Of a stretch of DNA of 64,000 nt, positions 1 through 64,000 are shown in pieces; positions within the stretch are counted from its first letter, which is position 1, and the number at the start of each line of letters is the position of its first letter. Source of the stretch: a virus; the IMG/VR virus record IMGVR_UViG_3300028833_000003; one strand, written 5' to 3'. The notes under the pieces were generated by a model. The model had not been told where the DNA came from and ran no database searches. It worked only from the letters and a program-made list of their open reading frames with translations. A program made the translations under genes and the position numbers.

Positions 1-2114
1 ATTGGTAAATGATTAGTATTGCCATTGTTAGTGTTTGAAGCACCACGATAAATTCTAGTCCATTTATTTGCAGGAATTGCTATAATTGAAGCCAAGCGTG
101 TGCCTGTTGCATCATTATCATTTCCTGCCCAATTTACATCAGTACCACCAGCAGTATTATTATAGTCTGTATTTATATTTAATGCAATCGGTGTCCATAC
201 CTCAGCAGTCCAGCGGTAGGTCGCGCCATATGGTACCATTAATGCTGGCGTATCTGCTAAACGAACTCCATAGCCCCATGAAGAAGTACCAACAGGAGAT
301 ACAATCGTATATGTGTCTGTTTTTTCATCATAAGATACAGAAGTCGCACTGTTATTTACAAGTTTCGCATTGATCATCATATCATTATTTTCCTATACTT
401 CATATGGATGCATATTACCAAATTTATCTATCTTTATACCAACATTATACAACTATTTTATTTCCGTGTCAAGTAACGCAGTACAATAGATACGAAAATC
501 ACTATAACTACCTAATGTTTTTCTCCATACACCACCAGCCTTTGAAAAACCAATATATAATTGACTAAACGAAGCTAACGTTTTTCCTGCTCCAATAGTT
601 ACATTACTTTTTTCGATACCATCCTAATATGTGCGCGCAGTTGTTCCATCATAAGTAACAGCATAATGATGCCATTCATTTTTTATATATGAAAAATTTA
701 AACGCTTTACACCAGAGCCATCACTTGGGTAAATATCAAAACCACTATCACGATGATGGAATGCAGTTAAATTATAATCGGTTGGCGCGGTTTCATTATT
801 TGATGTACAAAAAACCGCATGACTTGTACTATTACCATAACCACTTTCTGGTTTTCCCCACCACGTGACAGTCATTTGAGAAGGAGTTGTTAAAGTTAAT
901 GGTGTTTGGATATAACATAATCCAGTATTATTATTGGTCGTTGGCTCTGAACTATTCCATTTTGTTGCAACAGTATATCTTTTAGTATCTGTTGTAGATA
1001 TTAAATTACCAATAATAGTACCATTATGATTATATCCACTACTATCTTCAATAATATTATTATTATATGTCTAACACCATGGAGTAGCTTTATTACCCCA
1101 TTCTAATTTCATACATTTCCACTATTCAGTAGTAGTAGTAGTTATTGAAGTATTATGATTCGTAATTAATAGTTGTAATGTTGTATAATCTGTATTTAAA
1201 GCAAAAGTTACAGATGAACGTCCTGATGAAGAGGCAGCAATGACTTCCGTAGATAATACTGTTGGCCTATCACTACTACTTTTATATTGCTAAACACGAG
1301 CTTTTAATGGTTTCTGACCTGATATAGCATTGATGTCTATACTAAAAGTAAACTAATCACCATTTTTTGCCCCTGTGGCTTCAACAAAACTAGTAATTGG
1401 CATTTCCCAAATAGTTGTATAATATTGACCAATAGAGAAATTAGTCCAAGTATTAACATTATTATTGGTTAAATTTATAGAATTATCTAACTTATAATGT
1501 AATATTAATCCTCGCGCAATTTCTGACACTTCTGCAGATGATAAACAATGATCATACAGTCTGACATCATTCATCCACCCATTTAATGGATTGCCAGTAC
1601 CTGTCTATGTAGTACCAATATAAGTAGCAGTTGCAGTTGCTTTTGTTGGCGCAGTCCCTGCGGTTCCCGCAGTTCGCAAACCATTTATATATACTGCTTT
1701 TGTATTTTTACTTTTACTATAAGTAAAACAAATATGATACCACTAATTTGCTACAAATGATAATCCAGCGCTAAGATTAATAGTCCAACGTTCGCCAGTA
1801 TCAAAATATAATTGACTAGCATTCATTATCCATGCCGCAAATCCAGTTGAAGCAGTTTCACTACGATTACAAAATAAAGTTGCGGCAGAAAAAGAAGCCA
1901 TTTTAATCCAACAGCAAAAACTCATTTCATCAGTATTATTATCCCATAAAGCCGGTGTCAATGTGATATTACTATTGTTACTAGAAGTAAATCTATAACA
2001 CTAACCAATTTTTCCATTTGTATCAACAGTAAGACTATTACTATTAACAGTAGTATCACTAATACCTTGATTATGTAAATCCCCAGTAAGGGGGAGCCAT
2101 ACTCGCAAACTCAT
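1..2114 (-). CDS. LamG/concanavalin-like repeat protein (partial; at least 704 codons; runs off the window)
   Basis: ATG at 2114 follows GGAGGGAG. The frame was checked open to position 1 with about 10 TAG. Two LamG-like units are visible: ...ANQWYHICFTY...GWMNDVRLYDHCLSSAEVSEI and ...NEWHHYAVTYDG...SDFRIYCTALLDTEIKQLY. Confidence 0.75.
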
Positions 2115-2126
2115 ATAACTCCCTCC

Positions 2127-5100
2127 TTACACAAAGATGAAATCAATACATTCATCGCCGTCATTCCATGCGCTGTATGCATATTCAGTGGTGCCATAAT
2201 GCCATGAATAACGATAAGCACTTAATTCACCAGGAGTGGTTGTTAAATATACGCCACTATCTCCAGTAAGTGATACGTTTGCGGCAGTCGCAGCTAATGC
2301 TGATGTTGTGCCAAGCAAATAAGTTTTGGTTGTCTAATTTAATGCCGCAGAAATTTTAGATGCAGTTGCTGCATTTCCAGTATATTGAGTAGCGCTTACA
2401 TATGAAGTTGTGCTACTGCCTAAATATACTGTACTAGCCTATAAGCTAGCCGTGCCAGTGGAACTGCCAAAAATAAATTTAGTTGGTATCGCACGGCTAT
2501 CTTTCGCGCGATAGCCAAAAAATATTGTTGTACTAGTATTTGTACCGCCAAAATTTATTTCATTATTGTTTTCTGGATATAACCAAAGTCCAGTAACACC
2601 AGATTTGGTTGCTGTTGCGGCATTAGTTACTGTTTCATCACGATACCAAGGCCTATAAGCATCTCGAGTAGCTTGTACAGTGCCCGTAGAAGTAGCTTCC
2701 TAAACAATTTCAAAAGCATCATATAAATTAATTTGCGTATAACCGTTAGTAACATTAAATACATCAATACCAGTATAACTTTTTATAGGTATTGAAACCC
2801 AAAGAGTGCGATAATTAGAAACAGCATCATTATCATAACCAAAACTAACTGTTAATTTATCTGTAGACGTTCCACCAATAATAACTGCTTTTGGCTCATA
2901 CCATAAACTATTCCCATAATTATATCCACTAATACCTATATCAGTATAATCATAAGATTGATAAACACGAATGGTAAATGCTAGCATCCAATTAGTTTTA
3001 GTTTTAATTTTTACTTTTAAAACGCCATTTAAGGAACCCGAAGTTGTAGACCAATGTGCCGCAGAAGTATGTTTAGCAGTACCCCATAATGTATTTGCAT
3101 AAATATTATTCCAGCGTAAAGAAGAAGTACCTAAATCTTTAGTTGCTGTAACTAATGGATATAAATTACCAGACAAACCAACATCGTATGTATTCATACC
3201 AATACGAACAGTATTATTCCATGTTGTAGCACTAGTACTACTTGTTCCGCTTTGAATTGCAAAATAATTTGTATCAGCCGTTCCGGAGCCTAAAGAACCA
3301 ATACGCCAAGATGCTCCAGCTGTTTTATTACTATTATACCAAAAATTAACAAATTTATCTGTGTCACCAGTAATAATATTAACATCCGCCGTCATGTTGT
3401 TAGTACCATCTAATTTTAAATAAACGGTATTATGATTATGACCAGCAAGAGCAAAGTATGAATCAGGATGATAAGCTGATGCACCAATTGTAGTGCCAGC
3501 AATTACTTTACCACTTGAATCAATATAAATTGGCTAAGTAGCAGTACCAACAGCCGCACGCGAATCAGTATATAATGCTTTTACCCAAGGCTACCAGCTC
3601 ATTGTATTAACATTATCTACCTTCACTGTTTTTCCAAAACGATGATGAATTTGATAACTGCTATCATCAATAAAAATTTGATGTCCATAAGTAGAATGCC
3701 ATGGAATATCAATAATCATACCGTCATTTGAATTCCAGGTATCATTGTCATTCATTGCAATAGATGATACTTTCGCAGCTTGAATACCAATACCATTGGT
3801 ATGGAATGCATCAACTGCTTCTTTAGTAGTTAATTGTGCATGATATTTTAAAATACTAGCAGTATCAGCATTGCCAGTAACATTACCATTAAAAATCCAT
3901 TTATTATCTGCACCTGCATAAATAATCCATTGACTAGCTTTATCATCATATAAACCATGATTAACATTTCCAGTTCCAACACCCCACCAATAGCTAATCG
4001 TTGAACTATACTACACTTTTATTTCTGCCTAACCGCCTGCAGCGTGTGTTGCAAGTACATGACCATTTACAATGCCTGCATATAAATTCTTCCAAGCAAA
4101 ACTTGCAGTACCTAAATTAAATTCATTGTTCTTACCTGGCCGTAATGCGGTTTTACCATCAAATAATGCAATAGTATTATCATAACCAGTAGCAAAACCA
4201 ATAGCTAAAGAGCCAGTTTCTGGATAACAGATATAACTTGGACCACTATTATCTGCGGTTCTTGTAAATTCAATATGTTTAATCGCGGTTTTGTCACTGA
4301 ATATTAATCGTTTTACTTCTGCACTATTTAGAATTTTTGTATCTGTCTATACTGTATATAAATGGTCAGTATATTGATATACTGGATGAGTAGCATAAAG
4401 CATAATACAATATGTATTATAAGCACGACCCAACAAAATATAGCAATTACCATCATTAGAAGAAGGTAATGCCTATACAATTGGACTTGCTGATGCAATT
4501 TTACATTTTCTTCCTGTTGTTGGTGTAACTTTCAAATAAACATTCTTATGTGCCGTTAAAGTTGTACCAGTATTAAACGTATAACGTAAATCTACAGGAT
4601 AAGAATAATATAATGCGCCAGCACTAATTGCCGCATCTGCATTAACTGTTGTGGTTGTACCATAATAATAGATTAAACCATCGAGTAAGAATTCTTGGCT
4701 GGTAAGCATTGTCTTACTAGTGCCAGTTGAATTGCTTGTACTAGTAAGCGCGCATAAATGGTCTTCATCAACCTAAAATAATAACTAATATCTATAAATA
4801 ACATTTGCAGCAATATGATTGCCATTTGCAATATATAAGTTAGAAATGGTTGTACTATTACTGTCATAGTAATTTAATACTCTAAACGCACCGCCAGTTA
4901 CAGTTGTCGCATTAACAGAATCAGCACCATCTATAGGAGTCATACTCGCTGCTGAGCCAGCAGCTTCAAACGTTACCCATAAATAATTATTAACAGGATA
5001 ATGTGTAGTTAATCTACCAGTTCCATTTAAAACAACTGGATAGTAATTAGTACCATTATTCATGGAAATATAAACGCCCCAAGTGTGACCGGCGACAGGA

Positions 5101-8100
5101 ATTTTAATTAAGAAAGTATCACCATCAGCAACATTTCTACCAATATTATAAGTCCATTTAACTGGAAAATAACGCGGTGAAACACCAGAACCTTTATCTT
5201 GTTGTGCAGTACCAGTACCAGTAATTAAATTATTAAATACTTTACTATGTACTGTATCACTAAATGTGCCATTAGTGCTATATACACCATTAAATTCATG
5301 TGATGCATCACCCAAGGAATGGGTTTTAGTTGCATATGAATAAATAGAACCCTAAGTAATATACAATGATTTAGATGCTGTATCCATCGCTGAACCAGTA
5401 CCAGGACGAAGAAGAATAGCATTAAGCGCATTAATTGCAACATTGCCATTACTTGCTGCGGCCATATATGCTTGTTCTGTCTTAATTGTACCATTAGAAT
5501 TAAGAGTGTACCAAGAAATCCTATTATTTGCAGCATTACTAATAGCATCATTAGCAGCAGTAAATTGAACATTGCCTCTAAATAATCCGCCTAAATCATC
5601 TATAATACGTATCCAACGAGTACCAACAACAGCGCCTGCATTTAAACGCTTATAATATAAATGATTTGTGCTACCAAAAGGTACTGCTAAATCAGTATAA
5701 TACCCATTGCTATTGCTATGATGCATTCTTAAAATATGCCACCAGGCTGTAGTTGGTGTATCATTTACTTGCGCGGCATGTCCCGCCGTACCATTAATAT
5801 CAAACCAACGCAAACCAATTAAATTATAATCAGTACCATCATTACGTACTAAACATTTAGCGCCTGTCGCAGTTCCATCTAAATCACCATGGAACTTATA
5901 AGCATATACAGTTTTCCATTGATGCGAAGTATCGCCTAAATCTTGAGCATTATCCGCGCCTGGACGCACAAGTCCAGTCTTATAAATAACCAACTGTTGA
6001 TTTGCACTATCTCCTGTGCCAAAGCCAACAGCCAATACAGATGCGGCATTATCAGGATAAGTAACATAATTCCAACTACTACGGCTAAATTTAATATGTG
6101 ATTCCGCAGCAGTACTTGCAATGGTTACTGTTTTTGTATTAGTTTCACCATTAATAGTTACTTTACCTTTAGCAAAATTAGCAACTTGCGTACCAGTAGT
6201 TGCGCGAATAGTATCCCAAGATCCAGATAATGCGGCTTCATAGACTTGAACATCTACCTAATTAGCAAACAATCTTATTCTATCAGGACCACTAGTATTA
6301 TTTACATCATTACCTTTAAATAATAATAATTCACTTTTTTCATTAGCTGTATCTTTTGGTCCATAAATAGATTCACCAATATAAGTATGATTAAAACCAG
6401 CAGGACCATCACCATATACACCATAAAATGCAATATAGTTATTGCTACCAGAGTCGGCACTAGCATAACCGTTTTGCCCGCTCCCAGTACCTGCGGTATC
6501 ACTACTACCAATTAATAATGGTCCTTGTAACCAAGATTTACCACCAGCGACTTTTAACGCATAATTTACATCTGGAGCAATATTAATACCTAAATGAGGT
6601 CTAATACTCCAACCAGTTGCCGCATGTCCTTGAATACGACTTGCTGCACTATTAGAACCATTATAGCTAATATAAAAATTAGAATCAGTAATATCTGCTG
6701 CCGCAGCTGTTGCATTTGCTGGCGTTGAATATGCTCCAACTAGCCAAACACCATTACCAGTACCATTAAGAGTGCCTTGCGTACCACCAAGAGTTACAAC
6801 AGACCAACCGTTTGAAGATCTATTAATTCTAATTCCTTCTGAGTATGAATTAGAAGTATTATAAGAACCATTAATAACAATATGGCCATTAACAGTAATA
6901 AGATTGGCACCATTAGATACTGCTGTTCCACTATCACCAAATTTAATACCTGAACTATTGATTTGTGCATATTGACCATTAGGCCCAACTTGGAACGTGC
7001 CGTCTGTGCGGAAAGTGCCGCTATCTTGATAAACATTCTTTGAACCGACGGTACGTATCCAAGTCTCATCAGTCATCTTCCAGCCGCCACCATTTGCAAA
7101 TATTAAAGTATTATTTGTTAATGCAGTATTAGTATTATAAACTTTAAAACCATTAACTGCGCTAATTTGATGATCGAAATAGTATGATTTATCTTGACCA
7201 TTTGTAAAATGTATCCAAGAGCCATTTTGCGCGCCAATTTCTACAGTAATACTATGATTACTTATTTTTAATGTACCACCACTAATAGTGTCAGACCAAG
7301 TATTATCACCGCGCCAAAATTTAGCTGTCGTGCCGCCTGATGTAGAAATAGTTGCGGCACTACCGGTAATGCTAATAGGCCACGTACCACTTGCGCCAGT
7401 ACCAGTTAAAGTAGGTGTGTATAAATTATAATTTTTATCATCTAAAATAGTTGCCCAAGATTTCCAAGGATTTGTACCATCAACTACATTCCAACCTGAA
7501 CGATAACGAATACCATATGCTTTACCTTGAGCAGCGCTAGCATTATGACTAATATAAAACTAAACAGCCCCACCATTACCAGCACGTATTACATATAACG
7601 CGCCATAGGCATATGGGGCATTTTGATTAGTCCCTGGATTATTAGTACCAGTAAAACCATTACTAGAAGCAACATAATACGCACCTGTCGTAGTAATATC
7701 CCAAGAGCTATCAACACCAATATTGGTAGGTGCTTTGATAATATCATCTAAAGTACCAGTACCGCCTAAGCTGATAGTTTTGTTGCCAATAGTAATGGAT
7801 GAATTTTCTAACTTACTATTAGCAATAGAACCAGCTAACATAGCATTAGTTACTTTTCCTGCCCCAATAGTAGTGGCAACACTCCATCCCTTTGTGCTAC
7901 TGCTTGACTCACCAGTTACGTCACCAGTTAATTTAACTGTTGTCCCAGAGGTAAAAGCCGCTGCGCTACCAGCCTTAGCAGTATAATCTTTATAGCTAAC
8001 AGTTACTCGATGCTCTGTTGGTATAATAGAAGCATCATCTGCCGTATTATCAATGACTGACCAGTCTTGTGAATAATCTCTTGTTAAATTGCTTGGCCAA

Positions 8101-9965
8101 TATTCAAACATATCAATATTAAAATGAATATAATATGCTTCTGGTAATACCGCAGTACCAATTAAACCCAGACCAATAGCAACATATTCTTGTCCATTTT
8201 CAGTATATGAAGATAAAGTAATTACTGGTCTATGTTCAGTGTTAGATGTTGCACTATAATTACAAAATTCACCGTTATAAATATAAAAAACCAAACCTAA
8301 TTCAGTTGGTAGTCCAGGATTATAATTATCCATATGGAAAATCAATTTTGGCATTACGTTTCCACTAGTATATGGAATTCTTGTTTTAATTAAAATTTCT
8401 TTTGGAGTACCAGATGTACCATAATCAATTACATTATGGAAATATCTACCAGTCTATGTTTTACCTGGCATAATTCCATCGGTACGGAAATGATAATTTG
8501 TACCATCATAATATACAATATAATTGCCGCCAGGCAATGTATAGTTTGAAGAAGAAGATGGCTTGCCGTTAATCCAAACCGGCTTATCTCCTGTTCCGCC
8601 AATATTTAATGTAAATGCGCCTTGATAAGTATTATCATAATAATGAGTATAAGGGAACTATTTACCTGCTGTTAATTGAAATTTCCAACCGCCAATCGCG
8701 ATTTTAGCTTGTTTAGCTGCGCCGCTAGTTGAAGTATTCTCATATGGGAACATATAAGAATATGTATTATTATAATCAGCATTAGATAAAATCCAATAAG
8801 TACCATTATATACAAAAAGTGCGATTGCATCAGCACGCAATTCATTAGTTGATGTTAAATTAGCAATATTCGCATTATATAATTTTTTAATATTTTTGGC
8901 GCCTTTACCATTAACATTTAAAGTTAAATTAGCAACTGCAGCAGTATTAGTATTACTAAATGAAACAACTAATATGTCACCAGTCTATAGCTAATTATAA
9001 TCTGCACACGTAACTACCTTTGCGGCAGTACCTGCAGCGGTCGCGCACGTACCATAAAAGATACGTCCATTACCGGAAGCTAAATTTAAATCACTTAAAC
9101 TATAACTATTGCCTAATTGTAATGTTTTATTATTTAAAATAAGATAACGACGTTCATCTTCTGGGGCAGGCGTCCAATATGTAGCTACAGGTCCGCGTTC
9201 CAATTTAATATTATTTAATTGTAAAAAATCACCTGCGGCATACTGATTAGTTGTTGTATTAGTACAATATAATCTAAAATACAACATTGTAATATTCGTT
9301 GGCAATACAAATGTAAATTCAACTCTTGTCCCAGTAACTGTTATTCCTTTTCTGGCAGATGTAATTTCTGCAACACGTTTGCTTTGCAAAGCAGTTGTAT
9401 CAAAAGTGCCAGCTGTCGTTTTATCTACATATAAATCTAAATTAATATAATAAGTAGTGCTATTAGTTGCACCTGATAATAATTTATAATCTAAATCAAA
9501 AGCAAGTGTGTATTCTGTATTAACAGCCAATGCGTCAAGATTATTAATTTTAATTTGATTAGCATTAGCAGTATTACTACTACTGCCTAAATATAAAGCT
9601 GCCTAACAAGCTGCGGTTTCTTTCAAAATTAAACCATGCGCATCGCTCGCTGTTAAAGTACAATTACTTGCTGGCGTAAAATGATATACACCATTTAAAT
9701 TTGGTAAATTATTATTATCTTTAAATAAAGTATTTTGTATTAAGTTTCTACCAGCAACATCTGTGCCGACTAAATAATCTGCCGCGCGTGCATTCAGTGG
9801 GATACGATTGACACCCACTTGTGCCTAGTTCGCATCAGCAATATCAATATAAAACTTGCCATCATCTTGCGTAAAATAGGCATACCCTTCCGTAGCCTTA
9901 TAAGTAGAGTTACCTGTTTTACCTAGTGCTGATGATGAGCCTTTTAAAATTTTAAAGAGTGCCAA
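2127..9965 (-). CDS. giant tail fibre protein (2,612 codons)
   Basis: TTG at 9965 lies 7 nt after GGAGGGG. Ten listed fragments (9603.. through 2127..2318) and all gaps lie in one checked frame with about 20 TAG. TAA at 2127. The N-terminus LFKILKGSSSALGKTGNSTYKATEGYAYFTQDDGKFYIDI is a fibre anchor motif. The body is long and rich in Gly, Ser, Thr and Asn, with a beta-rich appearance. Confidence 0.8.
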
Positions 9966-10040
9966 TCTTCAGCCCCTCCTATCTCATCAAACTCTATATA
10001 GTATTATAAAACTAATTAGATAATTTATTAAAAATAGTCC

Positions 10041-10079
10041 AAAAAAAAATAAGGGTTAAGTGAATACTCACTTAACCCT
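10041..10079 (-). terminator. rho-independent terminator
   Basis: On the minus strand: AGGGTTAAGTGA-GTAT-TCACTTAACCCT followed by TATTTTTTTTT. Confidence 0.85.
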
Positions 10080-10084
10080 ATATA

Positions 10085-10792
10085 TTAAGATATTTCAGTT
10101 ACATCATTCCAATAGCGACTTTCCATTAATTCTTTAAACTAACGAGTTAATTCGTTATAGTTCTGTAACATAATTAAATACTAACCATCTTCATAAATGG
10201 TTTCTTCTTCTGGAGTTGGTTGTAAAGCATCTAACCCATACAAAATTTTTGTATGTACTGCTTGTGTGCGCAAATTATATATGTAATGATAATTACTTGG
10301 ATCATCTTCATCTTCGGCTAAGCGATAAAATCTTAAACCAAATTGAAGAGGTCCAGCAACTTTTGTAGCAGCACCTTGAATTATCCAACCAAGTACCATA
10401 TAGCCAGGATAACTCGTTAAATCTTTAAATAAAATTGGCGAAACATGACTTTCACCGGCCGCATTTACATATTCAATAACTGCGGTTGTACGATTTAAAT
10501 CCATATCGTCAAAATAACGAGGTACTTTAAAGAAAATCGTTTCTGCTAAATGGTCTTTTTCTACACTTAAAAATTCTTTATAAGCAGGTTGATTTTCGAT
10601 AAGAATTGTTCGGGAATTTAAATCTACGTCAATTAAAGGAGTAGTAGTAGGACATACCCCGAACAACATCTTATCTTGATAATTCTACTCTATTGTATAA
10701 AGAAGGGCTTTTAATACATTTGCGGCACGATTAGTAATCTCAGGATTTGCTACAACTCCTACTCCAGTAGCAATTTCTTGTTGAGTTGCCAC
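10085..10792 (-). CDS. small paralogue of the preceding N-terminal domain (235 codons)
   Basis: GTG at 10792 lies 6 nt after AAGGAGGG. Three in-frame TAG. TAA at 10085 is followed by a strong terminator. It contains KDHLAETIFFKVPRYFDDMDL...LGWIIQG...GPLQFGLRF. Confidence 0.7.
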
Positions 10793-10809
10793 AATAATCC
10801 CTCCTTATA

Positions 10810-12795
10810 TTAAGTAATGTTAGGTGGATCTTGTGTAAGTTTATTAACTGCAGCATTGCATCTAATTTGAATAGTGCCTGCTTTAGAATAATCAGAGAAA
10901 ATCTCTTTATCAAACAATTGAGTGCGACCCTTAAATGTAAGCATATAGAAGCCTCTGCTACTATCGCGCTGGAAAGCAGGATGGTCTTGCAAGAATTTTA
11001 AGAAATCAACAGAAACCACACCAACGTTACTTGTCTGTGCGTTAAGTGCTTCAAATGAAGTAACATATTCGTCTTCGATAGTAATGTTGAAGGCTAACTC
11101 ACCAGCATCATTGGATACAAACTGCGCGGTAACGCCAACACTAGCTTTATAGTCATCTTTATTTGGTGCAGTTGCTTCATATGTGTCATCACCGATTTCC
11201 GCAGAAGCACGGAAATTCATAATCTTACATTCAACCTGAGTACCAGCGGCGTTCAAGTCAATGTCAAATGCAGGAGCAACTGGATACAATTGAGCATTTA
11301 CAGATACGCCTGCGCCCTTCGTTAATGAACTATTCTGATAGGTATTAGTAACATTAACTGTATATAAACCAGCTTCAGTTGGAGTATATTCTGCGGCAAT
11401 AGCACCATCAATAGCATTGTTATCTTTATACCATTGATAACTAATTTCGCCATTCTCATGGTCTTTCTTAGTTGCGCTAACACTAATGCTTTCTTTATCA
11501 CCAGTACGATTAATAACTAACTCAGTTGGCAATTCTTGTACTACATCAAAATCAGAAGCAGCAAGAATACTGGTCATATCACTATCAATCCAACGAGTTT
11601 CATACTTCCCAGCAGTTTTTTCAACCTTATTACCAATCTTGACATAATAGTCGCCGGGTACCTTGGTCTTTAATACGCTGTCCCAAATATTAGTAATAGT
11701 AGTAGTTGGTTCATCGCCCTCATTCTCTGCAGGAACAGTTTCAACACGTCTATTGATTGTATGATTGACAAGATTAGATTCATTAACTAAATCCCACTCT
11801 GGCCAACGCTCTAAGAAACGTGCTTTCATTTCTGAATCAGAAATATCATCAGCGATTGCAGCACCATTATAATAAAGTTTATAAACAACTTGTGCATCAA
11901 CAAATTGTCCTTTATTAGCTGCTGCGGCAGCATCTAATTCTGCAACAGTATTATCTTCACTTGGAGTAAGTACAACTTCATAATTTTGTACAATATTCTT
12001 TTCTCCGAAGCTCTGTACGCCAGCGCCCTTTGGATAATAATTCAAATGAACAATAGGTGCAGGCATCTGTAACAAACTTGCAGTTCCACTATAGCTTGGA
12101 CGATTATCTACAATACTAGACCAATCAGTTACATCTTCGGTAAAATCACCAGAAATAGTATTCTTTACAGCAACCTTTGCGGCCAATGTGTGCTTTTCAG
12201 CAACAACTACTTCATCAATGTTCTTTAAAATAAATGTAACAGCAAAATCAACTGTACCAGCTACTGAGGCAGGGCCTGACTCATCACCAGAAATGGCCCA
12301 ACCAAACCACATATGTTCATCATCATAGTCGATATAAAGCGCCTTATCAGTGCCAGATAATGTGCCGTTATGCCATTGAATTAAAACTGAACCATGTACG
12401 CCGGTATTTTCATCTAAACCAACACAAGCAGCCAAGTCCATTGTATCAAAGTAACGAGGTACTTCAAAGAATACAACTTCTGCGAGGTGGTCGCCAACAA
12501 CTGCAATACCATTCTTTTGGAAATCAGCTGGGACAGTAATAACACCGCTATTTGTATTAATAACAAAATACTGTTCATCAAATGGAACTCTCACATACAA
12601 AGGTAAGCGAGTCTAATCTATATTAGGCTTATTACGAATAATATCTAATGCTTCGTAATATTGAGACAAAGTTTCTACTTGTTGTAACCCAGAGTCAGCA
12701 GCCAATTGTTTTCCAATAGTCATTGGCTCTGCATTTTCATTCTCAAATAGAACTCTGTTTAAACCCCTAGTTAAGGATTCTTGAGTTACTAGCAT
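10810..12795 (-). CDS. receptor-binding/baseplate-upper-like protein (661 codons)
   Basis: ATG at 12795 follows GAGAAAGGAG. ORF 12613..12795 joins ORF 10810..12600 through a single TAG at 12613. TAA at 10810. The N-terminal domain GDHLAEVVFFEVPRYFDTMDL...WFGWAISG...GTVDFAVTF is paralogous to that of the next gene. Confidence 0.75.
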
Positions 12796-12821
12796 AGCTC
12801 CACTACTCCTTTCTCATAATT

Positions 12822-12849
12822 CGAGGAGTGCATTAAGATGCACTCCTCG
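12822..12849 (-). terminator. 12-bp hairpin downstream of the small gene
   Basis: On the minus strand: CGAGGAGTGCAT-CTTA-ATGCACTCCTCG. There is no clear U-tract, so it may be an attenuator or a stability element. Confidence 0.4.
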
Positions 12850-12884
12850 ATATCTATATACTTATCAAAAAATTATTAAATATA

Positions 12885-13100
12885 TTATACTACTTCGTCC
12901 CGCATACTAATTTCATACCAATTAGTTGCCTCATCTTCTGGCACGGTCACTGTAACCATTTTGCGCGTACCATCTGTTAATAACTTCCCAGCATCTGCGC
13001 GCAATCTAATCAAACGTACATAATATACATCTTCTAAGTGGATAGGAGTTTCTAACACCCCATTAGTTCCAAGATAGCGATAAATAACTTGACGTGTCAT
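12885..13100 (-). CDS. hypothetical small protein
   Basis: ATG at 13100 follows GGAAAGGAG. 71 codons with no TAG. TAA at 12885 is followed by a hairpin. Confidence 0.7.
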   Translation of the reverse strand: MTRQVIYRYLGTNGVLETPIHLEDVYYVRLIRLRADAGKLLTDGTRKMVTVTVPEDEATNWYEISMRDEVV

Positions 13101-13118
13101 TTGAGTATCTCCTTTCCA

Positions 13119-16100
13119 TTAAATATCTCCATTAGGAGTATAAATAATAAAGTCTGGCGCATCGACGCGAGTACCATAGGTAGGATTGCTGCTTGGAGAA
13201 GTGTCTCTTAAAGAACCCCACAACTAGCTACCATAAGAACCAGTCTGTTCATCAATTCCACCGATAATATCATTTCTACTATATTCTGATAAATCTAAGT
13301 ATAACATAATTGTTTTAGTTCTAACATCATTAGCAAACCAAGCAACCTGGCCATTATTATCTACAGGTGGATTAACAAAATTCTCACGACCTGCTTCACC
13401 AGTAAAGTCACGTCTAAATGGTGCTTGACTGCCATCTCCACCTTGACCATAACTTACTAATGCTGATGTATTAACTGGATTATCTACTGTACCAAATTCA
13501 ATAGTTTCGTAGCCAATATTTTCAAATGCTCTTAATCCAATCTATGAAATATTAACATTGGCAGTTAATACAAGACGTGTATTAGCAATATATCTTGCTC
13601 CGCCTTCTTTATTAGCAGCATCGTCTCTATTACGTAACAAACCAACTGAGTTCATTTGGATAAATGCTCTTGTGCCAATAACCGATGCATTAATTGGATC
13701 ATGCAATACTAGGCGTGTAGCATAAGCAACTGCGCCAGGTCCAATTACATTTAATGACTGTGGTATATCAAGATGACGTAAGTTAGGCATATAAGCAAAC
13801 GCACATGTACCAAATTCTGTAATCCGACAAGGATTTTGTTCATCATTCATACCTTCAAAGAAGATGTGAGTAATTTGCGCATTATGTGTCTGGCCATTCT
13901 CTACTGTTGCTGTTGGTACATTATCTTGGATAATACCATTGGCTGCCATCTTTGTAACAGTATAATTAACTGTTTCACCACCGCCAACATCAACAGTAAT
14001 TGTTCTTGGGATACAAATCTTACCGTAAGCTAATGGGCATCCCTTTTTAATACTAATAGAAACTTCAGTACCTTGAGCATTATTAGTAGCGATATTAAAG
14101 TTTTCTGTTGTACCAGGGATAGGATAATCATATACGCTTACTGTTTTGAATTGTGCGAAGAACGTAATTGGCTTATCTGTTGTTGGAGTACGAGTTGAAT
14201 TATAAGTATAATATACATCATTAGCTTCTGGTACTTCTTTTGTGGTCCATCCTAAGAAATGATAAGTCTGTGCCAATGGCAACATTGAATCATCCTTATA
14301 TGGATTAACTCTTGAGAATTGAATTGGCTCGCCTGCATAAGCAGTACCAGTTAATACATTCCCATCAAAATCAGTAGCAGGAGTAGTCGCATTAAACATA
14401 TACGTAATTAAATATGGTGTTTTAGAATAAACTGCAACTAATGTATAATTAACTAAATTGCCGCCTGTTGGTTGCAAAGATAAAGAAGACAAATTAACTT
14501 CACCCATGCTATTTGCAGGAAGGATAGTACCAGCATCAATTAAATTTAATGCCTCGGTTTTATCTAATTGAGATGCCTTGGCACGCCATTGCTCAACGGT
14601 ATATTGATTTTCGCCATCACCAGCAATAGCCCAACCCATAAAGTCATAATGCAAACGACGTGGTTTTTCAAAATTCTCTGAATAAGATACCTGTGCATTA
14701 CCAAATCCATTTGCATACTTTTGAGTGCCAAACTCATGCATGCTCTTACCTTCATCATCTAAGAATTCAATAAAGCGCGCACGATTAGCTTCTGTTACGT
14801 AATTTGCGGTAATATCAAGTTTATTGAAATTACCAGTAGCCTGATAGTAAGCAAAAATTTCTGCTTCATTTACTGGCGTACTTGAAGTATTATTGATATG
14901 TACTTTACCAGTAATAGTAGGAATTAATTTTTCATTCTTATTTGTAACACTATCTAGCAATGGACGGAAATGATAATTTTCAATGCTGCCTTGACTAATA
15001 CGGTCTTGGATGAAATTATTAAACAATGATAAATTAGTGATTGGGCTTTCACCTTTTTCAGTATCATATAGATATAATAAACCATCACGTTTATCTTGTT
15101 CAAATTGTGTAATATTAACACTAGGATTAATATTACCAGCACCAAAATAACGCACATATTTAATTTGATCTCTATAGTAATAATTTGCTTGCTGTGATTC
15201 ATCATAGCTTTCATCAACAGCTACTTGATGATAAGGTGTCCAATCAGCATTTAAAACTTGGATACGCAAATCTGCAGAAGTACCAGTGTGTGCCGTCGTT
15301 GGATTAGCAATACGTTCTCTCTTTAATTTTACCAAATAAGCTAGCATCTTATAAGTATCATAGCCTAATAAAGTATCATCCATTTGATAATATTGAATAA
15401 TAGAATTGTATTCATCTGGAATTGCAGAAGTAGTTAATGCATAATCTAACTTATCAGTTAAATCTTCTATATATAAACCTTCTTGATTATTTCCAGCACT
15501 TGTCTATGATTTGCTCGTTAAAATTCTAGTTAATTTCAATGGTGAAATCAAAGACAAATTACCAATAGTCTTTGGCAAATAAACTGTAGTTAATACATTA
15601 CCTGCAGGCATTGGCGCCTGTGCAATTTCAGTACCTAATAGTTTTAAAACTTCTAACTTCGGACAATCTTTAATATCTGGATCACCAGTTAATTGTTTTA
15701 AATTACTTAAATCAACTAAGCGTAATAATCCACGTGGTCCAATAGCAAAGCTGGTTAAATTATTGTTGTAATAACCTTCCCTATCATCACCAACTTTTAG
15801 CTCACGAATTCTGTCTGCAGAACCAAGCACAAATTCATTCAAATATTTAGGAGCTAAATCGCCTAAACTTGAAACATATTGTGGGCCTCTTACATAAGCT
15901 AATTGCTGCGTTAAAGCAACACCCAAAGATGCACGCTTACCAATTGAACTTGGTGGCTCAATAGTAACGTTTTCAGCAGTGCCGCCTAATTTAAATTTAA
16001 CACTTGGTGCAGCAGTTTGGTCATATAAGACTGTAACATACTGTGATAAATATGGTGTAATTGTAAATGTTGCGTTAGAATCAAATTGTTCATGGCCAAC

Positions 16101-19100
16101 CATATTGTCATCAGATGTTCTATCCTTATCATTTAAATTATAACGCATTTTAATTTGAGCACTTGTATTAATTGGGTCATATGCCGCAGCACTCCAGTGA
16201 GAATCAAGATAATTAAATCTATTACGAATTAAAGACTAACGTTGTAATGAACGGTCACCTTGTAAGCAATAGAAATAATCAGATGTGATAACTGTTGAAT
16301 GGTCAGGAGCAACATATCCTAAACCATTAATAGCTGGAGCAATATATTTATAAAATGCATCGTAGTTCTTCATAGATTCAGACCATCTGTTACTACTTGC
16401 AGTTTCATAATATTGCGTAATCGCTTCTTGTGTTAAAGATTCACGAATTGCTTTATACAAGTTAGCAATTTCACGAGAGAAACACAACTGAACGTTATTC
16501 CATAAAACCGAACCATTACCAGAGAAAATAGAGTCTGTAGTTCCACTGGCAGAATAAACCTCAATATTAGCGACACCATTGTCGTCAAATACGGTTCTTG
16601 TTGTTAAAGGAGGAGTTGCATCAACATCATAATCCCAATAAACCTGACCAGAGTTATTAATACCTAACTGCGTATCTAAGTCATAGAAAATAGGATACCA
16701 GATATAATCTCCGCCCTCACGTTCAGGACCCCAAGAAGCAAGCATCATATTCTTTTGACGAGAGTCATATAGTAAGAAGAATTCAGTGAATACAAAATAG
16801 AAAAGTACATAAGCCAAATTTAAATGTTCGCTAAATTCATTGCGGAACTTAGCTAAGCGGTATCTGTCATTATCAATAGTAAATTTCTCATATAATACGC
16901 TAGCATCAAAACCATCAATATCAATACTTAAATTTAATGTTATATATTTGACCCAATAAGTTGAATCACTATTATTAACATTAACAAAGGTAATACCTAA
17001 GTCATTTGCTAAATCAACGACATGAGAACCATAATGCCAACGCCAATTTGGTTCTTCATTAGTACCATCGTTACTATAAATAAAGCCTTGCTCACCAACA
17101 TATTCTTCATTAGTATGTTCTTTATCATCGGTTTCTAAAGATTTTAAGAAACTCCAAATCTTACTTGAATCAGTAATTTCAAAAGTAATGTCTGCAGAAT
17201 CTTTTAGGTTACTATTTTTAATTTCACCAGTTTTTGGATCAAGAGTTAAATGGTCTGTTAAATACGCACCCTTTTTAGTTACATGATTTGCAACTGTAAT
17301 GGTAGCAGGAGTGTATTCATTTGTATCACTATCATAATGATAATATTCTACACCTGGTTCATACTCAGTAGATAATGTACGATAATATTTTGTACCAATA
17401 TCACGTACTGGCTGAGAAGCTTTTCTGCCAATATAAGAAGTAACGTCAGTCTAACGAATCCAATCCCAAAGTCTATGCAAGTTTTCAGTACGATTTACCC
17501 ATTCAAAGGCATTACCATCGCCATCTTTACCAGAAACAACACCTGTACCTACCATTTCTGGATAACGCTGTTCAAAATGTTCAGAAATTTCATAATATTG
17601 AACTTCTTGTCCATTAATAGTAGTTGTACTTGTTGCTAACCAGTTATCTGCCACAGAGTCATCTTGGAACTTACCATGACCAGCTTGATTTTGACGGAAT
17701 TCCCAACATTCACAAACATCAGCATATGTAGGATTGGTAATTGTTTTCAATGTACCAGTCTTCATATTTTCTTTATAGTTAGGATCATCTTCATCATCAT
17801 TGACTTTAGTTACTTGCAATGTGTGCAAATATTTATGAGTTGCTGGAATTACAGAAGGATTATCATCAGATTCTTCTTGTGTAGGATCAAAATCTGGATT
17901 AGCCTTTTCCTCATAAGTAAAACCAAAAGTGTTTTCACATTCTTTATGAGTATTAATATTGTAACGTCCAACAAACTTAATGTCGCCTGCGCCATTTTCC
18001 CAGAATAATAAGATTGGGAAACCAAAAACAGTAGTACGATAATTTTCAGTAGCACCTTCTGGATCTAATCTCTTTAATGGGTGCCGCAAATCATAACCAG
18101 CACCTGAATAATTACCTGCCAAATAAGCAACTAAATTTGCGCCGGGAGTATTATGAGAAGAAGCACTATCCATATAATCAGCTTTTAATACTAATGACTT
18201 ATTTTGCATACTGAATGCGAAATCTTGTCCATTAATTTTAGTACCAATAACTATTGTACCTTTATTCTTATTTGGGTCAGTAGCATTAGGTTTAAACTTG
18301 ATATATTTATTTTTTACTTTTAAATCCGCTTCGGTAATTGCAATATTGGCTTCATCACCATCCCACCAACAAATTTGGAATGGATTTGGTTCTGCTACTT
18401 TATCTTTATCATTCCAGTCTGCTGAACCTTGCTTTAATTTAAGCTAGAAATTACGACGTGGATAACCTTGTGAAGAAGTACCTTGTACGTCAATAGTAAC
18501 ATTTGTAGCTTTCCAACAACGTTCTGGATCAAATGGATCATAATAACGAATATTACATCCGTACTTATCGCCCTTTTTATATGGCAATTCATCCATTAAT
18601 TTTTTAACGCCGTCAATTTTATCAGTTTTAATTACCATAATAGGAATTAATTTTTTTGCTTTAGCGTTAGCGTATTCGATAAAGTTTTGCTTAGGATCTA
18701 AAATACCCTGGTTTTTATCATAACGCTCTTTTTTAATTCTCAATGTTGGGCCATCTGCGGTCCAGTTTTGAGTAATACTACTGAAAGGCAAGTCATTCTC
18801 ATAAATACGAATATTATAAAGGTCAATATCGCAATAATCAGAATAAATATATAAACCTTCACGACGTGTATTTGGATCCAAATTCTGCGCAAATGATTGC
18901 GTAAATGAAGAGTCTGCTGGGAAGGTTAAAATATTTGTAATAACGCCATTAATATAAGCAAAAATTACAGGCTTACCTAATGTTTTTGTTGAACCATCTT
19001 CCATCTTAAATGCTGGATTTTGAGAAACAACAAAAGAAACTTTAACACGAACATCATCTGTATAGCGTGCATTAACCAACAAAGATTTAGATAATGCCAA

Positions 19101-21164
19101 GAATGCTTCTTGAGTACCTAAGATTAAACCTTTATCAGAAGCATAATACTGTAAGAACGTGCCGCGGCCGTTAGTAGTAACTGTACGAGCAAGAACTTCA
19201 CCACCAGTAAGCGGATTTTCTTGAGGTACTAAATTACCATCTTGATCAACAGCAAGACCTTTCTCATTAGCATGGTATTTACTCTCATCATAAGCAAATG
19301 CTTCTTGCAAATCGGAATCATAATATTTATATTTTCTTTCGCCATTCTCATCTACTTCAGTTAATTGCTCATAAGTTAAATAAACTGTTCTTGTTTCAAT
19401 TAATCGTGAATAGTCTGTTGCATTATGAATAGCAAATTCAAATTCATAAGTTTGGTTACCGCCAGCACTAAAAACTGAGCAAGGAATAAATACAGATGCG
19501 CCATTAGATACTCTTAAACAAGTATTACCATCATCATCTTTCAACCAACCATTATTGTACCAGTTAAAATTATTTAATTCAATTGGTGCATTTTCATATG
19601 ATTGAGTTGTAAGATTATATGTCTTTAATATATTGTTGCTTGCTTTCTTTGCTGTATTATTCCATTGAGCACGCTTAATTTTTGATTCATTATTAGAACG
19701 TCCAGTAGCAGATAATTCTAATACAGCATCTTTTTCAGGTTCAAGAGTGTATTGTGAATTACGTGTTATTGTTACTTCAGTCGTCCAAGAAGTTTGACCA
19801 GCAACAATAGTAAATACGTTTTGTCCTAATTGATAATTACCAACTTCCCAATAGTTATAATCATTAGGATTATATGCTACATCTAAAGAACTAACTTCTT
19901 CACCATTAACATAGAAGAAGACTTCTGTAGAAGCATTATTAGAAGGATCAACTACCATATAAGGAATGGTAATTAAAGTATAGTTTTCAAAAGTCGCTTC
20001 ATGTTGGAAAGGAGACCAAATAATTGGTGTTAAATTACCAGTAACGAACCAACCGATTTCATAATGTAAGCCACTTGTAATAGGAATGGTTACACCATTT
20101 AATGTCATTGTCGCTTCGATGTCTAATGAATGATTACCGTGTGCGGCGTCAATAAACAAATCTGCCAAAGGAACCGCACCACTGGCTGAAGTAACGTCTC
20201 TTGTAATAGTGCGTTCTGTCGTAAGTCCGCGATCAATGGTGGCTGATATTTTCATATTTGACGTATCAATTAAAGCATTAAAATCAGTTTGACTCATAGA
20301 AGTATCATAGGTTACAGTATATGCATAATCAAAGTCATCTAAGGATTCTGCATTTTTTAACTCACGAGGCTTCCAGAAAATTTCATTTGCAACCAAATGA
20401 ATATCAATAACTTGAACATTTTCCCAACTCTTAGGAGATTTACGTCCATTAACAGTTGCATATAGTTTTAAAATATTAGTACCTACACGCAAATAGTTAT
20501 AAGGAATTTCAACCGTAGTTTCACCAGCATTAACATCGCAACGACCAATCATCATGGTTTCACGGAATGGTGCTACTGCTTCTTCGCTAGCATAGAACTC
20601 TACATATAAAGTACCATTATGACCTTCACGTGTTAAGCTATCTAAGATACGAGCTTTCAAAGTAATGCTTGTACCAGAAACAACCATTGCTAATGGACTT
20701 TCAGTAACTAATACGGTAACACCAGAAGATTGCTCGCCTTCTCCACCACCGCCACCAGTACCAGCAACTAAAATTTTTGTAACATAGCAATTTTCATCAT
20801 CAATATCTATAATACGATATAATGAACCATCTTTGTTTAAAATAATATCATTCGCTCCATAGGTCTCCTATTTAACTCCCATTTCTTCATATGCTTCAGC
20901 AATACTTGAGCGAGGGAAGATATTTGATGCTGCACCGTGACCACTTGGAGCAGGCAATAAACTTTCTACTTGTGAGCCATAGACAAATTTTATCCCAGAT
21001 GCGCCAACAGAGTGTCTTAATCCGTCAGCATCATCAAAATAAAGACGCTCTGTGTCTGTAGTAAAATATACAGCGCCAGGAGTAGTTGGTAATCCATCAA
21101 TCGCATGTTCAGTACCGCGATAAACAGAAAACGCATCTTGGGAAACAGAAGCTTTACTTGCCAT
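13119..21164 (-). CDS. giant fibre/adhesin-like protein (2,681 codons) with a CotH-like region, leucine-rich repeats and Listeria-Bacteroides-type repeats
   Basis: ATG at 21164 follows GGAAAGGAG. ORFs 20868.., 18444.., 17451.., 16236.., 15504.. and 13542.. plus a 13119-13541 tail form one checked frame with only 7 TAG. TAA at 13119. CotH-like motifs: IDVQGTSSQGYPRRNF, LVLKADYMDSASSHN, YPIFYDLDTQLG. LRR_5-like: ITEFGTCAFAYMPNLRHLDIPQSLNVIGPGA. Listeria-Bacteroides repeat-like: HYDFMGWAI, TYHFLGWTT. Confidence 0.75.
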
Positions 21165-21187
21165 ACTTGTACTCCTTTCCTCTAAAT

Positions 21188-21223
21188 ATCATAGCCATAA
21201 GAATGAATTCTTATGGCTATGAT
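21188..21223 (-). terminator. 17-bp perfect palindromic hairpin between fibre genes
   Basis: ATCATAGCCATAAGAAT-TC-ATTCTTATGGCTATGAT on the minus strand. The U-tract is weak (ATTT). It lies between TAA 21239 and the SD at about 21175. Confidence 0.5.
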
Positions 21224-21238
21224 AATCTATATAATTAA

Positions 21239-22966
21239 TTAAAATGAACCCCAAACTAAATTAATAGCAACACCATTACTATTTGTGCCTGCACTTAATG
21301 CCAATGAAGAAGATTCAATATAATGTGATGTCTTCTTATTGTTAGAACCATCGGCCAAAGTAAAGGTACTAATTAATTCAGCAGAATTTACATCAAGATC
21401 AACACTGTTGGCAATGTTAGTGATACCGCTACGAGTATCAGTAATAGTCATTGTCTCAGTTGTTAAACCATTAATATGACCAGAAGAATCATAAGTAACT
21501 CCAGTAACAAATGTTTTTTGCATTTGTACAACGCCATTAGTAGCTGTTGCGCCTACCATGGTTGAAGTAGAAGTAACTGGAGTAAATGTACTAGCAGCAT
21601 GTCCAACACTTACAACTCTACCGGCACCAGAGCCAGTTGAAGATACAGTAAATTTATTATCAAAATTAATAGTACCATAAGTATTATTATTACGAATTAA
21701 TGTAATTTGGTTAGAATCGCTATCTGCATTGAACATATAAGTTGCAGTAACGTCTTCACCTGATCTTACATGAGTCCATTCAATACCATTCGCTGGTAAA
21801 TAACCAGTAGTAGCATTTTCTGAATATCCATCTTTCGCACTCGCAATAACAATATCACCTGGTAAATATTGGTCTGCGCCAATAGTGAAACCTGACTAGA
21901 CAGCATAAGTATCGCCAATTGAAATATTAGATGTCGGTAAAGCCGTAGTTGTAGAAGTCAATCCACCTTTAAACGTCATCGCATTAACTGCGCCTAATAA
22001 AGAATCAACTTGGCTTGTACTATAAACATCTAAATCCCATGTTAAAGTAGTAACACGAGACGTGCCATTACCAGTAGAATTTTCAGTTGCTTTAACAGTC
22101 GTTTTACTACCAGCTTGACCATACGAAATTTTTGGTGCCAATTTTGCACCAGACATATAAACAGTGCCTTGAGGAGTACCACTAGAAGGTAAAGAAGCAT
22201 ACCATTTACCTTGTAAAATACCCTCTTCACCATCATAAGTTAAATACTCATCTTTACCAGTGGTAATAGTAACTGTACCTTTGGTATTTGTTGCATTAGA
22301 CTCACTTAAACTAACGGCTGCACCGCCAGCACCTTTAATAGTAATATTACCAAGATTATCTCCACTACGGGTATTAGCTTGACCATTGCCAATTTTATAC
22401 TCGGTTCCGATACTCAATAAAGTACCACCAGTTACCGCGGTAGCAGTTAATTTTGCAGTATCTACTTCTGATTCTGCCGTAATTGCAGGAGAAGCAGTAG
22501 TGCTACTACTGTCCTAGGTAAATTTAACAGTACTGCTATCAACTAATCTATAATTAGTGCTTCTTAAAACATCATTACCATTCTTTAATGCTTGAGTAAT
22601 AGTAATTTGCCCACCATCGGTATCTAAAGATGTTATAAAAGCACTGACATATTCAGTAAATTCTTTTTGAGCATTAATCTGCTTCCATCTGGTTCCATCC
22701 CAAGCGCACAAAATATTTTCTGCTGCGATATAATAAATTGCATCTTTAGCTTTTGTATTACCTTGTGTATCAGCTTGGAATGTAGCCCATGACTATGTTA
22801 CTCTGACAGTATCGCCCAAACGAATACGTTGGAGACCTTTTGTGCCGCCAAAGTCATGGTCTAAATATATGGCTTGTTCATCAGTAGTAATTAAAATCTA
22901 ACCATCTACTAGAGCAGCGCTGCTTAGATTATCTAACAAGCCTTTTTTAAAGACTACATTACTCAT
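21239..22966 (-). CDS. tail fibre protein
   Basis: ATG at 22966 follows AAAGGAG. Four in-frame TAG. TAA at 21239. The N-terminus contains ILITTDEQAIYLDHD. The distal part is rich in Ser, Thr and Gly. Confidence 0.7.
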
Positions 22967-22983
22967 GTACCATTCATCTCCTT

Positions 22984-24237
22984 TTAATTATTAATCGCTT
23001 CCCAGCGAAGCACAACCGCATCAACAGCAGTCTATACATATTCTTCTACAGTATTATATTGAATATTGTTAATAGTTAAATCTCCAATACGAGAATCCAT
23101 ACCACCAGCACCGCCAGCAGTAACCCATTCGCCTAAAGCATTTAATACTAAAGAAGATTTATTGCCATTGCCACTATACACCGGAACAAGACCACTAGCT
23201 ACGCCATTAAACGTTGGTAAAGTAACTGTATTATTAGTTTTAATTAAATTAATGTTTCCGACTTTAACATTTGAAATATAATCTGCAAATAATCCTGTCG
23301 CAGGTTTCATCTCACCAGAAACACTATCTAATTCAGCAGGCTTACCAACTAATGATTCTAAAGTTGTAATTTTAGAATCTACTGCCGCAACCTCGCGGTC
23401 AGTTGCATAGCCAGATAATACATCAGCAGTTTCAATCCACTCAGTGCCATTCCAAACATAGTTTTTATTATCAACAGTATAAACATCGCCATTAACAGGA
23501 GATAATTCATTTAATTCTTCTGCTTCTCCACGATATGTAAAAATTGAACCAACTGTTGATTCTAACGCAGAAATGCGCTGAGTATTACTAGCATTTAGAA
23601 CTTGTAAATCTGCAACCTCTCTCGCAAGGGCCGAAACATCTTCCGCAACTACCCATCCAAAAATTAAATTATTGTTATAGGTAATAATACGAGGAACAAG
23701 CCCATCGCGCCAAGGATGAGTGGCATCTACTGTAACCTTAACGTATTGTTGAGTTGAAGTATTATAAGTATAATACTCAACTTCAAATCCTTTAAGACTT
23801 AAAGCATTGTTATGATTGACAATAGTTTCATCATCAACGGCACCCAAAGCACTTTCAGAAAGGGCAGTTTCCAGATTTTTACCATTAGAAAGAATAACAT
23901 TCTAAGCAGCAATTCGCTCATTTAAAATAACCCAAGTAGTACCAGTCCATAAACCAGTCATAATTGTATTATTTTTTCGCCATAAAACAATATCACCAAC
24001 TACTTTTTCTGCATCCGCGCCAGCTGCTAAAATAAATACATCCGCTGCCGTTGCTGTGCTAGGTACAATCGCAGTATAATTAAATACACGCTATTTCGTT
24101 GAAATAAGCGTAGTACCCTTATATAATTCACCAGTGTCAGTAATAAAATATAAAATATTATTTAACTTTTCTTCTAATGCATTATAATCCGCTTTTGTAC
24201 CAACCCGAAATAGAACACGCTCTTCGTTGTCAGGCAT
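22984..24237 (-). CDS. tail fibre protein
   Basis: ATG at 24237 follows AAAGGGAGTG. Three in-frame TAG. TAA at 22984. The N-terminus LFRVGTKADYNALEEKLNNILYFITDTGELYKG is a typical fibre anchor motif. A coiled-coil-like middle follows. Confidence 0.7.
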
Positions 24238-24308
24238 AACATTTTTCACTCCCTTTCTATATGGCTTGGTCTTTCTATTATATTCAAAATCACATAAGAC
24301 AGATTAGT

Positions 24309-26057
24309 TTATCTCGCCCACATTGCTCCACGTACTTTATTATTTTCATCCATAGCCACAAACGTATTCCCAACAACAACAGGATAAGCAGTTGCCAATA
24401 CTCCATTCTCACCAAGAACCCAATAAGAACTTACTTCTTCTTGCCAGTCTTCTAGCGCTGCCAATCTGTTTAAAATTGTGTCTTCATCTGCGTGTTTTTC
24501 TCCACGACCTAATAAAGCAATAACAGATGTTAAATCAATGCCTGATAAACTATTATAAATACCCCAAATAGTTGGTTCAGCATTTTCATTCATAGTATCT
24601 TGCGGCGTGCCAATTTGTGCCTATACATCAGCGATATCCTATGATAAAACATTCAACATACCATAAATTGTAGCGGTATCTACATTTTCACTATCATTTT
24701 CACCAAGTAATCCTTCAATAATTTCTAAATCTTCATTGGCTTTAATTAATGTAGCATCTAAATGATCTAATTGATCAGAAACTTCCATACCTTTTGCTAA
24801 TAAGCCACGAACAGTTGTTAAATCATATACTGGTGTCCATCCCTCAGGAGGTATTTGGTCTTTAGGAATGTATTGATCTGCATTATCTAAATCTTTATAA
24901 TGCCATTCTCCGCGACCATTTTCTTCACGTTCGTGTCCCTCATAGCCAATTAATTCTAACATAGTATTCGCAATACCACGTAAAGTATAAGTATCTTTAC
25001 CACCTGGGTCATTATGCGCAACCTCATAAGTTGAATTAATAGTAGTATCTCTTGGCGTTCTTCTTGTAACAAATTGACCTGAAGTTGTCTCGGTTGCAAC
25101 ACCCACTCCACTTCCATATACTACGTCCCATACCTAAGCAATAGTATTACCTATCTCAGCAAAATTAATATGTATGTCATATACATCTGGTAATGCCCCT
25201 GTTGCCGATGGGGAAGCAGAGCCTGAAGCAGCATTTATGTCGCGTGCATTATAAGGATATGATTTATAATGAGTAGGTTGATAAGTAAGCCCAACATTTA
25301 AAAAAGAATTTTCTATTAAATTCTTATCACAATGCTCAAAAGGAGAAAATCCTTCCGTATTATATTCTTTAATACTACCAATACGATACAATGGAGTTTG
25401 TGACATATGTAATTCATATGTCAAACCACTTTTAAGTAAATAAGGCGCACGAAGACGCTCATTATTCATATTAACATTAACATAGCCACCAGTGAATGGA
25501 GCATCAATAATACATTCTACTTGTGGTAAATATTCATTCAAACTAGCGATTTCTCTATAATAATATCCCTAATCTTTAGAATATAATTTAATAAATACTG
25601 AGTTATGCGCAGGTTCTAAACTATGTGTAATATCTTGAAATATATTATCAAAATATGTATATAAAGGATCAGCTTCATCAATTTCGGCTAAATTAAATTC
25701 TGCTCCCTCTTCCATACTACACATATGATAGCCACTATTTGTATAATAATAATATCTTGTTCTCCAAGAACCAGCCAATAAATTTTCATATACAACACCT
25801 GGTTTTGGATCAATTACATTATCAAATTGCGGACTTACTTGTGTATTCTGTGTATATGTATGATAAAATGTTTTATTGTTATTATTATAATAACCTAAAA
25901 CAGTTTCTGCTGCACCATAAGTCACTAAGGCATAACGACCTACTAATACTCCATCATCTTGATGCTGCATCAATTCCCACCGTGATGTATAAACCTTATC
26001 AAATACAAAAGTAGGTTGCTAAGGAGTTGTTAAATTACCATAAAAATTTTCAGGCAT
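24309..26057 (-). CDS. hypothetical baseplate/fibre-associated protein (582 codons)
   Basis: ATG at 26057. ORFs 25569.., 25134.., 24639.. and 24309.. are joined by 5 TAG in one checked frame. TAA at 24309. Confidence 0.7.
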
Positions 26058-26058
26058 A

Positions 26059-26406
26059 TTATGATATTCCCTCCCCCGCATACATCATATCAATTATAAT
26101 TGAAGGCACTGATTGCGCGGTTATATTTAAGTCAATACTACTATTATCAAATTGTAATAAACGAATTAATGCTCCCGCACTTGCATCAATTTCCCAAATG
26201 CCAGATGGACCAATCATAATTGGATAGACATCATTATTAACAAAAAAACGTGTGCCTGGCGCAGCCTAAATGCCTAAACGAGTAATTGGATAAAATGGTT
26301 CAAATGCGGTGCCATTAACCAACTGCTCTCTTGTAATACCTGCAGGAACATTAATTAAATTAGAATCTCCACCCCAGGTAATCTGATAAAAATTAATTGC
26401 ATCCAT
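26059..26406 (-). CDS. hypothetical small baseplate-associated protein
   Basis: ATG at 26406 follows AAAGGAG. 115 codons with one TAG. TAA at 26059. Confidence 0.65.
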
Positions 26407-26424
26407 AAATTTTAAACTCCTTTA

Positions 26425-28809
26425 TCACAAAATATCATCAGTTACTCGTGTAGCCTAAATCGACATTAAACCATCATGAGTAAAACTATAATTAAATGAT
26501 TTAATTAAATATTCACCATAAATTTTAGTTTTTTCATCTTTCACAATTATTTTTGTATTAGGCTCTAAATAATATACTGGTACACACTATAAATTGATTG
26601 TTTCTTGATAAAAAGTATGTTGATATAATAATCCTTCTAATGTATCAACACAACTCTTCCCTCTTGTGCTAGTACGTAGTAAATTTTTAGCCCAATCTGG
26701 AATACGCAAAATGACATAATTAATAGTATCGTCAGTAGTGGTATAATTCTATATTAAATCTTCTGTATCAGTATCTTTAATATCTTCAAAAATAACATTT
26801 GGTACAGAATGATATGAAATTGCACGTACCTTATCATCGGTCAGCATTTGCTAACGATGACCAATAACAGAACATTTAAATTTCTACATATCAGGATTGT
26901 CTTCCATAAAATCAAACCAAAATAATAAATTCTATGGATTAACTAATTTAACATATTCTTTACCATTAACTTGACCATACGTAAAAGCATTCGGATTCCA
27001 TTTACCATTATTTATCCAGTTATTATATTCTGCCTAAGCATTTTCATATGCACTATAAGCGTTTTGATATTTTTTATCACTAGGATTTGGTGGCAATATA
27101 TCTACATTATGTACTAAAGGCCAAAAAGCCAATACATCAGCATAATAGTCTTTATAACCAGTAGTATCTGTTGCTTCCCATCTTTCAACTTCTTTTCTAC
27201 CAATAGACCATAATGCAGAACCAGCATTATTATTTGCCAATTTAGTAATTGTTGATTCTTTAACATGACTATCTTTCTATTGACGATCATAAGCCATAAA
27301 ATAAATTAAATCACGCCAATCATAAGGCGTCTATACAACCTATTCTGTAATAGGTATCGCGCAAGGATCATGTGGGTCCGCAGCAATACGATCAAAATAT
27401 TCCTAAGTACAATACCATTTTAAGTCTTCAATAATACCTGCTGTCGTGGGTTTTACTAAACGAAAATATTTTAATGGCTTATCATCAATAGCATAACGCA
27501 TATGAATTTTTCTTGTGCTATAAGAAGTAGTCTATTCTCCCCAAATAGAAAAATCATTTTTAATATTATCTAACTTAGGTGTATTCTAAAAACTACTAAT
27601 TAAATTTGCAGAAGTAAATTGATAAGAATACTTACTTACATCCGCTGCGCTAGCATAATAACGCTCTTTCCGCGCTTCACCTGTATTAGTAACTACTTCA
27701 TTAGTAAAAGCAATATTACTATATACTAATTTGCGGCGAAACCGAAAACGACCATATACATCATAAAAATATTCAAACTCACCGAGCATTTTTACAATCA
27801 TATCTAGTGCTTTTGTTACTGGGTCACCAACAGATAAAGTTAAATCACCAGCATATGTTAAATCTGTCGGACGATAACCAATGGTTTCACCATATTCAGC
27901 ACCAACTTCAAAATGATAACCAATATGATTATGAATAAAATTACCAGTTAAACTTTCATGATATTTCATCCAAACTAATTTTTCTTCTAGCTTTTGACAT
28001 TGCGTAAATGGAATTGTTTTTGCATACGCATATTTTTCATCATCAATCAACATCATTTGTGTTGTTTCACTTGATAAATCAAACATATTGTTGCCGTCTA
28101 ATAACTCACCATACTCAACCGTTGAAGTAGTATTTAAAGTATAAATATTAAATACATAAACATTCACATTTTTTGAGTTATTATCTAATAATTCAACAGC
28201 TACATCATCTACGTCTTCAATGATTATGTTACTATAAGGCTCACCTGCATAATCATGTGCAATACCTTTAACGATAGTACGTATATCTTCTTTTTCTTCT
28301 CCTTTATACATACCACCTTCATAGATATAAGTAGTGCCAAAATCATGTGCAGCAAAAACTTTCCCGCCAACAGTTCCATCTAATAAACACATTTTATCTT
28401 TGCCAGTAATATTAATCGTATATGTTTTATCATTTAATGTATGAGCAAAATTGGTAATTACAAATGTGCCTTGCGGGAACCAAATAATATCAGGATATTT
28501 ATCGTTAATAAAATTCTATAGTCCTATATAACATTTAAATTTTGTTTGTAATGTCCAATCAATTTCAGTGAAATTAATTTTATCATATTCACAAGTTAAT
28601 TGAATTTGACAAGTGCGTCGCATTGCACTTTCACCTGTGACGTTAATAGAACCGCTAACTACCTATCCTTCTAAAATACCTTTCGCTCGTTCATCAAAAG
28701 TTAATGCAATTAATCGACAATAAATAACTCGTACTGGATATTCGTCTAACTATTTCAAAAACGTTTTATCCAATAGATACATAGAAGGATCATTTAATGC
28801 TGCTGTCAT
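26425..28809 (-). CDS. baseplate/hub-like structural protein (794 codons)
   Basis: ATG at 28809 follows TAGGAGGAA. The frame was checked open with about 16 TAG. The stop is TGA at 26425 followed by TAA. The N-terminal motif GSINVTGESAMRRTCQIQLT...IIWFPQGTFVI...GKDKMCLLDG recalls baseplate proteins of Firmicutes phages. Confidence 0.7.
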
Positions 28810-31616
28810 AATGAGGTTCCTCCTATATTTTTACGTGTCGGTTTTTTCCCGCTATCTGCATAAGTTACACCAGTTGTATAAGCATGATTATTTAATATCA
28901 AAGTTTCATCTGCTAAAGAATTGTCTTTATACGCATCAATATTATAAATATCAATATCTGATAAAGCAGATGTTATATTGCCCCAAATTGCTTTCAAGGC
29001 TTTAGAATAATCATATAAAGCACGATTATATGTAATAATTAATTCATTGTAGTGCGTAACCCACTGATACTGTAAAGCATGCAAACTTTCATCGGTATTC
29101 TCCCAACTTTGTGGAGAATGAATAAAAGTTTGTAATTCTCGTTTTGCGCGAATATAATTATCATAGTAATGTTGAGTATCATCTCTATGAGTTTGGTAAA
29201 TTGCTTCTTGTGTTTGACAAGAAATTTCTACCAAAACACCATTACCAGCAGTAATTTTCGTTGGAATTGATTTAAACTATGTAAATAACTAAGTCCCTCT
29301 TAAAGAATCTAAATTTAAATTAATTACACTGCCATCTTCAAACTAAAGCTAAGCGGTATAATCAATATGGGAACCTGCGCCATATCCATAATAATAATAC
29401 GTATTTTCATTTTCTTTATCTGGACCTTTTGTCACAAAAATGTGTGGATCCATTGTGGTTCCTACACTATCTAATACAAAATAAGGTATTAATATATCGC
29501 CTCGATAATATACTCCATCATGATACTATAATGTAGTATTATCTTTAATATATTCAGTTGCCTAAACTGACTAACCTGTAAAACGTGAAAATTTTAATTT
29601 ATATAAACGTGAAATTGGCAACATGCAATCCAATAAATTGACTTGTGGCCCTAAGCCCCAACGTTGAATACAAAGTTCTTCTACTGGGTTACAATAATTT
29701 ACGGTATTAAAATCAGATTTTGTAATTGCGCCTACCGTTACTACTCCATTATATAAAGTATCGTAAATGGAAGCTGGCTCCTAAACACGTCCAATAGTAA
29801 TCTCTTTAATTAAAGACCCTGTTGGTAATGTTAAAGCATAATACCCAGTTGCGCCAATAGTAATATGTCGATAATCAGTAGTTATACCATCTACCCCAAC
29901 GATACGTAAATTAAACATAGTGCCAGGAACACAATTTTCAATTTTTAAAGAGCCAACACCCTCATATACATTTAAACTTGGTGTTTCTACATTTTGATTT
30001 TTAAATACGTCAGTTAATGAAATAGTATAATATGTAAATGTTTGATGTACCGCGGCACTAGTAGAAGTACCATCATAAGGTGCTTTATATAACCCAAATT
30101 TAATTAAATCATTTAAATCATCAGCATTACCGCATTCACTAGCTTGTGACTAAAACGTATGTAGCATACGTGAAACACTATCATTAGGTGTTAATGAACT
30201 ATTCATTAGATATACAATATAATTGCCTTCACCTGGGCTTTTTAATAATTTTGGTTTGCCATTACTTAACCACTATAAAGCTGTCATATTAAAGCGTCGT
30301 TCAAGTGTAAGATTTTCATCTGTAATATCTGTTTCATCTTCATGATTACCATAGCCTAGTTCTTCTCTTGAATAAAAATAGCCATCTCTATCCATGAGAT
30401 AACTTAATAAACCAGATAGCTAAAATTCTTTATAATCTACAACGCCATTTCTAAAATATTTTGGATATTTAGAACCTATTGTATTTTTTTTCGATTCATT
30501 CAAAGTGCGTTTAAATGCAGTAACTTTAGGATTAAAACGTATATCTAATTGACGTTCTCCATCCCATAAAAATAAATCTTCAAAATATGCAGTTACATCA
30601 TTTGAAATAGTACGACGTGAGTAAAGACCACGACTATTATACTGTCGCACTGAATAACGATATGTTACACCATGTTCTACCATAAAATCAGTATAAAAAT
30701 ACTAACCAGTAACCATATCTTCTGTTAAAGAAAAATTAAATAATTTGGTCCAACTACCAAAATTATCTTTTGAACTAGAACGTGAAAATTCATATCGTCC
30801 AGCATTTGTGTCAAAAATAGCATTATATTTAATTTTGATAAGACCATTGTCATAATCTAAAACTGCTTTTAAAGGTGCGCGAGTATCACTTGGCAATCCT
30901 GTCCCGGCAATAATAGTATACCAAGGAGAAGATATTTCCTAGAATGAATTAGTCTATACTACATAACGTAAAAGATAGTATTCATCAACAATTAAAATTT
31001 TACCAAGAGACCAATGATCTTCACTACGCCCAGCTTCTGTATCGCCATATTCAGCATGAGGCTACCATCCACTAGATTCTATTAATTCATATGATGATGA
31101 ATATAAATCAAATTTATATTGATAAACAACTTCCGTGGTATCACTATTTAAATATTCACCAGTAAATTCTTGGAAGTCATAATTATTACCAAAAGAATCT
31201 AAACCAACTATATTGACAGTAATATCATTTGTACATTTAACAATAGCAACAGTCGAATAATATCCACAAGCGTTATCTTTATCTATAAAAGCAATTTGTA
31301 TTTTATATGATTGGCCTATTGATAATCTCTGTCGCCAAGGTAATAAAGAAAATACTGCAACTAATGAATCTTCCGCGGTACTTGTACTAGTAATTGGATA
31401 TATGTTTGGCGCTTCAGTATTAACATTTAAATCTACTTCACATAAAATGGTATCAGTATTTGTTGTACGTAATCTCATACGCAAACCTGTTACTTGTGAT
31501 GCCGCAACCGCACGATTCATTGAAAAAGGGACCCTTAATAAGGGTCCCTTTGAATAAATCATTGAAGGTAAAGTACCAGCTATAACAGGCGGATAAAGCT
31601 TTGTTGTAGCCGGCAT
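28806..31616 (-). CDS. baseplate structural protein (936 codons)
   Basis: ATG at 31616 follows GAGGAGGAG. ORFs 31062.., 30702.., 30420.. and 28806..29234 are joined in one checked frame by about 15 TAG. TGA at 28806 overlaps the next ATG (ATGA). Confidence 0.75.
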
Positions 31617-31619
31617 CGC

Positions 31620-32009
31620 TTACTCCTCCTCATCAATTATCAATTCTAAACCTGCAACCTGTTTAGGTGTAAATTCAAATTTTTCAAAGTCCTCAGCTTT
31701 AAGTTTCTTCAAATCTACATCTACTGTAAAATCATTTAAAGCTTTTCTGGCTTCTTGACATTCTTCAATCATGTCCTCTTTAATTTTGAAAACTCCAGGC
31801 GCAGATTCAACAAATTGCTGCGTCTCAGGATCAATCTCTAAATACTTCATTGCAAATTCACGTTCTTGTTCAGTGAAAAATTCATTTTCCTTTTCTAATA
31901 GTTTAATATTCTTAGCAAATACTAAACTAATCTTAAAAGGTAATTTCATCTCTTGCAATTCACGTAAAGTATTAAGTAAATCCATTGTTTGAATACTATT
32001 TAAAGTCAT
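31620..32009 (-). CDS. hypothetical small acidic protein
   Basis: ATG at 32009 follows TAGGAGGAAAAGG. 129 codons with no TAG. TAA at 31620 overlaps the SD of the next gene. Confidence 0.75.
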   Translation of the reverse strand: MTLNSIQTMDLLNTLRELQEMKLPFKISLVFAKNIKLLEKENEFFTEQEREFAMKYLEIDPETQQFVESAPGVFKIKEDMIEECQEARKALNDFTVDVDLKKLKAEDFEKFEFTPKQVAGLELIIDEEE

Positions 32010-32039
32010 ATCCTTTTCCTCCTAAAAGTAGTTATAATA

Positions 32040-35000
32040 TTAACCTGCTGCTTCTGCTATACCATTAATTGAACCATTACATGTTCCATGTTCTGGGACA
32101 GAAACTGAACATGCACCACTAACATGATGCGCATGTGATTTATTTGCTTTGTTACTAATATCGCTTTCAGTTTTAGTAACTCGTGTTTCAAGCGATGTTA
32201 CACCTGATTTTATTTCTTGTGCAGTTTGAGCCGCGCTGTCTGCGGTTGATTTACTATCTTGCATCATGCTCCAGATGTCATTTTTAGTATGCTCTCCATC
32301 AAATGATAAACCTTTGCCTATAATTTCATTTAATCCCTCTGGACCACCGGCAAGTGCCTAAATGACTTTTGTTAGATTACCCATACTACCATTTATTTTA
32401 CTTGCCAATGATGAAATTTGTCCCGCTAAATCAGCCAATTTTTGATTAACATAATTTAATGATGCATAAATGCCATCTGGTCCATAACAACCTAAACCAG
32501 CATAAACTTTCTAAGTAGCATTAACCCACTATGCTGCTAAATTCCACTTATATAATAAACCATAAATTTCAGTTGAATAATTAATTAAATTACTAGTTGG
32601 TGTTAAAATGATATGCTATTTACGAGTTTCTTCACTATCACTCGCTGTTTCAGCATAAGAAATAACATTACCTTCATTATCGACATATTCTTTCCATCCT
32701 GCTACGGCAGAAAAACCTAAATATTGATGGTCATGAGAAAGATTATGCGCTTTCATATATGAATTGTCAGTATTTAAAATAAAACGTAATTCAGAACCAT
32801 ATAATACATAATTACCAGAAACAATCTTATCAGCATCAGTTAAAGTTATTTCAACACCTTCCGCGGTCGTACCAAGCCCTTGCTCTGTATCCCATGTTGT
32901 TGGTAACTATGTGCGACCTAAAATTGCCATTAATACATCATTCTCAGAATAATCATATGTATGACTATCAAAACCATTACCTACTTGCTAACGAATTAAA
33001 CCAGCTGTAACTTTTGTAGTTCCACTACTATCTGAGGAATATGTCGTACCACTGTAACTACTTGGACCCAACGTTACTGCGCTTTTTTGATTCCATGTAA
33101 TATATTCAAATGGTCCGCTATAGTCCTGACTTGAAATTTTAAATCCGACCAATTCAATTTCACCATTATCATCATATACACCAATAGATACTCTATTTTG
33201 TTTACCATCTAATACCACATTATTATGATAAAGATTAATAGTACCAGATTGACCATTTAATTCAATAGCAGGATAATAATTCGTATCATAAATAGTTTCG
33301 CCCCATTCATCTTTTGCAGGCACCATTACTGGCTAATCATTTTCATCTACCATAGGCTGATTATTATCATCAACAGCCTATACCATATGCACTTCACGTT
33401 TCATACATTCGCCTAAACGAATTGTACCTTTTGTACCGTCAATTGCTATGTTATATCCACCGGTCTATACATAAGTCGGTCCATTAACATGTGGTTCAAT
33501 ATCAACGACATACGACTCTAATAAACCATTATGATAATACTCAAGAGGAATTTGTGTAGCATATACAATGTGTCCAGTTTCAGCATGTATCTCATATGGA
33601 ATATCTGGTAAATCAATACGCCGAAGCATACGATCGGCATAATGAAGAGTTGGATCATAATAAAATCCCATACGCGCAAATGTATTTTCTGCTCCACCAG
33701 CACCACTTTCTAACAAAATAGATTTATTAAGTAAAGCAAAATAAGGGTATTTAACGCCTGCGCTGCCGTTAATCATGCCTACATCTAATTCTGCAACAAA
33801 TGAATTAGATTCTGTACGAATATATTGTCCTAAAGAATTCTTTTTACGACGACCAGTTTCATCATAAACATAATCCTACAATCTTATTGTACTGTATAAT
33901 TTTGTATCTGTAAAACCCCAGCCACCAATAGTACCACTTTCAGCATATAAATCACCGTTATAATCTACACTAAAAGTGCCTCGATTCTATTTAGACATTG
34001 GTTGTCCTGCTGGACCACTCCAAATATAATAATTACCTACATCATCTGCATTATTTAAACTACTACTTGAATTTAAAGAAGCATAAACTAAATCAATTTC
34101 TTTTTCATGTTCTTTTAAATTGATAATTTCTCCATTATTTATATAAATAAACTTATATCTGTATTGCTCAATATAACCATCAGTATATAATATTTTATGT
34201 AAAGGAATCATTGTATTTAAATAATAGAAAATATTTGTTAAATTTTCTGGCTAGACCCATCTGCCTTCTTCTACTTGTACTTGCGCAACATCATCTCTAA
34301 ATAGTAGATAATTAGATTTTATTTCACCCTCAGCCTAGTGTGTTGCAATGGCAGGGAAGAAATGCTCTAATAATGTTGGTATTTCAGGATATTCATTTCG
34401 TAATATAATTAATAAATATTTATGAACATACTATAAAATTGACTCATATGTAATACCAATCTAAATACCACTAGTTAAAACTTGCGTCGTAGATCCATCT
34501 TGTAATGTAATAGAAGAAGTTAATAATTTATTAATTTCTGTTAATAAACTATGATCCTCACAAATCATGCCAAATTTACTTAAATTATCAGGCGCTAAAT
34601 AGATTTCTTTAATAAGATATAAATATAATTCTTCGGCAAATTCTCTATTAGTAGAAGTCTTATTTCCAACTCCTAGATATATTTTACTATTATTTTTTTT
34701 CTTTGTCAAGCCTGCGTCAGTAATCTACCAGCCGCCGATATCACCCCAACCAGCACGAATACCGCCGCTCATAAATACACCACGATGTGGATCAACAGCG
34801 AATACATCTTTAGTTTCTGCTATTGACAATAAATCATTCCAATTTACATTCGCTGCATTTATGTCGCTCTTTTCACTTTCAGTGTATAAAAAATAAGGGC
34901 TATATCCTTTTGATTTAATATCATATAAATTATCAGTAATTATATCAGTCTTTTTAGGATTTAAATTAATATAAGACGTCATGTTAGCGTTGCTAATAAT

Positions 35001-38000
35001 GCCAGCATGCTTATTAATATAAATACGTCCTGCGCCAGCAGCACCAAAAAATGCTTCACCGCTAGTTAATAATCCATATGTTTGTGCGCCAGCCTTAAAA
35101 CCATAAATACCAGGAGTATCAATACTACCATCGTTAATATCACTAGACCAATCACCCATCAACATACCAGTAAAGGCATTATTTGAATCTTTAGAGCCAA
35201 CGACAATACGTTTAGACAAAGATGTATTGTTATTATTATCAATGGTAATTTCTGTACCGCCCCAAGCATTTACTAATGAAGAACAATAAACTTGCCGTTC
35301 AAATACAATTGCTTGAGTAACCCAAGTACCATCACGCAATTTTACACTTAAATAAGCGTGTGCATCTCGTAATTTGTCTTCCCACTAAGTATTTTCACCA
35401 TCTACTAATAATAAAGAATAGGTAGTGCCCAATTCAGAATCATTAGCTTTAATGCGAATCCAATTATCTACATTTAAAGCATTCTCATAACTGCCAGTAT
35501 CTAAATTTATAAAATAATTAGTACCGATATTATTTACGATCATACCAACGCTTGTATTTAAAGCATCTGCAATACTATCTGCATCGCGATATTTGAAAGT
35601 TAAAGACCATACTGGAGCCATATCTAAAGTGACAGGAATATAACCTGTTTTCAATGATGCTTGATATTCATCAACAATTGCTTCTTTTACTTCACACTCA
35701 TGATCAATCAATGCACGTTGTTCAGTTACATAATTAAATCTTTGATCATTTTCTTCTGGTATTAACTCCGCATTTGCATCAATAACAGCATAACGCTAAC
35801 GCCGCCATGTCCAATTTGCATATTCTAAAGATGGATCAAATTCAGTGGCATATTCTGCGTCAGGCAAACGAATTGCTCTACGCAATTCAATTAAATTAGT
35901 AATAAACCCACGTGCATCATAAATAATTTGCTTACCAATAGATGCCGCCATCTCTTCTATATTAATATAAATATATCTATTATTATGATCTACAACTTCA
36001 AATGCACTTTTATCATAAGCTGGATTTGTACCAGATGAATTAAAAGCGATACGATTTGGACAAGAAATACTATAACTATTCACCTATAAATTATCTAATG
36101 CATCTACTGCTTTCCATACCTAAAATGGTACAGAATAATATAAGCTATAATTTTCTAATCCATCAACTCGCAATGTAATAATAGGCGGTACAATTGGCTA
36201 ATCTACTGTAAAGAAGTCCATTGATAATGGCTAAATATATAAAACACCAGAAGCATCAATATTAATCATATAATAATTGTCTTCTGTATTAGCATTTAAA
36301 CCAGAATTTAAATACCAATAAATCTAACACTTTGCACGTTCTTCATCAGATAGCGGTAATCCATTTTTCTTTCTGATATTAGCAATTAAATCATAATAAT
36401 AAGTACCTAACGAATCTTCTGCAGTGCCTTCTAAAGTAATCATATGATATTTATCTAATTTTAAAATTGGCGCATTAGTTAATTCATTACTATGATCTCT
36501 TACCATAATAGAGATATTATAATTACTACCCATCGTACTGGCATTACCAAAATGGAATTCGCGTTCGGCTATATAATTAACATTCCCATAATTGATATTT
36601 AATGCTAATCTATCTATTGGTCGCGCACTACTTAAAGAATACGAATCTTTAATTCTAAACTCTAATACAAATACTGTAGTTTCAGGCGCAAAATGAAATC
36701 CAAAACGTTCATTCACTTGCTCAGTAGTCATACGATGTAAATAATTAAACATCGTTGGTGAATCAGGATTAACTTCATTCGCAGTAATATCCATATTCCA
36801 ACTGATTGCATACGCTGCCGTTAAGTCATCAGCAATTTGCTAACGTACTGATGCAGTTAATTGTGTAATTAATTCTTCTTTCCCCAATGTAGCATAAGCA
36901 TCATCAAATGAAGTAATATTTAAATAAGCAGCTATAACTTTTTTATCCCAATCGTTTAAATAGCCTTGTGCTACTTCATCTGTTATTGTTGGATCATATG
37001 CTTTTAATTTTTCTAAGTAACTTGATTCTGTTGCAATTGCTTCACGAATAGGCTAATTATATTGTACAATACTATAATTAGCTTCTTCTTCAGAATCATC
37101 AGACCGCATCATCAAAAACGCATAATATGTAACGCTGTCATATGGGATTCCATCTGGATTTTCTATTGCGTGCCCGCGTTCATCAAAAACAAAAAATTCA
37201 GATATACTATCATCAGCTATAAATGATCCACCAAATAAATTTTCTGATGGTACTTTTTCATTTAAACTTTCGTATCGTGGTCTTACTAATTGTACTTTAA
37301 ATTTAGAATTTATGTCAGAAAATTGTTCTACTAAGTAATCAGTAGATTGATTTGTAAAAGTAACTTCATTACTAGTAATAAAAGTATTATCATATGAAGC
37401 AATCGCTTTAAATGTTTGTTTTGATTTTTTAGGATTTAAATCGACTTCTGCCAATGTAAATAATTCTTCTGGTTCATCTAATACATATTTAGCTGGTTCA
37501 TTAGTTTGTTCTTCAACAGTATAAATTTCTGATAAATACTAAAATTCTACTGCATTTAATGGTATAGCAGTATTACGATCTGCAGTGAATGGTAATGTAT
37601 CGCTTTCAATTAATACTAATTCATTACTATCGTTTCGTGTTACTAATTGATAATCAACTAAATTAATCCAATAGCCGTAAGGGTTATTGTTATCCAATTT
37701 ATCAGCAAAGTCTTGTATCTCTACTGCATTACCAAAATTTAACGTCCAACCTGCTATTTCATCATTCCAAGGCTATAAAATAGTCGGCGCATTACCAGTT
37801 CCGCCAGAAGTCAATGGTATATAATAATAAGCACCTACTTTTGGTTGTACAGAATGATCAAAACCATACATATTAGTTAATGTATAAATCATTGAATCAA
37901 ACTTCCAATAAGTAGGTAAATAACCAGGAGCTTCCACCGTAGAATCGTCACATTCAAAAATTGTCTGACCTAATTTAAATTGATATAATGGATGCAATAC

Positions 38001-38984
38001 CCAAGCATCAATATCTTTTACTGGATCAACTATATGCTCCTATCGTTCTATATGGCCAATATACTATACAACTGGCGCCCATTTTTCATTATCATTAATT
38101 AAAATTGATTTTAATTGTGCATAAGTCACAACTTTTGTAGCAGTTTTATCAATACTACCATCAGGTCGTATCGTATCATTTAATGGTTCCCATCCTAACC
38201 CAGCCTATTTATCAATAGTGCCGGTATAATCGGTATTTTTTCTGAACCATTTAATTTTATAACGCTAATTTAATAAATCTTTATATTGATTAATTAAATT
38301 ATATAAATCTTCCTACTACTAAATAGTTGTAATATCATCAAATAAATTCTCTGGATCATATAACATCTAATTAAAAATGTCTTTAAAAGCATTGCCATCC
38401 GCCCAATCTTCTTCAGTCATATCATCAAATAAAGTTAAACCATATTGATTATATAGGGCTTCCATACGATTATATAAATAAGTTAAATAATTCTTATTAA
38501 CTAAAATGCGCTCAGTGCGCTAAACTGCTTGAGCTTCTATTAATAATGCTTCTTCCATCATACGAGTTAGCTCTTGCAATTCATATGTTATTGCTTCTAA
38601 GCGAGCGATATAAGCTGCTAATTGTTCATTTGCATCTTCAATTTCTTCTTCTACATCTTGTCGTATTGCAGTAATGAAATCATTAAGCATTTGCGTACAA
38701 TTCTTTTTAAATTCTTCTTCTATATAAGTATATACATCTTTATCCTGTTGTTTAGCTTCTTCTTCTAAAACTTCACGCTCTTTGCCTTTTGTTCTATCAT
38801 AAATAACATATGCAGCATAACGAGCCGCTTGCTCTTTTGCTTCACGTATTGCACGATCGCGCGCCAAAGCCTAAGCAGACAATGACACTGACGAATAAAT
38901 AGTTTTTGCAGTTTTTTCAAAAGCGGTAGTATTAATACTTAAACCACCGCCACCAGCTTCTAACGGTACAGTAACAAAACTCAA
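32040..38984 (-). CDS. giant baseplate/tail-associated structural protein (about 2,314 codons)
   Basis: Start is TTG 38984 (4 nt after GGGGTGAG) or GTG 38993, which overlaps the upstream TGA. Sixteen listed ORF fragments (38520..38867 through 32040..32267) lie in one frame. The frame was checked free of TAA/TGA, with about 38 TAG. TAA at 32040. Motifs such as GIYGFKAGAQTYGLLTSGEAFFGAAGAGRIYIN recall Firmicutes phage minor structural/Tal-like proteins. Confidence 0.75.
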
Positions 38985-38989
38985 TAATC

Positions 38990-41179
38990 TCACCCCAATC
39001 TAGAGATGTCCCAAGACAACTTAATTTTTGCAGGTTGCCAAGCACTAAAAGTAAAATGTCGTTCTTCTTTTATTGGTTTTTGCATATACTCTGCTGCTTT
39101 TTGTCGTACTAATTCAGCAGCCAACTATTCTTGCATTTTACCATACTAATAAAAATCACGTGAGGTCGGTTTTTTTACTGTTGTCGTTGTAGTTTCATTC
39201 CCATCTGGATCAGTAGTAGTAACGGTAGTTGTGCTTTGTTGTTGCAATTTTTTTTCTTGTAATGCTATCTAATAATAGCAATATAATATCTATCGAATTA
39301 AAGTATTTACTAAAGAATCGCCTGTTCCAGTAATCATATAACCAGAAGCTACTGATGCGTGCTCTGCATCTTTGATAATTGATTTTCCTGGACATAAAGC
39401 ATATAATCTTAAAAAATGTAAATGCGCCGTACTATCAGGGTTAATTACCATATTAGGAGAAGTTTCATAAGAGCGCATTAAATAAGGATTTGCAATTTTA
39501 TTACAAAAAACATCATCAGTAGCAAACATGTCTTCTGTAAAAATAATTTCGTCTTCAAACTACATTAATTCATTAACAACCGCAGTGGATAAAATATCTA
39601 AATTATATTTTAATAATAAAGGATTATTAGTCTAATCAATCATAATTAACTGTTGTAATTTATCACTTAATTTTGAACGAGCTTCATCAATTTCTCTTTG
39701 TGTATATAATGTGATATTATTTAATACACTTAAATCAGCAATTGAGTCAATAGTTGCTAACTAATTTTCTAAGCTCGCTAATTTAGCATTTAAAGCATCA
39801 ACCGCAACAGTTATATTGTCTTGCTCTTCTGTTAATTCATTTTGTCTTGCGGTAATTTTTTCACGTTCTAACTAAATTGCTCTACGTTCATAAATAAGCC
39901 ATCTATTTACAACGTCAATAATAACTTTTTGTTTATTCGCGCGCGTAGCATCAAATGGAGTATTATATAACTCACGATAGCCTTCAATTAAAGCACTTAA
40001 ATCTTTTTCATCATCACGGCTATAAAATAATGCACGTTCAGTTGGCTATAATTCAATTAATGTTTGCGTTTCAGCATCCATCTCCCAAGAAGGGTAAATA
40101 TAAATACCGTTATTTACATCTGCTTTTACCCAAATAGCTTTTAAGTTACGAGTTTCAACTTGGTCTCTTAATTCTGCCCCACCTAAGCCATATTCAAGAG
40201 GTTCTTCAGTATATAAAATTAATTTTCCTTCTGCTAATTCCTAAACTGCAAAACCTAAACCTAAATATGGATTATGTAATGCTAATGTCTCTGGTACCGC
40301 AGCCTCGCAGCCTTCAATTAAGTCATCATAAGATTCATTACTTCTGACATATAAAATTGTTTCATCTACTCCAGGTAAAGCATATTTATATTCTACTGTC
40401 ATATTGCCTTCGGCAGACCATCCAGGAATTAAATTATTTGCTAAATCATAACTATCAAAATTCTAAAAAACAAATAATGTAATTTTACTAATTGAAATAT
40501 AGTCTTCAATATTTAATAATTTCTATTGAGAGTATGGAATAGTATAAGCATAACTATTACCAATAAATTCCGCATTTGTAAATTCGTCATCAAAAATAAT
40601 ATTATTTTCTTCATTAATAATGCCATATTCATTAGAACCGGTATCAATCAAATGAGCATCTAATTTACGCCATAAATCATCATAATGAATATCTAAACGA
40701 GTTAAAGCTAACTATTTATTATATTCATCATTGGCATATTGTTCTGTAATCGCCGCAACGTCAGCCGCATATTGTGCTTCTAATGCAGCTTTACGTTTAT
40801 TATATTCATCCGCAGTGTAAGTGCTTGTAGAAGATTCTTCATCAGTTGTTTTTTTAACGCCTTCGACCACAATTTTTACACCATAAGTACCTTTTAATCC
40901 AGGATATTGATTTAAGAATGATTCTACATCTATCTATAAACCAGCTTTAGTAAAACCTTCTATTGTTGCCGCGCCATTAGCAGGAACAAAAGAACATAAT
41001 TTAGTAAATAATTTACTGTAATGACCAGTTAAAACATCATAAAATTTTCTATTAGCCCAAAATTTATATGATACTTCTGGTCCGCCGCAAATAGGTGTTA
41101 TACGATATTCATTATAAATCTATTCTAAAGTACGTGTTTTTGCATATTTGGCTTTAAATTGTAGCCAAGCCTAAATGAT
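38990..41179 (-). CDS. hypothetical baseplate protein, up to 729 codons (start unresolved)
   Basis: It uses the same frame as the previous gene. That frame reopens below TAA 41180 and was checked free of TAA/TGA to TGA 38990, with about 15 TAG. It has no ATG near its 5' end. See the finding on 41098-41260. Confidence 0.6.
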
Positions 41180-41194
41180 ATTATCACGTACTTC

Positions 41195-42259
41195 ATCACT
41201 TACTCCTTCTGTTGTGACCATAGCAAGCATATCTGGATAAGCTAAGTCTCTCGTTAATTTTTTCCAATCAAACACTTTAGTATTTAATGATTCCCATTTA
41301 GAAGTTAAATTTGTAATAAAATTATTAATGCTAGCATACTAATGTGCAGCATTTTTAATTGTATGTAATGTGCCATTTTCTAAATAGTTATAATCAGCAT
41401 TATCATCTATATTCGTTGTATCAGAAAATTTTGCATATTCTTGTTGATAGTATGCGGATAATCTAGCATTATCTTCCTATAACCAAGCAATACATTGCTC
41501 GCGAGTGTTTTCTGTATAAGCCGGATCGGCTTCAATTGCACGTCCAACTTGCGCGACCAATATTTGTAATTCTGATAACGTATAATATGGTGCATGATTC
41601 TAACTCAAATTATTAACAGCATTAGTTAAAGCAGCATATTCGTGGTGTATGCAATCATAAATCGTATTCACATTATCAAAAGCGATAAAATTATTCATAC
41701 GCTATTGAATAATAGCAATTTTTTCTTCACGCATAGTTTCGATTATACGAGTACATTCATATGGAGTTATACCCCATACATATTCTTTATCTTGATTCTA
41801 CTCATAACGATGCTATTTTTTTAATTCAATATCTTCTTCTGCGTTGCCTAAAGCCGCTAAATCAGCAATATAAACAGGAACACAACCAGTTAATAAGCTA
41901 TATAAATCTTCAACCTCAAGCGCAGCAACCTAAACGAAATCATCAAAAGGCCATTTAAAATTATACGCCGCACTGCTACCTGTCATTAAACGACTTACAA
42001 TGCGTTTCTAATTGTCCCAATTATTCTATGGAACTAAAACTTGTACCTATTCGCCCGCGAAAAATGACTATTCTGAGTATGCTTCAAAACGAGTATTTTC
42101 ATATTCACAAGTGTAAATATTTTTATCCTCTTCCGAACGCGAAATGATAGTACAAGGCGAATAAGTTTTATCAAATTTTAAATCACTTAATGCTTTTTTA
42201 GTCAATAAATCAACTGCACTTAAAACGCCATTTGCAACACTATCATTAAAATTAGCCAT
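41195..42259 (-). CDS. hypothetical distal-tail/baseplate protein
   Basis: ATG at 42259 follows AAAAGGAG. The frame was checked open, with about 11 TAG, down to tandem TGA TGA at 41192-41197. Under code 11 only 63 codons are visible. Confidence 0.65.
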
Positions 42260-42301
42260 ATCTTCACACTCCTTTTACTCTATAACTCTATAACATAATG
42301 T

Positions 42302-42335
42302 AAAAAGGGCCGGATTCTTTAATAGAATCCGGCCC
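42302..42335 (-). terminator. rho-independent terminator after the TMP gene
   Basis: On the minus strand: GGGCCGGATTC-TATTAAA-GAATCCGGCCC followed by TTTTT. Confidence 0.85.
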
Positions 42336-42342
42336 TATATTT

Positions 42343-45300
42343 TTATCTATAATTATTAATATATTGTGACGCACGATTATTAAGTTCATCAAACGCCGCA
42401 ATAATTTCGTTTCTATCAGTTGCATTCGGGAACTCAGCGGAAATATGAACATTCTATTCTAGCCCGCCTAGACCAGAGAAAATGCTAGCACCATTGGCTG
42501 AAACTCCACTACTTGACATAGCGGCAGCCAAACCACCAATAAATCCTAACAAATTTTGAACAGCAGATGTATCAATAGAATGTAACAGATCAATCGTATT
42601 TAGCAAATTAGGCGTGTCTGCCGCATTAAGCATAAGCTCTGGTTTATTTGGTGTGCCATCAACCCAAGCAGGTCCAGTATAATCAACCAAACCGCCAGAA
42701 GCATACCCACTTAATTTTGAATTATATCTCATTGCAGCAGCCTTTGCCGCTTCAATTTTTGATTGCCAATCACTTGAAACCTTTTTACTTTTAGTAGATG
42801 ATACTGTTGTACCGTTAGAACTAGCAACCGTACCATCAGTATAACCAACCATATTATTTTGTACTGGTACTAAACGATATTGAATAAAACCAGTAGCATT
42901 AGGTGTTGCAATGTCTCCTTCGGTACCACCAATCTGCCATAATAATTCTAAATTTTTTGTATTTGCTGCTTCAATAGTAGCAAAAATATCTGAAATAACT
43001 TGTTTTTGTCTATACCAAGCATCAGTCACTGCATCAACTTTAGCCGCTTCATCGCCCAATTCCTCATTTAAAAGACTGACTTGCGATGCAGCTAATGATG
43101 TAGTAGAACCAATGATTTCATCAAAATTGGTCATGTCTGCTAACCCAGTACGATAAAGAGATGTATCTAAAGCATCACTGAATTCTTTTAATTTAGGTAA
43201 TAACCAATCAATCTATTCTGCTAAACTCATTGCCATACTATCTTGTAATTCAATAGCAGCTTGAATAGTAGGATTGATACCTTCTGTTGGGTCTTTAAAA
43301 GCACTATAATAAGCATCGCTATATGCATCCATACAAGCTTCATTATTAGTGGTTAAATTAGCATATGCTTCTTTCATTTGATCGACAAAATATTTATCGT
43401 CTTGTTGAGCCATTTCATGTAATTCACGTAATTTTGCTGCTTTTTCTTCTTCATTCAATAAATCATCAAGAGCAATAGCTTTCGCCTATTCCACATACCA
43501 TTTGCGCTTTTCTAACATTTGTTCTTCTAATTCCCGCACTCTGTCTAATGATAATTCATTAATTTCAATTAATACATCATTATATTCCTGCGTTGCTTCA
43601 TCAACTTTTTCTTGGTCTGCAGTATATTGATACATATAATTACCATTTTCATCTCTTGTTAATCGTACAGTATCTTTTGCGTTCTATGCATCACGTAACG
43701 CTGTCTGTTTTTCTAATAGTTCATACTATTTTTGCATCATATCAACATCATATTGAGTTAATTGACCACTTTTAGCTTTTTGATTAATAACATTCTATAG
43801 CTCTTCATATTGATTCTTTAAAGCCTTATCCATAGTATCTGCCATCGCTTGTTCAATTTGTCTATTTAATTTATTAATATTATATAACTAATGAGCTGTA
43901 TTTAAATATCTATCTTGTACTTCAATGTCACGATCATATTTACCTTGTAAGTAATCTAATGTCGTTTCTCCCATCGCCAATGCTCTATCTAATTCAGTGC
44001 CCATTTCTTCAACATCGGCTTCCCAACGTTGTCTAGCTAAATCCGCCATACTTGTTAAATTTTCATAATAAGTATTTTGTGTATCTTTTAAGCGAGCTAA
44101 TAAACTATAATAATCTGCCTATTGCTGTGCGTCTAAATTTTCTAGACCATCAGCTTCAATAATTTTTTGATCAAATAATTCTTTTTGAGCTAAAACAGTT
44201 TCATATACATCTTTATAAATATTTGCCAATGCCTAAGTTTGATTATATTGTTCTGTCAAATTTGCTCTTGTTGTTGTAAATGTTTTATGAACTCCTATTA
44301 AATCACTAATATCTTTAATAGTCTATAAAGCAGTAATATTCTTATCTAATAAATCAGTATTTCTTGATAATTCGTCATCGTATTTAGACCACATATCTTC
44401 AAATAATTCCTATATTTCTTGACCTTTATCAAAGATGTCTGACATATCATCATTTAAAGCTTCCATAATATCCTATGAATGTTCTGCCATAGTTGCACCA
44501 TCAATTTCGCCTGCTTTAAATGCTTGCTATAATTCATTTAATTTAGTCATTTCTTCATTAAGTTTAATAAAACTCGCACCATCTAAATTTACTCCATCAC
44601 TACCAAATAGTGCCTCTGCTATTAAACTTGCTCTTGTGCTAAGATTAGTTAATATATCTTCGGTACGATCAAGTTGCCCTTCTAATGCATTTAATTCTAA
44701 ATCTGCTAATTCAATTTTCCATTCGTGCGCAGTTTCTACGGTTTCAGCAGTTTTTTCAGAAATTTCATGTTGCTATTCAAGAATTTTTTCTTGATATTCT
44801 TCTATTTGAGCTAATGAATCTTCATAATCTTCAATGACTTTCAACATACGTTGATAGGCATCATCAGGTCCTTCCATCCCGCTTTCTGCTTCATCATCTT
44901 TATGTTCATTATACCAATCTATTAATTTTTCCTAAAGAGCTTCCCAATTTTTAATAGTTCCATCTTCATCAAAATCAAGAGTAATACCAAGCTATGCTGC
45001 TAAGCCTTCAACATTTGATCTATCTTTGCTAGCATATGCCGCAGCTTCATTTAATCGTTCTTGATAATTGTCCATTTGTTTATTTAATTTTTCAATTTCT
45101 TCACGCATCAATTTAACTTTAGTTACACCAAATGCCATTTCTTCTTTTTTAGCGACCTAGCCTAATTTGGAATCATATCGTTTAATTGTTTCATCAACTT
45201 CATGGTAGCGTTTAAGATCGGCTTTGGATTTACCTTTCTTCTTCTTTTTGCCTCCACCGCCGCCGCCTCCGCCGCCACCACCAGGTGCAGAAGGTGCTCC

Positions 45301-48300
45301 GGCGCCAGGTCTTGCTCCAGTAGTACCAAAATCTGGTACGGCAAGACTAGTTGTACCTGAACCTTGTAATTGACCTTCAGCAGTAGCAGTCATAGAGCCG
45401 CCACCTGGCATAGTAACTGTCATTGTTGAAGATGCAGGTACATCAATTTCGTTTTCTCCTGTAACTGTCTTTAAACTAGGAGGAGGAGGAGCTTGTACAG
45501 TATATGTGATTGTGCCATCTTGATTTAATACTGCGGTTATAGCATCTGCATTTTGAATTAAGTATTCTACAGGTATCTATACAGCCTAGCCTGTTTGTTC
45601 GCTTAAAGTTGCACTTAACTAATCTGCTAAACCTTGCATATCAGTTCCCATCATTGCCGCAGCGCCTTGGGCATTTGTTGCTACATACTAAAAACCATCA
45701 CCAACTTGCTAAACTGCAAGTCCCATATCATTTAATACTTCATTTGCTTCATCTAAGTTATCAAACTAACTAACAAATTCTTCAGCAGTTTGTTGAGTTT
45801 TTTCTCCCCACTTTGAAGCTAGACCCATTGTATCCATTAACTATCGCATTTGTTTATTGGTTAAGTTTAAATCTTTTTGCAATTGTCGTAATGCTTTGCT
45901 ATCTTCTTTTCCAAGTTTTTCACCAAATTTTAACCCGTTACCAATTTTGTTAAATTCTGCTAACTGTTCTGTACAATCTTCTATAGATTGACCTGTTTCT
46001 TGGAACATCTCATCTAATTGTTTAGTTAAAATTTTTGCTTCTAACTATTCCATTGCTTCAACAGAACCATTAGCCCATTGTGAAATTAAATCTTTATTGT
46101 CTTTGATAAAATCCATGCCAACTTCTGCATCTTTAAAGAAATTATTAACTATATCTACTAAATCTTGATAAGCTGCCATTTGTTCTTTAATAGATTTTGT
46201 TTGATCATCAATAGTAGCTAAAGACCCATTTTCTTCTCTAGCTTTTTGTAATGCATCTAATGCTTCTGTCGCTTTATTATATTCAACAGCTGCTTCAGAC
46301 ATTAATAACTTGTCATCAGCTTCTAAATCTTGCCATTCAAGCATTACTCCTTCATAAGCTGCAATACTTTCAACATAATTTTCCATTTCTTGTGCTTCAA
46401 TACCAAGCTATTGCGCATAATTAGATAATAAATCTGTTAATGCTTGTACATCACCATGTAATGCCGCAGTCACTTTGTCTCCTGCAAATGCTTCATTAGC
46501 TAAATCTGTACCCAATTCTACTTCATCAGTATTAAATAAAATTGGATGTTCTAATAGATATTGATCTACAGCTTCTTGTTGTGCTTGCTGAATTGCAGCA
46601 GCTCTTTTATTCATATATGCAAGTTCACTTTTTGTAACTGCATTACCATTATCATCTAAAAGTAATAAATCAGGTTTATTCGGGTTACTTATTGGTTTAG
46701 GATTAGTTTTATCAAATTCTGCACCTGCTTGTCTTGCTGCATCTGCTTGTATTCTTGCGATTTGGTCCATCTAGGCCTAATTTACTGCAGTATAACCCTT
46801 TTCCTAAAATTGCTTTAATTCCTCTGCGCTATTAGCGTAATCCTAGTTTTTAACAGTAACTTTTCCAGTCTTTTGATCAATTTCAAAACTACTTGCAGTA
46901 CCATCTTGTAACATTTTCATTGCTGCCATAATCTGTGCCGCTGCAGCAGCCATAGCGGCGGCTAACTGCATGGTTGCACTTTCCAATTGCACTAAACCGA
47001 TAGAAGCAACTGTGGCATCTTCACCAACAATTCCCATGTCCTATAAAGTTTTTAGTACCGCTGCCTAATCTGCTTCTGACATACCTGCGAGAGTGCCTTT
47101 TTCAATCATTTGCTATTGAGCAGTCTATAATAATGTCATTTTTTGCTATTGACTATCTATATATTGCTCACCTTCTTGTCGAGCTTTGTCAGCCATATTA
47201 GTTCGTTTGGTTTCTACTTCTGTAAATGCTGCCGCTAAGATTTCAGCCAATTCAGAATCAGAATGTACATACATTGAGTCTTTTATCAAAGATAATACCG
47301 CCTCGAAATCCTCTTGTTTAAGTGTATAACCTTGCGCAGCTTCACTAACATGATAATTACCAGTCTAATCTGCAAAAACAAGACCATGACGTTCTAATCC
47401 TGCCAAAATTGCTATACTATTTGCGTCTCCGGCTTTAGCTTTATCATTATATTCCCCAATTAATTTAGGATTTAATGATTTTCCAATAACATCACGCAAT
47501 TCACCGGCTAAATATTTATCTACATATTTTCTAACATTTTCATTATATTGATCTTTTGTAGTATCTAAATATTCACCATTTTCACTATTTAAAAATCTTT
47601 GTCGCCCTGATTTATTATAAGTATCAAAATCAAATGGTCTATAATCAACTCTTGCATCAGGATTGTTTATATGTTCTTTAATTTCTTGTAATGTTTTACC
47701 TGCTTCTAATAATGTTTGCACATATGCTGCTAATTCATCAGGACTACCGAACATTGATTCTAAGATACTTTTTCCTTCTGCTAATCCTGCTCTCATATCA
47801 GCAATTGCTTGGAATGTTTGCTCCCATAATTCTAGTACTGCTTGTGCAGTAGCTTGTTCCTAAGCATATATCGCCTGTAAACCACTTGCCCATACATCTT
47901 TAATAGTATTCCATGCTTCTTCAACGGCAAATTCAATTTCCGTTCCGCTATGATTTAAAGCTTGTTGTACGGCAGCTATAAATTCTTCGTTATGATTATT
48001 AATTGCATCTGCTAAATCTGTTGCTCCAACTGTAGCAATTGCAGAATTAACTGCAGCGTCTATATAAGATTTTTGAGCATCAGACAATTTATCACTTTGA
48101 GCATATTCTTTATTACGATAATAATCTTTTTCACGTTCAGCAATTGCTTTTTGCATTTCTTCATTGAAGTTCTCATTCATTTTTACCAAAGCATCAGCCC
48201 GAGCTTGTGCAATATCTTTTGGACGTTTAGAATCTTTTTCTGCCTACGCTTTTAATGCTTTTAAAGCTGATTGATATTCATGTTCAAATTCTGCTGTCCA

Positions 48301-51300
48301 TTCTCTTCCAGGCATTTCTTGTGAAACCAATTGTTTTGCTTTTTGTTGCAATTTTTGTTCTTCATCTTTCCATTTAGCTTCTGCATCATCTTGAACTTTT
48401 TGTTCATAAGCCTTCCAAATTTCCTAATCAGTTAATTTATCTTTATTATCTGGATTGGCAATATAATTATCTCTAAAAGCTGCGTAATCATATAATGTAC
48501 TATACTTTTGATGATCCGCATCAGTACCACCTAACAAGCTATCTAAAACATCTGTAATAGATGTATCTTCAGAAATTTTTCCAATAGCATTTTGAATTTC
48601 ATCTAAAATACTTCGTGCAATTTTATCTCCTAAACCATCAACATTTGGCTCCCAACCAGCAATAGACTATGACAAACCAACTTGTAGACCTTGGATTAAG
48701 AATGGAGCCAAAGCCATAGTTAGTTTTGATGGTGATGCAATACCAAGAGCATGAGCAAATGCTGCAATAATTTCATTACCAATTGGCGCAAAATACGCTG
48801 CCCAATCTACATCTGTATTTTGTAATCCAACAATTAAGCCATCCATTAAATGCATAGCTAATGACGCCGTTGCGGAATCAGAAGATTGAGATGCTTCATC
48901 TAATGCTCTAAAATAATTATTTAAAACATCAGGTGCCAAATCTTTAAAATCATCTGGAGACATGGCTAAAATTTTATTATACATAAGTTGAGCCTTATAT
49001 TTTTGTTCATTTGACCAAGTATTATGGCTACCTTCAGCATTAAATTCGAACATAGCACTTTGTATATCTTGTATACTCTATAAATTATTATGTCGCTATC
49101 TAAAGTTTGTCACATGCTATTTTTCATTATTAGCAATAAATGGTATATCAATTCCACCTAAATAAGAATACATTTTATCAAGATCTTCTGCGCCCTTTTG
49201 CTATAAATTGCTTTTATCCATCAAAGCTTTAACTTTAACAAAATATTCTTGTCCTTGTAACTGTTGTTGAATAGTGTTATTTCCAAGACTCGCATCAGCT
49301 TTAACATGATATTCATTTGGTTTATCTTCTGCTCCATCAATTGCTCCCTATAATTCTGCAGCTAAAGTTACTTCTGTACCATTTGCTAATCTTACTTTAA
49401 TTTCTTTGCCTTTTCCATCTGCTCCTTGTAATATTTGAGAAATTTGCGATTCAATAATACCAACATCTGTTTGAATTTTTAGTTTTCGTGGTTGACCATT
49501 TTCATCTGTTTCCATTTCCCATGCGCTTATTTTAGATGCTAAATTAAATTCTTCGCCTTTATCATCAACGCAATTAATTTTAATATTATGACCAGTTGCA
49601 TCAGTTTCATAACTTTTAATCGTTGCCGCAAAATCTTCGTCATCTTTTCGAATTAAAATAGTTTTAGTGCCTGGAAGCATTAAAGCTGCGACCGTTACCG
49701 TAAAACCTAATGTATTACCTGCATTAATTGCAATTTTCTTTTCCTCTGGAACACTATCTAATAAAGTAGTATAAGTTACTTCAAAAGTGCCATTTTCGCC
49801 ATCAAACATAATAGTTTTATGGTCTGTAGTAATTGCTGTATTATATTTTGCAGTATAAGTACCAAATTCACCTTGGAAAGTAATAGTTTTATCTTCTCCT
49901 GCAATTGCTGTATCATATGTTGCAGTATAGGTACCAAATTCACCTTGGAAAGTAATAGTTTTATTTTCTGTAGCGGTTGCTTCTTTAACTGCAAAAGTAT
50001 AAGTGCCACCATCACCTAAAAACGTAATCGTTTTATTCTCATTCATTATAGCTTCTTTTACTGTATCTGTATAAGTTCCAAATTCGCCCTAAAATATAAT
50101 TGTTTTATTGTCATCTAAAGTTGCAGATGTATAAGCCGCCTAATAAGTTCCATCTTTAGCATAAAAAACAATATTCTTTTCTCCATCAATCTGTACAGCT
50201 TCTAATGAAGAAGTATATTCACTACCTGTTTCACCAACAAATGTAATTATTTTTGAACCAGGATGACTTTCAATAGCAGCAATTGTATCACTGTATTCTT
50301 TATCATCAACAGAAAAAGTTACTTGTCCATCAGGATGTAAATTAAAATTCTCAACTGCCTAAACTACTTCTTTACCATCAACGGTATAATAAACTTGACC
50401 ATCTTGATAAAGCCAAGTCTAAATTTCATCTTCATTTTCCATCTCGGCTTCAACTTCAATTACACTATGGTCAACTGGAGTTGTATCTAATTCTGTTACT
50501 AATCCAACATATTCTTGTTGCCGTTTTTCTAAAGTACTTAATTGCATTAATGCTGCTTCTGTTGCGGCTACCATGCCAGCCTTAATTTGCTCTTTATCTC
50601 CATCAGCATTTTGAATATCTTCAATAATTTCTTTAACTCTTTCAGCTGCAACACCAGCTCTAATTAAAGATTGTTCTAATTCACCAATTGAAGAAAAAGA
50701 TAAATTATCTAATGAAGTTAAATTTGATTGAATGAACTAAATCGCACTTTTAGCCGCGTTAATTTTTTCATCGTCCTAACTAGTTTGACTATCAACTCGA
50801 GACTATATTTGTTCCATACGCTAGTCATTTAATGCACGCTCTTGAGCTTCGATTTTTCTCTACTAAATTTGAACCTGAGTATCATCATATCCTTTTTCAT
50901 CGCGCATGTTCTATAATTCTTCTAGCTTTTGTTTCATTTGTTCCAATCTATATGTTTCTCGTTCTAGATCAGACATTCCTAGCCATTCCTCAAATGAGGG
51001 AGTATCAGCCTTATTTAAGCCCAATAATAATTGATTCATTGCTAATTCAGTATCTTTCCATTTTGTCGGGTCTAATTCTGCACCAGATAACCATTCTAAC
51101 TATTGCGATTTACCAGACGCAGTTTCAATAAATTTAGTTGCAGTTTGTAACGCCGTAGTAATATTAGTATATTCTGCTTCTTCATCACTTAAACTTGTTA
51201 ATAATCCTCTAAAATCACTATTGTTATTTACTGTACCTTTATAAGATATACCCCAATCATTCATATATGTACGTAAAATATCACTTGCAGAACCTGCAGT

Positions 51301-54300
51301 AGCATATTTGTCACCAAACATAGCAAGCATAGTATTACGTGTATCTTCGTTGTTTAATAATTTTCCATTTTCATCTATGTTTTCTGATAAAAAACGCTAA
51401 AAAGTACGCTAATGCTCCCATTGCTATTTAGCCTAATCAACATCTTCTACACCCATTCGTTCTTGCATAAAAGCATTCTATGAATCTGTAATAATAGTAT
51501 TTAAATCTACCATTCCATCTTCATATTGTTGCCACCAATTATCATAACCTGTGCTTATTTGCTCCATTAAAGTCGCCATTTGTGCGGCTTTTTCAGAAGA
51601 AGACATTTTATTCCATTCTTGAGTATTAAAAATTTCTCCTAATCCTAATAAATCACTTACTATTGGTAGCTATGCCGCAAAACTATCTATATCAAATTCA
51701 CCAGAATATCTATTACCCCATTGAGCCAATAAGCCTGTTGCAGTTTGTGCTTTTGCTTGTTGCTATAATAATTGAGGAACTCGTTTGTCCATTAAATCAC
51801 CATTATTATCTAAAAATGGTGCTATATTAGCCATATAAGACCAATCTTTATCAGTAAAACCCCACTGCTCTAATTTTTTCTACGCTTCTTCTTTTGTCAT
51901 TTTTTTATTACGAGTTGTCATTGCAGTTACAGCAGATTCTTTATTAGCAACCGTTGCATCTGCCGCAGCTATATCACTTTCTGATACACCGACTAATCCT
52001 CTGGCATAAGTAGTTACTAATTGACTAGCTTGTTTTTTAGCTGCTCGAGTAATAGCATCATTTTTATTACTATCTATGCCCCAGTCTGCTAATAAACCTT
52101 CAACTAAACTCTCCTATACATCAGAACTCCATCCTTCAACATTTTGTTGTTTTAGCCAATCCTAGCCTTTTAATTCTCTCATACTCTTAATAGCATTAAG
52201 ATATGGAGAAATCATTTCAGTGATCATGTAATCAATATCTTCAAATGATTGATCATGTACTAAAGCTTCTAACTATGATTTCATTCCAGGGTCTTCAATA
52301 GTTTTTGCTGCTTCTTTAATTGCTTGTAGCTAATTATAATAATGTAACAATGAATCTAAATCAGATTCAATAACTAAGTCATCGGCAGTTCGTGCCATCC
52401 CTGTTCCACCCGCGCGCGCACTACCGCCTAAGAATGATTGAATCAAATTATTTTCTTGATCGCCTGTTGCATTACCACTAAGCCAATAATCATATTTTCG
52501 ACTACCAGCATAATCAATATTAATACCATATTGATTAGCTAACATATCTCTTATATTTGCATTCTATAAACTTTTTAATAAACCAGATTGTTTCATATTA
52601 GTATTAAATGAACTTAATATGTCATTATAAACAACTCCGGTTTTATTCCCTTCATTATTATCTCTATATTTGTCTCCCATATTTTCTTTTGCTATTTTAG
52701 TAACCTAATTTTCTAAACCATGTTCTGCGCGTCTAACATCAGATTCTGCAGTTTCAATTTGTTGTTCACGTGCAGCCTCAATAGATTCTTGAATAGCTGC
52801 AGTTAATCCTTGATAATTACCAGTAAGTGCCATAACTGCAGCACCCTAAATGCCTAAACTAGATGCGATATCAGCTAAAGCACTACTATATTCTTGAACA
52901 GATAATGCACCTTCTGCAAACTATTTGTTTAATGAGTCAAAAGCATTACTATTAGTCATTAATTCTTGATTTGATTGTTGATGTTCTTCTAAAATTTTAT
53001 TTGTAGTTTCTGCCATTTTAACCATTTCTTGTTCACGTTTTTCTTGCTAATCTTTCATATACGTAAATACACCAGCAATTGCCATACCAGCCGCTTGAAT
53101 GCCTGCCATCAATGGTCCTTGTGTTGCAAATGTATTAAGTAATGAACCACCTGCACTAACAATAGAAGTTACACCTGCTAATGTATCACCACTTTCAAAT
53201 GACTTCATAATACCTTGCATAGAAGTAAAACCTTGAACTGCAGCCATGGCTCCTTCTGCAACTGTTGCCAAACCCTTAGACAATTTTTGAGCTGCAGCTT
53301 CACGAGCATTCAATGCTTGCTCTTCTTCATCTTCCATATCAAAGCCTGCAGTAATCTCTTCTTGGCCTACCTAACGACCATATTCCTAAGCTCTATGAGC
53401 AGAATCTTCACCAACAATGCTACGCATTTCCTGATAAGCTTCATCTAAGTCATCATCAATTTGATCACGTAAATGCTCTGCAATAACTCTTCCACGATCA
53501 GCTTTAGTAGCTTGATTTTGTTCATTAAAACCAGCACTTTCAAGCCAATCATTCATTTCATTTTCGTCTTGCGGTAAAAAATCACGTACTGCTTGAGCCA
53601 TTGGATTATTCTCATCCATCATAACAGACTCAAAACGCTCTGCAGCCGCTGTACTATCTGTGTCCTCATTAAAAATTTGATCTATCTATTGATTTACTGC
53701 ACCACGTAAAGCATTTCCTCTAGCTTCTTCTTGTACTCTATTACCTAATCCACGTATCGCTGTATTTTGTACATTCTTATCATCTGATTTAAAATCTGCT
53801 ACCATGTCATCAAGATCACTACCACTATAACCCTGATCAGCATAATAATTTAAAGCATTAATATAAGCATCATCACGTAATTTATCAGCAGTACCTGTAC
53901 CTTCTAATTCAACTAAAGAACCAATTGATAATTCTCTACGAGCTTCATCTGTAATATTGGCTAAATTAGTTTCATGACCTGCCATGGTTTGCTAACGCTA
54001 ATTTAAATAATCAATATGCTATTGTAAACGCGCAGCTTCTTGTCCACTCATATGCCCTTGTCGTAATAATAATTCTTGTTTAGCTATCGCACTTTCACTT
54101 CTTGCGTCTGCACTTAATAAACGCATTGTATTTGCAGTATTTGCACTTGTATCTGGTGTTAATTCACTTTCTCGTCTATCTAAAGCGCTATTATATTCCA
54201 TATCTGCCGATCTACGTAAAGTTGTTAGATTATCAAATAAATTTCGCTATTGAGTGCCTTGTGCAAATTTTTGAGCACCATACTAAGAAATTGCTTGCAT

Positions 54301-56001
54301 CCTTCCGCCATAATTATTTGAATTATTTTGCATATAAGCATTAAATTTTCTATAAGTAGGAATACCACCAATTGGATGCCCTTCTGAGCCTTTTGCTGCT
54401 TTCATGTTGCCCCATGCAGTCCGCAACGTACCACCTTTGCCAAAGAAATTTCCAAATGCCATGCTAATACCTGTTAATTTATCTAACATCTATGGTTTAA
54501 ATGCAGTCATCATCATCTAAGAAATTTTTGCTAATATACCAGGGATACCTCCAAGACCATTAACTAAACCTCTAACTGCAGATAACGCTGTTGCCAATGC
54601 ATTATTAAATCCAACAAGGAATTTATCATTAATTAAATCACCGAAAATAGCTTCTTTACTTGCTTGTACTCTTTGTTTAGATGCTTTAACAGAATCTTCA
54701 TAAATTTTCTGCATTTTTTCTAAGCTGCCAGCTGAATTTTGAGCATTTTGCAAATCTTTTTGATACGTATCCCAGTTTTCAAATAATGCCATTAATTGCG
54801 TATATTGACGTTTACCAGCAACAACCTGCGCGATAGCAGTTTTTTGCGCACTGCCCATGGTCTACCATTTATTACCAAGATCAGTAATAACATCGCCCAT
54901 ATCACGCATATTACCAGTAGCATCTAAAACCTATACACCAATAGAATTTAATGAGCTTGAAACTTTACCTAAATTAACACCGTCTTCTAATGTTTCACCT
55001 AATTTTAAGTCACCCATACGTGCTAAAATAGTTTTAAAAGATGTACCAATTGATTCAGCACTTTCACGAGTAACAGAAGATACAGTTGCAACAATAGAAG
55101 ACATTTGTTCCATACCGACACCAACAGTACTAGCAGTCGCGGCAACTTTCTATAAAGCTGTTGCAATTTCTTCCATGCTAGTAGCAGTAGTAGAACCTAA
55201 TTTTGCCATTACATCTACATAACCTTCAAGCTAATCACCGCCTGCTTTATAAGAATTCCAAACGGCGGTTAGCATTTCTGACATTTCCGCAGCATTAGCT
55301 TTGAATGCAGTATTTGCAGCCTTTAAAGTAATTTGTGCTTTCTTTTGTACATCTCTATCATTATCACCCTATTGATAATAAATTAATGCTGCATCAGCAT
55401 ATGCTTTTGTTGATGTACTTAAACTTTTTGCCATTACATTTGCTTCTTTTGCAAAATTGCTCATATCAGAAATAGATTTGCCAGTAACAACACGAATATT
55501 ATTTAATGAAGTATTTAAATTTTCAATATAGCTAACTGCTCCACTCATAGCAGACTATAAGCCATGAACCATTTGACTAGCTGCTTGCCATTTCACAGTA
55601 TTCATTAAAGTTGTGCCAAACTATGCAATAAGACCAGTCGCTTTTTGCGCGGGAATAGTTGCCTAAGTTAGAACAGAAGACAACTATGAAATTGCCTATT
55701 GTCCAGTTGTACCGGCGCGCTAGAAACTGGCAATTAACGTTTGAACATTTGTATTAGCACTCGCCAAGCTATTACTTAATGCACTAAAATTAATTTGCCC
55801 AGTATTAACATTAACTGCCTATTGTAATGCCTACTATAATTTTGCTGCTTGCTACGCGGCATCTGCCATATTTGTATCAATTTTTAAATTTAATCTACTG
55901 TTTTGCTGCAATCTTTGTAATGAAGAACTTAATTGTTCAACCTACCGCTATGCAGCACTGGCATCAGCCTAAATATTAATTTTATACTATACACCAGCCA
56001 C
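42343..56001 (-). CDS. tail tape measure protein, 4,551 codons
   Basis: GTG at 56001 lies 8 nt after AAAGGAG. I checked every codon of this frame and found no TAA/TGA from 56001 to 42346, and about 100 in-frame TAG. The N-terminal core reads SMEEIATALQKVAATASTVGVGMEQMSSIVATVSSVTRESAESIGTSFKTILARMGDLKLGE...GKRQYTQLMALFENW (TP901-type TMP core). The C-terminus reads YASGGLVDYTGPAWVDGTPNKPELMLNAADT (typical TMP end). The interior is long and coiled-coil-like. TAA at 42343 is followed by a terminator. Confidence 0.85.
45223..45282 (-). other. Gly11-Lys5-Gly-Lys-Ser-Lys low-complexity tract inside the TMP
   Basis: The + strand run cctccaccgccgccgcctccgccgccaccacc, preceded by ctt/ttt codons, encodes ...APGGGGGGGGGGGKKKKKGKSK... 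in the TMP frame. Confidence 0.8.
49741..50400 (-). repeat. about 9 tandem 24-codon repeats inside the TMP
   Basis: Consensus KTITFQGEFGTYTxxYxTAIxxxx. Two units (49819-49962) are near-identical at DNA level with a 72-nt period. Older units diverge upstream, and degenerate units continue below 49741. Confidence 0.8.
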
Positions 56002-56030
56002 GTTGCAAACTCCTTTCTCTCTTTATATAA

Positions 56031-56064
56031 TAAAAAAATCGTCTAATATTATGTATTAGACGAT
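56031..56064 (-). terminator. hairpin plus T-run between the chaperone-like gene and the tape measure gene
   Basis: On the minus strand: ATCGTCTAATA-CATAA-TATTAGACGAT (11 bp) followed by TTTTTTT, about 30 nt before the SD of the TMP gene. Confidence 0.6.
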
Positions 56065-56075
56065 TTCATTTTTTC

Positions 56076-56600
56076 TTAACCTATTTTATCTAAAATTTCT
56101 TTAACCGTAGTTAATTTTTCTGGGTCTTCAATTTTTTCAATTGTTTTATCAATATCATCTTTTGCAATCGCATAATCTGCATTAATCATATTAATCATAC
56201 CAGCTAATGAATTATTATAAGAAACAATATTATTCGCACATTTCTAAGCAGCGTCCCATAATAATTCATGTTCTCTTGTGGGAATTGCTTTAATTACACT
56301 ATCATAAACATGATTAAGTTCTAATGCATCAAATACTTTACTAATATTTTCTAATTGCTTATCAGTAATATTAATATTAGTATAATAACGAATTAATAAA
56401 ACTTTAAACCAAATTTCTAATCGCATTGGGTTATAAGCACCAGTAGAATCAATAGTATATGATAATAATTCACTAATCAACTGTGCTTTATCATCTACTG
56501 ATAAATACTAAATTACATTAATTTCTGTATCTCCTATTTTTATAATCACAGGTTCAACTGATTTAATGGGTGTTACTTTTGAAAAAGCAACTTTCGCCAT
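56076..56600 (-). CDS. tail assembly chaperone-like protein (XkdN-like, tentative)
   Basis: ATG at 56600 follows AAAGGAG. Two in-frame TAG codons (56508, 56244). TAA at 56076. It is small and acidic and sits directly upstream of the tape measure gene. Confidence 0.55.
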
Positions 56601-56633
56601 AATAACATCTCCTTTATCTCAATACTTATTTAT

Positions 56634-56662
56634 AATATACCATATTTTTTTTATTTTGTCAA
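56634..56662 (-). promoter_or_regulatory. sigma70-like promoter with extended -10
   Basis: On the minus strand: TTGACA, 17 nt ending in TGG, then TATATT. It lies about 35 nt upstream of the AAAGGAG/ATG of the chaperone-like gene. Confidence 0.45.
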
Positions 56663-56812
56663 TTATGAATCTGCGATAGACGCTAAAGTAGATTTTGAAA
56701 TTTCAGTTATCCAATCTCCTTTTTGTTTATGTATCATTTCATTAACTTGAGTATAGATTTTGCTAATAATTTCTGCTGTACTAATAACATAAATGTTTGC
56801 ACTACCAGGATC

Positions 56813-57904
56813 ATTATATACTAAATAATTAGCACCTAAATCACCAATACCATCTTTCTTTAATTCATTTCTAATAATTTCGTCTACATAAGTTTGACCT
56901 CGACCTGTTAATTCATAAATAACACGTAACTACTATAAAGCTAATCGTACATCTTCACGATGAGTATTACGAGCATAATAAAAAATACTAATTGAAACAC
57001 CATAAGGAAATCGAGTATTAAGCAGATCTAAATAAACACGTTTACTTTTTGTCTAACCAAAATGAACTGAACGTACTCTTGACTAAATGGCATTTGTAAT
57101 ACCTGTCGCGGCGTCTTTAATATATGATAAACTATTATAGTTTTTTGCAGTAAAATAAGCTTTATGCAATAATTTAGCAATATGCATTAATTTAGATCCG
57201 GCGGTTGCAGTAATTGTTAATTCAACTGCATGTCCATTCACATCGACTTTACCATTAACAGTAGTTGTTACAAAATCATCGGCAGATGTTCGTTCATCAA
57301 ACAGGCGTTTAATTTTATCTGCTTCCTCTTGTACTGCAGCATTAGCAAGATCACTTATTGCTCCATCAATCATACTACGCAATGGAGTATGCGCACCTTT
57401 CGTACTTACTGAATGCCCCATAACATTTACTTTTGCGGCACCAAAAATAACATCATTTAAATTGGCATTTTTTGCTCCTCCAAACTACTAAGTCGCCATA
57501 CTGATAGCCGCCAATTCGCCTTCTAAAACATCACCTTGCGTCCAACCTTTAGACTTCAAACCAGTGCGAGTAAAAAAACCTCTGCCACTAGCGCCAATAA
57601 CAGAACCCGCTTCTTGTAAAATCTAACTTAAAGCTTGTTGCTAAATACCACTTTTTAATGATATATTCTCAAAACCCTTATTACCTTTATTAGATAAATT
57701 TTTTAAATCACGAAAAAAATCTTGCAATTCTCTTGCTTCAGCAGCACTACCTGCTCCTTCAACTGCTCCGTGACTATTACCAAGACCATTCATAATATTA
57801 TTATACTCGCTCATTAATTCATCACGCATCGCAGTTAATGCTTGATAAGGATCTAATCCTTCATATGCTTTATATCGTTCACCTAAGTGTAATAATCTTG
57901 GCAT
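56813..57904 (-). CDS. hypothetical tail protein (C-terminal end unresolved)
   Basis: ATG at 57904. ORFs 57641..57904 and 57083..57421 are joined in one frame by about 8 TAG. The frame stops at TAA 56813 immediately followed by TGA. See the finding on the frame break at 56663-56860. Confidence 0.6.
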
Positions 57905-57922
57905 TTATGTCACCCGCTTAAT

Positions 57923-57957
57923 AAAAAAAATGGGGACGAGCTTTTTTGCTCGTCCCC
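57923..57957 (-). terminator. rho-independent terminator after the major tail gene
   Basis: On the minus strand: GGGGACGAGC-AAAAAA-GCTCGTCCCC followed by TTTTTTTT. Confidence 0.85.
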
Positions 57958-57976
57958 ATTTGTATTATATCAATAA

Positions 57977-59059
57977 TTATTCACCAAAACGCTTTGGAGG
58001 TTCCTTACCAGAATCTTCATAAATGTCGCCTGGGAATTTAGTATCACCCTCAACTGCGCCACGAGTTGAACCATCATAAAGTGCAGTATCTTCAACAATC
58101 TGAAGAGCAGCAATTACTTTCTTGGTCTTATCAAACTTAGTATAGTCTGGGAAAGCATCCATTGTGAAAGTAAAGGTAGAAGGATCACCAGTAGGTGCCA
58201 TTGTGAAGGTAAAGTTAGACTGAACCTTGCAGTTAGGAATGATAAATTCAGCAGGATAGTCTTCACCAGTTGCTTCATCACGGAACAAAGTAGAAGCTTC
58301 AAGATAATAAGAACCACCGAACTTACCAGCTTCAATATCAATCTGCTTTACATACTGAGTGCTCTTTACATAATAGTCAATATAAAGAACAGAACCTGGA
58401 TCATCGCCCATGCCATTAACGTAGTCATATACTTCCTGTGGATTCTTAGCATCCTTATAAGCATCTACGTTTGCTTGGAACTCAGTGCCAATAGGAGCAT
58501 GAGCATCCATGATCTTACCAGCGACCAATAATTCATTATGAGCAGCATTATAAGCAGCAGCCCAATGAGCAAAGATTTCTTCAACGTTCATTTCCTTAGC
58601 AATATCATCACGTTGAATTTCCATAGGAATACGATTGGTATTAATAGAACCATCAGCATTCTTCAACATAATATACATGCTACCACCCTTGGCTGGCTCA
58701 TGAGCAAGAGTAATCTTACCTGCTTTAATCTGAACCTGCTCAGTAGTATGTACATAAATAGGATGATCTTCATCAGCATCCATGAAACCAGCACCAGAAA
58801 GAATTGAGAAGCTTTCTGGACTAATCAAAGCATCTTCCATTGTAAATGTTACAGTACGGTCGCCTTCCCAAGCTACCAAGCGAGGATTACCTTTACCGCC
58901 CTGAGCATAAACAGTTGTGCTCTGGCCTTCCAAAGAAGAAGTCTTCAATGTTTCAAAATATAACACAGGCATATCCTTGTCAAGATACAACTTACCGAAG
59001 AAACCTGCTGCCTTACGACGAAGTACAACATCGCAAATTTCGCGTACGCCAAATCTCAT
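57977..59059 (-). CDS. putative major tail (tube) protein
   Basis: ATG at 59059 follows AAGGAGGAAACGCAT; the ORF-track start at 59098 is upstream of the SD. 360 codons with no TAG. TAA is followed by a strong intrinsic terminator. It lies two genes (about 2 kb) upstream of the tape measure gene. Motifs such as PVLYFETLKTSSLEG...TVYAQGGKGNPRL recall siphophage tail tube proteins. Confidence 0.6.
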   Translation of the reverse strand: MRFGVREICDVVLRRKAAGFFGKLYLDKDMPVLYFETLKTSSLEGQSTTVYAQGGKGNPRLVAWEGDRTVTFTMEDALISPESFSILSGAGFMDADEDHPIYVHTTEQVQIKAGKITLAHEPAKGGSMYIMLKNADGSINTNRIPMEIQRDDIAKEMNVEEIFAHWAAAYNAAHNELLVAGKIMDAHAPIGTEFQANVDAYKDAKNPQEVYDYVNGMGDDPGSVLYIDYYVKSTQYVKQIDIEAGKFGGSYYLEASTLFRDEATGEDYPAEFIIPNCKVQSNFTFTMAPTGDPSTFTFTMDAFPDYTKFDKTKKVIAALQIVEDTALYDGSTRGAVEGDTKFPGDIYEDSGKEPPKRFGE

Positions 59060-59076
59060 ATGCGTTTCCTCCTTAA

Positions 59077-59817
59077 TTAATGTAAACTTTTCATCCAATC
59101 GTCTGGTTTACTGTCGGGTTTTCCGCCAGCCAAACGTGATCTTATATCTAAATCCCACCCGACATATAAGCCGTATCTCTCAATCAAATCATAGAGCTGA
59201 TAGACCGTAAGATTAAGGCAATCATCCAGACTCATGGATTCCAGAGCAATGGTGAGAATAGAAACATATCTAGATAAAACACCATCATTACCACCCGAGC
59301 CTCTACGCCGAGCAGCTTCACTACGACCCTTCATTAATTTCGCCGCAATTGCAGCAGCTTTATTACCTTTTGGATTATAATTTGAGTTCTAACCACCAGT
59401 CGCATTATTTAATCCACACACTTCTGTTAGAATTGCTTGCACAGTATCAAAATTATTTTCATCAAGAGTAAAAGAATGTTTTGTCGTAGCGTTATTAAAA
59501 AAAACTCCCATAGGTAAAAACTATGCAGTATATCCTGGGAAAAACAACATAAACAGTTGTTCGATGGTATTTTTCCGCTTCCCCGAATCCTAAATATTCG
59601 GGTTAGCTACTAATGTCATAAATATCTAAAAATTATTAAGGGCGGCTAAACTAGAAGCGCCCTATCCTGTCTAAGATGCTAAAAGCACTTTTCGATTAAA
59701 ACACACTAACTATAAGGCTAAAAAATATTCTTCTTCACCAATTAATGCAATTTCCGCGATTTTAGGCTAGTGGATTGTAGTCTATAACTCAACTACTGGG
59801 ATATTAGTCCCAGCCAT
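59077..59817 (-). CDS. hypothetical tail-completion protein
   Basis: The frame is open from ATG 59817 to TAA 59077, checked line by line, with about 10 in-frame TAG. It fills the apparent ORF-free gap 59335-59817. There is no clear SD, so the start is less certain. Confidence 0.6.
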
Positions 59818-59831
59818 TAAAGCTAATGAAT

Positions 59832-60365
59832 TCATAATAATGGGTTCCGCTAATCTTCTTCTCCGTGAATAGCTTCATAAGTTAAACATAAACCCATCAA
59901 CTAATCATTAAGTAAAAGATTGCGCCCAGTTAAGAATTGAGTTTCCCCAATTCCAGTTAATTTTTTCTTATTGAAAAGACTATCAATTTCACCAGCAATC
60001 TTATAAGGACGTAACTAAAAATTGCCTAAATTCCAATGATCAGGATGACAAAGAATGTCAAATTCAATAATACAATCTCGATACACTGGATTCTTTTTAT
60101 TTGGCTAAAAATTATCCATTGAAATTAATACGTAATTAGGACACTCAGTAGAAACTTCTAGCTAAGGAACTATACGTATCTACTTATGAATCATAGAATA
60201 TTTTTGTTCTTGTGTTAAATCATTTGCTTTTAAACAATCTTTTTCAGTATAATAAAGTAATTTCATTAAACGTTGATCTTCCATCATTTTTTGAATAATC
60301 AACGCCAAATCTTTATCGACCGCCAAGAAACTTGATTTAGGAAAATAATCTTGCCCAACAATCAT
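59832..60365 (-). CDS. hypothetical neck/tail-completion protein
   Basis: ATG at 60365 follows AAAGGAGGAG. Five in-frame TAG codons. The real stop is TGA at 59832. Under code 11 only the first 61 codons are seen. Confidence 0.7.
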
Positions 60366-60382
60366 ATTAACTCCTCCTTTAA

Positions 60383-61348
60383 TTAAAACAATGATTCAAC
60401 AACAATAGTTTTATGTAAATCTTCAATTAGCATATCATTATGAAATACAATTTCAAATTCACCACTAACCATTGGCAACCATTTTACAATTAAACCATTA
60501 TCTTGTTCATCTACTCGCCATTCAACTACATCATCAATATCTTTATTCTAAGATGTTGATACTACTGACCAGTCACCGCGAATACGACGATTTACATTAT
60601 ATTTAACTTCCTATCTTGGCTTAATAAATACTTCACCATCAATAGAAACATCAAATATATTCTGCTTAGGAGGATTAGGATCGGTAGGCTCAATTATATA
60701 TTCATCTCCATGACATTCATAATCTTCTTCTGCGACTATTTCTAAAATACCGGGTGTACTAATACTGTCAGGAGCCTGAACTTTCCAATATCTACCTTCA
60801 AATTCAAAGCGTTGATAACGTTCTAGCGCACGTATTGTTTCCTCAGTGCGTTTTACATATATGTCAAGAGTTAAATTAGGTACATCAGCAGCAATACCGT
60901 GCTTTTGAATTGTATTAATTTTAGTTTCAACAGGCCCGCGCACAGCCATCCATAAACCAAATTTTTCTTTAGTTTCTGGATCAGTAACTTCAACCCACTA
61001 GGCTCTGCGGCAATTTCCTCTAAAATATGCCAATTCAGTTAATTCTTGTTTGAGTATTAGCCAATGAATACCAGACTCTTTTGGCCATTCAAAACTATCT
61101 CCTGGCTTAAAATCATATCGCCAATCAACAGAGATAATCTTTTCATCATAGTCAAATTTTACTTTATCAGGATTAATTAATGCTAATACCCATTCACTGT
61201 CTTCTTCATCTTTTTTAATCCAAGCATGTTGATAAGAATAAAGAAGCGCACGATGGAATGAACGTCTTTTATCTCGAACCATGCGGTCATGTTGGCGGTC
61301 ATTAACCGCGGCACGTGCGCGAGCGCGCAAATTATCTAGTGCGTCCAT
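60383..61348 (-). CDS. hypothetical head/neck structural protein
   Basis: ATG at 61348. ORFs 60998..61348 and 60611..60949 plus the 60383-60610 tail form one frame joined by TAG at 60998, 60611 and 60548. TAA at 60383 lies just before the next SD (AAAGGAGGAG). Confidence 0.7.
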
Positions 61349-61661
61349 CTAACTAATTCGCTAAATCAGTTAATAGTGAAATTGCACTAAAAACTGTTTT
61401 GCGATATATCATAAAATCGGCTTCGTCAAGCAGACCATACAATTCAGTAACAAATACTAAAAAGTCTAATTCACCGCCAAATATTTTGTCTAACCCACGA
61501 AGTTCAAGTAATACAGTTTTAATCTATCCTTGCCAATCCTCTTGATTTTCACGCATCGGCAATAATTTCCAAATCTGATTGACCAGACGACGCAAATCGG
61601 TCACTACAACACCTGGTTCAAATTTGAACTCAGTTGTTTCTGATTGCTTCCCACTTGCCAT
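61332..61661 (-). CDS. hypothetical head-completion protein (start uncertain)
   Basis: The frame is open to TAA at 61332 with two in-frame TAG, and overlaps the ATG of the next gene. Candidate starts are ATG 61661 or GTG about 61605, the latter after an AGGTG. Confidence 0.45.
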
Positions 61662-62211
61662 AATCAATACCATTATCGCTATCTGCGTCGCCAGATCCTT
61701 CATGAATAATCTTAACAGTACCAGCTAATGCAGCTTCTTCTTGCTTTGGAATAGCACTATCATTAAGCATATGCCAATTAGACATAACATGTCCAGTTTC
61801 TGGTACAATTTTACGCCGCTTATATAAACGTTGTGCGTGAATATTCTCGCGCCACACCTCAGTCTTTAAATTTAAAAGCTTCGCAAGATGATTAGCTTGC
61901 GAAGTAAATTTAAAATCTGAACCGCTATATTTCATGCGTGTATTTTCAATAGAAGAAATCTGTCGGTCCAACCATACGACTTTCATTAAAATAGCGAAAA
62001 TATTAATTTCTTCTCTGGTTAAATCAACATTGTATTGCTCTTGATCTGCGTCATAATCATATAGAGCAAATCTTGGAAATTCAAAGTAGGATATGGCATC
62101 TAATAGAATCTATTTACAATCACGAATAGTATCTTCCTCAGTCAATTCCAAATACTAATCATCTGTAATTTTACCAAGGAAGGCATTATAAATAGTTTCA
62201 AATGATGTCAT
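61630..62211 (-). CDS. head-tail connector/adaptor-like protein (tentative)
   Basis: ATG at 62211 follows GGGGGAG. Two in-frame TAG codons (62155, 62110). TGA stop at 61630. The N-terminus MTSFETIYNAFLGKITDDQYLELTEEDTIRDCKQILLDAI recalls connector/adaptor families. The position is right after the capsid genes. Confidence 0.55.
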
Positions 62212-62212
62212 A

Positions 62213-62812
62213 TTACTCCCCCTTTGCCTCTTCTTTCTGCACTACTTTATACTGAGGAGTAGTGCGGCGACCACTAGTTTTAGTTTCGGCCTATACTCTA
62301 CGGGTAGGTGCAGCCTTTACTTCCATACCACTATCAGTAGTATTTGCTTCTTCAGCCTGCGCAGCTTCAACTTCTGCCTTATGCTGCAAAGCAAGCGTTA
62401 TATCAAAACCAGTCTTTGCTTTAAGAGCTTCGCGCTTACGCGCATCATTGCAAGGCAATTCATAAGAATATTTCTTGATTAAATCTATTACACCATCAGG
62501 CGCAAAATCAAGGCAATCAAGGAATGCTTCAACGCTACCATTTTGAATTAAATCAATAACGCCTTTTTCATCCAAATAATATTCAGGTTCAATCCGAATA
62601 GGCATTTCCTTCACTACTTCTGTATCTTCAATAAATAGACTATCACGAAGCATTACAGTACCACCTGGAACAAAACTTAAAGCATCCAACTCTTCACGAG
62701 TAAGATTTTTTACTTCGCCAGGCTACCATTCGCGGCGAATGCCCATATCTGGAATCGTATAAATAAGCATTCTACTACTGCGATTACGCACTTTAATTTT
62801 ATTGTCTGCCAT
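62213..62812 (-). CDS. hypothetical head-associated protein
   Basis: ATG at 62812 follows AAAAAGGAGT. Two in-frame TAG codons (62723, 62291). The frame was checked free of TAA/TGA down to TAA at 62213, 1 nt upstream of the next ATG. It joins ORF 62291..62689 to its flanks. Confidence 0.7.
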
Positions 62813-62841
62813 ATTTTTTTACTCCTTTTTCTCTTAAATTA

Positions 62842-62865
62842 GGACCGCCGCACTGGCGGCGGCCC
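62842..62865 (-). terminator. GC-rich stem-loop after the capsid gene (terminator or attenuator)
   Basis: On the minus strand: GGGCCGCCGC-CAGT-GCGGCGGTCC (7 bp, one mismatch, 2 bp), then TAATTT. It sits between the capsid TAA and the next SD. Confidence 0.5.
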
Positions 62866-62878
62866 TTATATATGATTA

Positions 62879-63934
62879 TTAATCGCCCGTTTCATTTGCA
62901 GAACGTGTAACATTCAATTGACCTTTAAGAGCATCGTCGATATATACGCAGATGTCTGGAGTCATAACAACACCAACGCCTACTTTCTTATAGACCTGAA
63001 TTTCACGGCTGCGATCCTTATTGACATATTCATCAACAATAGTGCTACCTTCCATAACAACCTTGGCAGGCTTTACAGCACCTGGAAGAATATAGCAATA
63101 ACCTGGGTCAATAACCTTTGTCTGATGAGTTGCATCAGTGAAGCCCTGTGGAAGAATAGTAATAGGATGATTCTTATAAGAAGCAAAACGACCATTATTC
63201 CAAATAGTATCCTTCATATTGTCAGAATACATAGCAGCATTAGCAGGACGAATCTTAGAAGCAAATTCTTCAGTGCAATAAATGGTAGGAGTACCATAAG
63301 CTGCAGCGATAGAAATTAAACGATCAAATGCTGCTTCATCCCAACCAGTAACTTCAGCAGTATTAAGAGCTGGAAGCTGATTCAAACCAGTCTTCAAAGC
63401 CTGACCGATTTCCCAATAAATGAGTTCGTCAAGACCTTCCATAACAATACGAGTTACCTCAGCAAAATCAGCACGACCATCAAGGAACTCTTCCAAACCA
63501 ATCTGAGCGGCACCGCCGATAGCACTGGTCTGTACTTCGATAGGCGTATCTTTACCAAGCTTAAATACTTCGTAAATACCAGCCAAACCGACCTTGGTGA
63601 TGAACTGCTTTGCACGCTGACGATCATGCCAACGCATAAAGATAGCCTTGTCACCCTGAGCCATGGTCTTTACTTCGGCAAACTTGCCATATTCCTGCTC
63701 AACTTTACGAGGAAGAACATCATCCATGGTCTGTTCGATTAATTCAAAGATAGTATTCTTATTTTCACGATAAAGAGCAAAAGTGCCTGCATACTCATTG
63801 AGTTCTTTACGAAGGGTCTCATTGAGTGCATCATAGGTGAGATTCTCACCATTAAATGAATATGCAACAGGAGCAGAGCGATCGGCCTTAGCTGTTGCCT
63901 TCATCAATTGAAGAAGTTCTTTCTTATCCAACAT
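62879..63934 (-). CDS. putative major capsid protein
   Basis: 351 codons. ATG at 63934 lies 9 nt after GGAAAGGAGAG; the TTG at 63940 used in the ORF track is too close to the SD. There are no TAG codons. The TAA stop is followed by a GC-rich hairpin. It is the first large gene of a head-to-tail ordered module. Product is inferred from size, position and expression signals only. Confidence 0.6.
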   Translation of the reverse strand: MLDKKELLQLMKATAKADRSAPVAYSFNGENLTYDALNETLRKELNEYAGTFALYRENKNTIFELIEQTMDDVLPRKVEQEYGKFAEVKTMAQGDKAIFMRWHDRQRAKQFITKVGLAGIYEVFKLGKDTPIEVQTSAIGGAAQIGLEEFLDGRADFAEVTRIVMEGLDELIYWEIGQALKTGLNQLPALNTAEVTGWDEAAFDRLISIAAAYGTPTIYCTEEFASKIRPANAAMYSDNMKDTIWNNGRFASYKNHPITILPQGFTDATHQTKVIDPGYCYILPGAVKPAKVVMEGSTIVDEYVNKDRSREIQVYKKVGVGVVMTPDICVYIDDALKGQLNVTRSANETGD

Positions 63935-63954
63935 TGTCAATCTCTCCTTTCCTA

Positions 63955-64000
63955 TTACTGAAGTCTCATAATTTTAACAGCTGGTTGCATATCGCCAAGA
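63955..64000 (-). CDS. 3' end of an upstream virion gene (partial; scaffold-like position)
   Basis: An open frame enters from the window edge and ends ...GDMQPAVKIMRLQ with TAA at 63955-63957, just upstream of the SD of the capsid gene. Confidence 0.3.
   Translation of the reverse strand, partial: LGDMQPAVKIMRLQ

What the first reader, a model, noticed from the sequence alone, without database searches (positions are those of the whole stretch)
1..64000. The whole module is written in a TAG-sense genetic code (code 15-like)
Every minus-strand ORF fragment end I inspected is CTA on the + strand (= TAG): 624, 1353, 1743, 2700, 4473, 4785, 5352, 6258, 7560, 8658, 8991, 9603, 10181, 12613, 13542, 15504, 16236, 17451, 18444, 20868, all 19 fragments between 42454 and 54931, and others. 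The next fragment always continues in the same frame. Reading TAG as sense and scanning codon by codon gives uninterrupted frames of 13.7 kb, 8.0 kb, 7.8 kb and 6.9 kb. All real gene ends are TAA or TGA, each followed by a hairpin or by the next gene's start (usually with an SD). TAG never ends a gene. Conserved motifs (TMP core, LamG, fibre anchors) read straight through TAG positions. TAG-to-Gln recoding is established for some gut phages such as crAss-like and Lak-like clades. Here it affects a siphovirus-like module with Firmicutes-type motifs. The decoding machinery (suppressor tRNA, release-factor genes) is not in this window.
Basis: partly seen in the sequence, partly recalled or inferred. 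Interest (0 to 1): 0.9.

Follow-up and report, generated by a model that had tools for sequence, protein, structure and literature searches.

The report
Phage tail genes reading TAG as glutamine

Summary
All 20 listed coordinates are in-frame TAG codons. Treating TAG as sense merges the fragments into 25 minus-strand genes that cover 98% of the window. These include frames of 13,680, 8,070, 7,842 and 6,981 nt. The genes hold 288 in-frame TAG and no in-frame TAA or TGA. All 24 complete genes end in TAA (19) or TGA (5).

Alignments to 159 related loci give glutamine as the best-fitting residue at TAG. Several columns contain only Gln or TAG. One 99.6%-identical strain has TAG where the window has CAG.

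The window comes from a 169-kb metagenomic contig with SPbeta-type structural genes. Its family includes Enterococcus phage EF1 and the published TAG-recoded phage phAss-1. Members of the family use the standard code, TAG recoding or TGA recoding.

No tRNA lies in the window or in the 10 kb beyond its right end. At least eight TAG-recoded relatives carry a tRNA with a CUA anticodon.

Two side observations are less ordinary. The capsid and tail-tube genes avoid TAG across the family. The nearest relatives' suppressor tRNA has an extra arm.

The parts
62879..63934 (-). Major-capsid-like protein (YonB family), 351 aa, 0 TAG, prefers CAG for Gln
   Evidence: The precomputed Pfam hit is YonB. Homologues in Bacillus phages PJN02 and Kirov are annotated as major capsid protein. 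It has 0 TAG and uses CAG for 12 of 14 Gln codons.
62213..62812 (-). Structural-module gene, 199 aa, 2 TAG
   Evidence: It matches phrog_30998 along its length, and both TAG codons are kept in independent assemblies.
61630..62211 (-). Structural-module gene, 193 aa, 2 TAG
   Evidence: It matches phrog_3853 at 6e-29 and is 45% identical to its phAss-1 counterpart.
61332..61673 (-). Small gene, 113 aa by the source contig's gene call, with in-frame TAG
   Evidence: The gene call on L002 at 12262-12603 maps to these coordinates. One of its TAG sites (codon 89 of my longer 152-aa call) aligns with Q in 65 of 81 relatives.
60383..61348 (-). Structural-module gene, 321 aa, 3 TAG
   Evidence: It matches phrog_31155; TAG count.
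59832..60365 (-). YomW-family virion protein, 177 aa, 6 TAG
   Evidence: The precomputed Pfam hit is YomW, and it matches phrog_6123, a virion structural protein.
59077..59835 (-). YomV-family protein, 252 aa, 9 TAG (highest density, 3.6 per 100 codons)
   Evidence: The phrog_4051 match covers residues 5-251, across all 9 TAG codons. The column at codon 42 holds Q 57, TAG 23 and S 1. Homologues carry TAG in 55 of 55 recoded relatives.
57977..59059 (-). Tail tube protein (YomU_Tube), 360 aa, 0 TAG, prefers CAG and AAG
   Evidence: The precomputed Pfam hit is YomU_Tube, and it matches phrog_2729. Homologues carry TAG in only 3 of 55 recoded relatives.
57928..57961 (-). Intrinsic terminator hairpin just after the tube gene
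   Evidence: It has a 14-bp stem with 8 G-C pairs, followed by a run of T.
56663..57904 (-). Poorly conserved gene, 413 aa, 8 TAG
   Evidence: Gene call and TAG count; homologues were found in only 3 related loci.
56076..56600 (-). YomO-like protein, 174 aa, 2 TAG, followed by a hairpin at 56067-56035
   Evidence: The precomputed Pfam hit to YomO is weak.
42343..56001 (-). Tape measure protein, 4,552 aa, 103 TAG
   Evidence: Pfam PhageMin_Tail matches at 6e-25 over residues 186-394 and profile positions 3-199 of 201, with TAG at residues 211, 257, 284, 357 and 380 inside the match. The N- and C-terminal parts align to the single EF1 tape-measure gene. The columns at codons 211 and 4516 contain only Q or TAG.
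38990..42259 (-). Tail or baseplate-region gene, 1,089 aa, 27 TAG, ends in TGA
   Evidence: Gene call and TAG count.
32040..39014 (-). Large tail gene, about 2,324 aa, 38 TAG; start uncertain and overlapping the previous gene's stop
   Evidence: Gene call and TAG count; the junction sequence is shown.
31620..32009 (-). Small gene, 129 aa, 0 TAG
   Evidence: It matches phrog_1401; TAG count.
28806..31616 (-). Baseplate-region gene, 936 aa, 15 TAG
   Evidence: TAG count. Homologues occur in 76 related loci, and every homologue in the recoded relatives also carries TAG.
26425..28809 (-). Baseplate-region gene, 794 aa, 16 TAG
   Evidence: 3,255 database homologues align at full length. There is a weak, sub-threshold DUF5048 match at the C-terminus. 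All 16 TAG sites are covered by alignments.
26059..26406 (-). Small gene, 115 aa, 1 TAG
   Evidence: The column at codon 47 holds Q 33, TAG 9 and Y 1.
24309..26057 (-). Tail gene, 582 aa, 5 TAG
   Evidence: Gene call and TAG count.
22984..24237 (-). Tail gene, 417 aa, 3 TAG
   Evidence: Gene call and TAG count.
21239..22966 (-). Tail gene, 575 aa, 4 TAG
   Evidence: Gene call and TAG count.
13119..21164 (-). Large fibre-like gene, 2,681 aa, only 7 TAG
   Evidence: TAG density is 0.26 per 100 codons.
10810..12795 (-). Fibre-region gene, 661 aa, 1 TAG
   Evidence: TAG count.
10085..10792 (-). Small gene, 235 aa, 3 TAG, followed by a strong terminator at 10079-10052
   Evidence: TAG count; the terminator is.
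2127..9965 (-). Large fibre-like gene, 2,612 aa, 20 TAG
Evidence: Gene call and TAG count.
3..2114 (-). N-terminal 703 codons of a LamG-domain tail protein that runs off the window, 10 TAG
   Evidence: Pfam Laminin_G_3 matches at 7e-38 over residues 45-197, with TAG at residues 124 and 170 inside the match.

Best explanation
The window is the late structural operon (capsid, connectors, tube, tape measure, baseplate and fibres) of a roughly 169-kb SPbeta/EF1-like siphovirus of a low-GC Gram-positive host. In this operon UAG is translated as glutamine instead of ending translation (genetic code 15).

Shown here:
- TAG is in frame 288 times in 22 of the 25 genes.
- It never ends a gene.
- It sits where relatives have Gln or TAG.

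Inferred:
- Decoding is done by a phage-encoded tRNA with a CUA anticodon, located elsewhere on the genome inside a large tRNA array, as in the relatives.
- That tRNA is charged through the host's Gln pathway and competes with host release factor 1.
- Because suppression is incomplete and needs the phage tRNA first, TAG-rich late genes can be made only once the tRNA has accumulated.
- For the same reason, the two most abundant virion proteins (major capsid and tail tube) are kept free of TAG.
For: ORF lengths and coding density support TAG as sense.

Profile matches run through TAG codons. phrog_4051 covers residues 5-251 of a protein with 9 TAG. PhageMin_Tail and Laminin_G_3 match end to end across TAG codons.

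A maximum-likelihood comparison at the 132 TAG sites covered by alignments puts Q first. K follows at -8 ln-likelihood units, E at -10 to -17 and S at -14 to -22. The order is the same when only standard-code relatives are used; there Q is the commonest residue at 18.9%.

Of 18 TAG sites with a clear consensus among relatives, 6 are Q, against a background of 1.9%. Four columns are essentially only Q or TAG.

The near-identical strain L005 has TAG at capsid-gene codon 68, where the window has CAG.

tRNA(CUA) genes are present on the same contigs as at least eight TAG-recoded relatives and in phAss-1.

The capsid and tube genes have 0 TAG here (P about 1e-4). Their homologues carry TAG in only 9 and 3 of 55 recoded relatives, against 55 of 55 for YomV.

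Published precedent: PMC10607447; bioRxiv 10.1101/2021.08.26.457843; proteomic validation of code 15 in crAss-like phages (PMC9523058).
Against: No suppressor tRNA or release-factor gene was seen on this genome. None lies in the window or in the 10 kb beyond its right end. The other roughly 95 kb of the contig could not be fetched.

Most TAG sites fall in variable columns, so the margin of Gln over Lys is moderate, about 8 ln units.

The nearest relatives' tRNA(CUA) has a class-II-like extra arm that is not typical of tRNA-Gln. Sequence similarity to tRNAs of known type does not identify its amino acid.

The timing and regulation step is inference only.
Confidence: 0.9

Rival explanations
1. 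TAG is a sense codon but stands for an amino acid other than glutamine, such as Lys, Glu or Ser. It would be inserted by a suppressor tRNA of different identity, for example one whose extra arm is recognised by seryl-tRNA synthetase.
For: Lys is the second-best fit and is the consensus at 4 of the 18 conserved TAG sites. The closest relatives' tRNA(CUA) has a long variable arm like the bacterial Ser, Leu and Tyr tRNAs.
Against: Gln ranks first in every partition of the relatives. Ser is 14-22 ln units worse. Leu, Tyr and Trp are not among the top seven residues. Several columns contain only Q or TAG. A CAG/TAG polymorphism separates strains that are 99.6% identical.
Confidence: 0.06
2. TAG keeps a dual role. 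It stops translation early in infection and is read through only after the phage tRNA is expressed, so recoding serves mainly as a timing switch for late genes. This refines the main explanation and is compatible with it.
For: Five small, divergently transcribed genes just upstream of the operon have no in-frame TAG. All TAG-containing genes are late structural genes. The model was proposed for other recoded phage clades (bioRxiv 10.1101/2021.08.26.457843).
Against: Nothing in the window tests timing. None of the roughly 35 genes examined ends in TAG, so there is no positive sign that TAG is still used as a stop. The capsid and tube genes are late genes yet free of TAG.
Confidence: 0.45
3. The host itself reads TAG as an amino acid, and the phage only mirrors its host's code.
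For: The host is unknown.
Against: The same phage family contains standard-code, TAG-recoded and TGA-recoded members (46, 107 and 6 loci). Cultured relatives infect standard-code Enterococcus, Lactococcus and Bacillus. Recoded relatives carry their own tRNA(CUA). I know of no bacterium that reads TAG as Gln (own knowledge).
Confidence: 0.03
4. The TAG codons are real stops: the module is a decayed, pseudogenised prophage or an assembly artefact.
For: Under code 11 the genes look fragmented (JGI gene calls).
Against: There are 288 in-frame TAG and no in-frame TAA or TGA, with ln P about -380 for one gene alone. Independent assemblies keep every TAG compared. Homology continues across TAG codons. 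107 related loci show the same pattern.
Confidence: 0.005

Closest known systems
phAss-1 and the proposed Phassvirus group (Babkin et al. 2023, PMC10607447; OQ749652; NCBI 'Caudoviricetes code 15 clade')
   Same: Both are large siphovirus-type gut phages related to Enterococcus phage EF1, with TAG read as Gln in structural genes and suppressor tRNA(CUA) genes. Their structural proteins are homologous: capsid 50%, tube 43-47% and others 28-45% identical. One of the two adjacent tRNA(CUA) genes of phAss-1 has the same extra-arm form seen in the window's nearest relatives.
   Different: There is no DNA-level similarity to phAss-1, so this phage is not in that genus. The contig is larger (169 kb against 136 kb). 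The tape measure is much longer (4,552 aa against 3,149 aa). GC content is 34%, against about 43-46% in the phAss-1 stretches fetched.
Alternatively coded gut phage clades of Borges et al. (bioRxiv 10.1101/2021.08.26.457843), especially the large Firmicutes-infecting ones such as Agate (154 +/- 27 kb)
   Same: Both show stop-codon recoding concentrated in structural genes and suppressor tRNAs on the genome. Both also mix standard, TAG-recoded and TGA-recoded members within one clade, as found here among 159 related loci.
   Different: Membership in a named clade is defined by the large-terminase phylogeny. That was not tested, because the terminase gene lies outside the window and reference sequences were not on hand.
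crAss-like phages using code 15, validated by metaproteomics (Peters et al. 2022, PMC9523058)
   Same: The reassignment is the same (TAG to Gln), as is the proposed mechanism of a phage tRNA(CUA) acting in a standard-code host.
   Different: They belong to an unrelated phage lineage (podovirus-like, Bacteroidota hosts). No proteomic evidence exists for the present phage.
Standard-code SPbeta/EF1-type large siphoviruses (Enterococcus EF1 and VRE9, Lactococcus 949, Bacillus Tsamsa, Brevibacillus Sundance)
   Same: They share the structural gene set and gene order: Yon/Yom families, tube, tape measure and baseplate.
   Different: They use TAG as a stop. Reading TAG as sense barely changes their ORF coverage (EF1: 0.78 against 0.82).

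Membership tests
Genetic code 15 (TAG = Gln) recoded phage | In-frame TAG in essential genes; full-length ORFs are restored when TAG is read as sense | tested here: met
   There are 288 in-frame TAG codons. Coding coverage is 98.2% with TAG as sense, against ORFs of at least 600 nt summing to 21 kb (about 33% of the window) under code 11.
Genetic code 15 (TAG = Gln) recoded phage | TAG is not used as a terminator; genes end in TAA or TGA | tested here: met
   The 24 complete genes end in TAA (19) or TGA (5), with no TAG. The 11 complete genes upstream on the same contig all end in TAA.
Genetic code 15 (TAG = Gln) recoded phage | TAG aligns with glutamine in homologues | tested here: met
   Q is the maximum-likelihood residue in every partition. 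Several columns contain only Q or TAG. A near-identical strain has a CAG/TAG polymorphism. The margin over Lys is moderate.
Genetic code 15 (TAG = Gln) recoded phage | Suppressor tRNA with a CUA anticodon on the phage genome | not testable with these tools
   None lies in the window or in the 10 kb beyond its right end. The rest of the 169-kb contig could not be fetched. The feature is present on the contigs of at least eight recoded relatives and in phAss-1.
Genetic code 15 (TAG = Gln) recoded phage | Peptides spanning TAG positions with Gln | not testable with these tools
   This needs proteomics.
SPbeta/EF1-like large siphoviruses | Shared structural gene families in the same order (YonG, YonD, YonB, YomW, YomV, YomU tube, YomO, tape measure) | tested here: met
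   Precomputed Pfam hits on the source contig show these families. tblastn against EF1 shows the genes in the same order. Relatives are listed. The local Pfam copy lacks these new families, so I could not re-run the hits myself.
Phassvirus genus (phAss-1, BK046881, BK025033) | Genome-wide nucleotide identity at genus level (the three members share 80-86%) | tested here: not met
   blastn of 8 kb of the window against the phage collection finds no match to phAss-1 and only 6-7% coverage at about 70% identity to any record. Protein identity is 28-50%.
Agate or other named clade of Borges et al. | Placement in the large-terminase phylogeny with at least 95% bootstrap support | not tested
   The terminase gene lies outside the window and no reference sequences were available.

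The most novel reading that the evidence does not exclude
Two features of this lineage may not have been described, and neither is excluded by the evidence.

(1) The suppressor tRNA of the closest relatives is a class-II-like tRNA(CUA). It has a 5-bp extra arm with a conserved YCUGAAG motif, yet it appears to deliver glutamine. That would imply an unusual charging route or a protective or regulatory role for the arm.

(2) TAG is excluded across the family from the two most abundant virion proteins, which also use a different synonymous-codon set (CAG and AAG). This would mean that suppression is costly and that TAG usage is tuned to expression level, not applied uniformly to late genes.
Probability: 0.25. 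Interest if true: 0.55.

Novelty: new member of a known kind. Interest (0 to 1): 0.3.

Why it matters
In practice, any annotation of this contig under code 11 shatters its genes. JGI's gene calls on an identical contig do exactly that, so functional and host-range inferences from the tail fibres would be lost.

Biologically, it adds a divergent member with an exceptionally long tape measure to a family of large Firmicutes phages in which standard, TAG-recoded and TGA-recoded genomes coexist. That family is a good system for studying how code changes arise.

The TAG-free capsid and tube genes and the extra-arm tRNA(CUA) of the relatives give concrete, testable handles on how efficient phage-driven suppression is and how it works.

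Tried and rejected
- Fetching the rest of the source contig to look for the tRNA. The contig look-up refuses proteins whose genes contain TAG. Only the TAG-free capsid gene could be used, which gave 10 kb beyond the right end with no tRNA.
- Reaching the tRNA region through a PTH2 peptidyl-tRNA hydrolase gene that sits next to the tRNA array in a relative. None of the 120 listed homologues lies on the 168,974-bp contig.
- Single-protein search for baseplate relatives in IMG/VR. It found nothing. An alignment-based search then worked.
- The local Pfam copy gave no hits for the small Yon/Yom proteins. A PDB sequence search for the capsid and tube proteins found nothing.
- Typing the suppressor tRNA by similarity to tRNAs of known type. 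This was inconclusive, with weak best matches, often to tRNA-Trp.
- The base following TAG. C is enriched compared with all codons, but other NNG codons show the same tendency, so it is not informative about read-through context.
- Reading TGA or TAA as sense. Both were rejected on ORF statistics.
- Protein-database homologues were not used to infer the residue at TAG. Their gene callers may already have written Q for TAG, so only DNA loci translated here were used.


Full report
**Observation.**
The window is 34% GC, and every sizeable gene is on the minus strand. Under the standard bacterial code the longest stop-to-stop frame is 2,424 nt. The summed length of frames of at least 600 nt rises from 21 kb to 61 kb. 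Reading TGA as sense changes nothing, and reading TAA as sense gains little.

I delimited 25 minus-strand genes, most preceded by an AGGAGG-type ribosome-binding site. Together they cover 98.2% of the window and contain 288 TAG among 20,997 codons. The 24 complete genes end in TAA (19) or TGA (5), never in TAG.

In the 13.7-kb gene the two non-coding frames carry TAA or TGA at 8% of codons. The coding frame has none before its terminal TAA but has 103 TAG, giving ln P of about -380.

Independent assemblies from other samples are 98.6-100% identical over the part they share with the window. They keep every TAG compared (25/25, 8/8, 4/4), so these codons are not assembly errors.

Strong terminator hairpins follow three gene ends: after 10085, after the tube gene and after 56076. 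Elsewhere genes abut or overlap.

**What the module is.**
The TAG-free capsid-like gene is encoded identically on the ENA metagenomic contig ERZ27257202 k141_292341 (168,974 bp). The fetched stretch of that contig is identical to the window where they overlap.

Precomputed Pfam hits on that contig give an SPbeta-type structural set: YonG, YonD, YonB, YomW, YomV, YomU_Tube, YomO and PhageMin_Tail. PHROG profiles match the small proteins along their whole length, across their TAG codons. One example is residues 5-251 of a 252-aa protein with 9 TAG.

Pfam PhageMin_Tail matches end to end across 5 TAG codons in the tape measure protein. Laminin_G_3 matches across 2 TAG codons in the leftmost gene.

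Relatives in GenBank are large siphoviruses of Firmicutes: Enterococcus EF1 and VRE9, Lactococcus 949, Bacillus Tsamsa and Brevibacillus Sundance. They also include the human-gut phage phAss-1. There is no close DNA relative in the phage collection.

IMG/VR holds at least 197 relatives of the tube protein, on contigs of up to about 200 kb.

**Which amino acid.**
I translated 159 related DNA loci myself, so that TAG in a relative stays visible and is not pre-converted to Q. By ORF statistics, 107 loci are TAG-recoded, 46 use the standard code and 6 look TGA-recoded.

At the 132 window TAG sites covered by alignments, the maximum-likelihood residue is Gln. Lys is about 8 ln units worse, Glu 10-17 and Ser 14-22. 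The order is the same when only standard-code relatives are used, and there Gln is the commonest residue at 18.9%.

Of 18 TAG sites with a clear consensus among relatives, 6 are Gln, against a background of 1.9%. Four columns contain essentially only Gln or TAG:

| Site | Column contents |
|---|---|
| tape measure codon 211 | Q 47, TAG 27 |
| tape measure codon 4516 | Q 26, TAG 5 |
| YomV codon 42 | Q 57, TAG 23, S 1 |
| gene 26059-26406 codon 47 | Q 33, TAG 9, Y 1 |

Conversely, TAG in the relatives most often lies opposite the window's Gln. A strain 99.55% identical to the window has TAG at capsid codon 68, where the window has CAG.

With TAG counted as Gln, Gln makes up 4.6% of residues, and TAG supplies 30% of them. 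Gln is therefore well supported, but most TAG sites lie in variable columns, so the margin over Lys is moderate.

**Decoding machinery.**
No tRNA lies in the window or in the 10 kb beyond its right end. None of the 25 genes looks like a translation factor. I could not fetch the rest of the contig.

In the relatives the machinery is visible. A pattern search for a CUA anticodon arm found tRNA(CUA) genes on the same contigs as at least eight TAG-recoded relatives. These contigs have 50-72% tube identity to the window. The tRNA genes usually sit inside large tRNA arrays, for example 25 tRNAs in 12 kb. phAss-1 has two adjacent copies.

The mechanism I propose is inferred from these relatives and from the literature. 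A phage-encoded suppressor tRNA, charged through the host's Gln pathway, out-competes release factor 1 at UAG in a standard-code host.

**Pattern of TAG use.**
TAG density differs strongly between genes:

| Gene | TAG per 100 codons |
|---|---|
| capsid-like gene | 0 |
| tail tube gene | 0 |
| two fibre-region genes (10810-12795, 13119-21164) | 0.15-0.26 |
| tape measure and neighbouring tail/baseplate genes (26425-56001) | 1.6-2.5 |
| YomW and YomV genes | 3.4-3.6 |

The capsid and tube genes also prefer CAG over CAA and AAG over AAA, unlike the rest of the module (Fisher P = 3e-15 and 1e-19). Two further head genes just upstream of the window are also TAG-free.

The avoidance holds across the family. 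In 55 TAG-recoded relatives, capsid homologues carry TAG in 9 and tube homologues in 3. YomV homologues carry it in all 55. I read this as selection against an imperfectly suppressed codon in the most abundant proteins. That reading is an inference.

Five small, divergently transcribed genes upstream have no TAG and end in TAA. This is compatible with, but does not test, the published idea that recoding delays late-gene expression.

**Comparison with what is known.**
- TAG-to-Gln recoding with suppressor tRNAs was described for phAss-1 and related gut phages, which are relatives of EF1 with long tape measure genes (PMC10607447).
- Borges et al. described large Firmicutes-infecting gut phage clades in which standard, code-15 and code-4 genomes sit side by side and structural genes are recoded.
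- Code 15 has been validated by proteomics in crAss-like phages (PMC9523058).
- Gene callers that detect recoding exist (PMC11210395). The caller used on the source contig had already produced a 4,508-aa tape measure gene.

The window's phage is not in the phAss-1 genus. It shares no DNA similarity with phAss-1 and 28-50% protein identity. It does belong to the same broad group.

The finding is therefore correct but not new in kind.

**Side observations.**
The tRNA(CUA) of the four closest large-contig relatives, and one of the two adjacent copies in phAss-1, is 91-95 nt long. It matches the Rfam tRNA model at full length, with a 20-nt insertion in the variable region. It folds into a five-arm cloverleaf whose extra arm carries a conserved YCUGAAG motif. 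I found 38 distinct such sequences among the 149 CUA tRNAs fetched. A literature search found no description of this form in recoded phages. I could not determine which enzyme charges it.

The tape measure protein, at 4,552 aa, is far longer than those of EF1 (about 2,675 aa) and phAss-1 (3,149 aa).

**Verdict.**
This is a new member of a known kind, of modest interest.

Noticed in passing
L126:3304-3398, L294:1810-1901, L115:4707-4799, L297:42-134, L008:32442-32532: In the closest large-contig relatives and in phAss-1, the suppressor tRNA(CUA) is class-II-like. It is 91-95 nt long and has a 5-bp extra arm with a conserved YCUGAAG motif. It matches Rfam tRNA at 55 bits, with a 20-nt insertion in the variable region. 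38 distinct examples were among the 149 CUA tRNAs fetched from IMG/VR. Alignments nevertheless say that TAG is read as Gln. I found no published description of this form.
   Followed up: partly
window 62879-63934 and 57977-59059; homologues in L009-L088: The major-capsid-like and tail-tube genes contain no TAG and prefer CAG and AAG, unlike all their neighbours. The same TAG avoidance holds in 55 TAG-recoded relatives: TAG occurs in 9 capsid and 3 tube homologues, against 55 of 55 YomV homologues.
   Followed up: yes
L005 (Logan DRR855044) against window 62879-63934, codon 68: A strain 99.55% identical to the window over 2,236 nt has TAG where the window's capsid gene has CAG. This is a direct CAG/TAG polymorphism.
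   Followed up: yes
window 42343-56001: The tape measure gene encodes 4,552 aa, far longer than in EF1 (about 2,675 aa) or phAss-1 (3,149 aa). By the usual rule of about 0.15 nm per residue (my own knowledge), that implies an unusually long tail. It also contains a Gly11-Lys5 run near residue 3,320.
   Followed up: no
window 38984-39020: The 2,324-aa gene has no convincing start codon or ribosome-binding site. Its frame opens 25 nt before the TGA stop of the upstream 1,089-aa gene. The candidate starts are TTG 39014, GTG 38993 and TTG 38984. Translational coupling or a programmed frameshift is possible.
   Followed up: no
L082, L065, L076, L232, L255, L261: Six loci of the same phage family gain long ORFs when TGA, not TAG, is read as sense (for example L082: coverage 0.34 to 0.79). 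One structural-gene family therefore contains standard-code, TAG-recoded and TGA-recoded genomes.
   Followed up: partly
L126:319-813: A PTH2-family peptidyl-tRNA hydrolase gene (Pfam PF01981) sits inside the tRNA array of a TAG-recoded relative, about 2.5 kb upstream of its tRNA(CUA). It may be relevant to coping with drop-off or truncated products during suppression.
   Followed up: partly
window 13119-21164 and 10810-12795: Two fibre-region genes have much lower TAG density (0.26 and 0.15 per 100 codons) and more CAG and AAG than their neighbours. This might reflect recent acquisition from a standard-code phage, or different constraints.
   Followed up: no
L002:1-1800 (10 kb beyond the window's right end): Five small genes transcribed divergently from the structural operon contain no in-frame TAG, and the four complete ones end in TAA. 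They may be early genes written in a way that the standard code can read.
   Followed up: partly

What the first reader, a model, noticed from the sequence alone, without database searches (positions are those of the whole stretch)
10085..63934. TAG usage is strongly non-uniform between genes
By manual count, the putative capsid gene (351 codons), the putative major tail gene (360), the 129-codon gene at 31620 and the 71-codon gene at 12885 have zero TAG. The 2,681-codon CotH/LRR giant has 7, and the 661-codon receptor-binding-like gene has 1. In contrast the TMP has about 100 in 4,551 codons (about 2 percent). The genes at 59077, 59832, 41195, 38990, 32040, 28806 and 26425 carry roughly 1.5-4 percent, which is about half of a typical Gln content. 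Two explanations seem possible. The most abundant virion proteins may avoid a codon that depends on a suppressor. Alternatively, the TAG-poor genes, notably the adhesin-like giant, may have been acquired recently from standard-code genomes and not yet recoded. Either would be informative about how recoding spreads and whether it times expression.
Basis: partly seen in the sequence, partly recalled or inferred. Interest (0 to 1): 0.7.

Follow-up and report, generated by a model that had tools for sequence, protein, structure and literature searches.

The report
Uneven TAG-glutamine use across phage genes
In this phage, which reads the stop codon TAG as glutamine, the two proteins needed in the largest numbers (capsid and tail tube) never use TAG. 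This holds in about 40 related phages and looks like ordinary codon optimisation rather than recently borrowed genes.

Summary
Heterogeneity is far beyond sampling noise (chi2=113.6, df 25, P=3e-13; against CAA+CAG, P=5e-10).

The window is the late structural module of a TAG-to-Gln siphovirus, distantly related to phAss-1 and to the Enterococcus EF1 and Lactococcus 949 groups.

The capsid gene and the major tail gene have 0 TAG. They also show a strong optimal-codon signature: CGT, GGT, CTT, AAG and CAG, with no ATA, AGA, GGA or CGA. Across the other genes, TAG/Gln falls as adaptation to that codon set rises (Spearman -0.73; -0.95 in phAss-1).

TAG avoidance in these two genes is conserved:
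- 13 of 13 dereplicated recoded relatives, 4/274 against 211/568 Gln codons.
- A second set of 26 loci, 8/502 against 456/1097.

The TAG-poor giant adhesin-like gene and its neighbours are not recent imports. Their gene order is conserved family-wide, the nearest core homolog is only 49% identical and sits in a recoded phage, and depletion recurs across deep lineages (g23 19/21, g21 16/21).

Best reading: TAG is a disfavoured synonymous codon, purged where translational demand is highest. A regulatory or timing role is not excluded. This is a new example of a known phenomenon, of moderate interest.

The parts
62879..63934 (-). g01, major capsid protein gene. TAG 0, CAA 2, CAG 12. GC3 0.32. Codon-optimised.
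   Evidence: Counts. tblastn gives 50% identity to phAss-1 and weaker hits to Bacillus phage genes annotated 'major capsid protein'. Matches phrog_4088. Orthologs in 27 recoded relatives hold 3 TAG in 336 Gln codons, all 3 in L044.
62213..62812 (-). g02, small head-associated protein of unknown role. 2 TAG in the window but nearly TAG-free in relatives. CAG-preferring.
   Evidence: Relatives: 4 TAG in 169 Gln codons. Below the connector genes in 13 of 13 clusters. 14/164 in the second set.
59077..62211 (-). g03-g07, head-tail connector and tail-completion-like genes with ordinary to high TAG use. g07 (59077-59835) is the TAG-richest: 9 of 12 Gln codons.
   Evidence: g07 orthologs hold 182 TAG in 368 Gln codons in recoded relatives. 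g07 has the lowest codon adaptation, 0.348.
57977..59059 (-). g08, major tail (tube) protein gene. TAG 0, CAA 2, CAG 9. Codon-optimised.
   Evidence: Homologs are annotated major tail protein or tail tube protein in Bacillus phages Thrax5, Nate and KoopaTroopa, and structural protein in Lactococcus 949-group phages. Matches phrog_2729, virion structural protein. It lies upstream of g09, g10 and the TMP. Orthologs in recoded relatives hold 2 TAG in 239 Gln codons.
57928..57961 (-). Strong terminator-like hairpin directly after the major tail gene: 14-bp stem with 8 G-C pairs, then a T-run.
   Evidence: A consensus match only. It is consistent with a high tail-tube to downstream-gene expression ratio.
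56076..57904 (-). g09 and g10, in the position of tail-assembly chaperones. Ordinary TAG use in the window. g10 orthologs are TAG-poor in relatives (11/150).
   Evidence: A terminator-like hairpin lies at 56035-56067.
42343..56001 (-). g11, giant tape-measure protein. 4552 codons, 103 TAG. TAG/Gln 0.29, the window average.
   Evidence: Homology to the phAss-1 TMP ORF.
26425..42259 (-). g12, g13, g15 and g16, distal tail and baseplate genes that are TAG-rich (TAG/Gln 0.41-0.53, CAG nearly absent), plus the small TAG-free g14 (31620-32009).
21239..26406 (-). g17-g20, tail-tip and fibre-like genes with lowish TAG use (TAG/Gln 0.19-0.38).
   Evidence: g19 has a borderline match to the phage tail tip domain PF24243 (22.9 bits, just under Pfam's 23.7-bit gathering cut-off).
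13119..21164 (-). g21, a 2681-codon giant fibre or adhesin-like protein with a CotH-kinase-like core and a weak BspA-type LRR match. 7 TAG spread along the gene, at codons 99 to 2647. CAG 19.
   Evidence: CotH is matched by all 9 core homologs (best E=4e-6; the window copy scores E=0.033, sub-threshold). LRR_5 E=0.005. Family-wide gene order.
10085..13100 (-). g22 (71 codons, TAG 0), g23 (661 codons, TAG 1, with an Ig-like/Hoc-like domain) and g24 (235 codons, TAG 3, an N-terminal paralog of g23).
   Evidence: g22+g23 homologs are TAG-depleted against their neighbours in 19 of 21 recoded clusters.
10052..10079 (-). Terminator-like hairpin closing the g20-g24 unit.
   Evidence: A consensus match only.
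3..9965 (-). g25 (2612 codons, 20 TAG, TAG/Gln 0.29) and g26 (partial, 10 TAG, TAG/Gln 0.53).

Best explanation
The window is the late structural module of a phage that reads TAG as glutamine. In it, TAG behaves as a third synonymous Gln codon that is the least favoured one.

TAG enters genes mainly by C-to-T change of CAG. It accumulates where selection on translation is weak.

It is removed, or never fixes, in genes whose products are needed in the greatest amounts: the major capsid protein, the major tail-tube protein and a small head protein. To a lesser degree this also applies to the g21-g23 fibre genes. Those genes keep CAG, together with the rest of an optimal-codon set.

The likely cost of TAG (inferred):
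- It depends on a phage-supplied suppressor tRNA.
- It competes with release factor 1.
- It is therefore decoded more slowly, or with some premature termination.
- That cost scales with the number of copies made. For lattice-forming proteins, truncated subunits could also poison assembly.

Shown: the counts, the codon signature, the correlation, the conservation in relatives, and the lack of a foreign origin.

Inferred: that codon optimisation reflects expression level here, and that TAG is decoded less well.
For: (1) Heterogeneity is far beyond noise: P=3e-13 per codon and 5e-10 per Gln codon.

(2) The capsid and tail genes together use CGT 0.81, GGT 0.73, GCT 0.67, CTT 0.48 (TTA 0.09), AAG 0.80 and CAG 0.84. 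They use no ATA, GGA, CGA or GGG. TAG-rich genes use TTA 0.75, AAA 0.89 and CAG 0.04.

(3) I computed a codon adaptation index with capsid plus tail as the reference set and Gln codons excluded. Against TAG/Gln in the other 16 genes with at least 10 Gln, it gives Spearman -0.73 (P=0.0013) and Pearson -0.86. g23, g21 and g02 have the highest index after the two reference genes.

(4) The complete phAss-1 genome gives the same result. Its capsid has 0/15 TAG and its tail gene 0/14, while its TMP has 110/249. Spearman is -0.945 (P=1e-5, n=11) in the structural block and -0.42 (P=0.002, n=50) genome-wide.

(5) The pattern is conserved.
- In 13 of 13 recoded relatives dereplicated at 90% capsid identity, capsid plus tail TAG share is below that of the adjacent connector genes. 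Pooled: 4/274 against 211/568, odds ratio 0.025, P=3e-37.
- A second set of 26 recoded loci from MAG-binned contigs gives 8/502 against 456/1097.

(6) TAG-free genes are interspersed singly among TAG-containing genes in one co-directional cluster. This is a gene-level property, not a block-level one.

(7) TAG and CAA have equal G+C content. Yet TAG/(TAG+CAA) is 0.09 in g21 and 0.06 in g23, against 0.31-0.49 elsewhere (counts). Base composition alone therefore does not explain the depletion.

(8) TAG means Gln. In standard-code orthologs, Q is the commonest residue opposite the window's TAG codons. In recoded relatives, TAG, CAA and CAG are the commonest codons opposite them. Genes end only in TAA (20) or TGA (5).

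(9) A strong terminator-like hairpin follows the tail-tube gene. This is typical of a gene expressed above its neighbours.

(10) phAss-1 encodes three CUA suppressor tRNAs. It also encodes tRNA-Gln(CUG) and tRNA-Lys(CUU), which match the CAG and AAG preference of its capsid gene.

(11) A 2026 preprint on an amber-recoded Crassvirales phage reports a capsid gene without TAG and proposes the same cause (10.64898/2026.08.21.746148).
Against: - There are no expression, ribosome or proteome data. Expression level is inferred from protein role and codon bias only.
- The TMP carries 103 TAG. TAG read-through must therefore be very efficient: at 99% per codon only 36% of chains would be completed. That weakens the 'leaky suppression' version of the cost.
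- There is no obvious reason why a 2681-aa fibre (g21) should be highly expressed. Its depletion is only a tendency across the family (16 of 21 clusters). Several recoded lineages have TAG-rich g21 homologs, for example L168 with 34 TAG against 5 CAG and L179 with 47 against 6.
- One recoded relative (L044) has 3 TAG in its capsid gene. crAss-like capsid genes can also carry recoded stops (PMC7886860).
- The adaptation index uses reference genes from the same window. The relatives are not fully independent phylogenetically.
Confidence: 0.62

Rival explanations
1. Recent horizontal acquisition. The TAG-poor genes, especially g21-g23, came recently from standard-code genomes and have not yet accumulated TAG.
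For: - Fibre and adhesin genes are commonly exchanged between phages (general knowledge).
- g21 evolves fast. Relatives with 80-85% identical capsids have g21 cores only 38-44% identical.
- Standard-code and recoded lineages are interleaved in the g21 tree, so standard-code donors exist in the family.
- g21-g23 form a contiguous TAG-poor block that retains CAG.
- g21 depletion is not universal: 5 of 21 recoded clusters show none.
Against: - The g20-g21-g22-g23-g24 gene order is conserved throughout the family, in both recoded and standard members.
- The nearest g21 core is only 49% identical and sits in a recoded phage. No donor-like sequence was found. g23 has no close relative in IMG/VR at all.
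- Depletion of g22+g23 recurs in 19 of 21 deep recoded clusters (P=1e-5) and of g21 in 16 of 21 (P=0.004). Acquisition would require many independent imports of the same genes.
- Their non-Gln codon usage shifts towards the capsid-type optimum: more TTC and AAG, less ATA, CGA and GGA.
- g21 needs suppression anyway, since its 7 TAG are spread over the gene.
- For the capsid and tail genes this explanation is excluded. Their orthologs are syntenic, and their identity ranks track those of neighbouring genes (rho 0.70-0.74).
Confidence: 0.1
2. Regulatory use. TAG density is a tuned throttle or timer. TAG-free genes can be translated before, or independently of, the suppressor tRNA. TAG-rich genes such as g07 and the baseplate genes are held back or kept at low stoichiometry.
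For: - Borges et al. proposed recoded stops as regulators of late and lysis genes. They found gene families that are significantly enriched or depleted (10.1101/2021.08.26.457843).
- TAG share orders roughly inversely with the expected copy number per virion. The tail-completion-like g07 is consistently the richest: 0.75 in the window and 0.49 in relatives.
- Every TAG-containing gene has its first TAG within the first 185 codons, so it would abort early under the host code.
Against: - TAG shows no significant 5' or positional bias relative to CAA and CAG (Mann-Whitney P=0.31; first 100 codons, odds ratio 1.25, P=0.30).
- TAG-free genes sit inside the same co-directional late cluster as the TAG genes. 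A capsid or tail tube made before its partners has no obvious use.
- The graded relation with non-Gln codon adaptation is what plain mutation-selection balance predicts, without any added regulatory role.
- The two ideas are not mutually exclusive.
Confidence: 0.2
3. Protein-conservation artefact. TAG arises mostly at variable sites by non-synonymous change, so slowly evolving proteins simply have fewer of them.
For: The window's TAG sites are less conserved as Gln in standard-code orthologs (16%) than its CAA (32%) or CAG (42%) sites. The capsid protein is the most conserved protein in the module, at 74% mean identity in recoded relatives.
Against: - g02 (52% identity), g10 (37%) and g21/g23 (27-49%) evolve fast yet are TAG-poor.
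- g03 is well conserved (67%) yet has an ordinary TAG share of 0.26.
- The capsid and tail genes do contain Gln codons (14 and 11), and 84% of them are CAG, one transition away from TAG.
Confidence: 0.06
4. Sampling noise. The differences are what random placement of TAG among Gln codons would give.
For: The zero counts in the two short genes g14 and g22 are individually compatible with chance.
Against: The overall test gives P=3e-13 and 5e-10. The pattern also replicates in two independent sets of relatives.
Confidence: 0.01

Closest known systems
Partial stop-codon recoding in gut phages (Borges et al., preprint 10.1101/2021.08.26.457843; Yutin et al. 2021, PMC7886860; Peters et al. 2022, PMC9523058)
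   Same: - TAG is read as Gln.
- Recoded codons are concentrated in late structural genes and used unevenly between gene families.
- Recoded and standard-code lineages are closely interleaved.
- The genome has low G+C.
   Different: Those studies stress the early-versus-late contrast and the enrichment in lysis genes. Here the contrast lies inside the late module: capsid and tail tube at zero, connector and baseplate genes at 25-75% of Gln. It tracks codon adaptation quantitatively. The Borges preprint does not mention the capsid, and crAss-like capsid genes can hold recoded stops.
Amber-recoded Crassvirales phage of Segatella copri (preprint 10.64898/2026.08.21.746148)
   Same: It reports that the major capsid gene shows no alternative codon use. 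It attributes this to pressure on capsid genes to match host translational preferences.
   Different: - It is an unrelated podovirus-like lineage, and the remark concerns a single genome.
- Here the pattern also covers the tail-tube gene, a small head protein and the g21-g23 fibre genes.
- Here it is tested statistically and shown to be conserved in about 40 relatives.
phAss-1 and the proposed Phassvirus group (Babkin et al. 2023, PMC10607447; GenBank OQ749652)
   Same: - It is the closest deposited genome, with 50% capsid identity.
- It is a TAG-to-Gln siphovirus with a giant TMP.
- It encodes three CUA suppressor tRNAs.
- 41 of its 147 ORFs contain TAG.
- Its capsid and tail genes are TAG-free and show the same correlation with codon adaptation.
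   Different: - The window phage is a distinct and much more AT-rich lineage (34% against 44.5% G+C).
- Its TMP is longer (4552 against 3150 aa).
- The paper lists which ORFs contain TAG but does not analyse why some lack it.
Translational selection on synonymous codons in highly expressed genes (classical codon-usage theory; phage capsid genes adapting to host codon preferences)
   Same: A small set of high-demand genes uses a restricted optimal-codon set. Other genes drift towards the mutational equilibrium.
   Different: The disfavoured codon here is a reassigned stop codon. Decoding it needs a phage-supplied suppressor tRNA and competes with a release factor.

Membership tests
Code-15 (TAG to Gln) recoded phage | Conserved ORFs are interrupted by in-frame TAG, and they become long and contiguous when TAG is read as sense. 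| tested here: met
   ORFs of at least 150 aa cover 26.2 kb under the standard code and 64.0 kb with TAG as sense. Reading TGA as sense gives no gain.
Code-15 (TAG to Gln) recoded phage | TAG positions correspond to Gln in homologs that use the standard code. | tested here: met
   Q is the commonest residue opposite the window's TAG codons in 41 standard-code loci: 15.9%, followed by E and K. In recoded relatives, TAG, CAA and CAG are the top aligned codons.
Code-15 (TAG to Gln) recoded phage | TAG is not used as a terminator. | tested here: met
   The 25 complete genes end in TAA (20) or TGA (5).
Code-15 (TAG to Gln) recoded phage | A suppressor tRNA with a CUA anticodon is encoded by the phage. 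| not testable with these tools
   There is no tRNA gene in the 64-kb window or in the structural loci of relatives. The tRNA region lies elsewhere in the genome. The relative phAss-1 has three CUA tRNAs.
phAss-1 / EF1 / 949-like large siphoviruses of Bacillota | Homologous capsid and major tail proteins, and a shared head-connector-tail-TMP gene order. | tested here: met
   Capsid protein: 50% identity to phAss-1, 35-36% to Enterococcus EF1-like phages and 23-26% to SPbeta-like and Bacillus phages. Tail protein: 38-40% to EF1-like and 28% to Lactococcus 949-group phages. Gene order.
Translational selection (optimal-codon bias in high-demand genes) | The presumed high-expression genes use a distinct, restricted codon set. 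| tested here: met
   The capsid and tail genes avoid ATA, GGA, CGA and GGG and nearly avoid AGA and TTA. They prefer CGT, GGT, GCT, CTT, AAG and CAG.
Translational selection (optimal-codon bias in high-demand genes) | The use of the disfavoured codon scales with adaptation across the other genes. | tested here: met
   Spearman -0.73 (P=0.0013) in the window. Spearman -0.945 in the phAss-1 structural block.
Translational selection (optimal-codon bias in high-demand genes) | The codon preference matches measured expression and the tRNA supply in the infected cell. | not testable with these tools
   The host is unknown. Relatives are binned with many Bacillota MAGs, and inconsistently. There are no expression data. 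The only indirect support is that phAss-1 encodes tRNA-Gln(CUG) and tRNA-Lys(CUU).
Recently acquired foreign gene (incomplete amelioration) | The gene is absent from, or non-syntenic in, relatives. | tested here: not met
   The g20-g24 gene order is present in nearly all of the 97 loci recovered with g21.
Recently acquired foreign gene (incomplete amelioration) | A close homolog exists in a putative donor with the standard code. | tested here: not met
   The best g21 core match is 49% identical and lies in a recoded phage. g23 has only Ig-domain matches. The search was limited to IMG/VR.
Isocoding blocks (early standard-code block against late recoded block) | TAG-free genes form contiguous blocks that correspond to a separate expression class. 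| tested here: not met
   The capsid and tail genes are single TAG-free genes separated by TAG-containing connector genes, within one co-directional late cluster. Only g21-g23 form a short TAG-poor run.

The most novel reading that the evidence does not exclude
This phage family may hold a natural time series of codon reassignment, with two linked parts.

(1) TAG progressively captures CAG positions. Sister lineages show CAG-rich and TAG-rich versions of the same gene. Examples in g21 homologs: L164 has 1 TAG and 49 CAG against L179 with 47 TAG and 6 CAG; L166 has 0 and 29 against L188 with 44 and 5.

(2) Genes convert in inverse order of their translational demand. The capsid and tail-tube genes would be last, or would never convert.

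The resulting gradient of TAG density could itself have been co-opted as a rheostat that helps set virion protein stoichiometry or timing.
Probability: 0.25. Interest if true: 0.6.

Novelty: new member of a known kind. Interest (0 to 1): 0.38.

Why it matters
The result shows how a reassigned stop codon behaves once a phage has adopted it. It does not act as an all-or-none switch. It acts as a weak synonymous codon whose frequency is set gene by gene, by mutation pressure against selection for efficient translation.

This has three uses:
- It gives a quantitative handle on how well TAG is decoded in infected cells.
- It bears on models of how genetic codes change, because TAG takes over CAG positions and high-demand genes resist.
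- It is a caution for annotation. A capsid or tail gene without TAG does not mean the phage uses the standard code, and tools that look for blocks of one code can be misled.

The family has many interleaved standard-code and recoded lineages. That makes it good material for a controlled comparative study.

Tried and rejected
- tRNA scan of the window and of 30 related structural loci found none. The suppressor tRNA of this phage could not be examined.
- Single-sequence pattern searches of IMG/VR did little. g23 found only Ig-like domain matches. g16 found nothing. An alignment-based query was needed to reach relatives of g21.
- Sequence searches against the PDB with the capsid and tail proteins gave no meaningful hit. 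Pfam gave no significant family for g01, g02, g08, g09, g10, g14, g20, g22, g23 or g24. Functional labels therefore rest on annotated homologs, PHROGs and gene order. I did not use structure prediction.
- Positional bias of TAG towards gene starts: a slight excess in the first decile, not significant. I rejected it as evidence for a gating role.
- Origin of the phAss-1 suppressor tRNAs from tRNA-Gln(CUG): inconclusive. The three suppressors are only 55-66% identical to it, and one shares its anticodon arm with tRNA-Trp.
- CAG preference of the capsid gene as a hallmark of recoding: rejected. Several standard-code relatives also have CAG-rich capsid genes. Very AT-rich standard-code relatives use only CAA.
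- Host assignment through MAG-binned contigs: the labels are scattered (Clostridia, Lachnospiraceae, Erysipelotrichaceae and Bacilli, but also Prevotella, Treponema and Methanobrevibacter). Most hits are long phage-sized contigs, not clearly integrated prophages. I made no host call beyond 'probably Bacillota'.
- Base composition as the cause: GC3 correlates only weakly with TAG/Gln (rho -0.47, P=0.047). TAG and CAA have equal G+C, so I rejected composition as a sufficient explanation.

Full report
**What the window is**

The 64-kb window has 34% G+C and a strong C>G skew on the plus strand. Every gene lies on the minus strand. Under the standard code, ORFs of at least 150 aa cover 26 kb. With TAG read as sense they cover 64 kb, while reading TGA as sense gives almost no gain. 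I defined 26 genes (g01-g26) from stop-to-stop ORFs and Shine-Dalgarno-supported starts.

The module runs in this order:
- capsid (g01) and a small head protein (g02)
- connector-like genes (g03-g07)
- major tail protein (g08) and two genes in the chaperone position (g09, g10)
- a 4552-codon tape measure (g11)
- distal tail and baseplate genes (g12-g16)
- a series of fibre-like genes (g17-g26), including the 2681-codon g21

The closest deposited genome is phAss-1 (OQ749652), with 50% capsid identity. It is the type of a described TAG-to-Gln group (PMC10607447). More distant relatives are Enterococcus EF1-like, Lactococcus 949-group, Brevibacillus Sundance and large Bacillus siphoviruses. In some of these the g01 and g08 homologs are annotated major capsid protein and major tail or tail tube protein.

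TAG means Gln here:
- Q is the commonest residue opposite the window's TAG codons in standard-code orthologs.
- TAG, CAA and CAG are the commonest codons opposite them in recoded relatives.
- Genes end only in TAA (20) or TGA (5).
- No tRNA gene lies in the window.

**Checking the observation**

| Gene | Codons | TAG |
|---|---|---|
| capsid g01 | 351 | 0 |
| tail g08 | 360 | 0 |
| g14 | 129 | 0 |
| g22 | 71 | 0 |
| g21 | 2681 | 7 |
| g23 | 661 | 1 |
| TMP g11 | 4552 | 103 |

g06, g07, g12, g13, g15 and g16 carry 1.6-3.6% TAG. There are 286 TAG in 21,023 codons. Heterogeneity is overwhelming: chi2=113.6, df 25, P=3e-13. It persists after normalising to glutamine content (TAG against CAA+CAG, P=5e-10).

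Three corrections:
- The zeros in the short genes g14 and g22 are not individually significant.
- '41195' and '38990' are one ORF.
- The TMP is TAG-rich per codon only because it is Gln-rich (7.7%). Its TAG share of Gln (0.29) is the window mean.

The real extremes are g01 and g08 (0), g23 (0.04) and g21 (0.07) at the low end. At the high end are g07 (0.75), g16 and g26 (0.53) and g12 (0.48).

**What distinguishes the TAG-free genes**

The capsid and tail genes encode Gln almost only with CAG (21 of 25 codons). The rest of the module uses CAA and TAG, with CAG at 3-12%.

The difference is not confined to Gln. These two genes show a classical optimal-codon signature:
- CGT 0.81, GGT 0.73, GCT 0.67, TCT 0.59, AAG 0.80
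- CTT 0.48 in place of TTA (0.09)
- no ATA, GGA, GGG or CGA, and AGA nearly absent (0.04)

I built a codon adaptation index with these two genes as the reference set and left out the Gln codons. I then scored the other genes. Among the 16 with at least 10 Gln codons, TAG/Gln falls with the index (Spearman -0.73, P=0.0013; Pearson -0.86). g23, g21 and g02 score highest.

TAG and CAA have the same G+C content. Even so, TAG/(TAG+CAA) is 0.06-0.09 in g23 and g21, against 0.31-0.49 elsewhere. Base composition is therefore not the cause, and GC3 correlates only weakly.

A strong terminator-like hairpin follows the tail gene, and others follow g10 and g24. TAG shows no significant positional bias within genes.

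**Related genomes: head and tail genes**

A capsid-based scan of IMG/VR returned 80 loci with 10-kb flanks. I classed 27 as recoded and 41 as standard-code.

In the recoded ones, TAG as a share of Gln codons was:

| Gene | TAG / Gln codons |
|---|---|
| capsid orthologs | 3/336 (all three in L044) |
| tail orthologs | 2/239 |
| g02 | 4/169 |
| g07 | 182/368 |
| g05 | 91/326 |
| g03 | 47/183 |
| g06 | 45/160 |

After dereplication at 90% capsid identity, capsid plus tail is below the connector genes in 13 of 13 clusters. Pooled, this is 4/274 against 211/568 (odds ratio 0.025, P=3e-37).

An independent set of 26 recoded loci comes from MAG-binned contigs in the GTDB genome collection. It gives 8/502 against 456/1097.

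The complete phAss-1 genome repeats the whole pattern:
- capsid 0/15, tail 0/14, TMP 110/249
- Spearman -0.945 between codon adaptation and TAG/Gln in the structural block

phAss-1 encodes three CUA suppressor tRNAs. It also encodes tRNA-Gln(CUG) and tRNA-Lys(CUU), which fit the CAG and AAG preference of its capsid gene.

The capsid and tail genes share phylogenetic neighbours with the TAG-rich genes beside them. Identity ranks correlate at rho 0.70-0.74.

**Related genomes: the giant and its neighbours**

g21 has homologs of 27-36% identity in 17 large phage contigs. The gene order g16-g17-g18-g20-g21-g22-g23-g24 is the same there, in recoded and standard-code phages alike.

An alignment of the conserved CotH-like core recovered 80 more loci. 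These include the contigs of the window's closest capsid relatives. Where the capsid is 80-85% identical, the g21 core is only 38-44% identical. The best match overall is 49%, in a recoded phage. g21 is therefore an old, fast-evolving member of the module, and no recent donor is visible.

Across 21 recoded clusters that are less than 70% identical in the g21 core:
- g22+g23 homologs are TAG-poorer than their neighbours in 19 (Wilcoxon P=1e-5).
- g21 homologs are TAG-poorer in 16 (P=0.004).

The g21 result is a tendency, not a rule. Several recoded lineages have TAG-rich g21 genes in which CAG has almost vanished.

The neighbour-joining tree shows standard-code and recoded lineages interleaved many times. 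It also shows sister pairs in which TAG has replaced CAG: L164 with 1 TAG and 49 CAG against L179 with 47 and 6, and L166 with 0 and 29 against L188 with 44 and 5.

**Most likely mechanism**

TAG is a third Gln codon. It arises chiefly from CAG by a C-to-T transition, which fits the C-poor coding strand. The route from CAA is blocked because it passes through TAA.

Where selection on translation is weak, mutation pressure moves CAG to TAG and CAA. Where it is strong, CAG is kept and TAG is purged.

A rough demand estimate shows why the two major proteins matter. It assumes about 775 capsid and 1000 tail-tube subunits per virion and about 6 copies of everything else. These are inferences, not measurements. 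On that basis:
- Present TAG use costs about 1,700 suppressor decodings per virion.
- Using TAG for 30% of the Gln codons in the two major proteins would add about 6,500.

The steps from codon bias to expression level, and from TAG to poorer decoding, are inferred and not shown.

The 103 TAG in the TMP argue that read-through is efficient. The cost is therefore more likely speed, tRNA supply or rare truncation in assembly-sensitive proteins than gross leakiness.

**Rivals**

- Recent acquisition is not supported for g21-g23 and is excluded for the capsid and tail genes.
- A regulatory or timing role (the Borges model) is not excluded and may coexist with the main explanation. The absence of positional bias, the interspersed arrangement and the graded relation with general codon adaptation make it unnecessary.
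- A pure protein-conservation effect fails. g02, g10, g21 and g23 evolve fast yet are TAG-poor.
- Chance is excluded.

**Comparison with what is known**

Uneven use of recoded stops among phage genes is established. It covers early against late genes, enrichment in lysis genes and depletion in integrases.

A 2026 preprint notes a TAG-free capsid gene in one amber-recoded Crassvirales phage and suggests host translational bias.

What this analysis adds:
- The pattern also holds in a different lineage, the phAss-like and 949-like siphoviruses.
- It extends to the tail-tube gene, a head protein and some fibre genes.
- It has a quantitative link to codon adaptation.
- It is conserved across about 40 recoded relatives.
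- The acquisition idea has been tested and rejected.

I rate this a new member of a known kind, of moderate interest. The most novel reading still open is that this family records stepwise capture of CAG by TAG, ordered by gene demand.

Noticed in passing
L164/L179, L166/L188 and L158/L163-L184 (g21 homologs): Sister lineages carry the same giant gene either CAG-rich with no TAG (standard code) or TAG-rich with almost no CAG (recoded). The combined TAG+CAG share of Gln is similar in both. Standard-code and recoded lineages are interleaved many times in the g21 tree, which suggests repeated code switches and wholesale replacement of CAG by TAG.
   Followed up: partly
L044 (IMGVR_UViG_3300031853_000012), capsid ortholog at 10001-11026: This is the only IMG/VR recoded relative with TAG in its capsid gene (3 TAG, 9 CAA, 1 CAG). 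It is a very AT-rich lineage (GC3 0.16) whose capsid gene prefers CAA over CAG. It is an exception to the avoidance rule.
   Followed up: no
window 42343-56001 (-): The tape-measure gene has 4552 codons. At about 0.15 nm per residue that implies a tail of roughly 680 nm, longer than in phAss-1 (3150 aa). TAG density is highest in the first 250 codons (15, against about 5.6 per 250 on average).
   Followed up: partly
window g19 (22984-24237), g20 (21239-22966), g21 (13119-21164), g25 (2127-9965), all on the - strand: Four consecutive fibre-like genes share an N-terminal motif of the type 'YF(I/T)TD..(E/R)LY'. In g19 it gives a borderline, just sub-threshold match to the phage tail tip domain PF24243. 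This suggests several alternative fibres that dock on the same site.
   Followed up: no
window g23 (10810-12795) and g24 (10085-10792), - strand: g23 and g24 share an N-terminal region (…HLAE..FF.VPRYFD.MDL…) and look like paralogs. g23 also carries an Ig-like (Hoc-like) domain around residues 449-489.
   Followed up: no
window 57928-57961, 56035-56067 and 10052-10079 (- strand): Terminator-like hairpins lie directly after the major tail gene, after g10 (just before the TMP) and after g24. They may divide the late cluster into units with different expression levels.
   Followed up: partly
window, all 286 in-frame TAG codons: The base after TAG is C in 20% of cases, against 9% after CAA (chi2 P=2e-5). 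This may be a context effect on read-through against termination.
   Followed up: no
L107 12536-12610 (phAss-1 record 62536-62610) against L108 10150-10224: One of the three phAss-1 CUA suppressor tRNAs has an anticodon arm identical to that of the phage's tRNA-Trp(CCA), apart from the anticodon base. Another is 91 nt long with a large extra arm or insert. The three suppressors are only about 65% identical to one another, which suggests separate origins.
   Followed up: partly
window 38990-38993 (- strand): The likely GTG start of g13 overlaps the TGA stop of g12 (GTGA). Several TAG-rich genes (g05, g07, g09, g13) lack a Shine-Dalgarno site and may be translationally coupled. All the TAG-poor genes have one.
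   Followed up: no
L189-L253 (genome-contig hits): Phage-sized contigs (130-176 kb) of this family are binned into MAGs of very different taxa, including Clostridia, Bacilli, Prevotella, Treponema and Methanobrevibacter. This points to mis-binned phage genomes in public MAGs rather than to host information.
   Followed up: no

Follow-up and report, generated by a model that had tools for sequence, protein, structure and literature searches.

The window analysed here, a stretch of 64,000 nucleotides of viral DNA, encodes on its minus strand what is very probably a tail-fibre-type protein of the virion whose CotH fold is genuine. The modules of this protein follow one another in the order N-terminal motif, Gly linker, beta-rich (probably Ig-like) region, Laminin_G-type lectin domain, CotH domain, beta-sandwich, leucine-rich repeats (LRR), two Flg_new-like repeats and an LRR_5 tip (Table 1). 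The full architecture is common to a large family that includes proteins at the tail loci of other phages. The explanation of the whole that we favour with moderate confidence is that the product would be a giant tail fibre or a baseplate-attached receptor-binding protein.

Table 1. Features of the fibre gene, its product and its immediate surroundings, in window coordinates
Feature	Residues	Coordinates	Strand	Remarks
Shine-Dalgarno sequence GGAAAGGAG		21172..21180	minus	7 nt 5' of the fibre ATG; read directly from the sequence
Fibre gene		13119..21164	minus	2,681 sense codons + TAA; 7 in-frame TAG sense codons
N-terminal attachment region	1-135	20760..21164	minus	motif YRGTE..G..YFTTDT..LYFD
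Gly-rich linker GTGGGGGEGE	~134-145	20730..20765	minus	GSGGGG in relatives
Beta-rich, probably Ig-like region	~147-480	19725..20726	minus	sub-threshold matches
Laminin_G_3 / concanavalin-A-like lectin domain	~481-850	18615..19724	minus	family-consensus match
CotH kinase-like domain	~856-1665	16170..18599	minus	profile, alignment and fold of homologs
Insertion domain within CotH, mixed alpha/beta	1253-1423	16896..17408	minus	closest relatives only
Catalytic-loop-type motif D1467-S-R-Q-K-N1472	1467-1472	16749..16766	minus	invariant in A2 and A6
D1495-L-D1497	1495-1497	16674..16682	minus	counterpart of metal-binding Asp in B. subtilis CotH WD251YD; invariant in A6
Beta-sandwich, then first short-repeat LRR solenoid	~1666-1890	15495..16169	minus	aligns with P0006 455-700
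Conserved region	~1891-2130	14775..15494	minus	in ~90/146 best relatives
Two Listeria-Bacteroides (Flg_new)-like repeats	~2131-2345	14130..14774	minus	YDFMGW at 2173, YHFLGW at 2301
BspA-type LRR_5 domain	~2400-2560 (best stretch 2447-2502)	13485..13967	minus	profile matches
C-terminal tail, poorly conserved	2561-2681	13122..13484	minus	relatives' coverage almost none past residue 2600
71-codon ORF with own Shine-Dalgarno		12885..13100	minus	directly 3' of the fibre gene; conserved partner

The gene begins with an ATG at 21164 and closes with a TAA at 13119-13121. Exactly seven stops, all of them TAG, lie in frame (codons 99, 907, 1238, 1643, 1887, 2541 and 2647), no TAA or TGA interrupts the ORF, and the first-pass annotation was right in describing a single gene of 2,681 codons. 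If the TAG codons were true stops, the region would hold eight ORFs in succession or be a pseudogene in decay. This is scarcely credible, although an ORF list made with the standard code splits the region into pieces of 98-747 aa and no suppressor tRNA is found within the window. In the related phage phAss-1 the reading of TAG as Gln has been demonstrated, and its suppressor tRNA-CTA genes lie elsewhere in its genome (PMC10607447). One of the seven TAG codons falls in the motif QGTSS..RRNF-TAG-LKLK, which is conserved at the N-terminus of the CotH domain. Relatives of 2,100-2,900 aa continue across the TAG sites, with sense residues at the six positions covered (no relative is aligned at codon 2647), and the retention of 72 of the 73 invariant family positions argues against a pseudogene. 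The whole window is TAG-recoded; its minus-strand ORF coverage rises from 25.7 kb to 60.8 kb once TAG is read through. TAG codons are also the only interruptions, at other positions, in the syntenic ortholog encoded by L003, another TAG-recoded phage contig, which has a Gln aligned with TAG codon 1238. The TAG-only interruptions, the sense residues of the relatives at these sites and the window-wide recoding together show, at the level of sequence, that the product is one continuous protein. The gene had also been described as poor in TAG, and indeed TAG makes up 7 of its 98 Gln-type codons (TAG, CAA and CAG) against 272 of 835 in the other genes of the window (Fisher p=1.7e-8).

The fibre gene belongs to a phage tail module. 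The two genes upstream of it begin with the same N-terminal motif, and the upstream 417-aa protein matches Pfam Phage_tail_C (E=7e-6). Homologs are encoded at comparable places: the gene of the compact homolog P0010 stands directly after Phage_Wedge1 baseplate genes, and the Hankyphage homolog, which bears the variable repeat of a diversity-generating retroelement (DGR), follows a minor tail protein. The N-terminal motif is kept in the family consensus. A Pfam search with the N-terminal region gave no direct match, and comparison of the three N-termini, of the fibre and of the two upstream gene products, revealed no BLAST-significant similarity. The fibre-type anchor proposed earlier is upheld at the motif level only. 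The N-terminus would dock the protein on the baseplate. The 71-codon ORF shares 63% identity with the ORF at the same position behind the ortholog in L003 and L004 and, judged by its position only, is a candidate fibre chaperone. The 351-aa protein encoded at 62879-63934 shares 50% identity with a phAss-1 protein and 35-36% with proteins of the Enterococcus phages EF1 and H1. The phage would thus be a TAG-recoded siphophage of the gut, kin to phAss-1 and to the SPbeta-like Enterococcus phages.

The region following the Gly-rich linker is probably Ig-like. It is beta-rich, and the matches obtained are sub-threshold both for the window sequence (CBM_X2, E=0.015) and for the family consensus (Ig_VWA7 0.006, Calx-beta 0.005 and Big_3 0.04); for the Ig-like appearance noted before, all matches are thus weak. 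In the succeeding domain the family consensus matches Laminin_G_3 (PF13385, cut-off 27.6 bits) with a score of 31.4 bits and covers positions 3-150 of the 151 in the profile. The homologs P0029 (27.3 bits) and P0009 (E=8e-4) give matches as well. The profile does not match the window sequence alone, which carries an insertion of ~80 aa at 589-670 in this domain. This lectin domain had been overlooked in the first-pass annotation.

The CotH domain had been recognised from motifs, all of which are found: QGTSSQGYPRRNF(TAG)LKLK at 894, LKADY at 993, FVGRYNIN, DSRQKN at 1467 and YPIFYDLDTQLG at ~1490. Its placement at 16240-18520 was about right. Three insertions (~913-989, 1101-1147 and 1253-1423; ~290 residues in total) make the domain about double the usual size. 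The intact window protein gives no match to Pfam CotH (PF08757, gathering score 23.8 bits). With the lineage insertions spliced out, CotH is the sole match, at 21.5 bits (E=1.9e-4), and the family consensus anchored on the window protein reaches 26.8 bits. The homolog P0003, with which the window protein is collinear in four aligned blocks, matches the profile over positions 2-320 of 322 (E=1e-12, 48.6 bits), and P0005, P0007, P0010, P0024 and P0025 are also above the cut-off. For CotH, Laminin_G_3, LRR_5 and Flg_new alike, the family consensus passes the curated cut-offs, whereas no Pfam match of the window protein as such reaches one.

The AlphaFold2 (AF2) model of the homolog P0006 (pLDDT 80.5) has as its sole significant PDB match 5JD9, the CotH kinase of B. 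cereus (Foldseek E=4.6e-8, probability 1.00, TM 0.69). The order helix, DSRAKN, beta-hairpin and DLD in this model is that of the alphaE helix, catalytic loop and DFG of protein kinases. The window protein is related to P0006 with E=2e-45, and the fold match therefore extends to it by homology. The structural support accordingly comes from the homolog, but not from the window's own C-lobe piece (1239-1642), the AF2 model of which (pLDDT 68.6, without the N-lobe) found no PDB match. The insertion 1253-1423 is found only in the closest relatives, and its AF2 model, with pLDDT ~90-95 in parts, has no match in the PDB.

The phage-family profile and the CotH domain of one homolog detected no CotH chain among PDB sequences, and against B. 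subtilis CotH the family profile scored no better than against shuffled copies. As the family profile misses the known CotH, the mapping of residues rests on motif spacing, a 21-column hhalign match and fold topology. The B. subtilis CotH sequence used for this comparison matches Pfam CotH with E=7e-99. The mapping reaches the catalytic-loop and metal-binding motifs but not the ATP-binding residues of the N-lobe. Ungapped extension of the hhalign match places D228 of B. subtilis on D1467; D1467-x4-N1472 thus lines up with D228-x4-N233, and Y-D1495-L-D1497 with D251/D253. Mutants of B. subtilis CotH at catalytic residues have been described (PMC7821199). By this alignment the window domain retains residues that are catalytic in Bacillus CotH, and both motifs are invariant in the family. 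Bacillus CotH (B. subtilis; B. cereus 5JD9), a spore-coat kinase, also shares the fold, by way of the P0006 model, and the Asp-x4-Asn and [W/Y]-Asp-x-Asp motifs, and falls in the same Pfam family at the level of homologs and consensus. In contrast, the identity is only ~12%, the domain has ~810 residues in place of ~320, and it is embedded in a 2,681-aa predicted virion protein, whereas Bacillus CotH is a free 42-kDa cytoplasmic enzyme.

From these residues the domain could be catalytically active, a possibility that we rate somewhat below even. It would then work as a phosphotransferase dependent on both nucleotide and metal, or would at the least bind nucleotide or phosphate, and not be a dead scaffold. 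Such activity might be exerted inside the infected cell while the fibre is assembled, where ATP is present, like that of Bacillus CotH in coat assembly; alternatively, it might act on the host surface as the phage adsorbs. More tentatively still, an active CotH phosphotransferase in the virion may phosphorylate a host envelope protein or glycan (adsorption) or partner fibre proteins (assembly). If true, this would make phosphorylation one of the steps by which phages attach or form their tails, throughout a family of more than 1,000 protein clusters. An extracellular fibre has little ATP, which counts against an active kinase.

The same scarcity of ATP favours a pseudo-enzyme, in which the kinase fold is kept as a binding or spacing scaffold of an adhesive fibre that performs no phosphotransfer. 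The place of the domain between lectin and LRR binding modules is in keeping with this, and the three large insertions could be the true binding surfaces. In fungi, CotH proteins serve as surface ligands that bind GRP78 and integrins (PMC9973265). The CotH invasins of Mucorales (Rhizopus CotH2, CotH3 and CotH7) likewise display a CotH-family domain at the surface for attachment to target cells (PMC9973265); these eukaryotic proteins bear GPI anchors or signal peptides, and their ligand motif (MGQTNDGAYRDPTDNN type) is absent from the window protein. The evidence of likeness concerns the displayed domain and its use in attachment, not ligand or mechanism. A pseudo-enzyme nevertheless appears unlikely on balance. 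Asp-x4-Asn, Asp-x-Asp, QGTSS and more than 30 other positions of the CotH domain are invariant over 19 relatives with ~22% mean column identity, and of the 146 best relatives 144 carry D.R.KN and 132 carry the motif in full. Residues of this kind are usually lost by dead enzymes.

The conserved catalytic residues, and the cytoplasmic ATP that kinases need, would also suit an effector in place of a receptor-binding fibre: carried by the virion and injected into the cell, the protein would there phosphorylate host proteins with its kinase domain. Manipulation of host signalling has been proposed for DGR-linked relatives by Roux et al. (10.1101/2020.04.01.020958). This reading is improbable in view of the surface-binding content of the protein (Laminin_G, LRR, Flg_new and LRR_5, along with DGR-diversified C-type lectin tips in relatives) and of its position after baseplate wedge genes, among genes with the fibre-type N-terminal motif. 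Further, a protein as long as 2,681 aa, built of folded beta-rich modules, would hardly be expected to travel through a tail tube. As a receptor-binding fibre, the protein would use its lectin, LRR and LRR_5 modules to bind glycans or proteins in the envelope of a Gram-positive host.

In the C-terminal half, the leucine-rich repeats that had been described as one part are present but form two distinct regions. The first aligns with a segment of P0006 that is modelled as a beta-sandwich and a strand-per-repeat solenoid; homologs give weak LRR_EndoS and LRR_4 matches there, and BFVD matches to it are named 'Leucine-rich repeat protein' and 'Internalin-like protein'. Residues ~1891-2130 match nothing in Pfam, either in the window sequence or in the consensus. 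The YxFxGW repeats reported earlier are seen as HYDFMGW at 2172 and YHFLGW at 2301. Flg_new (PF09479) scores 15.1 bits on the window sequence (E=0.026; cut-off 27 bits) and 32.5 bits on the family consensus, in two stretches, and is found in one of 19 relatives (E=2.4e-7). For the BspA/LRR_5-type repeats, 15 of 19 relatives have LRR_5 (PF13306) at E<=0.001 (best E=3.7e-89), and the consensus scores 62 bits; the ortholog P0023 scores 30.3 bits and the window sequence 23.0 bits (E=8e-5), below the cut-off of 27.7. The span of 13560-16150 given before for these repeats was about right.

Domains such as LRR_5 and Flg_new are characteristic of Firmicutes and Bacteroidota surface proteins, and the TAG-poverty of the gene relative to its neighbours would be in line with a fibre module that arrived more recently. 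Together these points could suggest that the phage has recently captured a bacterial surface adhesin and joined it, as the C-terminal half, to its fibre anchor. Such a graft, as proposed in the first-pass annotation, is highly improbable and is contradicted by an architecture that is conserved over its full length in a large family, phage proteins among them. Among 5.8 billion proteins the C-terminal 800 residues match two relatives only, each of them a piece of a protein of this fibre family. Residues 1900-2500 are common to 70-95 of the 146 best family representatives, the alignment with the L003 ortholog spans residues 1-2569, and TAG codons occur along the whole gene, the C-terminal part included. 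The family comprises 1,013 clusters among 1.84 billion proteins, the 146 best having a median length of 2,306 aa; with the 2,602-aa P0050 the window protein shares 53% identity over 2,503 aligned residues.

Compact phage CotH fibres of ~1,300 aa (P0003, P0005-P0011) have in common with the window protein the core of N-terminus, Gly linker, beta-rich region, Laminin_G, CotH and LRR. They occupy a tail-fibre position behind baseplate wedge genes, and the same fold is found in BFVD. Relative to them the window protein adds the three CotH insertions, the lectin-domain insertion and ~790 C-terminal residues (the ~1891-2130 region, Flg_new-like repeats and LRR_5). Among the relatives in viral metagenome records, some already bear the label 'Spore coat protein' or 'CotH kinase protein'; Bacillus phage G gp353 and crAss-like cr124_1 are examples.

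Phage proteins longer than 2,000 aa that unite a CotH module with carbohydrate-binding and LRR modules have already been described, mostly as DGR targets (PMC5758913; 10.1101/2024.11.15.621889; 10.1101/2020.04.01.020958). They include the Hankyphage p00 ORF 31489-38226, 'category f1' (Wu et al. 2018), PC_00012 (Roux et al.) and 'domain group 3' (Macadangdang et al. 2024). Like them, the window protein exceeds 2,000 aa, has concanavalin-like or carbohydrate-binding, CotH and LRR modules in this order, and is encoded beside tail genes. Its CotH region matches Hankyphage in tblastn with E=5e-19, and the whole protein matches the Hankyphage locus with E=8e-28 (residues 1435-1872) and 3e-9 (691-1090), so that the similarity in sequence extends over the Laminin_G-CotH-LRR core. 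The carriers of these DGR targets are Bacteroides temperate phages, whereas the window phage is TAG-recoded and SPbeta/phAss-1-like. No direct repeat pair of at least 40 nt involving the fibre gene is present in the 14 kb at 9000-23000. For this reason and for its LRR_5 C-terminus the gene is placed outside the DGR-linked subgroup and, on its sequence features, is a new, non-DGR relative, with an LRR_5 tip, of an already described design. Its tip of Flg_new-like repeats and BspA-type LRR_5 would stand in place of the DGR-diversified C-type lectin of the Hankyphage-type relatives.

The giant fibre gene is a minus-strand frame of 2,681 sense codons, running from an ATG at 21164 to a TAA at 13119-13121 with a Shine-Dalgarno sequence (GGAAAGGAG) 7 nt 5' of the start. 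Its sole in-frame interruptions are TAG, at codons 99, 907, 1238, 1643, 1887, 2541 and 2647, and the standard-code list of ORFs splits it into pieces of 98-747 aa. All the long ORFs of the window lie on the minus strand, and those of at least 150 codons cover 60.8 kb of the 64 kb when TAG is read through, against 25.7 kb when it is not. No comparable gain is obtained by dropping TAA or TGA as a stop. The whole window is TAG-recoded. Gene calling with the standard code fragments such genes and hides their architecture.

The reading of TAG as glutamine has been adopted from the published gut phage phAss-1, which has Eubacteriales as its predicted host and carries suppressor tRNAs in another part of its genome (PMC10607447). 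No tRNA gene has been found within the 64-kb window. The pairing of the TAG positions with residues of orthologs is ambiguous: over 10 positions the partner is Gln twice and a basic residue (Lys, Arg or His) four times. Codon 907 (window 18444-18446) falls within a conserved N-terminal CotH motif, RRNF-TAG-LKLK, and its position is occupied by Lys in 126 of 136 aligned relatives. A 351-aa protein of the window (62879-63934) shares 50% identity with a phAss-1 protein and 35-36% with proteins of SPbeta-like Enterococcus phages. A crAss-like origin, raised by the TAG recoding, is rejected because the capsid-region proteins match these phages. Megablast of the fibre-gene DNA against 50,697 phage records gave no match.

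The first-pass annotation had described the fibre gene as TAG-poor, and TAG indeed accounts for 7.1% of its Gln-type codons (TAG+CAA+CAG), as opposed to 32.6% for the rest of the window's genes (Fisher p=1.7e-8). The adjoining 661-aa gene is likewise poor in TAG (3.8%). In most of the remaining genes TAG makes up 20-75% of Gln-type codons and CAG is nearly absent. Two structural genes, probably the most highly expressed ones, are free of TAG. The low TAG share would be consistent with the distal fibre module having been acquired later, through recombination with a less recoded phage. It is not evidence of capture from a bacterium, since the ortholog in a metagenome phage contig (L003, 126 kb) is recoded too, with four in-frame stops, all of them TAG, at positions that differ from those of the window.

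This ortholog occurs in the same gene order as in the window and shares 47% identity over 2,468 aligned residues (43% by tblastn, covering window residues 1-2569). Relatives of the 794-, 417- and 575-aa genes precede it, and those of the 71-aa ORF and of the 661- and 194-aa genes follow. The gene of a compact homolog (P0010) comes immediately after baseplate genes (Sheath_initiator and Phage_Wedge1) on a contig of myovirus type, where tail fibres are classically encoded. The homologous stretch of Hankyphage p00 is part of a 6.7-kb ORF which comes after the minor tail protein and has the variable repeat of a diversity-generating retroelement (DGR) at its end. The two genes upstream of the fibre gene start with the same motif, G...[ILV]Y[FI]TTD[TE]..[LI]Y, and the 417-aa product matches Phage_tail_C of Pfam (E=7e-6). 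Compared by BLAST, the three N-termini show no significant similarity, and the likeness of these consecutive fibre-like genes is confined to the motif.

Features of the fibre protein (residue numbering) and of its genomic surroundings (window numbering)
Feature	Position	Remarks
Probably Ig-like region	residues 147-480	weak Ig-like matches only
Laminin_G_3 lectin domain	residues about 481-850	consensus 31.4 bits, cut-off 27.6; nearly whole profile
Window-specific insertions in CotH domain	residues about 913-989, 1101-1147, 1253-1423	third at window 16896-17408
Beta-sandwich, then short-repeat solenoid	residues 1666-1890	alignment to modelled part of homolog P0006
Conserved family region	residues 1891-2130	no domain assignment
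Flg_new-like repeats	YDFxGW at 2173, YxFxGW at 2301	consensus 32.5 bits, cut-off 27; two stretches
LRR_5 tip	C-terminal	consensus 62 bits, cut-off 27.7
71-codon ORF	12885-13100, minus	own Shine-Dalgarno; starts 20 nt past fibre stop
Hairpin after 71-codon ORF	12822-12849	11-bp stem
Perfect hairpin	21190-21221	14-bp stem, CATAGCCATAAGAA-TTCA-TTCTTATGGCTATG; between stop codon of 575-aa gene and fibre-gene Shine-Dalgarno
TAG-free structural gene	57977-59059	360 aa, phrog_2729 'virion structural protein'; CAG:CAA 9:2
TAG-free structural gene	62879-63934	351 aa, phrog_4088; CAG:CAA 12:2
Giant ORF, probably tape measure protein	42343-55869, minus	4,508 codons, 99 in-frame TAG
Giant ORF, probably tail or baseplate protein	32040-38690, minus	2,216 codons, 36 in-frame TAG
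Giant ORF, probably tail or baseplate protein	2127-9287, minus	2,386 codons, 18 in-frame TAG
Genes with a common paralogous domain	10085-10669 and 10810-12795, minus	downstream of fibre gene; 59-nt repeat at 10497-10555 and 12434-12492, 75% identity

The motifs quoted in the first-pass annotation are all present in the protein where it had located them. The intact window protein gives no match to CotH in Pfam; LRR_5 (E=0.005) and CBM_X2 (E=0.07) are the only families obtained at E<=1, and PHROGs yields a single family of unknown function (phrog_14959, E=5e-58). Searched against 5.8 billion proteins, residues 841-1665 retrieve 22 relatives, several of which bear PF08757. The homolog P0003 matches positions 2-320 of the 322-position Pfam CotH profile with 48.6 bits (E=1e-12), and three others (P0005, P0007 and P0010) with 40-43 bits, the cut-off for this family being 23.8 bits. 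The window protein aligns with the CotH domain of P0003 in four collinear blocks (E=2e-36, 4e-12, 2e-10 and 2e-5) separated by three insertions. When these are spliced out, CotH becomes the sole Pfam match of the window sequence (E=1.9e-4; 21.5 bits, just below the cut-off), and the family consensus on the window-protein columns reaches 26.8 bits, above it.

The AlphaFold2 model of a compact homolog comprised of CotH plus LRR (P0006, 765 aa; pLDDT 80.5) has only one significant match in the PDB, the CotH kinase of Bacillus cereus (5JD9; E=4.6e-8, probability 1.00, target-normalised TM 0.69). The CotH assignment of the first-pass annotation thus holds for the family, homologs and consensus passing the Pfam cut-off and the P0006 model matching 5JD9. 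The model of window residues 1239-1642 has a pLDDT of 68.6 and finds no significant PDB match in Foldseek (best E=0.21). PDB sequence searches with the window CotH region, the P0003 CotH domain and two family profiles retrieved no CotH chain, the matches being Gly-linker noise. An HMM of the phage family, built from 201 aligned segments that the CotH-region profile matched in about 170 family proteins, gives B. subtilis CotH no better score than it gives 2,000 shuffled sequences. The insertion at 1253-1423, about 170 residues long, is common to the closest relatives only; parts of it are modelled with pLDDT 90-95, and it is without a PDB match. Many homologs of the set P0012-P0020 end abruptly inside the CotH domain, near DSRAKN or near the DxD motif that comes after it, which suggests recoded-phage genes cut off by standard-code gene calling.

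The B. subtilis CotH sequence, which we take to read NYD228GFVHN233Y ... PWD251YD253 around the active site, matches the whole Pfam CotH profile with E=7e-99. The corresponding sites of the window protein are LYD1467SRQKN1472M ... FYD1495LD1497, with identical D-x4-N spacing and [W/Y]DxD motif. Using hhalign, residues 198-218 of B. subtilis CotH are placed on window residues 1437-1457 (21 columns only), and ungapped extension sets D228 on D1467. In protein kinases the alphaE helix is followed by the catalytic loop and DFG, and the order seen in the P0006 model, helix, DSRAKN, beta-hairpin and DLD, is the same. We infer the residue mapping from the spacing, the hhalign stretch and the model order, no profile-to-sequence link having been found. 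The B. subtilis CotH mutants D228Q and D251A are inactive (PMC7821199).

The Flg_new and LRR_5 repeats reported in the first-pass annotation are recognised in the consensus, whereas the window sequence alone stays below the cut-offs (15 and 23 bits respectively). The LRR_5 cut-off is also passed by an ortholog, P0023. Among 19 diverse full-length relatives, LRR_5 is found at E<=0.001 in 15 (best E=3.7e-89) and Flg_new in one (E=2.4e-7). The beta-sandwich and solenoid region, as aligned to the P0006 model, is a second LRR region separate from the LRR_5 tip. The Laminin_G_3 domain had been overlooked in the first-pass annotation, and the window sequence alone has no match to it.

When 1.84 billion cluster representatives are searched exhaustively by HMMER with residues 1239-1642, 1,013 proteins match at E<=0.001; 609 of these reach E<=1e-10 and 87 reach E<=1e-30. 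The best 146 of the 1,013 have a median length of 2,306 aa, and 107 of them exceed 2,000 aa. The motif D.R.KN is present in 144 of these 146 and the full D-x4-N ... [WFY]DxD motif in 132. As judged by BLAST of the whole window protein against the same 146, the N-terminus is common to about 65, the lectin and CotH core to about 110-140 and the C-terminal extension (1900-2500) to 70-95. A word-indexed search with the C-terminal part had given 2 relatives; the notion of a rare extension is overturned by the exhaustive search, the scarcity being a limit of sensitivity and not rarity. The closest relative (P0050, 2,602 aa) shares 53% identity across 2,503 aligned residues. Of the 73 positions invariant among 19 relatives whose mean column identity is about 22%, 72 are retained in the window protein. 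The gene is a new and well-preserved member of a large family already noted in the literature. The domain reading of the first-pass annotation is supported; its view of a bacterial adhesin architecture grafted onto a phage anchor is not supported.

The gene encodes one protein with its modules in the order tabulated, lies in a tail locus and belongs to a family that has the CotH fold and conserves catalytic-type residues. The N-terminus would attach the protein to the baseplate, the Gly linker would provide flexibility, and the lectin, LRR and LRR_5 modules may bind the host envelope. The CotH domain may retain a working active site, as its sequence motifs suggest. ATP is in short supply outside the cell and fungal CotH proteins serve as ligands at the surface (PMC9973265), from which it could be argued that the domain is a dead scaffold; we consider this rather unlikely, as the almost universal retention of the Asp/Asn/Asp residues favours a catalytic role, or at the least the binding of nucleotide and metal. 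A catalytically active CotH domain could plausibly act during assembly inside the infected cell, which would sidestep the scarcity of ATP. Bacillus CotH phosphorylates coat proteins while the coat is built.

Phage proteins with CotH, lectin and LRR modules are a kind already known. DGR targets of about 2,000 aa that bear motifs of CotH and Laminin_G_3 and are probably phage-encoded have been described by Wu et al. 2018 (PMC5758913). A viral target of 2,284 aa containing a CotH-like kinase domain was modelled by Roux et al., who speculated that host signalling might be manipulated (10.1101/2020.04.01.020958), and according to Benler et al. 2021 such proteins 'are currently unstudied' (PMC8008677). 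Macadangdang et al. 2024 reported Bacteroides variable proteins of more than 2,000 aa in which CotH-kinase active-region motifs occur beside carbohydrate-binding motifs and LRRs (10.1101/2024.11.15.621889). The P0006 model finds 28 viral proteins of BFVD at E<=0.001, Bacillus phage G gp353 and crAss-like phage proteins among them, and several of the 28 already carry the name 'Spore coat protein' or 'CotH kinase protein'. The described DGR targets have a C-type lectin tip and DGR repeats, whereas the window protein has Flg_new-like repeats plus an LRR_5 tip, no DGR repeats found nearby, and another phage lineage and genetic code. The CotH-lectin-LRR design is therefore not bound to DGRs or to Bacteroides phages, since a TAG-recoded phage with relatives known or predicted to infect Firmicutes has it too, there combined with an LRR_5 tip. 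The size of the family and its near-universal kinase-type catalytic residues raise the question of a kinase on phage tails and of its substrate.

Elsewhere in the window, the three giant ORFs show no resemblance to the CotH fibre by BLAST. The 71-codon ORF shares 63% identity with the ORF that occupies its place behind the ortholog, both in L003 and in a further contig (L004), and its product may serve as a chaperone or assembly factor for the fibre. The domain common to the two downstream genes is detected with a BLASTP E-value of 1.8e-11, and the paralogy is visible in the DNA as well. The 661-aa protein contains a Hoc-like Ig segment (phrog_4069, E=9e-6), and both genes are kept in L003 and L004.

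What the first reader, a model, noticed from the sequence alone, without database searches (positions are those of the whole stretch)
42343..56001. A 4,551-codon tape measure protein in a single frame
One frame is open for 13,659 nt. It carries a canonical TP901-type TMP core near its N-terminus and a canonical TMP C-terminal motif (YASGGLVDYTGPAWVDGTPNKPE...) about 4,400 codons later. This argues for one protein rather than several. With the established rule of roughly 0.15 nm of tail per TMP residue, a fully extended protein of this size would imply a tail several hundred nm long, near the extreme for tailed phages. Embedded non-helical inserts would shorten that. Under the standard code this gene is invisible: it appears as 19 fragments, and most of it falls below ORF thresholds.
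Basis: partly seen in the sequence, partly recalled or inferred. Interest (0 to 1): 0.7.

Follow-up and report, generated by a model that had tools for sequence, protein, structure and literature searches.

The report
Giant amber-recoded phage tape measure gene
This is a real 4,552-residue phage tail "tape measure" gene, readable only if the TAG stop codon is translated as glutamine; it predicts a tail roughly 0.6-0.7 micrometres long, but it is one member of a family in which equally long or longer versions already sit, unnamed, in public data.

Summary
The open frame is real, and it lies on the minus strand: GTG at 56001 to TAA at 42345-42343, 4,552 aa. It has no internal TAA or TGA and 103 in-frame TAG. 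TAG read-through raises long-ORF coverage of the whole window from 40% to 98%, and TAG aligns with Gln in homologues (31-33% against a 7% background).

The protein is a TP901-type tape measure protein (TMP). TIGR01760 scores 121.8 bits (cut-off 28.8) and PF10145 gives E=1e-26. It sits in a structural module syntenic with Enterococcus phage VRE9_3/EF1 and phAss-1.

It is one gene. It is collinear end to end with two independent TAG-recoded IMG/VR contigs (TMP frames of 4,519 codons and 4,956 aa). Standard-code relatives carry the same N-core and C-module in one uninterrupted ORF (2,413-2,957 aa).

It is not a record. Unnamed homologues with the same N-core and C-module reach 4,268-5,731 aa, and Thermus phage P74-26 has an unrelated 5,006-aa TMP.

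Using two cultured siphophages (0.156-0.158 nm per residue), the predicted tail is about 610-720 nm.

Verdict: a new, long member of a known kind; moderate-to-low interest.

The parts
42343..56001 (-). Tape measure protein CDS: 4,552 aa plus a TAA stop, with 103 in-frame TAG read as Gln
   Evidence: frame and translation; TMP families; TAG=Gln
56010..56015 (-). Shine-Dalgarno AAGGAG, 8 nt upstream of the GTG start (56001-55999)
   Evidence: Sequence read. The homologues start at the same aligned position (MA..QY.I)
56032..56064 (-). Hairpin plus T-run (terminator-like) between the upstream chaperone-sized gene and the TMP start
   Evidence: Sequence read; its function is inferred
54523..55530 (-). 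TP901-family TMP core: TIGR01760 at aa 158-493, and PF10145 at aa 186-394 (54820-55446)
   Evidence: 121.8 bits against a cut-off of 28.8; 94.5 bits against 33.2
53056..53181 (-). Gly/Ala-rich hydrophobic segment (aa 941-982)
   Evidence: Seen in the sequence; similar segments are visible in the homologues; a membrane-insertion role is inferred only
45283..54441 (-). Variable 'ruler' middle (aa ~521-3573). It is about 3,050 aa here, against about 1,150-1,590 aa in VRE9_3 and phAss-1
   Evidence: BLASTP maps. The fragment aa 2715-2878 is predicted ~70% helical at low confidence
49213..50424 (-). Beta-rich insert (aa ~1860-2263). It includes seven tandem 24-aa units (aa 1917-2085, window 49747-50253), seen in the DNA as a 72-nt tandem repeat
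   Evidence: TRF, period 72; unit spacing; AlphaFold of aa 1972-2217: all strands, no helix, pLDDT 56
45196..45282 (-). Poly-Gly(11)/Lys-rich junction followed by KRYHEV (aa 3574-3602), which marks the start of the conserved C-module
   Evidence: The same G-run + K-rich + (E/D)RYHE junction lies 920-1,190 aa from the C-terminus in nine long homologues
42346..45246 (-). Conserved C-terminal module (aa 3586-4552), shared with all relatives down to VRE9_3 and phAss-1
42637..42705 (-). C-terminal motif YASGGLVDYTGPAWVDGTPNKPE (aa 4433-4455)
   Evidence: There are 1,703 library proteins at E<=1e-3, and the listed full-length hits carry the motif about 50-150 aa from their C-terminus
56076..56600 (-). 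174-aa gene directly upstream (phrog_30570); it occupies the position of a tail assembly chaperone
   Evidence: It has homologues upstream of the TMP in VRE9_3, UViG76, UViG14 and L013. The chaperone role is inferred from position only
57977..59059 (-). Tail tube (major tail) protein candidate, 360 aa, no TAG
   Evidence: phrog_2729. tblastn hits are annotated 'major tail protein' or 'tail tube protein' in Bacillus vB_BanS phages

Best explanation
Window 56001-42343 (minus strand) encodes one 4,552-residue tail tape measure protein. The phage is a large siphovirus-like virus, probably infecting Bacillota, that translates TAG as glutamine (genetic code 15).

The protein has four parts:
- a TP901-type N-terminal core (~520 aa);
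- a long, poorly conserved and at least partly helical middle (~3,050 aa) that carries a ~400-aa beta-repeat insert;
- a poly-Gly/Lys-rich junction;
- a conserved ~970-aa C-terminal module ending in the GGLVDYTGPAWVDGT motif.

By analogy with lambda gpH and the TP901-1 TMP, a few copies would be anchored at the tail-tip complex. The tube protein would polymerise around the extended TMP until it reaches the far end, so TMP length would set tail length. At 0.15-0.158 nm per residue this gives about 680-720 nm, or about 610-640 nm if the beta insert and the Gly/Pro-rich stretch add nothing.

The first TAG is codon 5 and there are 103 in all, so no product can be made until TAG is suppressed. That would tie expression to the late, recoded phase of infection.

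Shown here: the gene, its reading, its family and its single-ORF status. Inferred: the ruler function, the tail length, the morphology and the timing.
For: Frame and code:
- The frame has 0 internal TAA or TGA in 4,552 codons, against 153-552 in the other frames.
- TAG read-through raises coverage by ORFs of >=150 aa from 40% to 98%, all on one strand.
- Every complete gene in the window ends in TAA or TGA.
- Opposite the window's TAG codons, homologues have Gln in 33% (N-core) and 31% (C-module) of cells, against a 7% background. Opposite ordinary CAA/CAG Gln the figures are 39% and 27%, and some of the TAG columns are invariant Gln.
- The same trend holds for the relatives whose DNA was read and needs no TAG read-through (14.8% against 6.5%).
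- The related phAss-1 lineage has published tRNA-Sup(CTA)-Gln genes (PMC10607447).

Identity:
- TIGR01760 E=3e-35; PF10145 E=1e-26; TMP PHROGs 34405, 4211 and 28.
- The upstream PHROG order matches Enterococcus phage VRE9_3, where phrog_34405 is the annotated 2,673-aa TMP.
- The structural proteins are 71-90% identical to UViG76 and UViG14, and 37-50% to phAss-1 and VRE9_3.

One gene:
- It is collinear from N-terminus to C-terminus with UViG76 (4,519-codon frame, 30 TAG) and UViG14 (4,956 aa, 61 TAG), whose TAG counts differ threefold.
- Standard-code relatives have a single uninterrupted ORF with the same ends (2,413, 2,673, 2,868 and 2,957 aa).
- Eight library proteins of 4,268-5,731 aa share both ends.
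- There are no long internal DNA repeats and no compositional break.

Tail calibration and morphology:
- Perkons has a 2,439-aa TMP and a 380.6 nm tail (PMC13245101), giving 0.156 nm/aa.
- PMBT24 has a 1,508-aa TMP and a 238 nm tail (PMC11035940), giving 0.158 nm/aa.
- The tube-like protein is homologous to the major tail proteins of long-tailed siphoviruses.
Against: - No particle, proteome or read data are available, so the ruler function and tail length are extrapolated from other phages.
- No suppressor tRNA lies in the 64-kb window.
- Secondary structure was predicted for only two fragments, both at low confidence (pLDDT 52-56). One of them is all-beta, so the nm-per-residue rule may overestimate the tail.
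- No independent assembly of this exact phage could be retrieved.
- The genetic code used when the long library proteins were called is unknown. They support collinearity, but not independently the TAG=Gln assignment.
- No solved structure or Pfam domain covers aa 500-4552.
- The genes just downstream did not match known Dit/Tal families.
- Perkons shares only the TMP N-core with the window. PMBT24 was placed near phAss-1 only by PMC10607447 and was not compared with the window here.
Confidence: 0.88

Rival explanations
1. The frame codes for several products rather than one ruler. Some TAGs might still terminate through partial or context-dependent suppression, or the protein might be cleaved, for example at the poly-Gly/Lys junction. 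The virion would then contain shorter pieces and the tail would be shorter than 4,552 aa implies.
For: There are 103 TAGs, so any inefficiency in suppression would truncate most chains. A conserved low-complexity junction splits the protein into an ~3,570-aa part and an ~970-aa part in all long homologues. From general knowledge, not tested here: lambda gpH and T5 pb2 are proteolytically processed.
Against: Standard-code relatives encode the N-core and the C-module on one uninterrupted ORF. TAG columns behave like ordinary Gln columns. TAG counts differ threefold between collinear orthologues (30, 61 and 103), so no particular TAG is conserved as a stop. No internal RBS and start pattern was looked for or seen.
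Confidence: 0.08
2. Assembly artefact: two or more TMP genes or segments from related phages were joined, inflating the length.
For: The window is a metagenomic contig. The middle ~1,800 aa (aa ~520-2330) has no detectable similarity to the closest relatives. No second assembly of this phage was found.
Against: There is one N-core, one junction and one C-module, in the right order. Five collinear blocks match UViG76 at nearly the same positions (for example q2362-2469 against s2357-2468), and the total lengths are nearly equal, 4,552 against 4,519. There are no repeats >=30 nt above 80% identity, and GC and skew are uniform. The frame is kept over 13.6 kb. The cluster table records the window's own 226-aa fragment on 2 contigs, the longer 168,960 bp.
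Confidence: 0.03
3. It is a real single TMP, but much of it is not an extended ruler. Beta-repeat and other folded inserts would sit outside the length-determining path, so the tail is only ~350-500 nm, as in the shorter relatives.
For: The all-beta prediction for aa 1972-2217 and the seven 24-aa tandem units. P0007 has a similar mid-protein repeat block. The middle is the least conserved part. There is a Gly/Pro-rich stretch at aa 3500-3600 (33% G+P).
Against: The identified non-helical stretches total only ~500 of 4,552 aa. Two cultured siphophages, with TMPs of 1,508 and 2,439 aa, follow 0.156-0.158 nm/aa without correction. The sampled mid-block fragment is mostly helical. P74-26 shows that a 5,006-aa TMP does go with a ~1 um tail.
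Confidence: 0.15

Closest known systems
phAss-1 / proposed 'Phassvirus' TMPs (OQ749652, BK046881, BK025033; PMC10607447)
   Same: TAG-to-Gln recoded, gut-derived, large-genome siphovirus-like phages. The TMP has the same N-core and C-module (31% and 23% identity). The structural module is homologous (capsid-like 50%, tube-like 47%). The TMP is dense in TAG: 110 in a 3,155-codon frame.
   Different: The published TMPs are 3,149-3,209 aa, and this one is ~1,400 aa longer, all of it in the middle. There is no nucleotide-level match, so it is not the same genus. The suppressor tRNAs reported for phAss-1 are not present in this window.
Enterococcus phages EF1/EF5/VRE9_1-4/H1 TMP (phrog_34405, 2,673 aa)
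   Same: The same order of PHROG families from the capsid-like gene to the TMP. The same N-core and C-module.
   Different: They use the standard code, and the middle is ~1,150 aa against ~3,050 aa here. I found no EM for them; one table lists EF1 as 'Myoviridae' without data (PMC6435515).
Unnamed metagenomic homologues (IMGVR_UViG_3300028833_000076, IMGVR_UViG_3300031867_000014; library proteins P0138, P0018, P0034, P0008, P0007, P0116, P0013, P0085)
   Same: The same four-part architecture. N-core identity is 45-54%, and the poly-Gly/Lys + ERYHE junction and the C-terminal motif are shared. Lengths are 4,268-5,731 aa.
   Different: The middles are mostly unalignable with this one. The beta-repeat block, where present (P0007), uses a different unit. 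None is named or described in a source.
[quoted passage not shown]
   Same: The size class, and by inference the consequence for tail length.
   Different: There is no detectable sequence similarity. The host is a thermophilic Thermus, the code is standard, and the record notes a metallopeptidase domain.
Lambda gpH / TP901-1 TMP (the ruler paradigm)
   Same: The TP901-type core (TIGR01760) and the gene's position between the tube/chaperone genes and the distal tail genes.
   Different: Those proteins are about five times shorter (general knowledge). No frameshifted chaperone pair was identified upstream here.

Membership tests
TP901-family phage tail tape measure protein (TIGR01760 / PF10145) | Core domain scores above the curated cut-off | tested here: met
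   TIGR01760 scores 121.8 bits against 28.8, covering 14-340 of 349 profile positions. PF10145 scores 94.5 bits against 33.2.
TP901-family phage tail tape measure protein (TIGR01760 / PF10145) | Gene lies in the tail module, downstream of the tube and chaperone genes and upstream of the distal-tail genes | tested here: met
   The tube-like gene (phrog_2729, homologous to annotated major tail proteins) and a 174-aa gene lie upstream. The order matches VRE9_3. The large downstream proteins are homologous to those following the TMP in UViG76 and UViG14, but they have no Dit/Tal family match.
TP901-family phage tail tape measure protein (TIGR01760 / PF10145) | Largely alpha-helical, extended protein | tested here: inconclusive
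   Only two TAG-free fragments could be folded, both at low confidence. Fragment aa 2715-2878 is ~70% helix and fragment aa 1972-2217 is all beta.
TP901-family phage tail tape measure protein (TIGR01760 / PF10145) | Protein length determines tail length | not testable with these tools
   This needs EM of particles or deletion mutants. Two cultured siphophages give 0.156-0.158 nm/aa.
TP901-family phage tail tape measure protein (TIGR01760 / PF10145) | Upstream chaperone pair made by programmed frameshift (G/GT-like) | not tested
   A 174-aa gene (phrog_30570) sits in the chaperone position. No slippery site or overlapping frame was searched for.
Code-15 (TAG=Gln) phAss-1-like phage group | In-frame TAG in essential late genes, read as Gln | tested here: met
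Code-15 (TAG=Gln) phAss-1-like phage group | Phage-encoded suppressor tRNA(CTA) | tested here: inconclusive
   There is no tRNA in the 64-kb window. The source contig is probably ~169 kb, so the gene could lie elsewhere. Some group members lack it (PMC10607447).
Code-15 (TAG=Gln) phAss-1-like phage group | Homologous, syntenic structural module | tested here: met
   Nine window proteins hit phAss-1 at 22-50% identity.
Proposed genus Phassvirus | High nucleotide identity to phAss-1 (the three members share 80-86%) | tested here: not met
   The TMP gene has no megablast match in the phage collection, and protein identities are only 23-50%. It is a related lineage, not this genus.
Oshimavirus (P74-26-like) giant TMP | Sequence homology to gp95 | tested here: not met
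   No BLASTP hit at E<=0.01.

The most novel reading that the evidence does not exclude
One lineage of phages, probably infecting Bacillota, shares the same capsid, tube and TMP end-modules but has varied TMP length continuously from ~2,400 to ~5,700 residues. It did so by expanding a non-conserved middle between a fixed N-core and a fixed poly-Gly/Lys-bounded C-module. If the ruler rule holds throughout, the lineage contains mesophilic phages, many of them amber-recoded, with tails of 0.65-0.9 um. These would rival Thermus phage P74-26, and the window phage (~0.7 um) would be among the longest-tailed viruses known. The lineage would then be a natural series for testing how far the ruler mechanism scales, and what the beta-repeat inserts do inside or outside the tube lumen.
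Probability: 0.45. Interest if true: 0.55.

Novelty: new member of a known kind. Interest (0 to 1): 0.3.

Why it matters
The gene shows concretely how standard-code annotation hides the largest genes of recoded phages: here 104 fragments, and the deposited phAss-1 record is annotated the same way. It adds a 4,552-aa member to a lineage whose published TMPs stop at ~3,200 aa. The relatives gathered here show that tail-length potential in this lineage spans 2.4-fold with conserved end-modules and a conserved junction motif. If EM confirmed ~0.7 um tails, these would be the longest among mesophilic phages. This would inform models of tail assembly and of how long tails reach their hosts. As a single gene call, however, it is an expected kind of object.

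Tried and rejected
- Plus-strand reading of the stated coordinates: full of stops.
- TGA or TAA recoding of the window: only 43% and 64% ORF coverage, against 98% for TAG.
- Whole-protein search of the 5.8-billion protein database: timed out.
Only two short TAG-free fragments could therefore be folded.
- Search of the beta insert and of the whole protein against PDB sequences: no hit.
- Foldseek of the low-confidence beta-repeat model against BFVD: nothing at E<=0.001.
- BLASTP self-comparison for internal duplications that could explain the extra length: none at E<=1e-3.
- Chou-Fasman windows: too crude to separate the helical and beta parts.
- Looking for the same phage in JGI metagenomes and IMG/VR with the window-specific beta-repeat segment, and by exact look-up of its own fragment: nothing.
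- C-terminal query in IMG/VR: no hit.
- An exact DNA anchor returned only a 2.2 kb locus. The contig was extended instead with self-derived protein queries.
- Pfam and PHROG on the downstream giant proteins and the upstream module: almost no functional names.
- I first called the EF1/VRE9 phages 'Schiekvirus' and withdrew that, because Schiekvirus are myoviruses of the Herelleviridae.
- Literature search for EM of very long-tailed gut siphoviruses: nothing usable in the held library. My recollection that Hoyles et al. 2014 pictured such particles is unverified.
Full report
OBSERVATION. The finding gives no strand. On the plus strand the stated interval is full of stops. On the minus strand, the frame that starts at 56001 has 4,553 codons with no TGA, a single TAA (the last codon, 42345-42343) and 103 TAG. 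The other five frames of the same interval contain 153-552 TAA+TGA codons. An open run of 4,552 codons therefore cannot arise by chance: it has a probability of about e^-155 even at the lowest of those stop rates. Read through TAG, the frame extends upstream only to 56022. A GTG at 56001 is preceded by AAGGAG with an 8-nt spacer. Before that lies a hairpin with a T-run that follows the stop of the upstream gene. Homologues start at the same aligned position. The protein is 4,552 aa, not 4,551. Under the standard code it splits into 104 pieces, not 19. Of these, 31 are at least 60 codons long and 12 at least 100, and the latter cover 38% of the gene.

GENETIC CODE. The recoding applies to the whole window, not just this gene. 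ORFs of at least 150 aa cover 40% of the 64 kb under the standard code and 98% when TAG is read through, all on the minus strand. TGA or TAA read-through gives only 43% and 64%. All 22 complete genes end in TAA or TGA. I then looked at what homologues have opposite the window's TAG codons. Homologues at 45-54% identity have Gln in 33% (N-core) and 31% (C-module) of cells, against a 7% background. Opposite the window's ordinary CAA/CAG codons the figures are 39% and 27%. Several TAG columns are invariant Gln, including codon 5 in the conserved 'VQY'. The same enrichment, though weaker, is seen against three relatives whose DNA I read and which need no TAG read-through (14.8% against 6.5%). The related phAss-1 lineage has published suppressor tRNA(CTA)-Gln genes (PMC10607447). 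No tRNA lies in this window. However, the window's own 226-aa fragment is on record from a 168,960-bp contig, so most of the genome is unseen.

IDENTITY. NCBIfam TIGR01760 (tape_meas_TP901) matches aa 158-493 at 121.8 bits against a cut-off of 28.8. Pfam PF10145 matches aa 186-394 at E=1e-26. Six PHROG families, all annotated as tape measure, match the N-terminal ~500 aa. The nine upstream genes hit PHROGs 4088, 30998, 3853, 29637, 31155, 6123, 4051, 2729 and 30570. Enterococcus phage VRE9_3 has these families in the same order, followed by a 2,673-aa gene annotated as TMP (phrog_34405). The 360-aa phrog_2729 protein is homologous to proteins annotated 'major tail protein' or 'tail tube protein' in Bacillus vB_BanS phages. 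It is also homologous to structural proteins of the long-tailed Lactococcus 949 group. No sheath family was detected. The quoted C-terminal motif is at aa 4433-4455. A search with the TAG-free fragment that contains it found 1,703 proteins at E<=1e-3 among 1.84 billion cluster representatives. In the listed full-length hits, which run from under 1,000 to over 6,000 aa, the match lies about 50-150 aa from the C-terminus.

ONE GENE OR SEVERAL. The relatives show the opposite.
- Relatives read straight from DNA in the standard code have one uninterrupted ORF with the same N-core and C-module: VRE9_3 2,673 aa, MT835936 2,957 aa, an IMG/VR contig 2,868 aa and a Bacilli-bin contig 2,413 aa. Each has a single TAG, the stop.
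- TAG-recoded relatives have single read-through frames of 3,155 codons (phAss-1, 110 TAG), 3,749 (a 154.6-kb contig in a Lachnospiraceae bin, 83 TAG), 4,519 (IMGVR_UViG_3300028833_000076, 30 TAG) and 4,971 codons, or 4,956 aa from the ATG (IMGVR_UViG_3300031867_000014, 61 TAG).
- The window protein is collinear with the two long IMG/VR proteins in five blocks from N- to C-terminus, at nearly the same positions.
- Those two phages share the window's capsid-like and tube-like proteins at 71-90% identity.
- Eight unnamed library proteins of 4,268-5,731 aa from independent SRA assemblies share both ends as well.
- Within the gene there are no DNA repeats that could mislead an assembler, and composition is even.
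I could not retrieve a second assembly of this exact phage.

ANATOMY. Comparison defines four parts.
1. An N-core of about 520 aa.
2. A variable middle of about 3,050 aa, against about 1,150 aa in VRE9_3 and about 1,590 aa in phAss-1. No internal duplication is detectable in it by BLASTP.
3. A junction of eleven Gly, a Lys-rich run and KRYHEV (aa 3574-3602). Its counterpart (G-run, K-rich, (E/D)RYHE) lies 920-1,190 aa from the C-terminus in nine long homologues.
4. A C-module of about 970 aa.
The middle contains a Gly/Ala-rich hydrophobic segment (aa 941-982). It also contains a beta-rich insert (aa ~1860-2263) with seven tandem 24-aa units, visible in the DNA as a 72-nt tandem repeat. AlphaFold on the TAG-free fragment aa 1972-2217 gives only strands (pLDDT 56). 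On aa 2715-2878 it gives about 70% helix (pLDDT 52). Both runs used a single sequence and have low confidence. Neither the PDB nor BFVD gave a usable match.

MECHANISM AND TAIL LENGTH. By homology and position this is the tail length ruler. The established model for lambda gpH and the TP901-1 TMP is that the tube polymerises around an extended TMP anchored at the tip complex. I take this from general knowledge; it was not tested here. Two cultured siphophages give a per-residue figure:
- Perkons shares the TMP N-core (29%). It has 2,439 aa and a tail of 380.6 +/- 16 nm (PMC13245101), giving 0.156 nm/aa.
- Enterocloster phage PMBT24 (OQ326496) was placed near phAss-1 by PMC10607447 and was not compared with the window here. 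It has 1,508 aa and a tail of 238 +/- 6.5 nm (PMC11035940), giving 0.158 nm/aa.
Applied to 4,552 aa, this predicts 683-719 nm. If the ~500 residues of beta insert and Gly/Pro-rich linker add nothing, it predicts 608-640 nm. The first TAG is codon 5, so no product can be made without suppression. That fits the proposal that recoding restricts late-gene expression, which is discussed in PMC10607447; it was not tested here.

HOW UNUSUAL. The cultured record is Thermus phage P74-26. [quoted passage not shown] That protein shows no similarity to this one, so similar sizes arose independently. Within this protein's own family, lengths found here run 2,413, 2,439, 2,673, 2,868, 2,957, 3,149-3,209 (published), 3,749, 4,268, 4,419, 4,487, 4,496, 4,519, 4,552 (this window), 4,574, 4,757, 4,770, 4,956 and 5,731 aa. 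The window protein therefore lies in the upper part of a continuous range and is not an outlier. The very long members are unnamed in their sources, and I found no paper describing them. The published maximum for the recoded lineage is 3,209 aa.

HOST AND SOURCE. A genome-collection scan found relatives only in MAG bins of Bacillota: Lachnospiraceae, Erysipelotrichia and Bacilli. The cultured relatives infect Enterococcus, Enterocloster, Psychrobacillus, Bacillus and Lactococcus. Binning of phage contigs is weak evidence, so the host is given only as 'probably Bacillota'.

VERDICT. This is a new, long member of a known kind. It is useful as an example of what code-15-aware annotation recovers, and as a pointer to a lineage with a very wide range of TMP lengths. 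It is not a new type of system.

Noticed in passing
window 62879-63934 (-) and 57977-59059 (-): The capsid-like and tube-like genes contain no TAG at all. Every other structural gene has 0.15-3.4 TAG per 100 codons, and in some TAG makes up 50-75% of Gln codons. The two most abundant virion proteins avoid the recoded codon.
   Followed up: partly
window 56032-56064 (-): A terminator-like hairpin plus T-run sits between the chaperone-sized gene and the TMP start, immediately before the TMP ribosome-binding site. It might lower TMP expression relative to the tube genes.
   Followed up: no
window 2127-9968, 13119-21188, 32040-39020, 38990-42274 (all -): Four more very large TAG-read-through ORFs lie downstream of the TMP (up to 2,613, 2,689, 2,326 and 1,094 aa). 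They have almost no Pfam or PHROG matches. Parts of the 32040 and 38990 proteins are conserved after the TMP in UViG76 and UViG14. They are presumably distal tail, baseplate or fibre proteins.
   Followed up: partly
library proteins P0051, P0055, P0078, P0134: These are proteins of 5,198-6,239 aa in which the TMP core sits about 1,800-2,500 aa from the N-terminus (BLASTP; PF10145 at aa 2507-2714 of P0051). A long extension with no Pfam match comes before the core. That extension contains a DFDGD-like motif (TGDFDGDTV, GEDFDGDLN, DMDFDGDVV, ADEDGDTV), which resembles the catalytic NADFDGD motif of multisubunit RNA polymerases. They end in the same GGLVDYTGPAWVDGT motif. This could be a TMP fused to an ejected enzyme.
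   Followed up: partly
window 45196-45282 (-) and homologues: A poly-Gly run, a Lys-rich stretch and (E/D)RYHE form a junction conserved 920-1,190 aa from the C-terminus in nine long homologues. Its role (hinge, cleavage site or tip-complex boundary) is unknown.
   Followed up: partly
L001/L004 (phAss-1, OQ749652.1): The deposited GenBank record of phAss-1 is annotated under the standard code. Its 3,155-codon TMP frame (5246-14713) appears as more than twenty small 'hypothetical protein' CDSs, although the paper re-annotated it with table 15.
   Followed up: yes
L013 (CAVKBL010000002.1, Lachnospiraceae bin): A 154.6-kb contig binned as a bacterial MAG is TAG-recoded (ORF coverage 28% under the standard code against 97% with TAG read through). 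It carries a 3,749-codon TMP frame with 83 TAG, and is probably a complete phage genome mis-binned as host.
   Followed up: partly
window 61332-61865 and 61630-62316 (-): Two read-through ORFs overlap by about 235 nt in different frames, and several neighbouring genes overlap by 30-40 nt. Start sites were not refined, so I did not test whether any overlap reflects a programmed frameshift.
   Followed up: no
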